Assembly: GCA_032718475.1 (NCBI GenBank)
Contig: JAUCBJ010003122.1
Location: 20,490 to 84,489, forward strand
DNA: 64,000 nt
Origin: Nemertoderma westbladi
Taxonomy: Eukaryota > Animalia > Xenacoelomorpha
Direction of reading: 5' to 3'
Positions 1 to 64,000 of the stretch are shown in pieces. The notes under the pieces are model-generated. The model searched no databases. It saw nothing but the letters and a program-made list of their open reading frames with translations, and was not told the DNA's origin. The position numbers and the translations under genes were made by a program. The first letter of the stretch is position 1. Every line of letters begins with the position of its first letter.

Positions 1-289
1 ACAATGTGTTGGATCCCTTCTTATAATAAAATGTATAGTAAAATACTACCAGACTATAGTTCAATTTATTTTGTACCACTATATCGCTGTACGTTTTATT
101 AAAGAATTAAGCAACAAAAAAGTACCAATTTAAGAATAAAATTACTTAATACATGGGAAAAAAAACATAAAATTTTTTTTTTTCAATATTCTCTCGACCC
201 TTTATTAACCTCGCTGGCGCTCGGTAAATAAAATGCCTCGAGAATATTGAAAAAAAAGATCTACTTTTTTTCCCATGTAATAAATAATT

Positions 290-490
290 ATTAACAATTA
301 TGACAATGCAATACCAGAATACTAAAAAAACAAACGCGAGCGAAGCGTGCGAATTTTTTATTTTTAACAATGCAAAATGGTGAATATTTTTAACAATGCA
401 AAATGGTGAAATGGAAAAGAAATGCGAATGAAACACGAAGGAAGCGAAATTCTTTAATTTTAGCAATGCAAAATGGAAAAGAATTGCGGA
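290..490. repeat. Imperfect short repeat (TTAACAATGCAAAATGGTGAA-like), probably part of a non-autonomous element
   Basis: Motif aacaatgcaaaatgg recurs near 366, 392 and 463, with a variant near 303. The minus-strand ORF 146-571 only reflects this repeat. Confidence 0.5.
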
Positions 491-544
491 TTTTGCACTC
501 CAATTTACAGCCTGTTGGCCTGTGTTAGTGTAGTATAGTGTGTA

Positions 545-885
545 GTGTTTGGCAGTTGGGTCCCTCCCCAATGAACAGCTTTGCTTACAGTCTGAGAGAG
601 AGAAATCCCAGCCTCAATATGTCATTATTATTAACCTATAAAACATATGAACGGAGAACGGCCCACTGCAATTCAATCAGCCTGCGTCCCACCTAACATA
701 GCAGTGAGTAACCTTGTAGATATTCAGATAGGATGCACTGGGAAGGGCTATTCAGATGGCGGAGTAATACATTACAAACAACAGTTGATGTTTACTTACT
801 GCCTGGGATACAGTGAGAGAGTAACATACAGTATATATATACAGAATAATTTTAGAATAATCAGTCGCTCCTAACGGTCTTTTAA
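545..885 (+). mobile_element. Interspersed repeat copy, related to 7648-8292 (HINE/Helentron-like non-autonomous family)
   Basis: About 290 bp align by eye with 7672-7950 (agttgggtccctcccca..cagtctgagagagagaaatcccagcc..aacctataaaacat..acatagcagtgagtaa..cactgggaag). Both end in aacggtctt(c/t)taatta. Confidence 0.6.
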
Positions 886-981
886 TTAATTTAGAGTCTT
901 AATTATTTATTCTTATGTCTTAATAGTAAAAATATTTTTTTATGTAAGTAAATTAAATATTAAATATTTGAACATTTATAG

Positions 982-1136
982 TGTTCAGAGGCAGATAAAA
1001 TGGATGCCACGTGTTTCACTGATAGAGATGATGTGACGCTCGGGGAATGGAATGCGGTTTCGGGTCAGCTGACTCTCGAATGCGAGGTAGATGGGACCGG
1101 ATATTATGATATCAAAGTTCATAATCTACTTCCCTG
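982..1136 (+). CDS. Internal exon of uncharacterised protein (gene 1; 5' part outside window)
   Basis: tttatag| acceptor and TG|gtatgt donor. Encodes CSEADKMDATCFTDRDDVTLGEWNAVSGQLTLECEVDGTGYYDIKVHNLLP(W). Phase 2 matches the next exon. Confidence 0.8.
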
Positions 1137-2297
1137 GTATGTCGATAAAGTACAGTATATTTTCAAACTAGGCCCTCATGTACATCTTTCGGTGAAACTT
1201 CTTATTATCCTTTAAAATAATAACAAAAAGTTATTTATAATGTACAGTAGCCGCATTTTTAATTCCTCGACTTTGGTTTGAAGACGTTTGACAACGAGAC
1301 AGAGTAGGCCTACTGTACCGGTAGTTAAAATCGGATAGGGTGATTAATTTAAAATGATGAAGTTAAAAAATGACGATTTTTTCAAAAAATTCATCTTACT
1401 TGTGTTTAGTTAATTTATTCAAAATTATTTAAAATATAAAACTAATTTAATGATAACCTTAGTCCTTAACAAGCTTTTCATTGCGTCCCTCGGCGAAGTA
1501 GCTGAATCTAGAATGTGAACTTTATCCGGAAAACCCTTGTAGGCTATACTGCAGATTATTATAGGCCTACACATTTCATTAATTTTATTTCTTATGTCCA
1601 ATTCGTGCAGTTACTACAATACTGTGCAAGTTTACATTCTGATGTTTTAACTACCTCTTGAATGGATTGGTTAATGCGCTATATTTTGGTTGGACGTTGA
1701 AATCATGTAAGGAATGGAAAGAGGTGTCCAGGGTTCGAACTTCTGTAATGTAAGAGTTTGGCAGGTAGAAAATGTTCCAGTTATTATCTGCTTATTAAAA
1801 ATTAAATTATTCGGTTCATTATTAAAAAAATATATATACGAATAACAGTATACAGTAGTATACCGGTACATATATTAGAGTGGAAATAATGTATTATAAT
1901 AAGGAATCGATTTACAGACCATTCTCCTTAATTTTTACGATCGAATAGATTGTAATAATAAAGTAACTTTATTGGTAGGCCTAGTATTTAAGATTGAAAT
2001 TCATTCATTTTGAAATATTCATTAAAAGCATTTCACAATTTGTAAACATAAAAGCTCCAATGAAATAATAATCTCTTGATGTTTCTAATGTATTTTAGCA
2101 TTTGTTAGATTTGCATTTATGTAGTAGTTCAACCCCTCCCTCAATTCCTTGCTGGAAAATTATACTGTAGTTCATTAACCAATCCCAGGCACCAATTCAA
2201 GATATGTTCCTACTACAGTAGTGGACTGTAGTGTAAGGATTGGGAACACGCTTCCGGGAACTATTACTACGGTAATAGTATCTGTTTTATTTGACAG

Positions 2298-2450
2298 GAC
2301 ATTGTATACTGTTTGGGCGTTGTTTGCGTGCTCTGAGTCTCATGGAGACGATCCAAGATGTCCTGGTGTTGACGCTGATGGTAATCCTGTCGGTAGTCCG
2401 ATGTACTACAATATGATGGGAGGCTATTCCAGTGTCATCATGACGGATAG
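2298..2450 (+). CDS. Internal exon of uncharacterised protein (gene 1)
   Basis: ttttatttgacag| acceptor and AG|gtaaat donor; 153 nt. Continues the frame as (W)TLYTVWALFAC...MMGGYSSVIMTD(R). Confidence 0.85.
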
Positions 2451-2974
2451 GTAAATAAACACTTTATGTAATGGGTTGTTATCATTTCCACATTATTACT
2501 CCACTTTACTCTACAGGTAGTTATAGTCGTCCTGTGGAATACTGTTGTTAATTTTGCAATATATCCCGCTAACGGTGTTGCCCTTATGAGGTCCACGCTG
2601 TATGACATTCAACGATCATAAAAAAACAAAGAAATACTGACTAAGTGCAGGTATTCAGTAGTTATAGGTAAAAGTGTTAAACACGAAACACCAGAGGAAA
2701 TCTGAGTTTCATCTTACAGTATTTTGATGTTACTGTAATAGAAGGCCATGGAGGTCGTAACGAAGAAAATTAAAGTCAACTCTTATACAACGCTAACGCT
2801 CAAGCTAACGCCAACGCTAAGCCTAACGCTCACAGAAAGTACACCATTGTCATATAAAGTAACTAATTGGAGCATACTTGAGGCCGTTTACTGTAGGTGT
2901 ACTGTTAGAGATAGGACATGCAACTTAAGACTCCCTGTTCAATAGAAGTGTATAAGATGGTTTAGTAAGTGTTA

Positions 2975-3070
2975 GGGGCAAGTGGCTGAACTGGTTAGTG
3001 CTACTGGTAAGGCCTGATAGCCCGAAACATATGTATAGCGTTGGTTCAACCCCCGGTGACGTGCTTCCAC
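2975..3070 (+). mobile_element. Possible degenerate tRNA-derived SINE head
   Basis: A-box-like tggctgaactgg and B-box-like ggttcaaccc at plausible spacing. No cloverleaf could be drawn. Confidence 0.3.
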
Positions 3071-3815
3071 ATTTTTTCCATTTCTGTACAAAACCATTCT
3101 ATATTATACATTACATAATAGAACGTAATGACTCAACAGTCCTAGCAATTACTCAACGTTATATAAACCACTTAGCAGTCTCATAAACGTATCACCTGCC
3201 ATTTAGAGGGCATGGGACTGTAAACATATGTACATTATTAGTATTTATACGAGTTCTATAAGTTCTATTACAGTAGTTCTTGTAAAAATAATTCGCTTTA
3301 GCCCTGACTGAAAATGACAATAAAGCTGTAGAAGTTTGCTTAATAACTATACTTCTAGTTGTAGAGGATTGATTTAATTGGTTACGACTTCAAGCCACCA
3401 TTTTCTTTCATCCTAAATTTCATATCATTTAGTCTACCGTTTATATTTTGAAACTTCTGGATTTTTCACCCTTCCATCTTTACTCCTTAACTTTTTGATT
3501 TCTGATTGTCGCATATGATAACTGAGTTGGATATCTGTTTTTCATATGATAAATGATAGGCCTACATACAGACATATGAGTTGAAAATGATTCCGATGTT
3601 ACATGTTATTTTTAAAATCTTCCAGCTTTCCAACAAGATACGGTATGTCTTTACAAACGAGTGGCAACTAATCATTTACTGAAGTAGCCTATTAATTAAA
3701 TAAACAACCACTACCACTTCCTGTAATTGTACACCCGAAAGCAAAAACTGTTATTCGCATGAAGTGTCAAATAATAACAAACAATATTGTTTATATTTTT
3801 ATTATTATTTTCCAG

Positions 3816-4008
3816 AAAGGGTTATGGGGCAATTGATAAACCATTATCGTATTGCCCACTGGATACTGTGAACCCCTTGATGGTTGTAAATCTGTTGGCC
3901 CACCCAGATGGAGTTATTTGGGGAGGCATGCCTGCTGGATTGAAAAATTTAGCTCCTTTTGCGGCAGATCACATAACCTTCCAAGTTGGTGATGAACTTC
4001 TGGAATAA
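3816..4008 (+). CDS. Terminal exon of uncharacterised protein (gene 1)
   Basis: tattttccag| acceptor, phase matches. Encodes (R)KGYGAIDKPLSYCPLD...HPDGVIWGGMP...GDELLE, stop TAA 4006-4008. AATAAA at 4041. Confidence 0.85.
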
Positions 4009-4201
4009 TGATGATCAGTTACATTGCATTCCAAATATCCAATAAAACTATCTGGTCTACAGTTATCATGGGTGACGGGTAATAATTTATGTGATTTTAT
4101 TTTTAATATGGCATTTCCTCCTGTAGAAATTGCAGTTCGTTGAATTAATTCTGAAATATCGTTTATTTTGATTAATAAGTAGGCCTACATTTTAATCCGA
4201 A

Positions 4202-4451
4202 GGCGGGGTAGCTCAGTTGGTTGAGCGCCGGGCCTGCAATCTATTGGTTGTAGGTTCAGCCCCGCCAGGTTCCACTCAGCCTTTCATCCACTGGGGTCGA
4301 TAAAATGAGAACCAGTGAGTACCAGTTAAATAACTGGGAGCAAATCTTGATAGGAGTAGCGACCACACCTACCCTCGGGTAGCAGCTATCGAAAGAGGAG
4401 CCTTCGGGTCGCCTCCGGCTTCGGCCGACTGTTTGCTTGTTTGCTTGCTTT
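4202..4451 (+). mobile_element. tRNA-derived SINE
   Basis: tRNA-like head with A box (tagctcagttggttgagcg) and degenerate B box (ggttcagccc). Central block ctcagcctttcatcc..ggggtcgataaaatgag..ccag resembles, from memory, the Sauria/Meta-type SINE core. Ends in a (TTGC/TTGT)n tail. Confidence 0.8.
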
Positions 4452-5704
4452 ACATTTTAATAGCTTGCTATAGGTGATAATATAATAAAAATAAAATAAA
4501 ATAAAATTATTCTATAAATTTCAATTCTTATAAAATTATACTGTATTTCATTTTTTAAATGCACAAAAAAGTAAATAATTATTTGGCGGATCGTGTATTT
4601 TACATAATCTATAACTTAAGTTTAAATTATGACTATTTACCGGTAATAAAACCCATTGATACCAACTGTAAGCCTACTGTACATTCAATACAACATACAC
4701 TCATGTACACGAACAGAAAAGCTAGGATTGGCTTGAAGCCAGCCCCAGCTGAGTATATTCCTGTATTGTATCATGGCAACAGTATAAACTTATTAATATA
4801 AAGGCAGAATACAGATAAGATGGAGTAGGGTAGGATACTGTTGTACCGATACTGTTGACACTGCTGGATACTGTTGTTTTGGCTATGCTACATTGTTGGG
4901 TTGTACCGTGAGTGTTGGCATTAGTACTGGACTGGGCAAGGTAGATGGAGCGCACTTTGTATGTATAATTCAATATACCGTATCAGCTTTTTGTGATTTG
5001 ACTAATAATGCGTGTTAGTTCTTCTGGCTCCTTGTCCTCATCGGACGCTTTTTGCAGCATTATGTTACTGTTGAGAATGTACCGGTACCTAATTCGACTA
5101 CCAGTACAAATTGGCCGTTTTTATTGTTAATTTGCAACCTTCTGAAATAATTGAATTGACATACATTGCCAACCCATACACGCCGGTATGAGGTAAGGCC
5201 TACCTAATGTGGAAAATGTGACTGGCATTGACATGGCATCATAGCCTTAAGATATCAAAAGAGTTATACGTAATGCGGTAGGTTATAATGGAATACGGGA
5301 AGACGTGAAGTAAACCGTAGAGTAGCAGTAGAGTCGGCGTTTTGGATGTAGACCGAAACGGATGAATTCCTTAAGTTTACATCCGTAAAGTTCACACCCG
5401 ATATATGCAAATTAGAGGTACCGGTACTTGCCATCTTTAATAATAGTACTACTGCCTACCCGGGGCTGGTAGCTCTTATGATAAACAGCCAATTACAGTA
5501 CATGACAAACACATTGCAATCTCAATCAATAGTCACCCTAGTCTGTTTCTGTATTATGTAGGCCTAGTCTATTAAATCCGACGTATTAAATTTTGATTTT
5601 TCACTTATTTAATTCTCATTATTTTTCCACCATTTACATTTGAGCTAATGAACTTCATTATTAACTATTTTCAATCACAATAAATCATCGAAGAACCACA
5701 TTAA

Positions 5705-5707
5705 ATG
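5705..5707 (+). CDS. LZTFL1: LZTFL1 coding exon 1 (ATG only)
   Basis: ttaaATG|gtaagt is a perfect donor directly after ATG. Phase 0 joins exon 2 to give MATSNK... Confidence 0.6.
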
Positions 5708-8700
5708 GTAAGTTGTTAATTGAATTTCCGGGTTCGGGTTGTATACTTCCCGACCTTAGCCTTTTTAGCTTCTGTGCAATAGCAAATACCAATAGGTAAG
5801 GTACAGTGCGTAACGTAGAAGAGGTCTTAAGGGGTGGGTCTGTGGAAGTGGTGGATATGTAACCAATTTTATAACAGTAGGCCCCTACCTTAAAATACGT
5901 CCAGAAGAAACGAGTTTACAGCTTGCACTGTTTCGAGGTGTCTTTATTTATATTATTGGCATGAAACATATCCCTACAATTAATCTACGCTTGCGTAGAA
6001 TAACATTATCTTCTGTTGTTTAGGCGACGAGTAATAAGGTATCGGAGCCGAAATACCAGCAACACAAGACGACGTTGGTAAATCTGGTCCGATTCTGTCG
6101 GTACAGACGAGCGCTCATGATGCAAACAGTTGAGGCTTGTTTTGGGGATACCAGAGCCAGTCGGTAAGCAAAATGGGCAGTGCAACAGTACACTACACCG
6201 CAGGCATTGGCGGTTAGTTGGTTTGGTTTTGGTTAGTTGATAAATTATTTTTATTTTTGTATATCATGAGATAAAATATCCTCAACCAAAATTAATAAAT
6301 CCAAAATTGTATTAATGAAATAATTATATTTTGTTAATAAGTGGGCATATGATAGAGCTAAGAGGCGTGTATATAGTGGTTGGAAAGAAACCGAGGTTAG
6401 TGCTAACATCCCGAGTAGGGGTGATTAATTAAGTTAAAATAAAATTGATGCAGCAATGACCAATGAGTGCGTTCGTTCAGGTATTAAATAATTTATTTAG
6501 CTTGGGAATTAATATGGAAGGTTAAAAGCGAATTTAGTATGCAATATTTCGATGTGAATCGAATCATGATAATACGTCTAAAACAAGAGGTAACTACTGT
6601 GGTTAGCCAAAGATATGGTGTTTAAATATGGGAGTGAGTGGCGCAGTTTGAATTGAGTGATGCTCTACTAGCTTTAGCATCCTGATTAAGCCCCCTCTGT
6701 TTTGCACAACCTACCGATCAACTGATATGGATGCATGTCCGTCTTCTTGGTCACCAGTTGAGGGGTAACTGTTTTAATGTAATATTAATAACTAGAAAGT
6801 CAGCAAGCTGGTTATAAGAAGACCGTCTATAAGACAACAAAACCGAAAAAAACTAAATCTTAATTCCGTTTCTGAAGCGAAAATATGAACAAATATTTAA
6901 CGATATCCAATCCCGGCATCACTTGATGAAGCAACCAATTTAATATAAGCTAAGCATATAATATGCATGTATCCTAATAATAATTTCTACGAAACCAGAG
7001 GGCGCTTTCTCCCAATAATGGTTTGATTAATAATATAATGGAGGTAGAGTGTGAGTGGGGGTGTCAATATAATCGTCCAGTATCAATATACGTCTGCCCG
7101 ACAGCTGTTGGGATTATAGGAAAACTGGACACAATAAAAATATATCCCTCTCCAGGAGAAATTAGACGCAAATAACAGCTGATTACTCTCAAAAATAAAA
7201 CTGTAACCTGTTCTATTGTGTTCAGTTTATTGTTTTGGTTAAAATAACGTGCCACTGTAACCTGCTCCTTTCCCTAAATTGAGAATTTAAGATTGAGGCG
7301 GGATATTAATTCGCCAAGATCCCATCTTGGCGATCTTTGGCATCTTTACGTCCAGTCCCCCCCCCCCCCCCCCCCCCCTGTCTCAGCTGCACACATACTT
7401 GACATCCCAACATGTAGAACACGTTCTCTTCCAAGCCAATATCAATGTGCACGCACACACACAGACAAACAAACAACCATGTTTTTTGACAGCAAGAAGC
7501 CCAAACTGTCTTCTAATTATAATAAATTAAACAATAAATTATTGTTTTAGATCGACAGTTTTAAATTAATTGATTGAATGTTGTTGTCTAATTTTATAAG
7601 GAAATGTACAGGCCAGAGAGCTTATGTATGGGTATGGCTGTAATTAAACTAGAAAAGCCAGCAAGCTCAGTGTAGTTGGGTCCCTCCCCATTGAAAAGCT
7701 TTACTACTACAGTCTGAGAGAGAGAAATCCCAGCCCCTAAATGTAATTATTATTAACCTATAAAACATTGAACGGCCGAGTGCTTATAAATCAATCAGCT
7801 TGCGTCTCACCAAACATAGCAGTGAGTAAGTAACCTTTTAGATATTCCCATAGGATTCACTGGGAAGAGCTATTCACCTGGCGCCTAGTATGCAATGTTT
7901 ACATTACCAATGTTTGCTCTATGTCTGGGATAGAGTGAGATAGTAACAAACTTGGCAAGTAATATACTTCTCTGCAGTTTGGGCCTATCCATTCAATCAA
8001 TAGTAGTAGCTTACTAGGCCCTCATGACCACCAGCAGCTGGTGTTTCTATCATTGAGTCTATGGCAATTTTCGTGTTATGGGGTTATTTTTCAAAATAAA
8101 AAAAAACTTTATTTATAATAATTTTATCGAAACTTTTTTCCACATCCTGAGGTTGAGCTGCGTCGATTGATATAACTTTCATTGACCCCACGAGCTATAG
8201 TTTCGGAGGAGTTCATCTGATATACATAGATAGAAAGATAGATAGTGAATACTTTTACTGTAAGACTAAAAAGTCATAACGGTCTTCTAATTATTACATA
8301 TACAGTATATAAATAAATATTGACTCATCAGTTTCCTTTTTAATTAACACATAATTGTAATATAGAGTCCAGGAGACAACTTACACTAAGGATGAAGTTA
8401 GCAACATGCTGGAAGAGCTAGAAGATACCTTGAGAACTGAAATGGAAGCGGAGATGATGTACAATTCCAGAGCTACTGTACTTCTATTGAGAATGTTGTT
8501 CGAGGTATTCAAAAATAATGTTAATCATTACTGAGATATAAATATTCACTTTTATGAAGAACTATCATCATACAGTAATAGTTTATTATTTTCTACCAAT
8601 GTTCATTTTATTATTATAGTATGCATTAGTTCATAGCACTAGTGATAGTACTGTAGTGAACATGAAAACCCACCGGAGGTTTCCATTACTCTCGTTACTT

Positions 8701-11700
8701 GTTGCAGTCGAGTGATTAAAATATGAAAACAGCAAACATTAAAATTGCAGATTTTAGATTTTTAGATTAGATTTTAGATTACTTTTGTGAATTTATTTAA
8801 AATTTAATGAGAACATTTGGAATACAACTAATTATAATTTCCAAAGTTTTATAGTGTTCTGCTTCTGATATAATATCTCCATCAGAACGTTCGTTCATAA
8901 ACAGACCGCATACTGTAAGGTCGTACTTTACAGTTATCATAATGCAAAGTCGTACTTTGCATTACAGGCAAGAAAAAGTCTATAAATAGTTATTATATTT
9001 CATTTAGCAAGCTGAACAATGGGAGTTAACATTTTCCGCTGATCTCGGTCGAATAGAAGATCAAAGGGGAATGGCAGACGTCGCAGCTTGGGAGGATAAA
9101 GAATTCGGTTAGTTTCAGTTTAATGGGATATATAATTTGGTTAGTTTCAGTTTAATAGGATAAATCATTTGGTTAGTTTCAGTTTAAAAGAATCAATAAT
9201 TTGGTTAGTTTCAGTTTAATAGGATAAAGAATTTGGTTAGTTTCAGTTTAAGAGGATAAGGAATTCGGTTAGTTTCAGTTTAATAGGATAAAGAATTTGG
9301 TTAGTTTAAGTTTAAGAGGATAAATAATTCGGTTAGTTTCAGTTTAAGGGATTAAGAATTCGGTTAGTTTCAGTTTAAGAGGATAATAATGCGGTTAGCT
9401 TCAGTTTAAGATGATAAGGAATTCGGTTAGTTTCAGTTTAATAGGATAAATAATTTGTTTAGTTTCAGTTTAAGAGGATAATAATTCGGTTAGTTTCAGT
9501 TTAAGGGATTAAGAATTCGGTTAGTTTCAGTTTAAGAGGATAAATAATTTGTTTAGCTTCAGTTTAAGAGGATAAGGAATTTGGTTAGTTTCAGTTTAAT
9601 AGGATAAATAATTTTGTTGGTTTCAGTTTAAGAGGATAAATAATTTGGTTAGTTTCAGTTTAAGAGGATAAGGAATTTGGTTAGTTTCAGTTTAATAGGA
9701 TAAATAATTTTGTTGGTTTCAGTTTAAGAGGATAATAATGCGGTTAGTTTCAGTTTAGGAGGATAAATAATTTGTTTAGTTTCAGTTTAAGAGGATAATA
9801 ATTCGGTTAGTTTCAGTTTAAGGGATTAAGAATTCGGTTAGTTTCAGTTTAAGAGGATAAATAATTTGTTTAGCTTCAGTTTAAGAGGATAAGGAATTTG
9901 GTTAGTTTCAGTTTATTAGGATAAATAATTTTGTTGGTTTCAGTTTAAGAGGATAAATAATTTGGTTAGTTTCAGTTTAAGAGGATAAAGAATTTGGTTA
10001 GTTTCAGTTTAAGAGGATAAGGAATTCGGTTAGTTTCAGTTTAAGATGATAAGGAATTCGGTTAGTTTCAGTTTAATAGGATAAAGAATTTGGTTAGTTT
10101 CAGTTTAAGAGGATAATAATTCGGTTAGTTTCAGTTTAAGGGATTAAGAATTCGGTTAGTTTCAGTTTAATAGGATAAATAATTTGTTTAGTTTCAGTTT
10201 AAGAGGATAATAATTCGGTTAGTTTCAGTTTAAGGGATTAAGAATTCGGTTAGTTTCAGTTTAAGAGGATAAATAATTTGTTTAGCTTCAGTTTAAGAGG
10301 ATAAGGAATTTGGTTAGTTTCAGTTTAATAGGATAAATAATTTTGTTGGTTTCAGTTTAAGAGGATAAATAATTTGGTTAGTTTCAGTTTAAGAGGATAA
10401 AGAATTTGGTTAGTTTCAGTTTAAGAGGATAAGGAATTCGGTTAGTTTCAGTTTAAGATGATAAGGAATTCGGTTAGTTTCAGTTTAAGAGGATAAAGAA
10501 TTTGGTTAGTTTCAGTTTAAGAGGATAAGGAATTCGGTTAGTTTCAGTTTAAGATGATAAGGAATTCGGTTAGTTTCAGTTTAATAGGATAAATAATTTG
10601 TTTAGTTTCAGTTTAAGAGGATAAATAATTTGTTTAGTTTCAGTTTAAGAGGATAAGGAATTCGGTTAGTTTCATTTTAATAGGAAAAATAATTTTGTTG
10701 GTTTCAGTTTAATAGGATAAATAATTTTGTTGGTTTCAGTTTAAGAGGATAATAATGCGGTTAGTTTCAGTTTAAGAGGATAAAGAATTTGGTTAGTTTC
10801 AGTTTAAGAGGATAATAATTCGCTTAGTTTCAGTTTAAGAGGATAAATAATTTGTTTAGCTTCAGTTTAAGAGGATAATAATTCGGTTAGTTTCAGTTTA
10901 AGAGGATAAATAATTTGTTTAGCTTCAGTTTAAGAGGATAAGGAATTCGGTTAGTTTCAGTTTAAGAGGATAAATAATTTGTTTAGTTTCAGTTTAAGAG
11001 GATAAGGAATTCGGTTAGTTTCAGTTTATTAGGATAAGTAATTTTGTTGGTTTCAGTTTAAGAGGATAAATAATTTGGTTAGTTTCAGTTTAAGAGGATA
11101 ATAATGCGGTTAGTTTCAGTTTAAGAGGATAAATAATGTGTTTAGTTTCAGTTTAAGAGGATAAGGAATTCGGTTAGTTTCAGTTTAATAGGATAAATAA
11201 TTTTGTTGGTTTCAGTTTAAGAGGATAAAGAATTTGGTTAGTTTCAGTTTAAGAGGATAAGGAATTCGGTTAGTTTCAGTTTAAGAGGATAAATAATTTG
11301 TTTAGCTTCAGTTTAAGAGGATAAATAATTTGTTTAGCTTCAGTTTAAGAGGATAAATAATTTGGTTAGTTTCAGTTTAAGAGGATAATAATGCGGTTAG
11401 TTTCAGTTTAAGAGGATAAATAATGTGTTTAGTTTCAGTTTAAGAGGATAAGGAATTCGGTTAGTTTCAGTTTAATAGGATAAATAATTTTGTTGGTTTC
11501 AGTTTAAGAGGATAAAGAATTTGGTTAGTTTCAGTTTAAGAGGATAAGGAATTCGGTTAGTTTCAGTTTAAGAGGATAAATAATTTGTTTAGCTTCAGTT
11601 TAAGAGGATAAATAATTTGTTTAGCTTCAGTTTAAGAGGATAAATAATTTGGTTAGTTTCAGTTTAAGAGGATAATAATGCGGTTAGTTTCAGTTTAAGA

Positions 11701-14700
11701 GGATAAATAATGTGTTTAGTTTCAGTTTAAGAGGATAAGGAATTCGGTTAGTTTCAGTTTAATAGGATAAATAATTTTGTTAGTTTCAGTTTAAGAGGAT
11801 AAAGAATTTGGTTAGTTTCAGTTTAAGAGGATAAGGAATTCGGTTAGTTTCAGTTTAATAGGATAAATAATTTTGTTGGTTTCAGTTTAAGAGGATAAAG
11901 AATTTGGTTAGTTTCAGTTTAAGAGGATAAGGAATTCGGTTAGTTTCAGTTTAAGAGGATAAATAATGTGTTTAGTTTCAGTTTAAGATTATAAGGAATT
12001 CGGTTAGTTTCAGTTTAATAGGATAAATAATTTTGTTGGTTTCAGTTTAAGAGGATAAAGAATTTGGTTAGTTTCAGTTTAAGAGGATAAGGAATTCGGT
12101 TAGTTTCAGTTTAAGAGGATAAATAATTTGTTTAGCTTCAGTTTAAGAGGATAAATAATTTGTTTAGCTTCAGTTTAAGAGGATAAATAATTTGGTTAGT
12201 TTCAGTTTAAGAGGATAATAATGCGGTTAGTTTCAGTTTAAGAGGATAAATAATGTGTTTAGTTTCAGTTTAAGAGGATAAGGAATTCGGTTAGTTTCAG
12301 TTTAAGAGGATAAATAATGTGTTTAGTTTCAGTTTAAGAGGATAAGGAATTCGGTTAGTTTCAGTTTAATAGGATAAATAATTTTGTTGGTTTCAGTTTA
12401 AGAGGATAAATAATTTGGTTAGTTTCAGTTTAAGAGGATAAAGAATTTGGTTAGTTTCAGTTTAAGAGGATAAGGAATTCGGTTAGTTTCAGTTTAAGAT
12501 GATAAGGAATTCGGTTAGTTTCAGTTTAATAGGATAAAGAATTTGGTTAGCTTCAGTTTAAGAGGATAATAATTCGGTTAGTTTCAGTTTAAGAGGATAA
12601 ATAATTTGTTTAGTTTCAGTTTAAGAGGATAAATAATTTGTTTAGTTTCAGTTTAAGAGGATAAGGAATTCGGTTAGTTTCATTTTAATAGGAAAAATAA
12701 TTTTGTTGGTTTCAGTTTAATAGGATAAATAATTTTGTTGGTTTCAGTTTAAGAGGATAATAATGCGGTTAGTTTCAGTTTAAGAGGATAAAGAATTTGG
12801 TTAGTTTCAGTTTAAGAGGATAATAATTCGCTTAGTTTCAGTTTAAGAGGATAAATAATTTGTTTAGCTTCAGTTTAAGAGGATAATAATTCGGTTAGTT
12901 TCAGTTTAAGAGGATAAATAATTTGTTTAGCTTCAGTTTAAGAGGATAAATAATTTGTTTAGTTTCAGTTTAAGAGGATAAATAATTTGTTTAGCTTCAG
13001 TTTAAGAGGATAAATAATTTGGTTAGTTTCAGTTTAAGAGGATAATAATGCGGTTAGTTTCAGTTTAAGAGGATAAATAATGTGTTTAGTTTCAGTTTAA
13101 GAGGATAAGGAATTCGGTTAGTTTCAGTTTAATAGGATAAATAATTTTGTTGGTTTCAGTTTAAGAGGATAAAGAATTTGGTTAGTTTCAGTTTAAGAGG
13201 ATAAGAAATTCGGTTAGTTTCAGTTTAAGAGGATAAATAATTTGTTTAGCTTCAGTTTAAGATGATAAATAATTTGTTTAGCTTCAGTTTAAGAGGATAA
13301 ATAATTTGGTTAGTTTCAGTTTAAGAGGATAATAATGCGGTTAGTTTCAGTTTAAGAGGATAAATAATGTGTTTAGTTTCAGTTTAAGAGGATAAGGAAT
13401 TCGGTTAGTTTCAGTTTAATAGGATAAATAATTTTGTTGGTTTCAGTTTAAGAGGATAAAGAATTTGGTTAGTTTCAGTTTAAGAGGCTAAGGAATTCGG
13501 TTAGTTTCAGTTTAATAGGATAAATAATTTTGTTGGTTTCAGTTTAAGAGGATAAAGAATTTGTTTAGCTTCAGTTTAAGAGGATAAATAATTTGTTTAG
13601 TTTCAGTTTAAGAGGATAAATAATTTGGTTAGTTTCATTTTAAGGGGATAATAATGCGGTTAGTTTCAGTTTAAGAGGATAAATAATGTGTTTAGTTTCA
13701 GTTTAAGAGGATAAGGAATTCGGTTAGTTTCAGTTTAATAGGATAAATAATTTTGTTGGTTTCAGTTTAAGAGGATAAAGAATTTGGTTAGTTTCAGTTT
13801 AAGAGGATAAGGAATTCGGTTAGTTTCAGTTTAAGAGGATAAATAATTTGTTTAGCTTCAGTTTAAGAGGATAAATAATTTGTTTAGTTTCAGTTTAAGA
13901 GGATAAATAATTTGGTTAGTTTCAGTTTAAGAGGATAATAATGCGGTTAGTTTCAGTTTAAGAGGATAAATAATGTGTTTAGTTTCAGTTTAAGAGGATA
14001 AGGAATTCGGTTAGTTTCAGTTTAATAGGATAAATAATTTTGTTGGTTTCAGTTTAAGAGGATAAAGAATTTGGTTAGTTTCAGTTTAAGAGGATAAGGA
14101 ATTCGGTTAGTTTCAGTTTAAGAGGATAAATAATTTGTTTAGCTTCAGTTTAAGAGGATAAATAATTTGTTTAGCTTCAGTTTAAGAGGATAAATAATTT
14201 GGTTAGTTTCAGTTTAAGAGGATAATAATGCGGTTAGTTTCAGTTTAAGAGGATAAATAATGTGTTTAGTTTCAGTTTAAGAGGATAAGGAATTCGGTTA
14301 GTTTCAGTTTAATAGGATAAATAATTTTGTTGGTTTCAGTTTAAGAGGATAAAGAATTTGGTTAGTTTCAGTTTAAGAGGATAAGGAATTCGGTTAGTTT
14401 CAGTTTAATAGGATAAATAATTTTGTTGGTTTCAGTTTAAGAGGATAAAGAATTTGGTTAGTTTCAGTTTAAGAGGATAAGGAATTCGGTTAGTTTCAGT
14501 TTAAGAGGATAAATAATGTGTTTAGTTTCAGTTTAAGAGGATAAGGAATTCGGTTAGTTTCAGTTTAATAGGATAAATAATTTTGTTGGTTTCAGTTTAA
14601 GAGGATAAAGAATTTGGTTAGTTTCAGTTTAAGAGGATAAGGAATTCGGTTAGTTTCAGTTTAAGAGGATAAATAATTTGTTTAGCTTCAGTTTAAGAGG

Positions 14701-17700
14701 ATAAATAATTTGTTTAGCTTCAGTTTAAGAGGATAAATAATTTGGTTAGTTTCAGTTTAAGAGGATAATAATGCGGTTAGTTTCAGTTTAAGAGGATAAA
14801 TAATGTGTTTAGTTTCAGTTTAAGAGGATAAGGAATTCGGTTAGTTTCAGTTTAAGAGGATAAATAATGTGTTTAGTTTCAGTTTAAGAGGATAAGGAAT
14901 TCGGTTAGTTTCAGTTTAATAGGATAAATAATTTTGTTGGTTTCAGTTTAAGAGGATAAATAATTTGGTTAGTTTCAGTTTAAGAGGATAAAGAATTTGG
15001 TTAGTTTCAGTTTAAGAGGATAAGGAATTCGGTTAGTTTCAGTTTAAGATGATAAGGAATTCGGTTAGTTTCAGTTTAATAGGATAAAGAATTTGGTTAG
15101 CTTCAGTTTAAGAGGATAATAATTCGGTTAGTTTCAGTTTAAGAGGATAAATAATTTGTTTAGTTTCAGTTTAAGAGGATAAATAATTTGTTTAGTTTCA
15201 GTTTAAGAGGATAAGGAATTCGGTTAGTTTCATTTTAATAGGAAAAATAATTTTGTTGGTTTCAGTTTAATAGGATAAATAATTTTGTTGGTTTCAGTTT
15301 AAGAGGATAATAATGCGGTTAGTTTCAGTTTAAGAGGATAAAGAATTTGGTTAGTTTCAGTTTAAGAGGATAATAATTCGCTTAGTTTCAGTTTAAGAGG
15401 ATAAATAATTTGTTTAGCTTCAGTTTAAGAGGATAATAATTCGGTTAGTTTCAGTTTAAGAGGATAAATAATTTGTTTAGCTTCAGTTTAAGAGGATAAA
15501 TAATTTGTTTAGTTTCAGTTTAAGAGGATAAATAATTTGTTTAGCTTCAGTTTAAGAGGATAAATAATTTGGTTAGTTTCAGTTTAAGAGGATAATAATG
15601 CGGTTAGTTTCAGTTTAAGAGGATAAATAATGTGTTTAGTTTCAGTTTAAGAGGATAAGGAATTCGGTTAATTTCAGTTTAATAGGATAAATAATTTTGT
15701 TGGTTTCAGTTTAAGAGGATAAAGAATTTGGTTAGTTTCAGTTTAAGAGGATAAGGAATTCGGTTAGTTTCAGTTTAAGAGGATAAATAATTTGGTTAGC
15801 TTCAGTTTAAGAGGATAAATAATTTGGTTAGTTTCAGTTTAAGAGGATAATAATGCGGTTAGTTTCAGTTTAAGAGGATAAATAATGTGTTTAGTTTCAG
15901 TTTAAGAGGATAAGGAATTCGGTTAGTTTCAGTTTAATAGGATAAATAATTTTGTTGGTTTCAGTTTAAGAGGATAAAGAATTTGGTTAGTTTCAGTTTA
16001 AGAGGATAAGGAATTCGGTTAGTTTCAGTTTAATAGGATAAATAATTTTGTTGGTTTCAGTTTAAGAGGATAAAGAATTTGTTTAGCTTCAGTTTAAGAG
16101 GATAAATAATTTGTTTAGTTTCAGTTTAAGAGGATAAATAATTTGGTTAGTTTCAGTTTAAGAGGATAATAATGCGGTTAGTTTCAGTTTAAGAGGATAA
16201 ATAATGTGTTTAGTTTCAGTTTAAGAGGATAAGTAATTCGGTTAGTTTCAGTTTAATAGGATAAATAATTTTGTTGGTTTCAGTTTAAGAGGATAAAGAA
16301 TTTGGTTAGTTTCAGTTTAAAAGGATAAGGAATTCGGTTAGTTTCAGTTTAAGAGGATAAATAATTTGTTTAGCTTCAGTTTAAGAGGATAAATAATTTG
16401 TTTAGTTTCAGTTTAAGAGGATAAATAATTTGTTTAGCTTCAGTTTAAGAGGATAAATAATTTGGTTAGTTTCAGTTTAAGAGGATAATAATGCGGTTAG
16501 TTTCAGTTTAAGAGGATAAATAATGTGTTTAGTTTCAGTTTAAGAGGATAAGGAATTCGGTTAGTTTCAGTTTAATAGGATAAATAATTTTGTTGGTTTC
16601 AGTTTAAGAGGATAAAGAATTTGGTTAGTTTCAGTTTAAGAGGATAAGGAATTCGGTTAGTTTCAGTTTAAGAGGATAAATAATTTGTTTAGCTTCAGTT
16701 TAAGAGGATAAATAATTTGTTTAGCTTCAGTTTAAGAGGATAAATAATTTGGTTAGTTTCAGTTTAAGAGGATAATAATGCGGTTAGTTTCAGTTTAAGA
16801 TGATAAATAATGTGTTTACTTTCAGTTTAAAAGGATAAGGAATTCGGTTAGTTTCAGTTTAATAGGATAAATAATTTTGTTGGTTTCAGTTTAAGAGGAT
16901 AAAGAATTTGGTTAGTTTCAGTTTAAGAGGATAAGGAATTCGGTTAGTTTCAGTTTAATAGGATAAATAATTTTGTTGGTTTCAGTTTAAGAGGATAAAG
17001 AATTTGGTTAGTTTCAGTTTAAGAGGATAATGAATTCGGTTAGTTTCAGTTTAAGAGGATAAATAATGTGTTTAGTTTCAGTTTAAGAGGATAAGGAATT
17101 CGGTTAGTTTCAGTTTAATAGGATAAATAATTTTGTTGGTTTCAGTTTAAGAGGATAAAGAATTTGGTTAGTTTCAGTTTAAGAGGATAAGGAATTCGGT
17201 TAGTTTCAGTTTAAGAGGATAAATAATTTGTTTAGCTTCAGTTTAAGAGGATAAATAATTTGTTTAGCTTCAGTTTAACAGGATAAATAATTTGGTTAGT
17301 TTCAGTTTAAGAGGATAATAATGCGGTTAGTTTCAGTTTAAGAGGATAAATAATGTGTTTACTTTCAGTTTAAGAGGATAAGGAATTCGGTTAGTTTCAG
17401 TTTAAGAGGATAAATAATGTGTTTAGTTTCAGTTTAAGAGGATAAGGAATTCGGTTAGTTTCAGTTTAATAGGATAAATAATTTTGTTGGTTTCAGTTTA
17501 AGAGGATAAATAATTTGGTTAGTTTCAGTTTAAGAGGATAAAGAATTTGGTTAGTTTCAGTTTAAGAGGATAAGGAATTCGGTTAGTTTCAGTTTAAGAT
17601 GATAAGGAATTCGGTTAGTTTCAGTTTAATAGGATAAAGAATTTGGTTAGTTTCAGTTTAAGAGGATAATAATTCGGTTAGTTTCAGTTTAAGAGGATAA

Positions 17701-20700
17701 ATAATTTGTTTAGTTTCAGTTTAAGAGGATAAATAATTTGTTTAGTTTCAGTTTAAGAGGATAAGGAATTCGGTTAGTTTCATTTTAATAGGAAAAATAA
17801 TTTTGTTGGTTTCAGTTTAATAGGATAAATAATTTTGTTGGTTTCAGTTTAAGAGGATAATAATGCGGTTAGTTTCAGTTTAAGAGGATAAAGAATTTGG
17901 TTAGTTTCAGTTTAAGAGGATAATAATTCGCTTAGTTTCAGTTTAAGAGGATAAATAATTTGTTTAGCTTCAGTTTAAGAGGATAATAATTCGGTTAGTT
18001 TCAGTTTAAGAGGATAAATAATTTGTTTAGCTTCAGTTTAAGAGGATAAGGAATTCGGTTAGTTTCAGTTTAAGAGGATACATAATTTGTTTAGTTTCAG
18101 TTTAAGAGGATAAGGAATTCGGTTAGTTTCAGTTTATTAGGATAAGTAATTTTGTTGGTTTCAGTTTAAGAGGATAAAGAATTTGGTTAGTTTCAGTTTA
18201 AGAGGATAATAATGCGGTTAGTTTCAGTTTAAGAGGATAAATAATGTGTTTAGTTTCAGTTTAAGAGGATAAGGAATTCGGTTAGTTTCAGTTTAATAGG
18301 ATAAATAATTTTGTTGGTTTCAGTTTAAGAGGATAAAGAATTTGGTTAGTTTCAGTTTAAGAGGATAAGGAATTCGGTTAGTTTCAGTTTAAGAGGATAA
18401 ATAATTTGTTTAGCTTCAGTTTAAGAGGATAAATAATTTGTTTAGCTTCAGTTTAAGAGGATAAATAATTTGGTTAGTTTCAGTTTAAGAGGATAAATAA
18501 TGTGTTTAGTTTCAGTTTAAGAGGATAAGGAATTCGGTTAGTTTCAGTTTAATAGGATAAATAATTTTGTTGGTTTCAGTTTAAGAGGATAAAGAATTTG
18601 GTTAGTTTCAGTTTAAGAGGATAAGGAATTCGGTTAGTTTCAGTTTAATAGGATAAATAATTTTGTTGGTTTCAGTTTAAGAGGATACAGAATTTGGTTA
18701 GTTTCAGTTTAAGAGGATAAGGAATTCGGTTAGTTTCAGTTTAAGAGGATAAATAATTTGTTTAGCTTCAGTTTAAGAGGATAAATAATTTGTTTAGCTT
18801 CAGTTTAAGAGGATAAATAATGTGTTTAGTTTCAGTTTAAGAGGATAAGGAATTCGGTTAGTTTCAGTTTAAGAGGATAAATAATGTGTTTAGTTTCAGT
18901 TTAAGAGGATAAGGAATTCGGTTAGTTTCAGTTTAATAGGATAAATAATTTTGTTGGTTTCAGTTTAAGAGGATAAATAATTTGGTTAGTTTCAGTTTAA
19001 GAGGATAAAGAATTTGGTTAGTTTCAGTTTAAGAGGATAAGGAATTCGGTTAGTTTCAGTTTAAGATGATAAGGAATTCGGTTAGTTTCAGTTTAATAGG
19101 ATAAAGAATTTGGTTAGTTTCAGTTTAAGAGGATAATAATTCGGTTAGTTTCAGTTTAAGAGGATAAATAATTTGTTTAGTTTCAGTTTAAGAGGATAAA
19201 TAATTTGTTTAGTTTCAGTTTAAGAGGATAAGGAATTCGGTTAGTTTCATTTTAATAGGAAAAATAATTTTGTTGGTTTCAGTTTAATAGGATAAATAAT
19301 TTTGTTGGTTTCAGTTTAAGAGGATAATAATGCGGTTAGTTTCAGTTTAAGAGGATAAAGAATTTGGTTAGTTTCAGTTTAAGAGGATAATAATTCGCTT
19401 AGTTTCAGTTTAAGAGGATAAATAATTTGTTTAGCTTCAGTTTAAGAGGATAATAATTCGGTTAGTTTCAGTTTAAGAGGATAAATAATTTGTTTAGCTT
19501 CAGTTTAAGAGGATAAGGAATTCGGTTAGTTTCAGTTTAAGAGGATAAATAATTTGTTTAGTTTCAGTTTAAGAGGATAAGGAATTCGGTTAGTTTCAGT
19601 TTATTAGGATAAGTAATTTTGTTGGTTTCAGTTTAAGAGGATAAAGAATTTGGTTAGTTTCAGTTTAAGAGGATAATAATGCGGTTAGTTTCAGTTTAAG
19701 AGGATAAATAATGTGTTTAGTTTCAGTTTAAGAGGATAAGGAATTCGGTTAGTTTCAGTTTAATAGGATAAATAATTTTGTTGGTTTCAGTTTAAGAGGA
19801 TAAAGAATTTGGTTAGTTTCAGTTTAAGAGGATAAGGAATTCGGTTAGTTTCAGTTTATGAGGATAAATAATTTGTTTAGCTTCAGTTTAAGAGGATAAA
19901 TAATTTGTTTAGCTTCAGTTTAAGAGGATAAATAATTTGGTTAGTTTCAGTTTAAGAGGATAAATAATGTGTTTAGTTTCAGTTTAAGAGGATAAGGAAT
20001 TCGGTTAGTTTCAGTTTAATAGGATAAATAATTTTGTTGGTTTCAGTTTAAGAGGATAAAGAATTTGGTTAGTTTCAGTTTAAGAGGATAAGGAATTCGG
20101 TTAGTTTCAGTTTAATAGGATAAATAATTTTGTTGGTTTCAGTTTAAGAGGATAAAGAATTTGGTTAGTTTCAGTTTAAGAGGATAAGGAATTCGGTTAG
20201 TTTCAGTTTAAGAGGATAAATAATTTGTTTAGTTTCAGTTTAAGAGGATAAATAATTTGTTTAGCTTCAGTTTAAGAGGATAAATAATTTGGTTAGTTTC
20301 AGTTTAAGAGGATAATAATGCGGTTAGTTTCAGTTTAAGAGGATAAATAATGTGTTTAGTTTCAGTTTAAGAGGATAAGGAATTCGGTTAGTTTCAGTTT
20401 AATAGGATAAATAATTTTGTTGGTTTCAGTTTAAGAGGATAAAGAATTTGGTTAGTTTCAGTTTAAGAGGATAAGGAATTCGGTTAGTTTCAGTTTAATA
20501 GGATAAATAATTTTGTTGGTTTCAGTTTAAGAGGATAAAGAATTTGGTTAGTTTCAGTTTAAGAGGATAAGGAATTTGGTTAGTTTCAGTTTAAGAGGAT
20601 AAATAATGTGTTTAGTTTCAGTTTAAGAGGATAAGGAATTCGGTTAGTTTCAGTTTAATAGGATAAATAATTTTGTTGGTTTCAGTTTAAGAGGATAAAG

Positions 20701-23700
20701 AATTTGGTTAGTTTCAGTTTAAGAGGATAAGGAATTCGGTTAGTTTCAGTTTAAGAGGATAAATAATTTGTTTAGCTTCAGTTTAAGAGGATAAATAATT
20801 TGTTTAGCTTCAGTTTAAGAGGATAAATAATTTGGTTAGTTTCAGTTTAAGAGGATAATAATGCGGTTAGTTTCAGTTTAAGAGGATAAATAATGTGTTT
20901 AGTTTCAGTTTAAGAGGATAAGGAATTCGGTTAGTTTCAGTTTAAGAGGATAAATAATGTATTTAGTTTCAGTTTAAGAGGATAAGGAATTCGGTTAGTT
21001 TCAGTTTAATAGGATAAATAATTTTGTTGGTTTCAGTTTAAGAGGATAAATAATTTGGTTAGTTTCAGTTTAAGAGGATAAAGAATTTGGTTAGTTTCAG
21101 TTTAAGAGGATAAGGAATTCGGTTAGTTTCAGTTTAAGATGATAAGGAATTCGGTTAGTTTCAGTTTAATAGGATAAAGAATTTGGTTAGTTTCAGTTTA
21201 AGAGGATAATAATTCGGTTAGTTTCAGTTTAAGAGGATAAATAATTTGTTTAGTTTCAGTTTAAGAGGATAAATAATTTGTTTAGTTTCAGTTTAAGAGG
21301 ATAAGGAATTCGGTTAGTTTCATTTTAATAGGAAAAATAATTTTGTTGGTTTCAGTTTAATAGGATAAATAATTTTGTTGGTTTCAGTTTAAGAGGATAA
21401 TAATGCGGTTAGTTTCAGTTTAAGAGGATAAAGAATTTGGTTAGTTTCAGTTTAAGAGGATAATAATTCGCTTAGTTTCAGTTTAAGAGGATAAATAATT
21501 TGTTTAGCTTCAGTTTAAGAGGATAATAATTCGGTTAGTTTCAGTTTAAGAGGATAAATAATTTGTTTAGCTTCAGTTTAAGAGGATAAATAATTTGTTT
21601 AGTTTCAGTTTAAGATGATAAATAATTTGTTTAGCTTCAGTTTAAGAGGATAAATAATTTGGTTAGTTTCAGTTTAAGAGGATAATAATGCGGTTAGTTT
21701 CAGTTTAAGAGGATAAATAATGTGTTTAGTTTCAGTTTAAGAGGATAAGGAATTCGGTTAGTTTCAGTTTAATAGGATAAATAATTTTGTTGGTTTCAGT
21801 TTAAGAGGATAAAGAATTTGGTTAGTTTCAGTTTAAGAGGATAAGGAATTCGGTTAGTTTCAGTTTAAGAGGATAAATAATTTGTTTAGCTTCAGTTTAA
21901 GAGGATAAATAATTTGGTTAGTTTCAGTTTAAGAGGATAATAATGCGGTTAGTTTCAGTTTAAGAGGATAAATAATGTGTTTAGTTTCAGTTTAAGAGGA
22001 TAAGGAATTCGGTTAGTTTCAGTTTAAGAGGATAAATAATTTGTTTAGCTTCAGTTTAAGAGGATAAATAATTTGGTTAGTTTCAGTTTAAGAGGATAAT
22101 AATGCGGTTAGTTTCAGTTTAAGAGGATAAATAATGTGTTTAGTTTCAGTTTAAGAGGATAAGGAATTCGGATAGTTTCAGTTTAATAGGTTAAATAATT
22201 TTGTTGGTTTCAGTTTAAGAGGATAAAGAATTTGGTTAGTTTCAGTTTAAGAGGATAAGGAATTCGGTTAGTTTCAGTTTAATAGGATAAATAATTTTGT
22301 TGGTTTCAGTTTAAGAGGATAAAGAATTTGGTTAGTTTCAGTTTAAGAGGATAAGGAATTCGGTTAGTTTCAGTTTAATAGGATAAATAATTTTGTTGGT
22401 TTCAGTTTAAGAGGATAAAGAATTTGTTTAGCTTCAGTTTAAGAGGATAAATAATTTGTTTAGTTTCAGTTTAAGAGGATAAATAATTTGTTTAGCTTCA
22501 GTTTAAGAGGATAAATAATTTGGTTAGTTTCAGTTTAAGAGGATAAATAATTTGGTTAGTTTCAGTTTAAGAGGATAATAATGCGGTTAGTTTCAGTTTA
22601 AGAGGATAAATAATGTGTTTAGTTTCAGTTTAAGAGGATAAGGAATTCGGTTAGTTTCAGTTTAATAGGATAAATAATTTTGTTGGTTTCAGTTTAAGAG
22701 GATAAAGAATTTGGTTAGTTTCAGTTTAAGAGGATAAGGAATTCGGTTAGTTTCAGTTTAAGAGGATAAATAATTTGTTTAGCTTCAGTTTAAGAGGATA
22801 AATAATTTGGTTAGTTTCAGTTTAAGAGGATAATAATGCGGTTAGTTTCAGTTTAAGAGGATAAATAATGTGTTTAGTTTCAGTTTAAGAGGATAAGGAA
22901 TTTGGTTAGTTTCAGTTTAAGAGGATAAATAATTTGTTTAGCTTCAGTTTAAGAGGATAAATAATTTGGTTAGTTTCAGTTTAAGAGGATAATAATGCGG
23001 TTAGTTTCAGTTTAAGAGGATAAATAATTTGGTTAGTTTCAGTTTAAGAGGATAAGGAATTCGGATAGTTTCAGTTTAATAGGATAAATAATTTTGTTGG
23101 TTTCAGTTTAAGAGGATAAATAATGTGTTTAGTTTCAGTTTAAGAGGATAAGGAATTCGGATAGTTTCAGTTTAATAGGATAAATAATTTTGTTGGTTTC
23201 AGTTTAAGAGGATAAAGAATTTGGTTAGTTTCAGTTTAAGAGGATAAGGAATTCGGTTAGTTTCAGTTTAATAGGATAAATAATTTTGTTGGTTTCAGTT
23301 TAAGAGGATAAAGAATTTGTTTAGCTTCAGTTTAAGAGGATAAATAATTTGTTTAGTTTCAGTTTAAGAGGATAAATAATTTGTTTAGCTTCAGTTTAAG
23401 AGGATAAATAATTTGGTTAGTTTCAGTTTAAGAGGATAAATAATTTGGTTAGTTTCAGTTTAAGAGGATAATAATGCGGTTAGTTTCAGTTTAAGAGGAT
23501 AAATAATGTGTTTAGTTTCAGTTTAAGAGGATAAGGAATTCGGTTAGTTTCAGTTTAATAGGATAGATAATTTTGTTGGTTTCAGTTTAAGAGGATAAAG
23601 AATTTGGTTAGTTTCAGTTTAAGAGGATAAGGAATTCGGTTAGTTTCAGTTTAAGAGGATAAATAATTTGTTTAGCTTCAGTTTAAGAGGATAAATAATT

Positions 23701-26700
23701 TGGTTAGTTTCAGTTTAAGAGGATAATAATGCGGTTAGTTTCAGTTTAAGAGGATAAATAATGTGTTTAGTTTCAGTTTAAGAGGATAAGGAATTTGGTT
23801 AGTTTCAGTTTAAGAGGATAAATAATTTGTTTAGCTTCAGTTTAAGAGGATAAATAATTTGGTTAGTTTCAGTTTAAGAGGATAATAATGCGGTTAGTTT
23901 CAGTTTAAGAGGATAAATAATGTGTTTAGTTTCAGTTTAAGAGGATAAGGAATTCGGTTAGTTTCAGTTTAATAGGATAAATAATTTTGTTGGTTTCAGT
24001 TTAAGAGGATAAAGAATTTGGTTAGTTTCAGTTTAAGAGGATAAGGAATTCGGTTAGTTTCAGTTTAAGGGGGGGGTACACCATTTTCGGACAACTCTTC
24101 GATTTATCACTCTCAGCGTTTCAAAATTGTTTGGTTTTGGCTAAAATTTGGCATATAGGTGCCTAAGATGCTATTCTACATGACAGGTCAGAAAGTTTTT
24201 TTTTCCGCTATTTAATATTAGTTAATACTAGTTAACAATAAAAAAAACTTGGTTGCGCTTAAAACCCTAAGGCTTTTACAGTTTTGAACCTAATCACATG
24301 AAAGTTTTTTTATATGATAGATCAAAGATGGGGCAACATAACTATCAGGCGAAATTTTGTTAAAATAATTCTGCACCGCTAGGTGGCGCTGCAAATTTAT
24401 GCTAATTTTTAGGTTTTTTATAAATAGTATTAAATTTTATTAACAAAAAATTTCGAAAAGGTGCCTGATACTTTTATGCAGGGTGGCTATCTAGACACCC
24501 ACAGGAAGTTTCAGACTAATTACTCAAAAATTGTAGAAGTAGTAGGGTTCTGAAGTTGACAATTTCATGAAAAAAATATTTGGAGATAATCAACCTTTCA
24601 TTATACATAGTAATAGTAATTTCAATAGGATTCCCTAAATGGAAATTGTTATAACTTGAGAAGTAAAAGAGATATTAAATAGCGGTTTTCAGATTTGGAA
24701 ACACCATTCAATGGTGCATTATAATATACCATAAAAAAAATTTCGACATATTTTGGACCAAAATGGTGTACCCCCCCCTTAAGAGGATAAATAATTTGTT
24801 TAGCTTCAGTTTAAGAGGATAAATAATTTGGTTAGTTTCAGTTTAAGAGGATAATAATGCGGTTAGTTTCAGTTTAAGAGGATAAATAATGTGTTTAGTT
24901 TCAGTTTAAGAGGATAAGGAATTCGGTTAGTTTCAGTTTAAGAGGATAAATAATTTGTTTAGCTTCAGTTTAAGAGGATAAATAATTTGGTTAGTTTCAG
25001 TTTAAGAGGATAATAATGCGGTTAGTTTCAGTTTAAGAGGATAAATAATTTGGTTAGTTTCAGTTTAAGAGGATAAGGAATTCGGATAGTTTCAGTTTAA
25101 TAGGATAAATAATTTTGTTGGTTTCAGTTTAAGAGGATAAATAATGTGTTTAGTTTCAGTTTAAGAGGATAAGGAATTCGGATAGTTTCAGTTTAATAGG
25201 ATAAATAATTTTGTTGGTTTCAGTTTAAGAGGATAAAGAATTTGGTTAGTTTCAGTTTAAGAGGATAAGGAATTCGGTTAGTTTCAGTTTAATAGGATAA
25301 ATAATTTTGTTGGTTTCAGTTTAAGAGGATAAAGAATTTGTTTAGCTTCAGTTTAAGAGGATAAATAATTTGTTTAGTTTCAGTTTAAGAGGATAAATAA
25401 TTTGTTTAGCTTCAGTTTAAGAGGATAAATAATTTGGTTAGTTTCAGTTTAAGAGGATAAATAATTTGGTTAGTTTCAGTTTAAGAGGATAATAATGCGG
25501 TTAGTTTCAGTTTAAGAGGATAAATAATGTGTTTAGTTTCAGTTTAAGAGGATAAGGAATTCGGTTAGTTTCAGTTTAATAGGATAAATAATTTTGTTGG
25601 TTTCAGTTTAAGAGGATAAAGAATTTGGTTAGTTTCAGTTTAAGAGGATAAGGAATTCGGTTAGTTTCAGTTTAAGAGGATAAATAATTTGTTTAGCTTC
25701 AGTTTAAGAGGATAAATAATTTGGTTAGTTTCAGTTTAAGAGGATAATAATGCGGTTAGTTTCAGTTTAAGAGGATAAATAATGTGTTTAGTTTCAGTTT
25801 AAGAGGATAAGGAATTTGGTTAGTTTCAGTTTAAGAGGATAAATAATTTGTTTAGCTTCAGTTTAAGAGGATAAATAATTTGGTTAGTTTCAGTTTAAGA
25901 GGATAATAATGCTGTTAGTTTCAGTTTAAGAGGATAAATAATGTGTTTAGTTTCAGTTTAAGAGGATAAGGAATTCGGTTAGTTTCAGTTTAATAGGATA
26001 AATAATTTTGTTGGTTTCAGTTTAAGAGGATAAAGAATTTGGTTAGTTTCAGTTTAAGAGGATAAGGAATTCGGTTAGTTTCAGTTTAAGAGGATAAATA
26101 ATTTGTTTAGCTTCAGTTTAAGAGGATAAATAATTTGGTTAGTTTCAGTTTAAGAGGATAATAATGCGGTTAGTTTCAGTTTAAGAGGATAAATAATGTG
26201 TTTAGTTTCAGTTTAAGAGGATAAGGAATTCGGTTAGTTTCAGTTTAAGAGGATAAATAATTTGTTTAGCTTCAGTTTAAGAGGATAAATAATTTGGTTA
26301 GTTTCAGTTTAAGAGGATAATAATGCGGTTAGTTTCAGTTTAAGAGGATAAATAATGTGTTTAGTTTCAGTTTAAGAGGATAAGGAATTCGGATAGTTTC
26401 AGTTTAATAGGTTAAATAATTTTGTTGGTTTCAGTTTAAGAGGATAAAGAATTTGGTTAGTTTCAGTTTAAGAGGATAAGGAATTCGGTTAGTTTCAGTT
26501 TAATAGGATAAATAATTTTGTTGGTTTCAGTTTAAGAGGATAAAGAATTTGTTTAGCTTCAGTTTAAGAGGATAAATAATTTGTTTAGTTTCAGTTTAAG
26601 AGGATAAATAATTTGTTTAGCTTCAGTTTAAGAGGATAAATAATTTGGTTAGCTTCAGTTTAAGAGGATAATAATGCGGTTAGTTTCAGTTTAAGAGGAT

Positions 26701-29700
26701 AAATAATGTGTTTAGTTTCAGTTTAAGAGGATAAGGAATTCGGTTAGTTTCAGTTTAAGAGGATAAATAATTTGTTTAGCTTCAGTTTAAGAGGATAAAT
26801 AATTTGGTTAGTTTCAGTTTAAGAGGATAATAATGCGGTTAGTTTCAGTTTAAGAGGATAAATAATGTGTTTAGTTTCAGTTTAAGAGGATAAGGAATTC
26901 GGATAGTTTCAGTTTAATAGGATAAATAATTTTGTTGGTTTCAGTTTAAGAGGATAAAGAATTTGGTTAGTTTCAGTTTAAGAGGATAAGGAATTCGGTT
27001 AGTTTCAGTTTAATAGGATAAATAATTTTGTTGGTTTCAGTTTAAGAGGATAAAGAATTTGTTTAGCTTCAGTTTAAGAGGATAAATAATTTGTTTAGTT
27101 TCAGTTTAAGAGGATAAATAATTTGGTTAGTTTCAGTTTAAGAGGATAATAATGCGGTTAGTTTCAGTTTAAGAGGATAAATAATGTGTTTAGTTTCAGT
27201 TTAAGAGGATAATAATGCGGTTAGTTTCAGTTTAAGAGGATAAATAATGTGTTTAGTTTCAGTTTAAGAGGATAAGGAATTCGGTTAGTTTCAGTTTAAT
27301 AGGATAGATAATTTTGTTGGTTTCAGTTTAAGAGGATAAAGAATTTGGTTAGTTTCAGTTTAAGAGGATAAGGAATTCGGTTAGTTTCAGTTTAAGAGGA
27401 TAAATAATTTGTTTAGCTTCAGTTTAAGAGGATAAATAATTTGGTTAGTTTCAGTTTAAGAGGATAATAATGCGGTTAGTTTCAGTTTAAGAGGATAAAT
27501 AATGTGTTTAGTTTCAGTTTAAGAGGATAAGGAATTTGGTTAGTTTCAGTTTAAGAGGATAAATAATTTGTTTAGCTTCAGTTTAAGAGGATAAATAATT
27601 TGGTTAGTTTCAGTTTAAGAGGATAATAATGCGGTTAGTTTCAGTTTAAGAGGATAAATAATGTGTTTAGTTTCAGTTTAAGAGGATAAGGAATTCGGTT
27701 AGTTTCAGTTTAATAGGATAAATAATTTTGTTGGTTTCAGTTTAAGAGGATAAAGAATTTGGTTAGTTTCAGTTTAAGAGGATAAGGAATTCGGTTAGTT
27801 TCAGTTTAAGGGGGGGGGTACACCATTTTCGGACAACTCTTCGATTTATCACTCTCAGCGTTTCAAAATTGTTTGGTTTTGGCTAAAATTTGGCATATAG
27901 GTGCCTAAGATGCTATTCTACATGACAGGTCAGAAAGTTTTTTTTTCCGCTATTTAATATTAGTTAATACTAGTTAACAATAAAAAAAACTTGGTTGCGC
28001 TTAAAACCCTAAGGCTTTTACAGTTTTGAACCTAATCACATGAAAGTTTTTTTATATGATAGATCAAAGATGGGGCAACATAACTATCAGGCGAAATTTT
28101 GTTAAAATAATTCTGCACCGCTAGGTGGCGCTGCAAATTTATGCTAATTTTTAGGTTTTTTATAAATAGTATTAAATTTTATTAACAAAAAATTTCGAAA
28201 AGGTGCCTGATACTTTTATGCAGGGTGGCTATCTAGACACCCACAGGAAGTTTCAGACTAATTACTCAAAAATTGTAGAAGTAGTAGGGTTCTGAAGTTG
28301 ACAATTTCATGAAAAAAATATTTGGAGATAATCAACCTTTCATTATACATAGTAATAGTAATTTCAATAGGATTCCCTAAATGGAAATTGTTATAACTTG
28401 AGAAGTAAAAGAGATATTAAATAGCGGTTTTCAGATTTGGAAACACCATTCAATGGTGCATTATAATATACCATAAAAAAAATTTCGACATATTTTGGAC
28501 CAAAATGGTGTACCCCCCCCTTAAGAGGATAAATAATTTGTTTAGCTTCAGTTTAAGAGGATAAATAATTTGGTTAGTTTCAGTTTAAGAGGATAATAAT
28601 GCGGTTAGTTTCAGTTTAAGAGGATAAATAATGTGTTTAGTTTCAGTTTAAGAGGATAAGGAATTCGGTTAGTTTCAGTTTAAGAGGATAAATAATTTGT
28701 TTAGCTTCAGTTTAAGAGGATAAATAATTTGGTTAGTTTCAGTTTAAGAGGATAATAATGCGGTTAGTTTCAGTTTAAGAGGATAAATAATTTGGTTAGT
28801 TTCAGTTTAAGAGGATAAGGAATTCGGATAGTTTCAGTTTAATAGGATAAATAATTTTGTTGGTTTCAGTTTAAGAGGATAAATAATGTGTTTAGTTTCA
28901 GTTTAAGAGGATAAGGAATTCGGATAGTTTCAGTTTAATAGGATAAATAATTTTGTTGGTTTCAGTTTAAGAGGATAAAGAATTTGGTTAGTTTCAGTTT
29001 AAGAGGATAAGGAATTCGGTTAGTTTCAGTTTAATAGGATAAATAATTTTGTTGGTTTCAGTTTAAGAGGATAAAGAATTTGTTTAGCTTCAGTTTAAGA
29101 GGATAAATAATTTGTTTAGTTTCAGTTTAAGAGGATAAATAATTTGTTTAGCTTCAGTTTAAGAGGATAAATAATTTGGTTAGTTTCAGTTTAAGAGGAT
29201 AAATAATTTGGTTAGTTTCAGTTTAAGAGGATAATAATGCGGTTAGTTTCAGTTTAAGAGGATAAATAATGTGTTTAGTTTCAGTTTAAGAGGATAAGGA
29301 ATTCGGTTAGTTTCAGTTTAATAGGATAAATAATTTTGTTGGTTTCAGTTTAAGAGGATAAAGAATTTGGTTAGTTTCAGTTTAAGAGGATAAGGAATTC
29401 GGTTAGTTTCAGTTTAAGAGGATAAATAATTTGTTTAGCTTCAGTTTAAGAGGATAAATAATTTGGTTAGTTTCAGTTTAAGAGGATAATAATGCGGTTA
29501 GTTTCAGTTTAAGAGGATAAATAATGTGTTTAGTTTCAGTTTAAGAGGATAAGGAATTTGGTTAGTTTCAGTTTAAGAGGATAAATAATTTGTTTAGCTT
29601 CAGTTTAAGAGGATAAATAATTTGGTTAGTTTCAGTTTAAGAGGATAATAATGCTGTTAGTTTCAGTTTAAGAGGATAAATAATGTGTTTAGTTTCAGTT

Positions 29701-32700
29701 TAAGAGGATAAGGAATTCGGTTAGTTTCAGTTTAATAGGATAAATAATTTTGTTGGTTTCAGTTTAAGAGGATAAAGAATTTGGTTAGTTTCAGTTTAAG
29801 AGGATAAGGAATTCGGTTAGTTTCAGTTTAAGAGGATAAATAATTTGTTTAGCTTCAGTTTAAGAGGATAAATAATTTGGTTAGTTTCAGTTTAAGAGGA
29901 TAATAATGCGGTTAGTTTCAGTTTAAGAGGATAAATAATGTGTTTAGTTTCAGTTTAAGAGGATAAGGAATTCGGTTAGTTTCAGTTTAAGAGGATAAAT
30001 AATTTGTTTAGCTTCAGTTTAAGAGGATAAATAATTTGGTTAGTTTCAGTTTAAGAGGATAATAATGCGGTTAGTTTCAGTTTAAGAGGATAAATAATGT
30101 GTTTAGTTTCAGTTTAAGAGGATAAGGAATTCGGATAGTTTCAGTTTAATAGGTTAAATAATTTTGTTGGTTTCAGTTTAAGAGGATAAAGAATTTGGTT
30201 AGTTTCAGTTTAAGAGGATAAGGAATTCGGTTAGTTTCAGTTTAATAGGATAAATAATTTTGTTGGTTTCAGTTTAAGAGGATAAAGAATTTGTTTAGCT
30301 TCAGTTTAAGAGGATAAATAATTTGTTTAGTTTCAGTTTAAGAGGATAAATAATTTGTTTAGCTTCAGTTTAAGAGGATAAATAATTTGGTTAGCTTCAG
30401 TTTAAGAGGATAATAATGCGGTTAGTTTCAGTTTAAGAGGATAAATAATGTGTTTAGTTTCAGTTTAAGAGGATAAGGAATTCGGTTAGTTTCAGTTTAA
30501 GAGGATAAATAATTTGTTTAGCTTCAGTTTAAGAGGATAAATAATTTGGTTAGTTTCAGTTTAAGAGGATAATAATGCGGTTAGTTTCAGTTTAAGAGGA
30601 TAAATAATGTGTTTAGTTTCAGTTTAAGAGGATAAGGAATTCGGATAGTTTCAGTTTAATAGGATAAATAATTTTGTTGGTTTCAGTTTAAGAGGATAAA
30701 GAATTTGGTTAGTTTCAGTTTAAGAGGATAAGGAATTCGGTTAGTTTCAGTTTAATAGGATAAATAATTTTGTTGGTTTCAGTTTAAGAGGATAAAGAAT
30801 TTGTTTAGCTTCAGTTTAAGAGGATAAATAATTTGTTTAGTTTCAGTTTAAGAGGATAAATAATTTGGTTAGTTTCAGTTTAAGAGGATAATAATGCGGT
30901 TAGTTTCAGTTTAAGAGGATAAATAATGTGTTTAGTTTCAGTTTAAGAGGATAAGGAATTCGGTTAGTTTCAGTTTAATAGGATAAATAATTTTGTTGGT
31001 TTCAGTTTAAGAGGATAAAGAATTTGGTTAGTTTCAGTTTAAGAGGATAAGGAATTCGGTTAGTTTCAGTTTAAGAGGATAAATAATTTGTTTAGCTTCA
31101 GTTTAAGAGGATAAATAATTTGTTTAGTTTCAGTTTAAGAGGATAAATAATTTGCTTAGCTTCAGTTTAAGAGGATAAATAATTTGGTTAGTTTCAGTTT
31201 AAGAGGATAATAATGCGGTTAGTTTCAGTTTAAGAGGATAAATAATGTGTTTAGTTTCAGTTTAAGAGGATAAGGAATTCGGTTAGTTTCAGTTTAATAG
31301 GATAAATAATTTTGTTGGTTTCAGTTTAAGAGGATAAAGAATTTGGTTAGTTTCAGTTTAAGAGGATAAGGAATTCGGTTAGTTTCAGTTTAAGAGGATA
31401 AATAATTTGTTTAGCTTCAGTTTAAGAGGATAAATAATTTGTTTAGCTTCAGTTTAAGAGGATAAATAATTTGGTTAGTTTCAGTTTAAGAGGATAATAA
31501 TGCGGTTAGTTTCAGTTTAAGAGGATAAATAATGTGTTTACTTTCAGTTTAAGAGGATAAGGAATTCGGTTAGTTTCAGTTTAATAGGATAAATAATTTT
31601 GTTGGTTTCAGTTTAAGAGGATAAAGAATTTGGTTAGTTTCAGTTTAAGAGGATAAGGAATTCGGTTAGTTTCAGTTTAATAGGATAAATAATTTTGTTG
31701 GTTTCAGTTTAAGAGGATAAAGAATTTGGTTAGTTTCAGTTTAAGAGGATAAGGAATTCGGTTAGTTTCAGTTTAAGAGGATAAATAATTTGTTTAGCTT
31801 CAGTTTAAGAGGATAAGGAATTCGGTTAGTTTCAGTTTAATAGGATAAATAATTTTGTTGGTTTCAGTTTAAGAGGATAAAGAATTTGGTTAGTTTCAGT
31901 TTAAGAGGATAATAATGCGGTTAGTTTCAGTTTAAGAGGATAAAGAATTTGGTTAGTTTCAGTTTAAGAGGATAATAATTCGCTTAGTTTCAGTTTAAGA
32001 GGATAAATAATTTGTTTAGCTTCAGTTTAAAAGGATAAATAATTGGTTTAGCTTCAGTTTAAGAGGATAAGGAATTCGGTTAGTTTCAGTTTATTAGGAT
32101 AAATAATTTTGTTGGTTTCAGTTTAAGAGGATAAAGAATTTGGTTAGTTTCAGTTTAAGAGGATAATATTTCGGTTAGTTTCAGTTTAAGAGGATAAATA
32201 ATTTGTTTAGTTTCAGTTTAAGAGGATAAGGAATTCGGATAGTTTCAGTTTAATAGTGTGATATAAATGTTTAATGTATTTTATTGAGATACCGGAAGTA
32301 TCCCAGATAATCGGTTTGACCTTTGCAATGTGTACGGTGAAGGGATTGATTTATATTAGATAGTAGGTAAGGCATTGCAAGAGGGGTTTATAGATTAATT
32401 GTCGTTTGTTTGATTAAAGTTTGGAGTTAATATTTAATTGTGATTTCCCTGTTTTAATATTGGCGCAGTGTGATTTACATAAAACATGAAATTATCAATA
32501 ACATCCGATTTCGCATGTTGGGAAACAGCATTGAGGGCGGAGATCAACTTGTTAGTGTTGCAAGGGAAAATCGAGGAGGAAAAAAAGGACGAAGCTTTGC
32601 TAATGAAGATACAGATTTCCGTAGAAGACAGCATTTTAAAGAAAATGCATATAGACCGCCGAACCACAGCAAATTCTTTACTAACAAAACTCAAAGAGGT

Positions 32701-35700
32701 ATGGACACAGTTGGTGGTACCAACCGACGGAGTAAATTCATTAGAGTTTGACATAGTGTCAAGGGACGATGTAACCAAATTTGATGACAATTTGAGACTA
32801 CTCCGCTATAAACGAACGATTTCCGATGATTTAGCTATTAGTATATTCATAAAAAACATAAAAAATGAAGCGTCAAGAAAGATCGTTCTGGTCCAGCAAT
32901 TCACGTCATGGGATGCGTTGGTGCGTTTCATTATGGACACAGGTATCTCTCTAACCAATTGTAACCAACATACTTCGCATCTACCAGTATCAGGAGCCGT
33001 AAAAACGGGATGCTACAATTGCGGTGTAGCCGGCCACTTTGCTAGACAATGCTTCAAGCGGTGCAATCGTTGCACCAATCACAATCACTTGCCTAAAGAC
33101 TGTTTAAAAGGAAAATCAAAAAACGACGCTTCCCAGTAGTGGGGGGTGCAACTACTGGGATCATCAACGAACCGATAGCACCATTCATTTACGCAGAAAT
33201 CGATTTGAATGGTGGAAGCCCACGCATACCTATGTTAGACACCGGATCTGAATTAAACTTAATGTCAATAAACATGGCTAATGACTTGTCAGTTCCGATT
33301 ATACCGCATGGTATATATTTTCGTACAGCATCTGGTGATGTTGTTAAATCGAGAGGTTTTGTTCAGGTTTGGGTGAAGTGGGGAGATATTCGTCAAACAT
33401 TTGATTTTCATGTACTGGGAGATCCTCCATTTGATTTAATACTTGGCATTAGGGCCATATGGACCTTCCCCTCAATATTATCTTATCCCATTGTGGCGAT
33501 GACTGCGACTACGACTACCGATACAGCTCTTTCAAAGGAATACTTTTTTAAACTTTTCCGTTGGCCATCATCATGGTCATCCGATAATACAAAACGTCTC
33601 CACGACTTGATCTGGGAATTTCAGGATATATTTAGTCGATCGAAATTCGATGTTGGAAGAATGAAATCATTCACCCATCACATAGAAACGTCTGGTCCTC
33701 CTATTTTCAGAAGACAATACAAAAACGCATACACAGAACGAGAAAATGTACACAAGATAATCACGGAGATGCATGAAAATAACATTATCTCTCCTGCTTC
33801 TTCGCCATGGAATTCGCCATATTTGTTGGTAGATAAACCTGACCACTCAAAACGATTTTGTGTTGATTTTAGACCTCTAAACAAAGTCACTCAGGACAAT
33901 AAATTCCCCATGCCAGTAATAGATGAACTTTTAGATAGACTTCAAGGAAAGAAAATTTTTTCGACGTTAGACATGACGGCCGGTTATTGGCAAGTACCCT
34001 TATCTGAGGAAAGTAAACCGAAGACGGCTTTCCAAGCGGATCATAGACAGTGGCAATTCAATGTGTTAGCAATGGGATTGAAAAATGCGGCCCCAGAATT
34101 CCAACGAGACATGCAAACTGTATTAAGAGGTCTCAACACGTTTCCTTACCAGGACGACATCATCAACGCTACTGAGACTGAAGAAGAACATCTAGAGAGC
34201 CTACAGAAAATTTTCGTACGATTACGAAATGAAGGAATTAAATTAAAACCATCAAAATGCGCATTTGGTCTAACTGAGATATCGTATTTGGGTTTTATTA
34301 TTCAAGATGGACAAGTCAAACCTGATCCTGATAAAATAAAGTGTATACAAGAATTTCCTACGCCAACCAATGGAAAGGAATTACAGTCATTTCTTGGACT
34401 CATTAACTTTTATTCAAGGTTCGCTAAGAGATTAGCTACATACGCGGCTCCCTTATATGAGTTGACAACAAAATCAAAAAATAAATTCAAATGGTTACCC
34501 GAACATTCCGAAGTCTTTGATAAAGTAAAAAATTTATTCTCAGAAGCAGTATCATTATACATTCCCGATTTATCACAAGCTTTCATAGTCAGAACCGACG
34601 CAAGCGATAGGGCTGTTGGAGCTGTGTTGAGTCAAATAATTAATTCTGAAGAAGTCCCAGTGCATTTCGCAAGTCGAACCCTACGCGGATCGGAACTTAA
34701 CTGGTCAACTACTGATAAAGAATTTTTTAGTTTACATTGGGCAATCAGAAAATTTGATATGTACTTAAAGGGAAATGAAGTAACAGTTTACACTGACCAC
34801 AAACCATTAATTGGACTGATAGACAAGAGAGCTGGAAACAATCAACGACAAAGACGATGGCTAGATTATATACAGGACTTTAAATTAAATATTAACTATA
34901 TACGTGGAGTTGAAAACGTTGTGGCAGACACTTTGTCTCGCTTGCCATTAGACTCAACGTTCCCAAATGTAAAGGCCGCTCCATTCGTACCAAACGCCGT
35001 TTGTGCTCTCAAGGCGTTATCTGACAAAGATTCCGAGATAGTAGCAAGGCAATACCATGATGCGGGACATTACTCTATAAACAAAACTCGTGCGGCAATT
35101 TTAAATGACGGCCTATGGTTCCCAAAAATGAGATCCACACTACGATCAATTCAAGATGATTGTATAGAGTGTCGCACAAAGAAGTCGTACACAAAAAATC
35201 CCCCAAAAGGAGAACTACCAAACCTAGAAACTCGTGCTATTGGGGAGATTGTCTCTATTGACATTGTTGGACCCTTACCAACAACAAGATTAGGATTTCG
35301 TTACATCTTGTCGATGATAGATATGGCGTCACGTTACCTGGAAGCGGTACCAATGAAAATGGTTACAGCGCAAATAACTGCAGACGCTTTTCAGAAAGGA
35401 TGGGTATTTAGACATGGTCCTCCACGACGAATCCACACCTACAACGGTTCCCAATTTCGTTCTGCGTTGTTTAATAATATTCTGGAAACTGCCTTTTGCA
35501 ATTATGAAATTGATCATACATATTCATCGCCGTACTATCCTCAAGGCAATGGAGTTATTGAAAGAATACACCGTACTTTAAAAGATCGCATTCGATGCAT
35601 GTCTGGGGATTGGCAATCGAACTTATCGGAAGCTGTTTATAATATAAATCGCCATGTTCACGATGGTATTGAGTGTTCGCCGTTTTTCGCACTCTATGGG

Positions 35701-38700
35701 TATAATGTCCCACCAGCCACTTACCCAGCAATGCTTAAAGAAAACCCATCCATCATGCAATCGTTAGCTCCTCCTATCCCACCACCACAAAGATCAACGT
35801 TTGGCCCCAAATTTCACCCACCTCAACGAGTTGTAGCAAAATTATCTCCGCAGGTTGTTCGCCTAGATCAATATGGAACTGTGAATATAAGAAAATGTAC
35901 TTAGTTCAATATTATTGACTCCATTTAGCGCGATTCTAATTTAGATTCATATTTTTGATGTTGTTGAATTTTATATAAAATTTTATATAAATGTTTAATG
36001 TATTTTATTGAGATACCGGAAGTATCTCAGATAATCGGTTTCACCTTTGCAATGTGTACGGTGAAGGGATTGATTTATATTAGATATTAGGTAAGGCATT
36101 GCGAAGGGGGGTTTATATATTAATTGTCGTTTGTTTGATTAAAGTTTGGAGTTAATATTTAATTGTGATTTCCCTGTTTTAATAAATAGGATAAAGAATT
36201 TGGTTAGTTTCAGTTTAAGAGGATAATAATTCGGTTAGTTTCAGTTTAATAGGATAAATAATTTTGTTGGTTTCAGTTTAAGAGGATAAAGAATTTGGTT
36301 AGTTTCAGTTTAAGAGGATAAGGAATTCGGTTAGTTTCAGTTTAAGAGGATAAATAATTTGGTTAGTTTCAGTTTAAGAGGATAATAATTCGGTTAGTTT
36401 CAGTTTAAGAGGATAAATAATTTGTTTTGTTTCAGTTTAAGAGGATAAGGAATTCGGTTAGTTTCAGTTTAATAGGATAAATAATTTTGTTGGTTTTAGT
36501 TTAATGGGATAAATAATTTTGTTGGTTTCAGTTTAAGAGGATAAAGAATTGGGTTAGTTTCAGTTTAAGAGGATAAGGAATTTGGTTAGTTTCAGTTTAA
36601 GAGGATAATAATTCGCTTAGTTTCAGTGTAAGAGGATAAATAATTTGTTTAGTTTCAGTTTAATAGGATAAATAATTTTGTTGGTTTCAGTTTAAGAGGA
36701 TAAAGAATTTGGTTAGTTTCAGTTTAAGGAGATAAAGAATTTGGTTAGTTTCAGTTTAAGAGGATAATAATTCGCTTAGTTTCAGTGTAAGAGGATAAAT
36801 AATTTGTTTAGTTTCAGTTTAATAGGATAAATAATTTTGTTGGTTTCAGTTTAAGAGGATAAGGAATTCGGTTAGTTTCAGTTTAATAGGATAAATAATT
36901 TTGTTGGTTTTAGTTTAATAGGATAAATAATTTTGTTGGTTTCAGTTTAAGAGGATAAATAATTTGTTTAGTTTCAGTTTAAGAGGATAAGGAATTTGGT
37001 TAGTTTCAGTTTAATAGGATAAATAATTTTCTTGGTTTCAGTTTAATAGGATAAATAATTTTGTTGGTTTCAGTTTAAGAGGATAAAGAATTTGTTAGTT
37101 TCAGTTTAAGAGGATAATAATTTGGTTAGTTTCAGTTTAAAAGGATAATAATTCGGTTAGTTTCAGTTAAGAGGATAAATAATTTGTTTAGCTTCAGTTT
37201 AAGAGGATAAGGAATTCGGTTAGTTTCAGTTTAATAGGATAAAAAATTTGGTTAGTTTCAGTTTAAGAGGATAATAATTCAGTTAGTTTCAGTTTAAGAG
37301 GATAAATAATTTGTTTACTTTCAGTTTAAGAGGAGAAGGAATTCGGTTGGTTTCAGTTTAATAGGGTAAAGAATTTGGTTAGTTTCAGTTTAATAGGATA
37401 AATAATTTGGTTAGTTTCAGTTTAAGAGGATAAAGAATTTGGTTAGTTTCAGTTTAAGAGGATAAAGTATTGGGTGAGTTTTAGTTTCAACTTTGGTTGG
37501 TAAATAACAAGACGCCTTGTGTTTATATCATTATTAAGTGATGTACTGCGTCCACTGTAACTATTATCTAATCGTCCGCAGGTAAACAGGTATCCCAGGC
37601 TCGTCCGACGTACCTTCAGCTAGACAAACTTCCCAACACACAACCCGGTGGACGAATGCAAAGCGAAATATCTCGACTGCAAACCCAGGCCCGAGAGACT
37701 TCCATAAAGCTAAAGGCAATTCTCGAAGATCCATCGCAGGTAATATGAGAACTTTGTGTTTGTTTCGTACCGCAATTTGTTATAACATTCACTGACACGT
37801 ATTTAATATAAATATATATTCATGAATTAAAATTTGTGATATAGGCGGTACAGTGAACGAACGTGGTCGAAAAATGGGAGGAAAAGCGGTTATCGGATAA
37901 ATTAATGTCCGAAGAAACAGTAAACAATGGATCATGTCCTTTTATTGTTAAAGTTTAGGGTGTCGTTTACAGCCAGCTTACTGCGAAAGTTAGGATGTTT
38001 CTGCCACGTTTATACCCCCATAAAAAATAATTGTTTAGATGATAAATACGGTAATATTATATCTGATAGTGTATCATATGTGTTTAAATACACAACATGT
38101 GCCATGGAATCTTGATTCTTTTCGCTAACTGAGTTCCTAACCATTATTGTGCACAGATATTTAGTGGAGTGAGAGGGGGGGACTGAGTTGCTAACCATTG
38201 TGCACAGAATCGCGATTATTGTTAAAATGTAATTATAATACTACTACTAGGGTCTACTATAGAGGTACTACTACTACTAGGTCGAGCGAGCTCGGATTGT
38301 GGAAATGAGATTCTCCATAGTTGTCGCAATTTCGTTTCTCCCAAGTTCAGTATCCCTTTCAAATTGATCTATATATGTTATGGCCAGTCGTCCACGACTA
38401 CGCTTTCTATGAGTTGGTTGCCAGAGAAGTAGATCTGGTATGACCTCGTCTTTACTTCGCCAGCAGTGCCCACTGAATCTTAATCTGCGTTCACGGAGGG
38501 TGGTTGATTCAGGTGGTATTGTACCATAAAGCTCGGCGTTTGTCATGTGTTGTCTCCAGCTGATGTTTAGGGCTGCCCTTAGTAGTCTTGTGTAGCAACC
38601 ATCAATACGTTGTTCAAGTGATTTAGTCAGTGTCCAGGTCTCACCCCCGTATAAAAATACACTTTCCACTGTGGCTCGAAAGAACTTAGTCTTCAGGTGC

Positions 38701-41700
38701 CTGGAGAGATCTGATTTCCAGATGGTATCCATTTTTGATAGAGCTACCCAAGCCTTTGCTTTCCTAACTTCAATGTCCTTTTTGCTACTCTCTATCCATG
38801 ATCCAAGGTACTGGAAGTCATCGACCTTCCTTAGTTGATTATTATCAATGGTTGTCAAGTTTCCATCAACATTAAAGGTCATGAATTCGGTCTTTGTAGC
38901 ATTTATATGCAATCCAACCTCCTTAGCAGCCCTCTCCACTTTATTTAGTAGAAGCTGTGCATCTGCAAGCGTATTAGAGAGCAGGGCGATGTCATCCGCA
39001 AAGTCGGTGTCTCTGACTGTAGTTGCCGGATATCTACTACTTCTGCGTTCTTGAAATCTTCAGATCTTCACCTTTTGTGGCCGTCCTCATTGCGTAATCC
39101 AGCACAATTACAAATAGTAATGGTGCTAATGTGTCACCTTGCAGTACGCCAGCCAGGATTGAGAAAAACTCAGTTTCACCATCTGGTGAGAGTACCTGCG
39201 CTTCTGTGTCACAATATAACAATCCAATGCTGCAACAATTACTTCTGGTATTCCATAAGCTCTTAGGATTTCAAGCATTTTACCTCTATGGATGGAGTCG
39301 AATGCCTTCTTGAAGTCCACAAAAGTTATGACTGCGGGGAGATTCTTTGACTTAATTCGTTCAATCAGTCTCCGTAGTGCAAGTATCTGAGCTATTGTTG
39401 ATCTACTTGGTCGAAATCCGTTTTGGCTCTTACGCAGTAGTTTCTCTATGTGAGGCCTAATCCTATATAGAATCATTTTATTGTATATTTTGGCAGCTAC
39501 CACAAGCAGACAGATCCCACAATAGTTTGTTGGTATGCCGAGGTCTCCTTTCTTGGGGAGAGGCTTTAGTTGACCTTTAGTCCAAATTGGTGGTGGCTTT
39601 TCCCCTTTTAACATCCGGTTGCAAACATTCAATAATGGTCTGTTTAGCACTCCGGTTTTCCATACCTCCGCTGGGATGTCATCTAATCCACTCGCTTTAT
39701 TATTGGACATGCTTTTGATGCTTCTTTGGAGTTCGGCAGGTGTGAAGTCCCCTTCTATAGGTAGTGTCTTGTCATATATTTTCCTTGTAGGGCTGACCTC
39801 GATGTTTGGTGGCTGCCCAAGCAAGTTACTGAAGTGATTTTTCCACTTCCCAACACGTTCTTCAGGACTATCGGCTTTGAGGCGCCCCTTTGCACAACTT
39901 TTCCGACCAGATACCTCATTTACAGTTTGCCAGCTAAGTCTTGATTGTTGCTGAATGTGAGCAGTTGTAATTGCTTTAGTTTTATCCTATATGTACTTTT
40001 CCTGGCTGATGTTGTAGGCCAATTTAAGATCGTCCTTAGCTTTCTCAACCTTGTTAATGTTTTCGGTTGTTGGTTGTTCGGTTTTAACTTTGTAGGCTAT
40101 CATAAGATCTTCTCTCTTACAAGTAACCTCAGAGTTTTGCCATGGCACATACTGTTTTCGTTTGGGTTTCTGGGGGATATGCCTCTTAGCTGATTCCTTG
40201 TGGGCTGTTATTATATTCTGGTATATTGAATTGGTGGATTGGTCTTCATCCATTGACTGAAGTTCTTCAAAGCGGTTTTTAACTTCTGCTGTATAAGCTT
40301 CCTTTACAGCATTGTCAGTTCTGAGTTTCTCCCAGTCATATTTGATTTGCTTGCTTGTCCTGGGTTTGCTGGCTCTCAAACTGAGACTGATCTCTGCAGT
40401 CACAATTCTGTGGTCCGAACCAATTAGGTTGAACGAGCTGTATGCCTCACAGTTGATCATGCTGTTTCTCTACTTTTTGTTTATAAGGATGTAATCCAGT
40501 TGTGCTTTGGTTCCATTAGGGTATTGTGTTCGCGCTTTTAAGACCTTTGGCAGTTTAACCCGCCAAATCTATATGTCTTCTAGGTTATAAATCGACTTTA
40601 GCCTATGACAAGTATTTGACACAAATAAATCCAACATTAGCCGAAGCCAGTCTATGCGCGACCATTCACCCGCTGGATATACCCGGGAGACTGGATTCGG
40701 ATGCTTTAATTTGATTGCGGTGCAGGCCTACCGTACTATTCGATTGATCGTTAATATAATTCCTGACAAATATCATTCACTTTCGGGAGATATTAGCAGT
40801 TCCTTTAGGACGTGGCGCTCTATCTATATAAACCGAGCTATGGCTTACACTAAACACAACGGAATGGATTATAAGTTACACATAAGGCGCATTCTTTAGG
40901 AGATGCTTTGTTACGCGGACAAGCACATACAGACTATTGCACACCGCTGCACACTGAATTGCCGATAGTCACTGATTTTAATCATATATAAAGAGAATAG
41001 CAACCGACATTTGTAGGGCCTATAAAATAGCATTCAATTCACTACAAACCACGATAATATAAGTCGCAATTGCTATATGTAGCCGGTCTCTCTAACCTTA
41101 GTGTATCAAGAAGATCGGGGTTTCTGATCGTTTATCGTTATTCTCCAAATAACAATATGTAAACGAATGATACATTTAATAACAAACAGCAAATAGCAGT
41201 AAATAATGTGCAATTACCGTAAATTACCGCAATTAAATAAAATTACCGCAATTAATGTACCGTTATGTGTTCTTAGTGTCTCGTACCGCTGTACCGTGCC
41301 GGTAACAGTTATGTGTTCTTATAATTAAAGCCGTTCTAATGTTGGAATAATTCAGAATAATTCCATAGCCGATGTTCATGGCATCAGGAAAACCAACACA
41401 CTGAACCCTGTGAGCTGTTGCAGGTAGCTTTCAACACAAAGAGGAAAAGCTCTCATTGGCAGAGTTCCAGTTTCTATAAGTTCCATGAATGTCTAAATGC
41501 CAAACCTCCATAGCCTTTGCAGCCCATAGCCAACACAAGGCTAAATCGCTCTGATTGGTCGATCATTGTTCTGATTGGTTAATAGAACAGAACAAAGAGG
41601 CCATGCGTACAGCAAATCAGCCAACCAGCGGGCGGATTGTGCCACTAGAAGCAACAGTTTAGAGGATTTGAGCGAATGGGGGAAAACTGGATTACAAATG

Positions 41701-44700
41701 GAAAAGGCCAGTTATATCCCCAAAAGCTTTTACACCGCTCCCAGAAAATGGGATTTAATTATATAAAATATAAAAAATCACAGTTTCTAAAATATAAAAA
41801 TACTCTAAACAGTTAGTCTTTCTTGCGCGGACGGCGTTTACGCAGTTTCTTGAGGCTAGCAAGAGTCCTTTTCTCTTTAGGGCGAGCCACTTTACTAGGA
41901 GGGCTATAACTCCTGGGTGAAGGGTGCAATACAATTGCATCAGAAGGTTTAAGGTTACGGTCGGTGTCTCGTCCATTTCGATATGCTTCTCCTCGAGCTG
42001 ATTTTCCTCCGCTTGTCGTTGGATACGTTCGTCCAAAACTCTCGCAGAGAATAGGGTTGTCTAAGTTCGATATCTTCTTAAAGATTCTGGATTTCCCGAT
42101 CGAACTGAGATATGGTTACTTTGTTTACCGCTTGGACTTGCTAGTGCAATTTACGTTTACCTGAACAAGCGTAAGTTCCTTTTCTGATCTTTGTAGAATA
42201 GCGTCTAACTCATTTGGTACAACGCTCTCCGCCACTTTGGTGACAGGTTATATCGTGTTAAGCCGGGACGATGGTAAGGGTTAAACGGCGATATTAAATG
42301 TCCGCGTCCCAATCCGGCTAGGTAGGATGGGCTAATATCTAGGAAGCCCACAACCGGGGTGCCACCGACTAATCGTTCAGGTAACACTAGATCTTTGAGT
42401 AGTGAGTACAGCTGGGGAGGATCCGTCATACTAATAGGATCAAGAGTCTGAGGTCTCACTAGGGAATGAGGAGATCTGATCGAGTATTCCGAAACTCTGA
42501 TCATTGGTTTATTTAAGGATCGTCTGAGTCGAACGAGCGTAGGTGATACATCGAACAAGTTTCGCTCGAAACTCCCGTAAATATAGCGAGTAAAACCGTG
42601 TTTAAAGCAACGTCTCCGCGGATGTTTATGTCTTTCCGTTTGTTGGTTGGGTCTTGGGCATTCATCGCAACAATACCAAAAACGCACGTCTTGTAGGGGA
42701 AACGCGAGTGATCTTTCTCCAGCTTACAATATTCCTCCATCCGTTCGAAGCTATCCGGTACAACAGGTAGCGGTCGATCGGCGGTTAGATACATCATAGT
42801 GGAATAGAGCCGTTTGAGTTCTACCATGCGGTCATGATGTATACCTTGAGGATATCGAGTTTCTAGATTCTGTTGACTGGTAATATCGAGATAGGTTTCT
42901 CTCAAGAATTCCAGGTATTTGGTGAAGTCGCTGCGTTTATCCGGCTCTTCAACATCTGCACTTTCGAGTCGGTTTCGAATAGAATTTTCGTGTTCGAGTC
43001 TCAGTTTATCGTTCCGCTTCCGCTGGGTATGATATTTAAATAAAACCATTTCCCTTTTGGTGTCTATATCGTTCGTATCGTGTAGGTCGATAGGATGACC
43101 AGTAGTTAAGAAGTCCATATACGTACCATTACGATGCGTATAGCGAGCGGTGAATTTTCTACAGTCCAATTCACGCGTAAGTTGCTTCCTGGGACATTGG
43201 CGGTTCGATATAACGACCATCGTCCTCCGTAGTAGTTGGACCAGCGTCGCCGCGTATCAAGCTATCAACAAACGCTTGTAAAGGTAGAGTATATCGCTCC
43301 CTGATACCAAGATCATCTTCTATCAACTCAATCATATCTGCTATATAAGTTTATCCATATTATAATGAGTTTATATTTAGGCGAGCGGGCGTCGCTGCCT
43401 ACCCCTCTCTGCCCCCGGACAGTGTGAGATCCTCAGCGCTGGTGTACTTTCGCCGATGTGCCTATCGCCAACGTCGTAGCTGCACAACGACTACAACAAC
43501 CAGCACGAGTCACTCCACCGTCCGTCCCAAAGGCTTAGATATACTTCAGGTTCTTACTGGAGAGTTAGGGCTACTTTCACAATTGCGACTCGCTACTGTA
43601 AACACACCTTAGTAGTAACATTCACCTACAAACGCACAAATTCCACGTAACTGTCACAAATGGTACACATTCTATCACACATTCGGGTCATTTGTCCGTT
43701 AGTCAAGTGCCTTCCAGAATGTCACGTTGTTATTATGTATCCTTGGATACTAGCGGTGTGCTATTTATTCCGTATGCTATTCAATGAGCAAGCTTTTTAT
43801 TGTTCTGTTAACTCGCTTCTAATTCTAGCGTGGTTGTTGCTATGGTGACATTATGGAAAGCTAGCGGTAGAATTAGGGTAATTCTCATGCATACAGATCT
43901 GGGATGCTATTTAATAGTAAGTCTTTAATGGTCAATATCATCTTTATACATGATTTTATGAATTTTATCGGCTATTGACTCTATATTGGAGATTCTCGCA
44001 CACTAACACACTTAATGGGTGAATCTCCGCTCCCATGATCTATTAATTAATGGAATTTTGGGAATATTATAAATTGTATAAAATAACAATTTATCAAATT
44101 CATTAAAAGATGAATTTAAATTTATTCCCGTAAATTTTATTATTTAATATTAAATAGACACAATTTTATTCCAGAACATGTCTGGGGACTGGGATCCTTG
44201 ATTCTAGGAATTGATCTTTTTAAGAATATCGGTAACTGCTACGATATCTTAATAGACTAGAATTTTAAAGGATCTAAAATTTGACAGATTTTATAAATAT
44301 TAATAATTAATATTTAGGATGGGCACCAGTTTATTCCAGAACAAGTCTGGGGACGTTAACCACTGATTCTAGAATTTTGTCTTTCAAGTATATCGGTGGG
44401 TGCCGCGATATCTTAATCGACTAGAATTGCAGCTGGTCAAAGGGTTTAACAGATTTATTTTGCGTTGTACGCTACTGTTAAAGGGACATCACGCTACTAT
44501 ATGTATTATTTAATATACGGTATGAGAGCAATATCGCACGAAGCAATGTCAGTGAGAAGAGGCAAGTCCTTTCCAAGGTCTACCCAGAGCTTGGTTTAGC
44601 CGAGACACGAGGATCTGAACTTTGCATTCCTAATACTCTGCCTACCAATAATACTTAAATATAGTAGGAGCTTTATTGTACTTTAATAAGTACGGATATT

Positions 44701-47700
44701 TCATCTTACTGTAGTCACGTATTTATAATGTAATACGGACAGTAAGGAAAGAGAAAAAGAATTATTTCTCACCGTCGCACTAAATATAATATATAAGTAA
44801 TTAAGTAATAAACACTAATATATTGCACTAATCTACTAAATAATCGCTAAATAACATTTGACTAAGTAAAATTAAAGAAAACGATTAGAATAAAATTACA
44901 TAATAATACATACATAATATAAAATAATAAAATAAATATAAAATAATATGGTCACACACCCACTCCATATGTTGTTACGTTATGGAGTCCCTAGATATTT
45001 GTTGGATTAGGGAGGTGGTCGTGGGGAGAGTATCTTGCCTTCCATAATTTCCGGACAGTTTTCGGTCTCTTTCCAGTAAACATAAACGACCAGCTGGGCG
45101 ATTGAGTGGTTGTGTTACTTTCTCCGCTCCCTTGGCCTTTCTAATCTTAGCCGGGTTAAGGTGGGGAGGCCATTCATCTTCTTTACTTAGGAAGTTGGGT
45201 CCACCTAACCGGTCTGGAGTATCTGTCAGTTCTTGAGGAGTTGCTCCTCTGGAGGCGATGTCGGCTAGATTAATCGTCTCGGGGCAATGTCTCCATTGAT
45301 CTACATTGGAGTTGATGTCGTCATTATCTGAGGAGTATGGTGTTCCCTCAGTTGGATCGTCTAACTCACTGCTCTCATCTTCCCATTCTCTTACTTGATA
45401 TACCTGATCTTTCGGTAATCTTTCCATGAGAGTTCTACGGGAAGGGCCAGTAAAGTACCAACCCACTCTAGTTCTTCCCGCATAAGCTTGTAGTGGTTGC
45501 GGTTGAGCAGGCCGTTTCTCCAATGTCTCGAGCGCTTCATGCGCATTTTGACCGATGAGTATTTGGACTCCAGGGTAATCGGTGTTGAATCTAGGTATTT
45601 CAAGCTGCTGGGTGAAATCGTCCTCATCCCAGTTATAAGGTTCCACTTGGCTGGTCGCGAAGTTCTTTATCGCTACCATTTTTACTGACCTTATACTATG
45701 TTCTCCTAGTTCATCCTGGGGGGTGGACAACGCGCCTACATAATAATCCGCTATTACGGTAGATTTCCAAACTTGCATAATTCCTGACATGTTTAGCTTA
45801 GTTCGGAACTGGGGTTGTCCAGCAAAGATGTCTTCGGCTAGTTCTTTGTCGATGAATGTTCCTGTGCTACCGGAGTCAAGGAGGGCGTTCACTATATAAC
45901 TCCTTTTAGGTCCGTGGACCCTTAACTGTACTACAGGAAATTCTCGGATTCCTACATTGGAAGTTGGCGCTTTCCAAGATGGTTGTCGATCAGAAGTAGT
46001 TAGGGGGAGCTCACTGTCGGTTTCCTTCTCATACGTAAGTGCTCGATACACTGCGGTATTTATTAAGTAACAGGATTCGTTTTCGTCTGATAATTCGTCC
46101 GTATAGAATCCTTCCATTTCAGAACTTTGGTCGGAGAATTCGTCCGTATAGAATCCTTCCATCTCAGAACTTTGGTCAGTGTCGTTCACATCACTGAATT
46201 GGACATGTAGTTCGGACTCACTTACCTGACTCGGGCTGTTTCTTTCGAATTCGGTGTGCAACAAAATATGATGTTTCGCGCCGCACTTCGCACACCTTGC
46301 GTCGGAGTAACAGGTTCGCCGTTGGTGTCCTCGTCTGAGACAATTATAACACAACCGCTTATCCCACATGACTTCACATCTATCCTTTAATGATTTCTTT
46401 AGGAATTCATTACACACATTTAAACGGTGGGGCCCGTCGCACAACACACATTTGGGCTTGATGTTACTTACTTTAACATGTGCTGTGTGGTGCACGCTCG
46501 TTCTTTCCTCGGGCTTTCTTCCGTGAATTCTTTTAGGAGACGTGGGAGGAGTTTTTCTTACCTGTTCTCTCCTGTCATTGGTTCGAGACTTGAATTTACT
46601 TACCTGTTCTTTAGGCGTTTTATTGACATAATAAGATCTTTCAGTGTCTTTCCCGCTATCCTCTCCTTGAGAAGTTTGGCTTTCGCCGTCGTCTGTATAA
46701 CACACTGGTGTTACCTTTCTCCTAGAGACGGGTTTCTCACTTACCTTACTTTCCGATGTCTTCTCTCTGGACTGCTTTATGAGCTGTAATTTCACTTCGC
46801 CGTCCAAGAATGACATGAGATCAGCCATGGTAGGGTCTCGTTGTTGTTGTTCCATCATATATAACACTTTCTTGTCCCAACGTGTACCTACTCCACCCTT
46901 CGGTAAAGTAGAAGTCACTGCTCTAATAACCATAGCACTCTGATACTCATGAGACTTGCCTAGCCAATCTAATTGTCGGCAGATCTCCTGAATCTCATCG
47001 GAAAACTCTATAATCCCACTGCTAATAAACTTTCGGGGCGCTACCAACTTTGCATACAAATACCCAGCTATGTTATTCCTATTACCATACCTGAAGTTTA
47101 GAGTATCCCAAACTTGTCTTAATCCATCTGGATGTCCAATAAATTTTAACGCCATTAACTTGGGAGGTCCTTCCAAGCATTCGATGAGGTATCTGAGTTT
47201 CTCTCCGTTAGATAGCACAGAGTTCTGTATGTTATCTTTGTAATATTCATTAAAAGGTAACCATTTCATCTCATCTCCATTGAACTTGACGATCTCTCCA
47301 ACCTTTACCGCTTGACGGGCTTCGGTTCTAGCCATTTGACGCGTAAAACTTTCTTGAGCCATCGTATTATTGAATATAGAATTATCGGTATATAAATTTC
47401 TCGGATTATGATCAGGTCTATATGGAATATCATTATCAACAGGTTTATAATTACCCTTAATAGGGTTTACTATAGGAGTTTCTACTTCACTAGCAGTATA
47501 GATGCGTGTAGGCTCCACACCTTGCGCATGAAATACTTCAGACCTAACAGGTTGACACATTGTTACAGAGGGTGGTGGTATACCCTTTTGTAAATTTACT
47601 AACTTATCGCGTTCTGACGCGATACTCTGCTGCACTTCTTGCAATGCTAACCTACCCTCTCTTACTGCTCCCTTTAACTGCTGAACAGTCCCTTCCAACT

Positions 47701-50700
47701 CCCAGACCTGCTGGGAGGAACATTTACAATGTTCCCTCAGCTGCCCGAGCAGGAGACCCATCTTCCGTCGTCCCTCAGCTACCCACTCGACCGCCGAAGC
47801 GGGAGTCGCCAACGTAGTAGCGGGCAAGCAAGAGACGACGGGCGATAAATTCTTGATATCTCGCTCGGCGTCCAGGATGGGTTCGGACTCGGGAACAGTC
47901 CTACTGGGCACAGGTAGTTTCGTGCTGTGCAAAGGGAATTTAGAGGTAGGTTCTGGGAGTACAGGTGTCTCTATCACCGAAGGGGTGGCTTCGAGAACAG
48001 GCCTAATTATTTCAGGCTCATCTACTATAGTAGGGAGTCTTTCTACTGTAATAATTTGGTCTGTGCTAGCTAGTCTCACCGCAGGAGGCAAATTAGGTAA
48101 CTTCGGACAGTGTGGCATTCTTCTACGCCTGCTGAGACGAGATCTATTTCCTCCGCCTTCAGGATCTGTTATATCACCTTCATCAGGCTGCTTCGCCTGA
48201 AGGCTTTCCAGCTCTAGCTGGGTAGTCGCCCCAGACGCCTCCCGTTCTGCTTCTGCCACTGCCTCTGCCGCTTTTCTTTCCGCTTCTGCCGCTGCTACTT
48301 TTCTTTCCGCTTCTATCCTTTCAAGACACTGTCCAAGTCGAAGACTCATTCTAACACCTTTCAAAAGACTATCTGACAGTGCCCGTTTTGTGTCAGACAT
48401 GTTGGTTTGTACAGTTGAATGCCTACTGCTATATTACAGTTTAAGCAAGTCTCGTAATTCAGTATCACTGTTAGCCTAGTAATTAATTACCGATACTGCT
48501 ACTCAGTGTAGCGTGATATATATATAATATATCAGAATACCGGTATGCTTATAATATATATAAGTATTATTACAGACTAGGTTTGTCACAGAATACCAGT
48601 ATATAATTTTAGCACAAATATATATAAATATATAATAGGCCTATCGTGAATACCGGTATACAGCTTACACTTATAGTATATATAAGTATAATTATGGACT
48701 AGAATTAATTACAGAATACCGGTATAATTGCCGCCTAAATTTATAGAAATAAATATAATAAGCCTATTGTAAATACCGGTATATCAATTATTTTAGAATA
48801 ATTGAATTTCTGAATTTTAGGGGTTACTTGGTTACTTTAACTTACTTTATTACCGTTATTTGAGCAGTAGTCCAACTGATATTGAGACCTAGTTGTTGTA
48901 TGACAGGCCTACTATTTTATAAATCGGTTTGAGTTGATTTATAATATATATACCCCTATAATGGGTTTTGTCAATATTTGAAATAAATGTTATTATTTCT
49001 GGGGGGAGTCACTACACAGAAGCTGTGCGCTCTCAGTGGAGTGCTACTTGTTGGACACTAAAACAAATAATTCTAATTTACCTAAGTTACTTAATACTAC
49101 AAATTACGTACAATTCGGGTTGAGATTACAATCTCTAAATAAACACAAAAAAATTACAAATACACAAATACGAATTTTTAGGGTAATTTTACAAGAAGTC
49201 TACTAACCAGCCTAACAAAGGGTTAGAATATCTGGTTATTACAACGGACAGGGTACTACGGTATTTGAAAATAATAAGTAGTAGTAAATATACTGCGTTG
49301 TCCAGATAGGAAAATACCACCGTCTGACGACTTATAGCCGTATCGCTATAAGTACTACGTTATGTATCACGGAGTGTTCCTACCCAGAAGTTAATTACCG
49401 CGGTCTACCAGAACCAACGTGCCTATTAACCACTTTACAACACAAATATACTGTCCCCAAACTAATCACCTTCGGAAAGCACTGTACACTAAACCCTAAA
49501 TTAGGTACAAGTACTTGTACAACAAATAATCAGTAGTTAGAAATACTTGTACAGCTAAAAGAACCACGGCATCTGCTGGAGTGACCGGTGCACAAAATCA
49601 CCAGTCTTTACCTACGCCAAGCAGCCCTGATGTAGTACCAGGGTTAGTTTAACTATAACGGTATGTATAACAAGCACAATTACTGTAGGAATAAACTTGG
49701 AGACATGAATGTTGCGAATAATAGCATAAACTCTGAATAATAAATATTACGCTACGCGTACAGACTACTCAAACAAAATGCAGACTAAATACTGACAGAC
49801 TACTATCAAGCCTAAACAAACTACGGTATATGCAGACTCCGAAATGGTTAGTTAGTATGCGTTCTAACCTAGTAGTACGACTTATTCTTTCAGAGGGGGT
49901 TTACCTCACAGCACTGGAAGCCCCTATGTTCCCAACTGGCACTTTATCGGACATACACTCTACACACACCGAAACTTCCTCAGACCCAACAACAGCCAGA
50001 CAACTATCCAGCCTACAAATTATCTAAATAAGAATTATACGCTACCTGTACAGACTACACAAACAAAGTACAGACCAAACGATGGCAGACTACTATCAAG
50101 CCTAATTAAACTACAGTATATGCAGACTCCGAAATGATTAGTTAGTATGCGTTCTAACCTAGTAGTACGACTTATTCTTTCAAAGGGGGTTTACCTCACA
50201 GCACTTGAAGCCCCTACGTTCCTAACTAGCACTTTATCGGACAGATGCTCTACACACACTGCAATCCGTTCAGACTTAACAACAGTCAGACAACAGTCCG
50301 GCCTACAAATTATCTGTACAATCTGAGCAGGCTTACACGTCTTCTGCTCAATATTAACTTACAGGTAAATAAAACCAACAGAAATAAGTAAACTATACAA
50401 AGGAATGAGGGGTGATCAATCCCTAATCCCCTAGCAGCCTACAATATACAATATCATAATCGAAATAGTACTGCTGTACCCGTACTGTAAGTAAGTACCG
50501 GTCCGGATGATCAGGCAGTCAGGCCTACTGGTTACCGGTCGACCGGTACTATCAACTTGATTGCTTACGCCGCAATCAAGAAGCTATAACTGTTACTGTT
50601 CGCGCTTTTAAGACCTTTGGCAGTTTAACCCTCCAAATCTATATGTCTTCTAGGTTATAAATCGACTTTAGCCTATGACAAGTATTTGACACAAATAAAT

Positions 50701-53700
50701 CCAACATTAGCCGAAGCCAGTCTATGCGCGACCATTCACCCGCTGGATATACCCGGGAGACTGGATTCGGATGCTTTAATTTGATTGCGGTGCAGGCCTA
50801 CCGTACTATTCGATTGATCGTTAATATAATTCCTGACAAATATCATTCACTTTCGGGAGATATTAGCAGTTCCTTTAGGACGTGGCGCTCTATCTATATA
50901 AACAGAGCTATGGCTTACACTAAACACAACGGAATGGATTATAAGTTACACATAAGGCGCATTCTTTAGGAGATGCTTTGTTACGCGGACAAGCACATAC
51001 AGACTATTGCACACCGCTGCACACTGAATTGCTGATAGTCACTGATTTTAATCATATATAAAGAGAATAGCAACCGACATTTGTAGGGCCTATAAAATAG
51101 CATTCAATTCACTACAAACCACGATAATATAAGTCGCAATTGCTATATGTAGCCGGTCTCTCTAACCTTAGTGTATCAAGAAGATCGGGGTTTCTGATCG
51201 TTTATCGTTATTCTCCAAATAACAATATGTAAACGAATGATACATTTAATAACTAACAGCAAATAGCAGTAAATAATGTGCAATACGTACCGTACCGTTA
51301 TGTGTTCTTAGTGTCTCGTACCGCTGTACCGTGCCGGTAACAGTTATGTGTTCTTATAATTAAAGCCGTTCTAATGTTGGAATAATTCAGAATAATTCCA
51401 TAGCCGATGTTCATGGCATCAGGAAAACCAACACACTGAACCCTGTGAGCTGTTGCAGGTAGCTTTCAACACAAAGAGGAAAAGCTCTCATTGGCAGAGT
51501 TCCAGTTTCTATAAGTTCCATGAATGTCTAAATGCCAAACCTCCCTAGCCTTTGCAGCCCATAGCCAACACAAGGCTAAATCGCTCTGATTGGTCGATCA
51601 TTGTTCTGATTGGTTAATCGAACAGAACAAAGAGGCCATGCATACAGCAAATCAGCCAACCAGCGGGCGGATTGTGCCACTAGAAGCAACAGTTTAGAGG
51701 ATTTGAGCGAATGGGGGAAAACTGGATTACAAATGGAAAAGGCCAGTTATATCCCCAAAAGCTTTTACATATTGAAAGGTCCATAGCTTCCCCTTACTCT
51801 TTTCGAATGTGTTGTTTGTTGGTATCAATTCACATTCTTCCATTAGGTCTAAAAGAAAGTACACATTTCTGTTAGAACTGGTGTTATAGGTGTAACCCTT
51901 GATGTCTTCTGGGTCAATTTGCGCATTCAGGTCACCAGCAATGACTTTAACATTGTGTTTCGGAATGTCCTTTATAAGTCCAGTCAGTTCTTCCTAAAAC
52001 TTGACTGCTTGTTCTGGCTCTGACTGTCTGAGGCATTGGTTAGACTGTAGCAACATATAACTGTTGCCTTGGGATTCCCATCAAATGTTGCGATCATAAC
52101 CCTGGAATTTATAGATTCGATGTTGTTTACGGTCTTAAGTGCAAATGGGCTTAGCAGAATTCCTACTCCACCAATTGATGCATTGGCCGAGTTTCTTACT
52201 GCTGAGCTTGTTACTAACGTCCATCCATTTCCAATGTCATTGTACTTCATGGCAGTGTCTTCATGACAAATCCGATGTTCTTGGATGCAGATGATGTCGA
52301 TGTTATATTCCATTGCCAGAGCGACCATGTCACCCTGTTTGGTATGTGTTTTCAGCGTGCGTGCGTTCATTGTAGCAATCTTTAGTGTCTTTTTACATTT
52401 CAAGAGGTTGGTTCTTCTTCTTCTCTGTCTGTCCTCTGTCTGTAGATATGCTATCTGTCCTACCTCTAATATATGTACTTTTCCTTAAAACCTCACAATT
52501 AAGTAATTTTGAAAAACAACATTTTCAAAGATTTCTGAAAATACCGGTATCCAAATTTGAAAAGGGTTTAAATTTAAATGCAAATATTTAAATTTGGACT
52601 TCATTTAATTTTATGTCATGTCCCGGTACCAGACTGCCAATTGAATGCTAATTCAATGGTGCTGGTCCTGGGATGGTGCGGGTCTGCGAGGTCACGACAT
52701 CCCCGCGCAGTATTGACCGGCTGCTTGGGCTCTTCATCGACAACGCATCGGCTCTTAAGTTCAAGAAACAACTGGACGCGCTCTACACAACTGTATAAAT
52801 AAATATTACTATTACTCTATAAATATTAACTCAACATCAATTTGCAATATTTATTGTTAACTATTATTGCAAGTATAATCTATATTTAGCAATATTTACC
52901 GGGGCAACTACTGCAGCCGGTATAGGTAAACCACCATTGAATGCTAATTTGTATGTTGGTGTTAATCTATATTATCATCACTTTTCTCTCTGTCGGGCAG
53001 CAGGGCACAGCACTGACCGGATTAACACATCCGGACAGACATCCGGAATTTATTCTGTATAATATAGCAGTATTTAGGCCCATTCGGACAGTATCAGTAT
53101 CCGGAAATTTTCATGGACCAGATGTATTTCGGTTTGCTTCATACTAAAATTTAAGTTAATGGTTTTGCCTTAGCTGTCTGGAGGCCCATATTTAACCAGC
53201 AGATCATATATTATGGGTATTGAGAATTTCATATCGTATATAAAGCAACATTTCGGTGAACCTGAATCATCGAACAAAGACATTACCGGTAATGACAAAA
53301 ATAAAACACCGACCCAGCGGCTCCAGCATTCATACAACCTCATATAAACTGTCTAAACAAAGTGGAACTGTTTTCCTTGGCCAAAGACCGCAAATCACGT
53401 AAAGGCAATCCTTTGTCGGTTGTTTTAGATGTCGACGCTTGTCTCCCCCGTCTGTACGGCGGCTACGCCGTGGACTGGGCCTGTGGCGGCCAATGGAACC
53501 AGATGTTTCGATTCATTGACGCCCTTGTCAAAGCCTGTAGGAGTGAAAAAATTTCATTGGTAGTTTTTTTTAATGGCTGTTTAGAAAAAGACAAAATAAA
53601 TCAGTGGGCCCGACACCAAGACAAAGTTTGACAATCAGCGCTGTCGGTGCTCACCTTAGCTCACAATAAAGGAATCCCGCCCCCTAAGGCATGGTGGTTC

Positions 53701-56700
53701 CCCCCAACTGGGGCGGAAACCGCGCTCAAATGCACCCTCCTCCACCACCAGCAGGAAAGTCAGCAGCAGTCGGCTCAGACCACGGTCACGGTCCGGTGTA
53801 GTCGATATGACCACCGTCTGGAGCTCCTCCACTACTGCCGCACGAAGCTGTGCTACGGGATCATCGGGCATCACTCGGACTACGTGATATTCGACCCTCC
53901 TCACTTCCTGTCGGGTGCCGACCTTGTCCTGGCCCGGACTCATACCGGTCTCCCGATTCTCCGTGGTTGTCGCAACGTTGTTTCTCCAATGTCCAGTATC
54001 CCCGTCGCCTTCAAGTTTCTACCTTGTATTGTTTGCCAGAGAAGTAGATCTGGTATGTTTACTTCTTTCCACTTTCCACTGTGGCTCGAAAGAACTTAGT
54101 CTCCAAGTGCTGGAGAATTCTGATTTCCATATGGTATCATTTTTTATAGCGCTACCCCAAGCCTTTGCTCTCCTAACTTCTATGTCCTTTTTGCTCCTCT
54201 CTATCCATGACCCTAGGTACTGGAAGTCGTCAACCTTCCTTCGTTGATTATTATCAATGGTTGTCAAGTTTCCATCAACATTAAAGGTCCTGAATTCGGT
54301 CTTGGTAGCATTTATATGCAATCCAACCTCCTTAGCAGCCCTCTCCACTTTATTTAGTAAAAGCTGTGCATCTGTTAGCGTATTAGAGAGCAGGGCGATG
54401 TCATCCGCAAAGTCGGTGTCTGTGACTGTAGTTGCCGGATATCTGCAACTTTAGCGTTCTTGAAGTGTGAATCCCAGATCGTCATCCTCTGTGGCCGTCC
54501 TCATTGCGTAATCCAGATCAATTACAAATAGTAATGGTGCTAATGTGTCACCTTGCAGTACGCCAGCCAGGATTGAGAAAAACTCAGTTTCACCATCTGG
54601 TGAGAGTACCTGAGCTTCTGTGTAACAATTATTATTCATTCCTTTCGTACACATTGCAAAAAACACAACAAACTGGTACAATAGTATTGATAATACTTAC
54701 TTTGTATTAAATGGCAACTTTTATTTTCGTAGTTATCTGATCCCGACGTGATCAACCAGCTACGGACCCTGAAAGATAAGAACGCCTTCGCGTTAGACGT
54801 TCCACCAGAGGGGAGGTCACAGGTTTTGGACGAGGTGAGTTTAACAGCTGTTTAATTTTATTATATAATAACAACTTAATTAAGTTACTATGTAGCTAAT
54901 TATGAAACTGTAAAATGTGCAATGACACCGACCCGTTTATCTAGGCGAGTTAATGTAGCATAAAGCCAAAAAGTAATTGGCAATGAACCCGAACCACTTT
55001 TTTGGATTCTATATTACCTTGTTAATCACCAAATAGTCTATAAAAAATTATTTTGCGGAACATATATAATTATTCATTGAAATTCCACATGAATTGGCTT
55101 AACTCAAGCCAAACAGTAGGGGAAAGTAAGTAGCAAATTAAATTGGTGATTTCCCATTAATTCATTTCAAAATAAGCTGTGATTCAATGGGGAATTAATA
55201 AAATTTACACAGCCTGTCACACGTCAATTGTTATATCTCGGTAACTATAAGTCGCATCCAATTATTAAATATATCAAAAGTTTAATAATATTTATTAAGG
55301 TAACTATAATAATAATAATTCAGAATTCCCATTAATGTTAGCGAAGATTTTTCACGTAATAAAATAATTGTGATTGCCATATTGATTTTAAGTCAAGTGT
55401 AATTTATTTATTTGTTTTAGTTTGAAAACCACAATAGTCTATAATATAACAAATCTATTTTTTGGGGATAAGAGTATTTGAGGTCGATAAATCCGATAGG
55501 CGAGATTACATGCACCCGTTTTGTAGAGAAGTTGTGTAAATAAGGTCCTTATATTGTACCAGCAAAATTGGTATTAAAAATGATTAAATGATTAGTAAAA
55601 GTTCCGTTGCTCTGGAAACTAAATTATAACTATAGATGTGCAGTGTTCAGTCAATCGATAGTCATTAGACTAAAGATCGTCTGTACCTTATTTGGGGAAA
55701 ATCCCACAACCGTTGTTGCTATGTGAAATCCCTGTTGCTAAGGAAAGAAGCATGGAATCTAAAGTGATGCGCATAATTTATTTTTATAGACTTTCTATGT
55801 ATGTGTAGGTACGTAATTGCGATATTGTATAAGCATACCGTAGTTACCCAGAGCTACTCGCGATACAATATCGCGTTAAAGAATGTCGTGTAATAATGTG
55901 GAGAATAAATGGCCTCTGAACATTATTTTTGCAATCTTTAATCACAATATATCAGGTGTTATAAAAAAAATCAAACTATTTTACATTTTTGGAATCCTTT
56001 AAACATTTCTACACATAAAAATCACGACTAATGCGAAGAATCGATACGAAGGGTAAGATAAAATAGAAGCTTATAAAAAATTTAAAGGGAAAATATAAAC
56101 TAAATGGCTCCGTTTTAACTTCGACCGTGTGTTTTCTAGTTAAGTTTAAAATTTCATTCGATATTATATATTATATATAAAGATTTGAATAATTTTTTTT
56201 TTTTGGGGGGGGGGGTTTCTTGTCATCAGAAAATGACTCTCGTGTCATCATGAATAATATAAATAATCATAATAATGATAACTACTTTTCTTAAATTTTA
56301 GTCCATAATGGGAACAAATTAGTGAAAAAAGCGGTGTGAAAATTAGTGTGAAAATTAGTGTGAAACTTTTGGATTGTGAAAATTGATATCTGATTGAATT
56401 GAGATCTGATTTGATTGGAATCTTGATAAAATTCTGCTCTTGATGAAATATAAAAAAATATTTGTAAAATATTATTGAAATGGCGCTACCCCCGCCCCCC
56501 CCCCCCCCCTCCCCCCCTTAAGAAATGATGGAGGGGTAGTAACCACCAATTTTTGTTCAGCTTTGTCTCAAAATTATTGGTCAGAATTTTATAATTTTAC
56601 ATCCATCTCATTTTATTACTATACTTTATTATTATTTTGCCATTTAAATGTGAAAATGCAAATTTTTGAAAAAAATCACATGTAACAAATTTGATAATAA

Positions 56701-57273
56701 ATAATATAAAAGTTAATTATCGTATTAAATGTATAATTCAACACTACCAATAGTTACAAAAGTCATTTTGTTAGGGGGGAGGGGGGGGGGGGGTGAAGGT
56801 TAATAAGTTAGGGATACTAAATATCACTAAATTATTATAAATATATTAAAAATTTAATTTATTTAAACCACCTCATGTTATCAATTAACCCAAATTCCAA
56901 AAATATTTCAATTTATTCAATACCTTTTCTGCTGTCCGGTTATTATAGTAGTTAGTAAAGTAATATGCTCATGAAGTGGAGCTAATGATGCTTTGTTATC
57001 TGTAAGTTCATATTACTAAGCTCTTAATACATTTGATTCTAAATTTGGGTTTTTCGAGTATTTGTTAGCGGATTTCAATTCGTCAGTTCGTCTATACTTG
57101 ATAATGATTTTGTTGTATTTTATCTTAGAAATTAATAGTTTTGGAATTATTAAAATGTTCAATTTTATTTCTTTCGGCAGGAAAAACTTGTAAAACAAGT
57201 TGCAGCGATGGACCTCGAAGAAACAAAAGTCCAATTAATTCAAGTTCGACAAGAGTTAGACTCAGCCCTCAAT
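5705..57273 (+). CDS. LZTFL1: Leucine zipper transcription factor-like protein 1 (LZTFL1/BBS17) homolog; spliced, 3' end beyond window
   Basis: Exons 5705-5707, 6024-6163, 8366-8504, 9008-9107, 37582-37739, 54733-54834 and 57181-57273 are all GT-AG and phase-compatible, giving about 245 aa with no stops. Collinear with recalled human LZTFL1 (RFARSKRGLRLKTVDSCF; TFTIDEVS; VLLLRQLFAQAEKW; EILRLQ; LLRVQEQL). Confidence 0.88.
6024..6163 (+). CDS. LZTFL1: LZTFL1 exon 2
   Basis: ttgtttag|...CG|gtaagc. Encodes ATSNKVSEPKYQQHKTTLVNLVRFCRYRRALMMQTVEACFGDTRAS(R). Confidence 0.9.
6791..8292 (+). mobile_element. Two adjacent or nested HINE/Helentron-like non-autonomous elements (about 6791-7520 and 7648-8292)
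   Basis: Both start actagaaa(a)g(t/c)cagcaagct. agaagaccgt (6817-6826) is the inverted complement of acggtcttct (8279-8288), with variant actgtcttct at 7505. Microsatellite-like tracts (cacacagacaaacaaac; gatagaaagatagatag) and a small hairpin gact-aaaa-agtc precede the 3' ends. Confidence 0.5.
8366..8504 (+). CDS. LZTFL1: LZTFL1 exon 3
   Basis: aatatag|...GAG|gtattc. Encodes (R)VQETTYTKDEVSNMLEELEDTLRTEMEAEMMYNSRATVLLLRMLFE. Confidence 0.9.
9008..9107 (+). CDS. LZTFL1: LZTFL1 exon 4
   Basis: tttcatttag|...TTCG|gttagt. Encodes QAEQWELTFSADLGRIEDQRGMADVAAWEDKEF(G), phase 1. Confidence 0.9.
24069..24778. mobile_element. 710-bp MITE with TTAA target duplication (Kolobok-like termini), copy 1
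   Basis: TIR ggggggggtacaccatttt / aaaatggtgtacccccccc, flanked by ttaa on both sides. The empty site is a normal satellite unit. No ORF. RR...YY ends with a TTAA TSD fit Kolobok better than piggyBac. Confidence 0.9.
27810..28520. mobile_element. MITE copy 2, essentially identical to copy 1
   Basis: Same sequence apart from one extra G, and the same flanking satellite variants, 3741 bp downstream. Confidence 0.9.
32257..32459 (+). repeat. Gypsy 5' LTR
   Basis: 203 bp, TG...TA ends, direct repeat of 35981-36184. Confidence 0.9.
32486..33139 (+). CDS. gag: Gypsy Gag (217 aa)
   Basis: Two C-terminal zinc knuckles, CYNCGVAGHFARQC and CNRCTNHNHLPKDC. Confidence 0.9.
   Translation: MKLSITSDFACWETALRAEINLLVLQGKIEEEKKDEALLMKIQISVEDSILKKMHIDRRTTANSLLTKLKEVWTQLVVPTDGVNSLEFDIVSRDDVTKFDDNLRLLRYKRTISDDLAISIFIKNIKNEASRKIVLVQQFTSWDALVRFIMDTGISLTNCNQHTSHLPVSGAVKTGCYNCGVAGHFARQCFKRCNRCTNHNHLPKDCLKGKSKNDASQ
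33118..33160 (+). promoter_or_regulatory. -1 programmed ribosomal frameshift signal between gag and pol
   Basis: Slippery heptamer A_AAA_AAC in gag frame (33118-33124), 6-nt spacer, then a perfect 10-bp stem tcccagtagt/actactggga. pol is in the -1 frame. Confidence 0.85.
33139..35904 (+). CDS. pol: Gypsy Pol polyprotein (protease, RT, RNase H, integrase)
   Basis: Protease LDTGS; RT motifs RFCVDFRPLN, LDMTAGYWQ, YQDD; RNase H TDASDRAVGAVL and TDHKPL; integrase HHCC, SIDIVGP and PQGNGVIER. Confidence 0.95.
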   Translation: MGGATTGIINEPIAPFIYAEIDLNGGSPRIPMLDTGSELNLMSINMANDLSVPIIPHGIYFRTASGDVVKSRGFVQVWVKWGDIRQTFDFHVLGDPPFDLILGIRAIWTFPSILSYPIVAMTATTTTDTALSKEYFFKLFRWPSSWSSDNTKRLHDLIWEFQDIFSRSKFDVGRMKSFTHHIETSGPPIFRRQYKNAYTERENVHKIITEMHENNIISPASSPWNSPYLLVDKPDHSKRFCVDFRPLNKVTQDNKFPMPVIDELLDRLQGKKIFSTLDMTAGYWQVPLSEESKPKTAFQADHRQWQFNVLAMGLKNAAPEFQRDMQTVLRGLNTFPYQDDIINATETEEEHLESLQKIFVRLRNEGIKLKPSKCAFGLTEISYLGFIIQDGQVKPDPDKIKCIQEFPTPTNGKELQSFLGLINFYSRFAKRLATYAAPLYELTTKSKNKFKWLPEHSEVFDKVKNLFSEAVSLYIPDLSQAFIVRTDASDRAVGAVLSQIINSEEVPVHFASRTLRGSELNWSTTDKEFFSLHWAIRKFDMYLKGNEVTVYTDHKPLIGLIDKRAGNNQRQRRWLDYIQDFKLNINYIRGVENVVADTLSRLPLDSTFPNVKAAPFVPNAVCALKALSDKDSEIVARQYHDAGHYSINKTRAAILNDGLWFPKMRSTLRSIQDDCIECRTKKSYTKNPPKGELPNLETRAIGEIVSIDIVGPLPTTRLGFRYILSMIDMASRYLEAVPMKMVTAQITADAFQKGWVFRHGPPRRIHTYNGSQFRSALFNNILETAFCNYEIDHTYSSPYYPQGNGVIERIHRTLKDRIRCMSGDWQSNLSEAVYNINRHVHDGIECSPFFALYGYNVPPATYPAMLKENPSIMQSLAPPIPPPQRSTFGPKFHPPQRVVAKLSPQVVRLDQYGTVNIRKCT
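35981..36184 (+). repeat. Gypsy 3' LTR
   Basis: Direct repeat of the 5' LTR with several substitutions. Starts tttt instead of tgtg and is followed by the TSD aatag. Confidence 0.9.
37582..37739 (+). CDS. LZTFL1: LZTFL1 exon 5
   Basis: ctaatcgtccgcag|...CAG|gtaata; phase 1 matches exon 4. Encodes (G)KQVSQARPTYLQLDKLPNTQPGGRMQSEISRLQTQARETSIKLKAILEDPSQ. Confidence 0.85.
38240..40526 (-). mobile_element. RTE-clade LINE, 3' portion (RT domain, frameshifted)
   Basis: ORF pieces 39987-40460, 39126-39824, 39037-39222 and 38277-38939 with GSDHR, QNGFR, FVDFKKAFDS, GVLQGDTLAP, FADD and FQYLGSWI. (TAG)n-type tail near 38240-38280. Confidence 0.93.
40527..41734 (-). repeat. BEL/Pao 3' LTR (1208 bp)
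   Basis: Near-identical to 50597-51769 apart from a few substitutions and one ~35-bp indel. Confidence 0.95.
41755..43360 (-). pseudogene. Additional, apparently frameshifted ORF of unknown function in the 3' part of the BEL element
   Basis: Overlapping ORF pieces 42513-43220 (235 aa), 42205-42687 and 41755-42036 in element sense, in a GC-richer coding-like tract. No recognisable motif. Confidence 0.4.
44975..48400 (-). CDS. BEL/Pao Gag-protease fused in frame to an RNase H C-terminal remnant (1141 aa)
   Basis: DUF1759-like KFNGDEMKWLPF; triple knuckle CVLC..H..C, CYNC..GH..C, CAKC..HH..LH; protease ALLDSGS; then directly WRHCPETINLADIASRG..GPNFL..EWP. No YxDD or DDE region. Confidence 0.9.
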   Translation of the reverse strand: MSDTKRALSDSLLKGVRMSLRLGQCLERIEAERKVAAAEAERKAAEAVAEAEREASGATTQLELESLQAKQPDEGDITDPEGGGNRSRLSRRRRMPHCPKLPNLPPAVRLASTDQIITVERLPTIVDEPEIIRPVLEATPSVIETPVLPEPTSKFPLHSTKLPVPSRTVPESEPILDAERDIKNLSPVVSCLPATTLATPASAVEWVAEGRRKMGLLLGQLREHCKCSSQQVWELEGTVQQLKGAVREGRLALQEVQQSIASERDKLVNLQKGIPPPSVTMCQPVRSEVFHAQGVEPTRIYTASEVETPIVNPIKGNYKPVDNDIPYRPDHNPRNLYTDNSIFNNTMAQESFTRQMARTEARQAVKVGEIVKFNGDEMKWLPFNEYYKDNIQNSVLSNGEKLRYLIECLEGPPKLMALKFIGHPDGLRQVWDTLNFRYGNRNNIAGYLYAKLVAPRKFISSGIIEFSDEIQEICRQLDWLGKSHEYQSAMVIRAVTSTLPKGGVGTRWDKKVLYMMEQQQRDPTMADLMSFLDGEVKLQLIKQSREKTSESKVSEKPVSRRKVTPVCYTDDGESQTSQGEDSGKDTERSYYVNKTPKEQVSKFKSRTNDRREQVRKTPPTSPKRIHGRKPEERTSVHHTAHVKVSNIKPKCVLCDGPHRLNVCNEFLKKSLKDRCEVMWDKRLCYNCLRRGHQRRTCYSDARCAKCGAKHHILLHTEFERNSPSQVSESELHVQFSDVNDTDQSSEMEGFYTDEFSDQSSEMEGFYTDELSDENESCYLINTAVYRALTYEKETDSELPLTTSDRQPSWKAPTSNVGIREFPVVQLRVHGPKRSYIVNALLDSGSTGTFIDKELAEDIFAGQPQFRTKLNMSGIMQVWKSTVIADYYVGALSTPQDELGEHSIRSVKMVAIKNFATSQVEPYNWDEDDFTQQLEIPRFNTDYPGVQILIGQNAHEALETLEKRPAQPQPLQAYAGRTRVGWYFTGPSRRTLMERLPKDQVYQVREWEDESSELDDPTEGTPYSSDNDDINSNVDQWRHCPETINLADIASRGATPQELTDTPDRLGGPNFLSKEDEWPPHLNPAKIRKAKGAEKVTQPLNRPAGRLCLLERDRKLSGNYGRQDTLPTTTSLIQQISRDSIT
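49750..50320. repeat. Tandem duplication of about 290 bp in the BEL 5' leader
   Basis: acgctac..tacagactac..cagactactatcaagccta..tatatgcagactccgaaatg..gcctacaaattatct occurs twice. Confidence 0.85.
50597..51769 (-). repeat. BEL/Pao 5' LTR (1173 bp)
   Basis: Direct repeat of 40527-41734. CCAAT boxes on the minus strand near 51590 and 51610. Confidence 0.95.
51770..52790 (-). mobile_element. RTE-clade LINE, 5' portion (AP endonuclease and 5' UTR)
   Basis: KIATMNARTL, ICIQEHR, GGVGILL, AGDLNAQ. Removing the BEL element and one TSD restores GKLWTFQYPNGTKAQLDYIL across the junction. The 5' boundary is approximate. Confidence 0.9.
53213..53935 (+). pseudogene. FAM120A: FAM120A/C-like (constitutive coactivator of PPAR-gamma-like, PIN-like domain) 5' fragment, disrupted
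   Basis: MGIENFISYIKQH..VELFSLAK..LDVDACLPRLYGGYAVDWACGGQWNQM..VFFNGCLEK..NKGIPPPKAWWFPP..DH..SDY matches the recalled FAM120A N-terminus. Frameshift near 53330-53360, in-frame TGA at 53629, truncated by LINE sequence. Confidence 0.88.
53930..54625 (-). mobile_element. 5'-truncated, internally deleted RTE fragment (same family as 38240-40526)
   Basis: 54065-54620 closely matches 38660-39208. 53955-54057 matches the degenerate 3' end at 38310-38442. Confidence 0.9.
54733..54834 (+). CDS. LZTFL1: LZTFL1 exon 6 (probable)
   Basis: ttttattttcgtag|...GAG|gtgagt; 102 nt, phase 0-0, open. Encodes LSDPDVINQLRTLKDKNAFALDVPPEGRSQVLDE. Homology is weak but the length fits. Confidence 0.7.
57181..57273 (+). 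CDS. LZTFL1: LZTFL1 exon 7
   Basis: ttttatttctttcggcag|...AAT|gtaagt. Encodes EKLVKQVAAMDLEETKVQLIQVRQELDSALN, comparable to recalled human NLATAKHDLLRVQEQLHMAEK. Confidence 0.82.
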
Positions 57274-60200
57274 GTAAGTTCAATTCAACAAGAGTTAGAC
57301 TCAGCCCTCAATGTAAGTTCAATTCAACAAAAGTTAGACTCAGACCTCAATGTAAGTTCTATTCAACAAGAGTTAGAATCAGCACTCAATGTAAGTTCAA
57401 TTCAACAAGAGTTAGAATCAGCCCTCAATGTAAGTTCTATTCAACAAGAGTTAGACTCAGACCTCAATGTAAGTTCTATTCAACAAGAGTTAGAATCAGC
57501 ACTCAATGTAAGTTCAATTCAACAAGAGTTCGAATCAGCCCTCAATGTAAGTTCTATTCAACAAGAGTTAGACTCAGCCCTCAATGTAAGTTCTATTCAA
57601 CAAGAGTTAGAATCAGCCCTCAATGTAAGTTCTATTCAACAAGAGTTAGACTCAGCCCTCAATGTAAGTTCTATTCAACAAGAGTTAGACTCAGCCCTCA
57701 ATGTAAGTTCTATTCAACAAGAGTTAGACTCAGACCTCAATGTAAGTTCTATTCAACAAGAGTTAGAATCAGCACTCAATGTAAGTTCAATTCAACAAGA
57801 GTTAGAATCAGCCCTCAATGTAAGTTCTATTCAACAAGAGTTAGACTCAGACCTCAATGTAAGTTCTATTCAACAAGAGTTAGAATCAGCACTCAATGTA
57901 AGTTCAATTCAACAAAAGTTAGACTCAGCACTCAATGTAAGTTCTATTCAACAAGAGTTAGAATCAGCCCTCAATGTAAGTTCTATTCAACAAGAGTTAG
58001 ACTCAGCCCTCAATGTAAGTTCTATTCACCAGGAGTTAGACTCAGCCCTCAATGTAAATTAAATTCAACAAGAGTTAGACTCAGCCCTCAATGTAAGTTC
58101 AATTCGACAAGAGTTAGACTCAGCCCTCAATGTAAGGTCAATTCAACAAGAGTTAGACTCAGCACTCAATGTAAGTTCAATTCAACAAGAGTTAGACTCA
58201 GCACTCAATGTAAGTTCAATTCAACAAGAGTTAGAATCAGCCCTCAATGTAAGTTCTATTCAACAAGAGTTCGAATCAGCACTCAATGTAAGTTCAATTC
58301 AACAAGAGTTAGAATCAGCCCTCAATGTAAGTTCTATTCAACAAGAGTTAGACTCAGCACTCAATGTAAGTTCAATTCAACAAGAGTTAGAATCAGCCCT
58401 CAATGTAAGTTCTATTCAACAAGAGTTAGAATCAGCACTCAATGTAAGTTCAATTCAACAAGAGTTAGACTCAGCCCTCAATGTAAGTTATATTCAACAA
58501 CAGTTAGACTCAGCCCTCAATGTAAGTTATATTCAACAAGAGTTAGACTCAGCCCTAAATGTAAGTTCTATTCAACAAAAGTTAGAATCAGCCCTCAATG
58601 TAAGTTCTATTCAACAAGAGTTAGAATCAGCACTCAATGTAAGTTCAATTCAACAGGAGTTAGACTCAGCCCTCAATGTAAGTTCAATTCAACAAGAGTT
58701 AGAATCAGCACTCAATGTAAGTTATATTCAACAAGAGTTAGAATCAGTACTCAATGTAAGTTCTATTCAACAAGAGTTAGAATCAGCACTCAATGTAAGT
58801 TCAATTCAACAAGAGTTAGAATCATCACTCAAGGTAAGTTCAATTCAACAAGAGTTAGACTCAGCACTCAATGTAAGTTCAATTCAACAGGAGTTAGACT
58901 CAGCCCTCAATGTAAGTTATATCCAACAAGAGTTAGAATCAGACCTCAATGTAAGTTATATTCAACAAGAGTTAGACTCAGCCCTCAATGTAAGTTCTAT
59001 TCAACAAGAGTTAGAATCAGCCCTCAATGCAAGTTCTATTCAACAGGAGTTAGATTCAGCCCTCAATGTAAGTTGTATTCAACAAGAGTTAGACTCAACC
59101 CTCAATGTAAGTTCTATTCAACAAGAGTTAGACTCAGCCCTCAATGTAAGTTCTATTCAACAGATTCAGCCCTCAATGTAAGTTCTATTCAACAAGAGTT
59201 AGACTCTGCCCTCAATGTAAGTTCTATTCAACAAGAGTTAGAATCAGCACTCAATGTAAGTTCAATTCAACAAGAGTTAGACTCAGCCCTCAATGTAAGT
59301 TATATTCAACAACAGTTAGACTCAGCCCTCAATGTAAGTTATATTCAACAAGAGTTAGACTCAGCCCTAAATGTAAGTTCTATTCAACAAAAGTTAGAAT
59401 CAGCCCTCAATGTAAGTTCTATTCAACAAGAGTTAGAATCAGCACTCAATGTAAGTTCAATTCAACAGGAGTTAGACTCAGCCCTCAATGTAAGTTCAAT
59501 TCAACAAGAGTTAGAATCAGCACTCAATGTAAGTTATATTCAACAAGAGTTAGAATCAGTACTCAATGTAAGTTCTATTCAACAAGAGTTAGAATCAGCA
59601 CTCAATGTAAGTTCAATTCAACAAGAGTTAGAATCATCACTCAAGGTAAGTTCAATTCAACAAGAGTTAGACTCAGCACTCAATGTAAGTTCAATTCAAC
59701 AGGAGTTAGACTCAGCCCTCAATGTAAGTTATATCCAACAAGAGTTAGAATCAGACCTCAATGTAAGTTATATTCAACAAGAGTTAGACTCAGCCCTCAA
59801 TGTAAGTTCTATTCAACAAGAGTTAGAATCAGCCCTCAATGCAAGTTCTATTCAACAGGAGTTAGATTCAGCCCTCAATGTAAGTTGTATTCAACAAGAG
59901 TTAGACTCAACCCTCAATGTAAGTTCTATTCAACAAGAGTTAGACTCAGCCCTCAATGTAAGTTCTATTCAACAGATTCAGCCCTCAATGTAAGTTCTAT
60001 TCAACAAGAGTTAGACTCTGCCCTCAATGTAAGTTCTATTCAACAAGAGTTAGACTCAGCACTCAATGTAAGTTCAATTCAACAAGAGTTAGACTCACCC
60101 CTCAATGTAAGTTATATTCAACAAGAGTTAGACTCAGCCCTCAATGTAAGTTCTATTCAACAAGAGTTAGAATCAGCCCTCAATGTAAGTTCTATTCAAC

Positions 60201-63200
60201 AAGAGTTAGAATCATCACTCGATGTAGGTTCAATTCAACAAGAGTTAGAATCAGCCCTCAATGTAAGTTCAATTCAACAAGAGTTAGAATCAGCACTCAA
60301 TCTAAGTTCAATTCAACAGGAGTTAGAATTAGCCCTCAATGTAAGTTCAATTCAACAAGAGTTAGAATCAGCACTCAATGTAAGTTCAATTCTACAAGAG
60401 TTAGAATCAGCCCTCAATGTAAGTTCAATTCAACAAGAGTTAGACTCAGCCCTCAATGTAAGTTCAATTCAACAAGAGTTATAATCAGCCCTCAATGTAA
60501 GTTCAATTCAACAGGAGTTAGACTCAGCCCTCAATGTAAGTTCAATTCGACAAGAGTTAGACTCAGCCCTCAATGTAAGTTCTATTCAACAAGAGTTAGA
60601 CTCAGCACTCAATGTAAGTTCAATTCGACAAGAGTTAGACTCAGCCCTCAATGTAAGTTATATTCAACAAGAGTTAGACTCAGCCCTCAATGTAAGTTCA
60701 ATTCAACAAGAGTTAGACTCATCACTCGATGTAGGTTCAATTCAACAAGAGTTAGAATCATCACTCGATGTAGGTTCAATTCAACAAGAGTTAGAATCAG
60801 CCCTCAATGTAAGTTCAATTCAACAAGAGTTAGAATCAGCACTCAATCTAAGTTCAATTCAACAGGAGTTAGAATTAGCCCTCAATGTAAGTTCTATTCA
60901 ACAAGAGTTAGACTCAGCACTCAATGTAAGTTCAATTCGACAAGAGTTAGACTCAGCCCTCAATGTAAGTTATATTCAACAAGAGTTAGAATCAGCCCTC
61001 AATGTAAGTTATATTCAACAAGAGTTAGACTCAGCCCTCAATGTAAGTTCTATTCAACAAGAGTTAGAATCAGCACTCAATGTAAGTTCTATTCAACAGG
61101 AGTTAGATTCAGCCCTCAATGTAAGTTGTATTCAACAAGAGTTAGACTCAACCCTCAATGTAAGTTCTATTCAACAAGAGTTAGACTCAGCCCTCAATGT
61201 AAGTTCTATTCAACAAGAGTTAGACTCTGCCCTCAATGTAAGTTCTATTCAACAAGAGTTAGACTCAGCACTCAATGTAAGTTCAATTCGACAAGAGTTA
61301 GACTCAGACCTCAATGTAAGTTATATTTAACAAGAGTTAGACTAAGCCCTCAATGTAAGTTCAATTCAACAAGAGTTAGAATCAGCCCTCAATGTAAGTT
61401 CAATTCGACAAGAGTTAGAATCAGCCCTCAATGTAAGTTCAATTCAACAAGAGTTAGACTCAGCCCTCAATGTAAGTTATATTCAACAAGAGTTAGACTC
61501 AGCCCTCAATGTAAGTTCTATTCAACAAGAGTTAGAATCAGCCCTCAATGTAAGTTCTATTCAACAAGAGTTAGAATCAGCACTCAATGTAAGTTCAATT
61601 CTACAAGAGTTAGAATCAGCCCTCAATGTAAGTTCAATTCAACAAGAGTTAGACTCAGCCCTCAATGTAAGTTCAATTCAACAAGAGTTATAATCAGCCC
61701 TCAATGTAAGTTCCATTCAACAGGAGTTAGACTCAGCCCTCAATGTAAGTTCAATTCGACAAGAGTTAGACTCAGCCCTCAATGTAAGTTCAATTCGACA
61801 AGAGTTAGACTCAGCCCTCAATGTACGTTCTATTCAACAAGAGTTAGACTCAGCACTCAATGTAAGTTCAATTCGACAAGAGTTAGACTCAGCCCTCAAT
61901 GTACGTTCTATTCAACAAGAGTTAGACTCAGCACTCAATGTAAGTTCAATTCGACAAGAGTTAGACTCAGCCCTCAATGTAAGTTCAATTCAACAATGTT
62001 AGCGAATTCAATTCCGCCAACCACCCCATAAAGTTGGCCAAGCAGGGCCTTTAAGCAATATTGGGAGTACGAGGTTGATTGCCAATCAACCTCGTATCAC
62101 CCCAATAAACGGGGACAACAGGCCCCAAAGGAACACACACAGCGGGGGTCAGGGAGAGAATGACAGTAGCAAGGGGAAAACACTCCCAGAGAGATGGGAG
62201 GGCGAGTATTAGGTTATCAGCCAATGGGGGGTAGGCATCCGCTGAGTAATATGGCCAAACCAGAGCAGTATATTACCGGTTGGTGTTCATTCATTCATTC
62301 ACTCAATTAGTCAGTTCAGTTAGGGCAGAACGGTAACTCTTATCACTGTCCACTGCCACCATCATTAACATATTACCGGTATCATTCAGTTTACTTATAC
62401 ATTTATTGTTCCTGATTTCTGTTACTCTTTAACCTATATAACCATTTATACATATCTATCAACAATATTATAACTCTCAATAACACCAGAACTCTTTTCA
62501 CATACACACAGCGGGGACGCGTAAATAAGATAACCACACAACCAGGATAAACCGGGATTCTCGGATCCCGTCACAAACAAGAGTTATAATCAGCCCTCAA
62601 TGTAAGTTCAATTCAACAGGAGTTAGACTCAGCCGTCAATGTAAGTTCAATTCGACAAGAGTTAGACTCTGCCCTCAATGTAAGTTCTATTCAACAAGAG
62701 TTAGACTCAGCACTCAATGTAAGTTCAATTCGACAAGAGTTAGACTCAGACCTCAATGTAAGTTATATTTAACAAGAGTTAGACTCAGCCCTCAATGTAA
62801 GTTCAATTCAACAAGAGTTAGACTCAGCCATCAATGTAAGTTCAATTCAACAAGAGTTGGAATCAGCCCTCAATGTAAGTTCAATTCGTCAACAGTTAGA
62901 ATCAGCCCTCAATGTAAGTTCAATTCAACAGGAGTTAGACTCAGCCCTCAATGTAAGTTCTATTCAACAAGAGTTAGACTCAGCACTCAATGTAAGTTCA
63001 ATTCGACAAGAGTTAGACTCAGCCCTCAATGTACGTTCTATTCAACAAGAGTTAGACTCAGCACTCAATGTAAGTTCAATTCGACAAGAGTTAGACTCAG
63101 CCCTCAATGTAAGTTATAATTAGCCCTCAATGTAAGTTCAATTCAACAGGAGTTAGACTCAGCCGTCAATGTAAGTTCAATTCGACAAGAGTTAGACTCT

Positions 63201-63203
63201 GCC
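57245..63203 (+). repeat. Satellite array 2: 39-bp unit TTC(A/G)ACAAGAGTTAGACTCAGCCCTCAAT|GTAAGTTCAA, roughly 135-140 copies
   Basis: Directly visible. Unit = last 29 nt of exon 7 + first 10 nt of intron 7. Interrupted by a solo LTR and cut at the right by a LINE. Confidence 0.97.
61997..62575. mobile_element. Solo LTR (579 bp)
   Basis: TGTT...CACA termini, 5-bp TSD AACAA (61992-61996 and 62576-62580), no ORF. Unrelated to the other LTRs in the window. Confidence 0.85.
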
Positions 63204-64000
63204 ATCTAGCTAGCTAGGATCGGCATGCTGCATTGCAGGTGCATTTTTAAGAATGCTGTGCCGGCTTGTCAACAAAATTGCACCGCCACAATTCCCTATC
63301 ACCCATGACATTTGCTAGATCCTCCGCATCTTTAAGGCCAGTGTCCTTTAAGATGCGTCTCAAGAAAGTCATGGGCTGTCCACCATGCTTATTCACTCCA
63401 TGAGGCTGCCAAAGTACAAGATTATGCACTGGCTGGTCCTCACGGCGAAAGCAATGTCCTGCAAAGCGGAGGCGATTTTGTTCTAGTGTCAAGCTTGGGG
63501 GAACCAATGAGACACCTCCAATGTTATATAGTGTCTGGTTGGAGATGTGTGCATTGTACTTGACACAATGAACCCGGCGTAGCATTCTTGTGAATGTGCC
63601 ATCCAGAGATTTGGTGTCCTCAGCAGTTAGAGCCCAGCATGGACTCCCGTAGAGGAGTACTGGAACTACTGCTGCTCTAAATAATCGGACCTTAAGTTTC
63701 CGATTAATTCTCGGTGACTTCCAAATCCTGGAAAGCCTATTCAAGGCTGCCCATGCCTTTCCCTTACGTATTCGAAGGTCCTCACCTGACTTCCGGATCC
63801 ATGATCCCAGGTAACAGAAGTCGTCCACATGCTCAAGCATACCATCCTTTGAGCTTATGCTCATCCGATCAGAGACTTGCTGAGGACTTTCAAAGTTAAC
63901 TGTCAGAATTTTGGTCTTTCTGGAGTTGTTCTAATGAGCTGAGGAGCCGTTGGGCTCCCTCTAATGATTCTGAGAGTACTCCTAAGTCATCAGCAAAGTC
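63204..64000 (-). mobile_element. 3' end of a second RTE-like LINE family (continues beyond window)
   Basis: ORF 63247-63864: VDDFCYLGSWI..RKGKAWAAL..LLYGS..RLRFAGHC. DFADD at the window edge; (CTAG)n-type tail near 63206-63217. Confidence 0.9.

What the first reader, a model, noticed from the sequence alone, without database searches (positions are those of the whole stretch)
9092..63203. Two independent satellites in one gene are both amplified exon-end/5' splice-site junctions
Seen: array 1 (32 bp) is the last 16 nt of LZTFL1 exon 4 plus the first 16 nt of the intron (..GAATTCG|GTTAGT..). Array 2 (39 bp) is the last 29 nt of exon 7 plus 10 nt of intron (..CTCAAT|GTAAGT..). The two units share no sequence, yet each begins at a functional donor and extends downstream in sense, creating hundreds of donor copies. 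Inference: two of seven donors being seeded this way suggests a recurrent, splice-site-linked amplification process. Candidates include transcription/U1/R-loop-coupled slippage, RNA-templated synthesis, or selection for U1-site arrays that protect long introns from premature polyadenylation. I know of no named system of this kind.
Basis: partly seen in the sequence, partly recalled or inferred. Interest (0 to 1): 0.9.

Follow-up and report, generated by a model that had tools for sequence, protein, structure and literature searches.

The report
Giant splice-donor satellites in LZTFL1 introns
In an unidentified eukaryote's LZTFL1-like gene, short pieces covering two exon ends and their splice signals have been copied about 730 and 140 times into the following introns; the RNA seen uses the original signal at the first array, so these are likely unusually large examples of a repeat type already known from lancelet and human genes, not a new splicing device.

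Summary
A 32-bp unit (16 exon + 16 intron nt; 728 copies, about 23 kb) starts at the exon-4 donor. An unrelated 39-bp unit (29 + 10 nt; 138 copies) starts at the predicted exon-7 donor. A spliced contig ends exon 4 at the first donor; exon 7 has no RNA test. The claim that no named system exists is wrong: these fit amphioxus 'mirages' and human F7/CBS-type donor minisatellites, and lancelet PGBD5 already has two junction repeats in one gene. This scan found the same layout on many other genomes. The arrays look like drifting DNA. Only 1 of 728 and 3 of 138 units equal the junction copy; 31% of array-1 units have lost the GT; multi-kb blocks were re-copied with an inserted transposon; array 2 shows no coding constraint. 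This argues against ongoing RNA templating and against selection for U1 sites. What stands out is size: intron 4 likely grew from about 0.1 kb to 28 kb. Whether seeding is biased towards donors stays open (chance 4e-5 to 7e-4 per window, before allowing for the many windows scanned); no genome was available.

The parts
5705..5707 (+). LZTFL1-like exon 1, coding part (ATG); the spliced contig reaches upstream to at least 5600
   Evidence: joint 5706>6023 GT..AG in X4 contig
6024..6163 (+). exon 2
   Evidence: PF15294 E 0.04; spliced
8366..8504 (+). exon 3
   Evidence: PF15294 E 1.8e-10; spliced
9008..9107 (+). exon 4; its last 16 nt are the first half of array-1 unit 1; donor at 9108 is the one used
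9092..37490 (+). array 1: 32-bp unit (16 exon + 16 intron nt), 728 units, about 23.3 kb net; 501 of 728 keep GT; leaves 91 nt of unique intron before exon 5
24069..24778 (.). 710-bp non-coding element with 19-bp terminal inverted repeats and TTAA target duplication, inside array 1 (copy 1)
   Evidence: element class (MITE-like) is inference
27810..28520 (.). second, 100% identical copy of the TIR element, made by a 3,742-bp block duplication of the array
   Evidence: exact match runs 2,428 bases beyond the element
32257..36184 (+). LTR retrotransposon (gag zinc knuckle; protease-RT-RNase H-integrase order; LTRs 97% alike; AATAG target duplication) inserted into array 1
   Evidence: Gypsy-type from the domain order (recalled)
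37582..37739 (+). exon 5 (predicted); no array at its donor
   Evidence: open frame; no Pfam hit alone
54733..54834 (+). exon 6 (predicted); no array at its donor
57181..57273 (+). exon 7 (predicted); its last 29 nt are the first part of array-2 unit 1; donor GTAAGT at 57274
   Evidence: no RNA test
57245..63203 (+). array 2: 39-bp unit (29 exon + 10 intron nt), 138 units, about 5.4 kb net; 134 of 138 keep GT; in frame with exon 7, first stop at 58060
61997..62575 (.). 579-bp TG..CA insertion with AACAA target duplication (solo-LTR-like) inside array 2
   Evidence: class is inference
63250..63930 (-). LINE-like reading frame just after the visible end of array 2; the array may resume beyond the window
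   Evidence: DUF6451, also hit by the RT frame at 38280-39059

Best explanation
Two unrelated tandem arrays each begin with a copy of an exon end plus its splice donor, and each likely arose from one small DNA duplication across the junction that was then expanded by ordinary replication slippage and unequal exchange. Such a duplication is likely tolerated because the exon and first donor stay intact and the spliceosome keeps the most upstream donor (seen in one spliced contig for array 1, inferred for array 2). The extra copies then drift as intron DNA, collect transposons and are re-copied in multi-kilobase blocks. This is the amphioxus 'mirage' / human F7-type repeat, grown to satellite size. 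Shown: anatomy, first-donor use at exon 4, block duplication, donor loss in array 1. Inferred: the seeding step, neutrality, and an ancestral intron 4 of about 110-125 nt.
For: Unit 1 of each array is the exon/intron junction. Run X4 holds a 1,349-nt contig spliced at introns 1-3; its exon-4 side is 104 letters (9006-9109, the last two being the GT shared with exon 5). Bin depth 278.3 equals 436.4 x 81/127, against 388.3 if donor 2 were used, and X4 depth on 9156-9400 is 0. Higher-order blocks occur in both arrays, with a 3,742-bp duplication carrying a TIR element in array 1 and a 21-unit block twice in array 2. End units of array 1 are more diverged (nearest-neighbour distance 1,2,1,3 for the first four and 3 for the last; 681 of 708 interior units have an identical twin), the edge exclusion described for mirages (PMC3087553). 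G+1 ranks 3rd most variable of 32 positions in array 1. Array 2 has 9 synonymous of 39 distinct substitutions in the exon frame, against 25 of 117 possible. Precedents.
Against: Both large arrays in the window sit on donors, none on an acceptor or in free intron. Random placement gives 3.5e-5 to 7.4e-4, so tolerance alone does not explain the position unless this window is a selected extreme. Array 2 keeps GT in 134 of 138 units and the +1..+6 GTAAGT with the same three exon bases in 126 of 138, about the array's background level but compatible with retention. Weighted by copy number, 133 of 285 changes in array 2 are synonymous, though three amplified variants make up 120 of them. The RNA evidence is one assembled contig from one run labelled 'DNA?'; contigs drop rare isoforms. 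Exon 7 has no RNA test.
Confidence: 0.72

Rival explanations
1. Seeding is mutationally biased to 5' splice sites. Polymerase pausing, U1 binding or R-loops at exon ends would make small duplications arise there far more often than elsewhere; later growth is ordinary DNA turnover. This adds to the best explanation and changes only why the seed sits there.
For: 2 of 7 donors and 0 of 6 acceptors carry arrays; random placement 3.5e-5 to 7.4e-4. Amphioxus papers call junction repeats possibly general with mechanism unclear (PMC3087553). An unchecked scan note (e1-8147634) claims an excess at exon ends in a probable annelid.
Against: Donor versus acceptor is not significant (Fisher p 0.46). With 250,000 windows scanned, 9 to 185 such pairs would be expected if every window held two arrays (an upper bound). 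Acceptor-side arrays exist too (BflGb6). Short matches near both seed borders offer a plain microhomology reason, not tested for significance. No genome was available.
Confidence: 0.3
2. The arrays are kept by selection as U1 snRNP landing sites that protect long introns from premature polyadenylation, or act as regulated decoy donors.
For: Array 2 has 23 GTRAGT per kb in sense and 134 of 138 intact GT. The array stretches tested hold no AATAAA.
Against: 227 of 728 array-1 units have lost the GT, and G+1 is the most variable intron-derived position; its copies match the U1 consensus at only 4-6 of 9 positions. Without the array and its inserts intron 4 would be about 0.1 kb, so the array makes the length it is supposed to protect. 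Intron 5 (17 kb, 19 AATAAA) has no array.
Confidence: 0.07
3. Array 2 is a coding device: alternative use of its in-frame donors adds 13-residue repeats to the protein's C-terminal part.
For: The 39-bp unit is 13 codons, open in the exon-7 frame for 293 codons and 20 GTAAGT donors (the real one included) before the first stop at 58060. Common variants are largely synonymous when weighted by copies. Human CBS and 6-16 use the two nearest pseudo-sites (PMC1557585).
Against: Distinct substitutions show no synonymous excess (9 of 39 against 25 of 117 possible), and 2 stop-making changes occur. A second forward frame is also stop-free in the majority unit, so an open frame is not special. Array 1 would stop at once. 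No RNA or peptide evidence.
Confidence: 0.08
4. The arrays grow by repeated RNA-templated copying of the exon/donor junction.
For: Both arrays extend downstream in sense from a donor, and retroelements are abundant in the window.
Against: Only 1 of 728 and 3 of 138 units equal the junction copy, with no gradient of likeness towards the donor. Multi-unit blocks, one carrying a TIR element, were duplicated exactly. Downstream sense extension is what any surviving donor-spanning duplication gives.
Confidence: 0.03

Closest known systems
Amphioxus 'mirage' minisatellites (Adh3, troponin C, globins BflGb6/BflGb9, PGBD5). PMC3087553: matching passages read; PMC3902484: matching passages read. The original Adh3 paper was not held.
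   Same: Tandem duplications spanning an exon/intron boundary; unit lengths 10-160 bp; many but not all copies keep AG/GT; normal splicing continues; array ends excluded from homogenisation; PGBD5 has two different repeats (60 and 108 bp) at two junctions of one gene.
   Different: Copy numbers in the passages read are 2-7 for the globin and PGBD5 cases (Adh3 numbers not seen), against 728 and 138 here, with higher-order blocks and nested transposons. The organism here is not identified.
Human donor-spanning minisatellites: F7 intron 7 (37 bp), CBS intron 13, interferon-inducible 6-16, LAMIN B2, PDGF intron 4. PMC1557585: abstract and matching passages read.
   Same: The first monomer spans the exon/intron boundary, so the donor is reiterated downstream; the most upstream site is used (F7, LAMIN B2, PDGF), or it and the next two (CBS, 6-16).
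   Different: 5-25 copies in single introns, against 728 here; two arrays in one gene here; donor decay in 31% of array-1 units.
Internal tandem repeats at exon-intron boundaries in human segmental duplications. PMC2812944: sections 6 and 12 read.
   Same: Variable tandem repeats at exon-intron boundaries are a documented class (27 curated intron modifications).
   Different: Many of those change gene structure or the protein; no such change is seen here.
Giant introns of Drosophila Y-linked genes. PMC11207136: abstract and outline only; their satellite content is recalled.
   Same: An intron enlarged by repeats; LZTFL1's role in cilia and sperm is recalled, not tested.
   Different: Those reach megabases; a donor-derived unit is not described in the abstract; the intron here is 28 kb.

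Membership tests
Mirage / donor-spanning minisatellite | Head-to-tail repeat whose terminal unit spans an authentic exon/intron boundary | tested here: met
   exon 4 confirmed by a spliced contig; exon 7 predicted from frame and GT..AG only
Mirage / donor-spanning minisatellite | Splice signal reiterated in many but not all copies | tested here: met
   GT in 501 of 728 and 134 of 138 units
Mirage / donor-spanning minisatellite | mRNA uses the authentic, most upstream donor: array 1 | tested here: met
   X4 contig ends exon 4 at 9107 (+2 shared letters), depth 0 on the array; one contig, rare isoforms not visible
Mirage / donor-spanning minisatellite | mRNA uses the authentic, most upstream donor: array 2 | not tested
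   No RNA result was obtained for exons 5-7
Mirage / donor-spanning minisatellite | Concerted evolution inside the array, diverged ends | tested here: met
   Array 1: 681 of 708 interior units have an identical twin, end units differ by 1-3. Not clear at the start of array 2.
Mirage / donor-spanning minisatellite | Length polymorphism between alleles or cells | not testable with these tools
   Short-read contigs do not span the arrays
Mirage / donor-spanning minisatellite | Locus-specific unit, not a dispersed satellite family | tested here: inconclusive
   No other copy in the window; no genome held
U1 telescripting element | U1-pairing bases conserved above background | tested here: not met
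   G+1 is 3rd most variable of 32 positions in array 1; in array 2 the GT ranks 27th and 28th of 39, at background
U1 telescripting element | U1 occupancy suppresses premature polyadenylation | not testable with these tools
   Needs CLIP and 3'-end sequencing
Coding tandem repeat under selection (array 2) | Synonymous excess and stop avoidance in the exon frame | tested here: not met
   9 synonymous, 28 non-synonymous, 2 stop of 39 distinct changes; possible 25, 85, 7

The most novel reading that the evidence does not exclude
In this lineage small tandem duplications arise preferentially at 5' splice sites through a transcription- or U1-coupled process, and such seeds are a main route by which short introns balloon into 10-30 kb satellite-filled introns. 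A spliceosome that picks the first of about 500 GT-bearing copies over 28 kb would make this gene a natural, extreme test of first-donor selection.
Probability: 0.22. Interest if true: 0.65.

Novelty: new member of a known kind. Interest (0 to 1): 0.3.

Why it matters
As it stands this is a further case of a known repeat type, notable for scale. Array 1 has about 30 times the copies of the largest case in the passages read (25 pseudo-sites) and likely turned an intron of about 0.1 kb into 28 kb without disturbing the splice seen. It is a good natural substrate for asking how the first of hundreds of near-identical donors is chosen. If a genome-wide count showed an excess of array starts at donors, it would link splicing to where satellite DNA is born, a mechanism the amphioxus paper calls unclear. 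One window cannot show that.

Tried and rejected
Whole-genome enrichment test: no genome is held, and the scan has no other notes on this genome. Run search listed no RNA-labelled holder; X4, labelled 'DNA?', gave a contig joined across three GT..AG introns with zero depth in most intron bins, so I read it as RNA. No RNA result was obtained for exons 5-7. The X4 contig has 794 nt beyond exon 4, of which exons 5-7 would take 353: compatible, not proof. Summed contig depth over array 1 was 25,849, 14,911 and 1,036 in X1-X3 against about 8-65 in unique flanks; the tool warns this is no copy number, so it is not used to judge dispersion. Orthologue searches with the 46-residue exon 3 found nothing; the Atlas gave PF15294 clusters at 0.85-0.91 with a low recognition score, so the organism and orthologous introns remain unknown. 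A look-up of the LTR element's pol among earlier findings was empty. The binomial test on GT loss is discarded because units are not independent. Assembly artefact: rejected for the start of array 1. Paper searches (listings) showed no genome-wide test of array starts at donors and no donor-derived array of this size; PMC10078293 (passages) covers repeats of up to 20 bp that associate with splicing, not this question. The library lacks most subscription journals, so this is not proof of absence. No supplements were read; those of PMC3087553 and PMC3902484 hold the repeat alignments. Two last look-ups among earlier findings were empty.
Full report
1. The observation. TRF finds two large repeat families in the window: a 32-bp array at 9092-32253 and 36188-37487, and a 39-bp array at 57245-61996 and 62576-63203; other arrays have fewer than 5 copies or are sub-periods of these. 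Alignment to the first unit gives 728 good units of 768 rows for array 1 and 138 of 140 for array 2; the dropped rows are two inserted elements and end stubs. Net repeat DNA is about 23.3 kb and 5.4 kb. The units are unrelated (15 of 32 at best) and do not occur elsewhere in the window.

2. The gene. Seven exons join into one open frame of 245 codons with GT..AG introns of 316, 2,202, 503, 28,474, 16,993 and 2,346 nt; the gene continues beyond the window. Exons 2, 3 and 4 match successive parts of Pfam PF15294 Leu_zip; exons 5 and 7 give no hit alone and exon 6 was not scanned. The Atlas also returns PF15294 clusters for exon 3. That this family is LZTFL1 is recalled. Unit 1 of array 1 is the last 16 nt of exon 4 plus 16 intron nt; unit 1 of array 2 is the last 29 nt of exon 7 plus 10 intron nt. 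Junction 24-mers are repeated nearby at 2 of 7 donors and 0 of 6 acceptors. The organism could not be placed: exon-sized searches found nothing and no genome is held.

3. RNA. No run was listed as RNA, but X4 holds a 1,349-nt contig (depth 436) joined across introns 1-3 at GT..AG. Its exon-4 side is 104 letters, 9006-9109. Exon 5 and intron 4 both begin with GT, so this is a splice at 9107. The bin depth 278.3 matches this exactly (388.3 would be expected for donor 2), and X4 has no depth on 9156-9400. So the first of 501 GT-bearing copies is used in the assembled transcript; rare isoforms would not show. Use of donor 2 would meet a stop at once. There is no RNA result for exon 7. DNA contigs of X1 and X3 run into the array with no differences, so its start is not an assembly artefact.

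4. How the arrays grew. Array 1 has 75 unit variants in higher-order blocks. A 710-bp element with 19-bp inverted ends and a TTAA duplication sits in it twice, 100% identical, because a 3,742-bp block was copied (exact match 2,428 bases beyond the element). An LTR retrotransposon with 97% identical LTRs splits the array at 32257-36184, and a 579-bp TG..CA element splits array 2. Array 2 repeats a 21-unit block. Only 1 of 728 and 3 of 138 units equal the junction copy, with no gradient towards the donor; end units of array 1 are the most diverged. This is DNA-level turnover and does not fit repeated RNA-templated copying. After the last unit of array 1 only 91 nt of unique intron remain, so intron 4 likely began at about 110-125 nt (inference).

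5. Is there selection on the copies? In array 1, 227 of 728 units have lost the GT; G+1 is the third most variable of 32 positions and the most variable intron-derived one, and copies match the donor consensus at 4-6 of 9 positions. These counts reflect a few amplified variants, so I give no p-value. In array 2 the GT is kept in 134 of 138 units, at about the array's background level. The array stretches tested hold no AATAAA, while intron 5 holds 19 and has no array. Array 2 is in frame with exon 7 up to a stop at 58060, past 20 donors, but distinct substitutions show no synonymous excess (9 of 39 against 25 of 117). Against my reading, 133 of 285 copy-weighted changes are synonymous, mostly from three variants.

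6. Chance. Placing two seeds at random gives 3.5e-5 to 7.4e-4 for both straddling a donor; the upper value uses a guessed transposon-free length for intron 5. If each of 250,000 windows held two arrays, 9 to 185 such pairs would arise by chance, an upper bound. Donor versus acceptor is not significant (Fisher p 0.46). Tolerance explains why such arrays survive, not why both sit at donors. A seeding bias is neither shown nor excluded.

7. What is known. Human F7, CBS, 6-16, LAMIN B2 and PDGF carry minisatellites whose first unit spans a donor, with 5-25 copies; the first site, or it and the next two, is used (PMC1557585; abstract and passages). Amphioxus 'mirages' span either boundary, keep AG/GT in many copies, do not disturb splicing and show diverged ends; their mechanism is called unclear (PMC3087553; passages). 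Lancelet PGBD5 has two different repeats at two junctions of one gene (PMC3902484; passages). Boundary repeats are catalogued in human segmental duplications (PMC2812944; sections 6 and 12). The 'mirage' lead came from earlier scan notes, which report the same layout in many other genomes, up to about 140 copies; these are unchecked notes, and I checked only the papers. Eight paper searches listed no genome-wide test of donor enrichment and no case of this size, within the limits of the library.

8. Verdict. A real, large, new member of a known kind. Most likely two independent junction-spanning duplications were tolerated and grew as ordinary satellite DNA (0.72). A mutational bias to donors is the live open question (0.3 as an add-on). 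U1 protection (0.07), a coding role for array 2 (0.08) and RNA-templated growth (0.03) are poorly supported. Interest 0.3.

Noticed in passing
window 53214-53965 (+): Fragment resembling the 5' coding part of FAM120 inside intron 5, between two LINE pieces, broken by a frameshift and a stop; best hits are hagfish FAM120 proteins at 56% identity. Likely a pseudogene fragment.
   Followed up: partly
window 37740-54732: Intron 5 is mostly transposable elements: LINE frames (38280-40469, 51987-52484, 54022-54450), 1.2-kb direct repeats at 40527-41734 and 50597-51769 (96% alike) around a DUF1759-bearing frame at 44978-48433, likely an LTR element.
   Followed up: partly
window about 980-4010 (+): Three probable exons of an upstream gene (about 980-1150, 2298-2450, 3815-4010); none has an array at its borders; the one frame scanned (2179-2451) had no Pfam hit.
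   Followed up: partly
window 37458-37490: The last unit of array 1 carries a GTGAGT donor, closer to consensus than the GTTAGT in use, 91 nt before exon 5; it may reflect the ancestral intron start.
   Followed up: no
window 9076-9091 and 57229-57244: Short matches between the exon sequence just upstream of each seed and the unit's end could mark microhomology at the first duplication; significance not tested.
   Followed up: partly
window 7124-7377: A short, very high-copy repeat in intron 2: summed contig depth of hundreds of thousands in the DNA runs, also present in X4.
   Followed up: no
window 554-829 and 7674-7951: Two 78%-alike copies of a dispersed repeat of about 280 bp.
   Followed up: no
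window 5600-6830: Contigs of X1, X2 and X3 (two samples, two studies) match the window with no difference over 1,231 bases, hinting at low diversity or shared material.
   Followed up: no
window 57003-57011: A 9-letter match to the intron part of the array-2 unit lies in intron 6, about 180 nt before exon 7; probably chance.
   Followed up: no

Follow-up and report, generated by a model that had tools for sequence, protein, structure and literature searches.

The minus strand of a 64,000-nt stretch of Nemertoderma westbladi DNA (JAUCBJ010003122.1:20490-84489, hereafter the window) carries an LTR retroelement of BEL/Pao type, in which the 5' LTR is followed immediately by 11 bases that form the exact complement of 11 bases inside that LTR. 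This pairing may well serve a self-priming of reverse transcription similar to that of Tf1, instead of tRNA priming; unproven as it is, we give this reading, drawn from sequence, a probability of roughly 0.45. The case is built on one copy and makes a good candidate, not a demonstration.

Structure and coding content of the element

The general traits of LTR retrotransposons are present, i.e., paired LTRs, TG..CA ends and a target-site duplication of the 4-6 bp class:

51769-50597, minus strand: 5' LTR of 1173 bp with TG..CA ends, 99.4% identical to the 3' LTR, its edge set by the target-site duplication
41734-40527, minus strand: 3' LTR of 1208 bp, longer than its 5' counterpart by a 35-bp stretch that follows closely downstream of the 11-mer region
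51774-51770 (upstream) and 40526-40522 (downstream), minus strand: 5-bp target-site duplication CAATA flanking both LTRs
44978..48433, minus strand: single frame of 1152 aa in which gag (DUF1759) is accompanied by two or three zinc knuckles, a protease region with DSG and a brief pre-integrase motif
41735..41742, minus strand: purine run GGGAGCGG adjoining the 3' LTR, a putative polypurine tract

The identity of the LTR pair extends over two aligned blocks (one of 688 nt with 4 mismatches, the other of 478 nt with 3), the two LTRs being otherwise distinguished by one 35-bp indel near 51285. Thanks to the TG..CA ends and the CAATA duplication, the LTR edge and thus the primer-binding slot are fixed to the base. 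No second copy of the element was found within the 64-kb window, and scans of sequence collections by DNA pattern and by protein returned 0 matches for further copies or relatives.

The gag domain DUF1759 was recognized by Pfam at residues 384-511 of the 1152-aa frame (PF03564, E = 4.2e-12), and nothing apart from it was found by Pfam in this frame. All six nearest protein relatives (20-32% identity) carry PF05380, and all six of these BEL/Pao relatives align to the element by tblastn. For one of them, P0007, the alignment is confined to residues 431-728 and 1292-1340, and its domains RVT_1 (919-1039), Peptidase_A17 (1101-1263), H2C2 (1500-1553) and DUF5641 (1775-1868) are without counterpart in the element. 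From its gag and protease homology, the element is assigned to BEL/Pao, as the preliminary description had it, but the copy is not intact: the Pao-type reverse transcriptase/RNase H region (PF00078, PF05380) and the integrase are absent according to both Pfam and the alignment to relatives. Since these counterparts are missing, we classify the copy as a deleted, non-autonomous BEL/Pao derivative; with reverse transcriptase, RNase H and integrase lost, any priming would be served in trans.

A primer-binding slot complementary to the LTR

Three 11-nt sites, the only exact matches to the 11-mer in the whole window (both LTR copies, together with the slot in its plus-strand reading), are at the basis of the proposal:

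50596-50586, minus strand: primer-binding slot GTAACAGTTAT, adjoining the 5' LTR without a gap
51347-51337, minus strand: LTR-internal 11-mer ATAACTGTTAC, putative self-primer and exact complement of the slot
41312-41302, minus strand: second LTR 11-mer ATAACTGTTAC, in the 3' LTR

The preliminary description had stated that the bases behind the 5' LTR do not begin with TGG, that their perfect complement lies within the LTR and that pairing would place the 3' end of the primer exactly at the LTR edge. All of this holds to the base: the complementarity starts at offset 0, and the LTR 11-mer is 751 bases upstream of the slot in the same LTR. The exact match ends at 11 nt and is followed by an imperfect one, a 3x3 mismatch and then AAGAA (51355-51351) opposite TTCTT (50582-50578), giving 16 of 19 positions; AAGAA lies upstream of 51347 and would thus be outside an RNA starting there, a point against the self-priming reading.

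The first 60 leader bases are free of TGG, and the 18-nt site described for BEL/Pao, which matches the 3' terminus of tRNA-Arg or tRNA-Gly, was accordingly not found. This absence is specific to the BEL/Pao element, since elsewhere in the window a Ty3/gypsy-type element does carry an ordinary TGG site directly behind its LTR. No tRNA genes were detected in the 64-kb window. Similarly, Rfam identified no tRNA-like sequence in LTR or leader on either strand, the two matches obtained there at E up to 10 being both to snoRNA families and far under the gathering score. The slot presumably also fits poorly with a site of the half-tRNA-iMet type.

The element does agree with the published in-silico rule for self-primers, which asks for a complement of at least 10 bp between the 5' LTR and a stretch starting 0-5 bp behind it (Neumann et al. 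2019, PMC6317226), the match being here of exactly 11 nt at offset 0. By composition, an 11-mer complement is expected 5.6e-4 times per LTR, and it appeared in 5 of 20,000 dinucleotide-preserving LTR shuffles. Among 8,842 anchors in the internal region, two have a perfect LTR complement of at least 11 nt, one of them being the slot itself. With the looser criterion from the literature (at least 10 nt, offset 0-5), 205 of 20,000 shuffles pass. A chance match of 11 nt is therefore unlikely, as had been claimed beforehand.

We consider it unlikely, yet the most serious competitor, that the LTR match is a coincidence and that the slot pairs with a host RNA, for example half of a tRNA or a segment from inside one, in the manner of copia-type elements. 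Sites without TGG are indeed known, with lineages using half tRNA-Met and half tRNA-Ile (PMC6317226) and with FunCo1, whose site is the complement of a stretch inside tRNA-Lys (PMC5445492), and BEL/Pao elements are themselves described as tRNA-primed (PMC8742986). The rarity of the exact offset-0 complement among shuffles, the Rfam result and a slot devoid of the layout of a tRNA 3' end stand against such a coincidence.

Sequence context of the 11-mer within the LTR

The immediate surroundings of the 11-mer are repetitive and variable:

51343..51355 (copy 1, overlapping the 11-mer) and 51297-51309 (copy 2), minus strand: module AAGAACACATAAC, found by motif scan
51286..51336, minus strand: variable stretch directly downstream of the 11-mer, site of the indel between the 5' and 3' LTR

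Lying within a twice-repeated module and next to an indel-prone stretch, the 11-mer looks like part of a U3 enhancer region, which speaks against the self-priming reading. In another explanation, the 11-mers would be copies of a repeated DNA module, for instance a factor-binding site of near-palindromic form TAACNGTTA, one of which came to lie behind the LTR by accident. Because the core TAAC-N-GTTA equals its reverse complement, the two 11-mer sites also agree at 8 of 11 bases when aligned in the same direction; moreover, the LTR 11-mer belongs to a module present twice, and the similarity reaches 16 of 19 bases. However, the LTR shows no excess of Myb-like YAACKG cores (4 observed, 2.1 +/- 1.5 expected), a binding site has no cause to begin at the first base behind the LTR, and the complementarity also includes the centre base and the flank on either side. 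We therefore regard this explanation as very improbable.

Candidate transcription start sites

Self-priming by the LTR 11-mer would need an RNA that begins at or upstream of 51347, and a motif scan of the LTR gave the following candidates:

51613, 51593 and 51494, minus strand: three CCAAT boxes
51348/51347, minus strand: initiator-like position between C and A
51358-51353, minus strand: TATAAG, at -11 to -6 of 51347, too near for a start at 51347
51250-51245, minus strand: ATTAAA, then CA and a stretch rich in U/GU; a candidate poly(A) signal for an RNA that begins upstream, and equally possibly a TATA-like box
51023..51060, minus strand: TATATAT (51060-51054) with TCAGT (51027-51023), a putative rival core promoter

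The initiator-like position, two upstream CCAAT boxes and an ATTAAA about 100 nt downstream had all been announced and are all present, the ATTAAA lying 97 nt downstream of 51347 and the CCAAT box at 51494 being a third one. The absence of a TATA box at -30 was likewise correctly noted, TATAAG having been overlooked. An R region could exist if transcription starts at or before 51347, because the ATTAAA with its U/GU-rich tail follows at that distance; a start at 51347 would then make R-U5 751 of the 1173 nt, with a U5 of about 630 nt if the ATTAAA at 51250 is the poly(A) signal, lengths that count against such a start. On the other side, TATATAT is the only TATAWAW in the LTR and is followed about 30 nt further downstream by TCAGT, the pair lying about 300 nt downstream of the 11-mer. 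With a start at this pair, the RNA would begin about 300 nt past the 11-mer, which would be left in U3. Promoter-like motifs thus give no support for a start exactly at 51347, a point in favor of a host-RNA primer. Of the self-priming reading put forward in the preliminary description, the signature itself stands, being real, located at the LTR edge, improbable by chance and in agreement with the rule of PMC6317226, but the motifs do not back the start on which it relied.

Leader structures and predicted RNA folding

Two further structures are found in the leader:

50580-50556, minus strand: hairpin with a 9-bp stem (CTTGATTGC, 7-nt loop, GCAATCAAG), starting 16 nt behind the LTR
50533..50548, minus strand: perfect 16-nt palindrome TACCGGTCGACCGGTA, read from the sequence

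The 5' arm of the hairpin, TTGATTGCGG (50579-50570), is also complementary over 10 nt to CCGCAATCAA in U5 (50790-50781). This second complement spanning the PBS is one argument for a functional long-range RNA contact that is no primer, in which the PBS region and the U3 11-mer near the RNA 3' end (41312-41302) would join both ends for initiation or strand transfer while another primer is used. Contacts between 5' and 3' regions near the PBS are known in Ty1 (CYC5/CYC3) and Ty3 (bipartite PBS) and count for this possibility, as does the fact that a start at the TATATAT/TCAGT pair still leaves one 11-mer in the RNA, in the 3' LTR. Nevertheless, such a contact leaves the primer unexplained and has no need to end exactly at the LTR edge, and about one case in 20 should show some 10-nt match within the first 30 positions of the leader, since 15 of the 8,842 internal anchors have an LTR complement of at least 10 nt. 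We judge it improbable, more so than a host RNA bound to the slot.

For an RNA starting at 51347, both 11-mers are predicted to be unpaired in the minimum-energy fold; the long-range helix between them is absent from that fold and has an ensemble probability of about 0.09. With an RNA start at 51400 or at 51485, this probability falls to 0. A looser test of duplex energy is not significant, 88 of 200 shuffled leaders doing as well. As to a supporting stem of U5-IR type next to the primer-PBS duplex, the structures observed were the leader hairpin and the 10-nt match between U5 and leader. Given a start at 51347, the predicted accessibility of both 11-mers and the helix probability of about 0.09 would lend weak support to self-priming.

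Contig depth and structural variants in sequencing runs

Contigs of sequencing runs were compared by depth summed per bin, a measure that is not a copy number and from contigs that cannot show transcription starts. On this scale, the 12 bins of the U5 side (50585-51196) have depths of 40,553-1,656,027 in run X1 and the leader 24,868-227,147, against 1,991-19,363 in the 11 bins that include the 11-mer (51197-51757). Similarly, 11 of 12 U5-side bins and 0 of 11 bins on the 11-mer side are covered in run X5, which is from another organism, whereas the contrast is much smaller in run X4. Most elements sharing the U5-PBS-leader part thus seem to carry another upstream LTR part, and a depth of this part far above that of the 11-mer part of the LTR speaks against a start at 51347 and fits with a primer supplied in trans, i.e., a host RNA.

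Among the 40 variants listed out of 212, none falls inside either 11-mer. Deletion or replacement joints were found at 51278->51338 (one contig in X3, two in X4) and at 51286->51335 (one contig in X4), and both structural variants, seen in other runs, break 0-2 nt after the 11-mer, which is kept. These two structural variants provide weak support for self-priming.

A possible self-priming mechanism

If the 11-mer pairing indeed primes reverse transcription, the transcript would begin at or upstream of 51347 and would contain ATAACUGUUAC in its 5' part. This stretch would fold back onto GUAACAGUUAU at 50596-50586, RNase H would cut behind its last C, opposite the first base after U5, and the reverse transcriptase would extend the resulting 3' end across U5 and R. 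Plus-strand synthesis would later copy the primer and rewrite the PBS in every new copy, and we propose that the two 11-mers stay matched for this reason. As this copy is without reverse transcriptase, RNase H and integrase, the enzymes would be supplied by an autonomous relative. We tentatively suggest a self-priming BEL/Pao lineage whose primer is situated 751 nt upstream of the site it binds, with a partner's RNase H making the cut in trans on a non-autonomous element.

Comparison with known systems

In the literature consulted (PMC6317226, PMC7175516), self-priming is shown only for Ty3/gypsy elements of Tf1 type and predicted for few gypsy and copia lineages. In plants, it is a predicted trait of 12% of the elements, in lineages of Ty3/gypsy (Tcn1) and Ty1/copia (TAR), and is therefore not tied to one superfamily (PMC6317226). 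The earlier remark that no description of it in a BEL/Pao family had been seen agrees with the literature searched, in which no paper describing it was found. If the present reading is true, BEL/Pao would be the third superfamily of LTR retroelements with self-priming, besides Ty3/gypsy and Ty1/copia, and independence from host tRNA would have arisen or been kept in all three. Annotation pipelines that insist on a tRNA-type site would overlook or misclassify such elements. Finally, the helper would have to match the non-autonomous element in LTR ends and packaging, and its RNase H would have to be capable of cutting duplex RNA.

The closest parallel is Tf1, where, as stated in the preliminary description, the initial 11 bases of its RNA pair with the PBS; RNase H there cuts between bases 11 and 12 (PMC7175516, PMC4600332). 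Tf1 and Tf2 of S. pombe, Tj1 of S. japonicus and other Ty3/gypsy elements of the Tf1/sushi group share with the present element the lack of a tRNA-type site and a PBS at the 5' LTR perfectly complementary to 11 bases derived from their own LTR, a match of the same length as in Tf1 (PMC7175516). They differ in that ours is a BEL/Pao element by gag and protease homology, with a putative primer 751 nt from the PBS and no reverse transcriptase or RNase H of its own. The lineages predicted to be self-primed agree with the same sequence rule, but they are from plant and fungal hosts and other superfamilies, with many elements per lineage compared to a single copy here (PMC6317226).

Canonical BEL/Pao elements (Belpaoviridae, Semotivirus) are normally tRNA-primed, as previously stated, through an 18-nt PBS that pairs with the 3' terminus of tRNA-Arg or tRNA-Gly; the ICTV profile describes their replication as poorly understood (PMC8742986). 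The present element resembles them by its DUF1759 gag, a pre-integrase motif and protease region homologous to theirs, LTRs (about 1.2 kb) with TG..CA ends and a 5-bp duplication, whereas the 18-nt tRNA-type PBS is lacking and reverse transcriptase, Pao domain and integrase are deleted. Elements primed by half or internal tRNAs (copia-type with half tRNA-Met, Bianca with half tRNA-Ile, and FunCo1) also have a PBS without initial TGG (PMC6317226, PMC5445492), but their sites match a host tRNA and the slot described here matches its own LTR. Likewise, the fungal GalEa copia elements with their Conserved Hairpin Site and the PBS-less TRIMs of bivalves have no classical PBS and a 9-bp inverted-repeat hairpin near the 5' LTR (PMC5445492, PMC6934838). 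For GalEa, the authors found no LTR complement to the hairpin site, whereas here the hairpin begins 16 nt behind the LTR and the bases at the LTR edge have an exact 11-nt complement within it.

Structure and coding content of the element

The minus strand of the window carries an LTR element of 11.2 kb with the following landmarks.

51769-50597, minus strand: 5' LTR, 1173 bp
41734-40527, minus strand: 3' LTR, 1208 bp
Adjoining the 3' LTR, minus strand: short purine run GGGAGCGG

The two LTRs are 99.4% identical over two aligned blocks, one of 688 nt (4 mismatches) and one of 478 nt (3 mismatches), which are separated by a single 35-bp indel near 51285. Their ends are TG..CA and a 5-bp duplication, CAATA, is found on both sides of the element, so that the LTR edge is fixed to a single base. 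Within the internal region of 8.9 kb, a single long frame (1152 aa; 48433-44978, minus strand) encodes a DUF1759 gag domain (PF03564, E = 4.2e-12), zinc knuckles, a DSG protease region and the short motif which stands ahead of the integrase in BEL/Pao polyproteins. Only six matches to this frame were present among 5.8 billion proteins, at 20-32% identity, and all are full-length BEL/Pao polyproteins with PF05380, one being named from Magallana gigas. Comparison of these six relatives with the element (tblastn) yielded two aligned blocks only, which in one of them, P0007, cover residues 431-728 and 1292-1340; its RVT_1 (919-1039), Peptidase_A17 (1101-1263), integrase H2C2 (1500-1553) and DUF5641 (1775-1868) domains are all located in unaligned parts. 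Gag and protease homology combined with missing RT, Peptidase_A17, H2C2 and DUF5641 parts identifies the element as a young, internally deleted and non-autonomous BEL/Pao derivative. The gag-protease frame also includes a 45-nt tandem duplication (46081-46177, minus strand) repeating a short acidic peptide, and the leader, which runs for 2.2 kb from the PBS to gag, harbors a 290-bp unit present twice (87%) and a 123-bp unit present 1.9 times (79%) (49732-50315 and 48548-48783).

No second copy of the element was detected within the 64-kb window. Exact-pattern scans with the LTR end and the most abundant U5 stretch gave no match in three sequence collections (viral_contigs, metagenome_contigs and genome_contigs). 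Similarly, protein-based locus searches with the gag-protease frame returned 26 pattern matches in metagenome_contigs and two in viral_contigs, none of which was confirmed, and the six distant relatives differed too much for their alignment to serve as a search query.

Neighbouring repeats

Several other repeats surround the element.

9092-32253 and 36188-37487: very large satellite array with a repeat unit of 32 bp, about 726 and 41 copies, 84-87% matches
About 32256-36184, plus strand: compact element of Ty3/gypsy type, which has inserted into the 32-bp satellite
38277-40469, 51984-52484 and 54019-54450, minus strand: RVT_1 reverse-transcriptase frames of another retroelement, just downstream of the BEL/Pao insertion
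57245-61996 and 62576-63115: second satellite, repeat unit of 39 bp, about 122 and 14 copies, 89-92% matches

The Ty3/gypsy-type element, which splits the 32-bp array, encodes a zinc-knuckle gag together with a pol comprising protease, RVT_1, RNase H and integrase. It is bounded by LTRs of about 200 bp that are 95-98% alike, and a normal TGG-type primer site lies 1-2 nt after the 5' LTR. Long open frames at 57129-62031 are repeat artefacts of the 39-bp satellite. The retroelement with the RVT_1 frames is probably of the non-LTR type. Two open frames without Pfam match (160 and 166 aa) adjoin the insertion, one on each side, and the BEL/Pao element thus appears to have inserted into an older, abundant repeat; the flank at 51758-51850 exhibits a high read depth.

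Complementarity at the LTR edge

The 11 nt that directly follow the 5' LTR are GTAACAGTTAT (50596-50586), and their exact complement, ATAACTGTTAC, is located inside the LTR at 51347-51337, as had been proposed in the preliminary description; it is also present at the equivalent place of the 3' LTR (41312-41302). A tRNA-type TGG is indeed absent from the first 60 bases of the leader, whereas in the neighbouring Ty3/gypsy-type element TGGCGCAGTG directly follows the LTR. Upstream, the pairing runs on imperfectly, with 16 of 19 positions matched, for which a hand estimate gives a chance probability of a few per cent. We favour, at a probability of roughly 45%, a reading in which this exact, edge-anchored complementarity is functional as primer, the element using its own RNA to prime reverse transcription.

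The earlier expectation that a chance match is unlikely was borne out by several figures. Base composition predicts 5.6e-4 complements of the 11-mer per LTR, shuffling the LTR 20,000 times with dinucleotides preserved produced a complement in five cases, and only two of 8,842 anchor positions in the internal region have a perfect 11-nt complement in the LTR, one of them being the PBS slot itself. A seeming excess in the remaining window was traced to one satellite 11-mer. Because the shuffle, composition and anchor figures are low, plain coincidence is improbable, though less firmly so for one element picked out of a large scan. The published rule is looser (at least 10 nt, offset 0-5), and 205 of 20,000 shuffles satisfy it. 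These figures also bear on a less probable alternative, namely that some host primer is used and the LTR match is fortuitous. No tRNA gene was detected in the window.

Rfam searches of the LTR and leader returned two snoRNA matches only, both at chance level. The leader after the PBS slot contains a stem of 9 bp closed by a loop of 7 nt (50580-50556, minus strand) and a perfect 16-nt palindrome, TACCGGTCGACCGGTA (50548-50533, minus strand), and the 5' arm of the stem has a 10-nt complementarity to CCGCAATCAA in U5 (50790-50781). All three are possible candidates for initiation or dimerisation structures.

Transcription start and RNA folding

The motifs described previously were recovered: CCAAT boxes are present, C|A stands at the site, and an ATTAAA follows 97 nt downstream. 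The 11-mer is uninterrupted and not preceded by an AG, which gives no sign of a split primer, and with ATTAAA 97 nt further on it does not coincide with a poly(A) site. Sequence motifs define three promoter-like layouts in the LTR, none of which places the start at 51347. The first (CCAAT at 51494 and TCAGT at 51439) implies a start some 90 nt before the 11-mer and would be compatible with self-priming if the primer may be internal. The second relies on a TATAAG at 51358 (-11 to -6 of 51347), overlooked in the preliminary description, with an implied start at about 51330, just downstream of the 11-mer. The third pairs the LTR's sole TATAWAW, TATATAT at 51060, with a TCAGT at 51027 and would start about 300 nt downstream of the 11-mer. 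A start at 51347 would give an R-U5 of 751 of the 1173 nt, which was counted against a Tf1-like reading.

When the RNA was folded, the minimum-energy structure did not include the helix between primer and PBS. An RNA that starts at 51347 forms this helix with an ensemble probability of about 0.09, and one that starts at 51400 or 51485 with a probability of 0. In a looser duplex-energy test, 88 of 200 shuffled leaders do equally well. Folding and duplex energy do not discriminate and lend self-priming no help. That the two 11-mers take part in a long-range RNA contact other than priming is rather improbable.

The LTR 11-mer is part of a module, AAGAACACATAAC, that occurs twice, and it adjoins an indel-prone stretch that is different even between the element's own two LTRs; this context resembles a U3 enhancer region, which speaks against a Tf1-like reading. 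The repetition is what an origin of the match as a mere repeated DNA module would build on, an explanation we consider highly improbable. A Myb-site reading of the module was dropped, as Myb sites were not enriched.

Read depth and composite LTR

Contigs of four public sequencing runs (X1, X3, X4 and X5, the latter from another organism) were compared over 50330-51850; being contigs, they do not allow transcript starts or ends to be read.

Summed contig depth across the 5' LTR region (not equivalent to copy number)
Leader: X1, 24,868-227,147
U5 side, 50585-51196 (12 bins): X1, 40,553-1,656,027; X5 covers 11 of 12 bins
51197-51757, including the 11-mer (11 bins): X1, 1,991-19,363; X5 covers 0 of 11 bins

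Upstream of about 51197, depth falls 10- to 100-fold in X1 and X3, which share the same pattern, and the contrast is much weaker in X4. Given this drop and the lack of X5 cover upstream, the 5' LTR looks composite, its U5 side being widely shared and its upstream part rarer. This suggests that most elements with the same U5, PBS region and leader differ in the upstream part of the LTR; if the family self-primes, each sister subfamily would need its own complement. The depth pattern counts against a Tf1-like reading. The LTR-leader boundary is bridged by contigs in X1, X3 and X5, and this junction is thus old and shared.

Two structural variants keep the 11-mer, one joining 51278 to 51338 (one contig in X3, two in X4) and one joining 51286 to 51335 with 11 other letters between (one contig in X4). 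Both break directly behind it, a small point in favour of self-priming. None of the 40 variants listed, out of 212, falls within either 11-mer, which is not evidence of conservation.

Comparison with known priming systems

According to the ICTV profile, BEL/Pao elements are tRNA-primed through an 18-nt site for tRNA-Arg or tRNA-Gly (PMC8742986). Our literature search found no description of self-priming in BEL/Pao; the terms "primer binding", "tRNA" and "priming" occur nowhere in the text of a BEL/Pao survey (PMC3118150), and BEL/Pao and self-priming are mentioned separately in excerpts of five papers (PMC6317226, PMC3601003, PMC2864245, PMC5443660, PMC5445492). The Tf1 PBS opens with ATAAC (PMC11042837), the same five bases with which the putative primer begins here, but the roles are swapped and we give this likeness no weight.

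In Tf1, the first 11 RNA bases pair with the PBS, and the RNA is cleaved by RNase H between bases 11 and 12 (PMC7175516); the same mechanism was inferred for Tj1 (PMC4600332). For plant elements, Neumann et al. applied a rule by which the LTR must contain at least 10 bp complementary to a stretch that begins 0-5 bp after it, and 12% of the elements, from the Tcn1 (gypsy) and TAR (copia) lineages, were predicted to be self-priming (PMC6317226). By this plant rule, the BEL/Pao element of N. westbladi would likewise be predicted to be self-priming.
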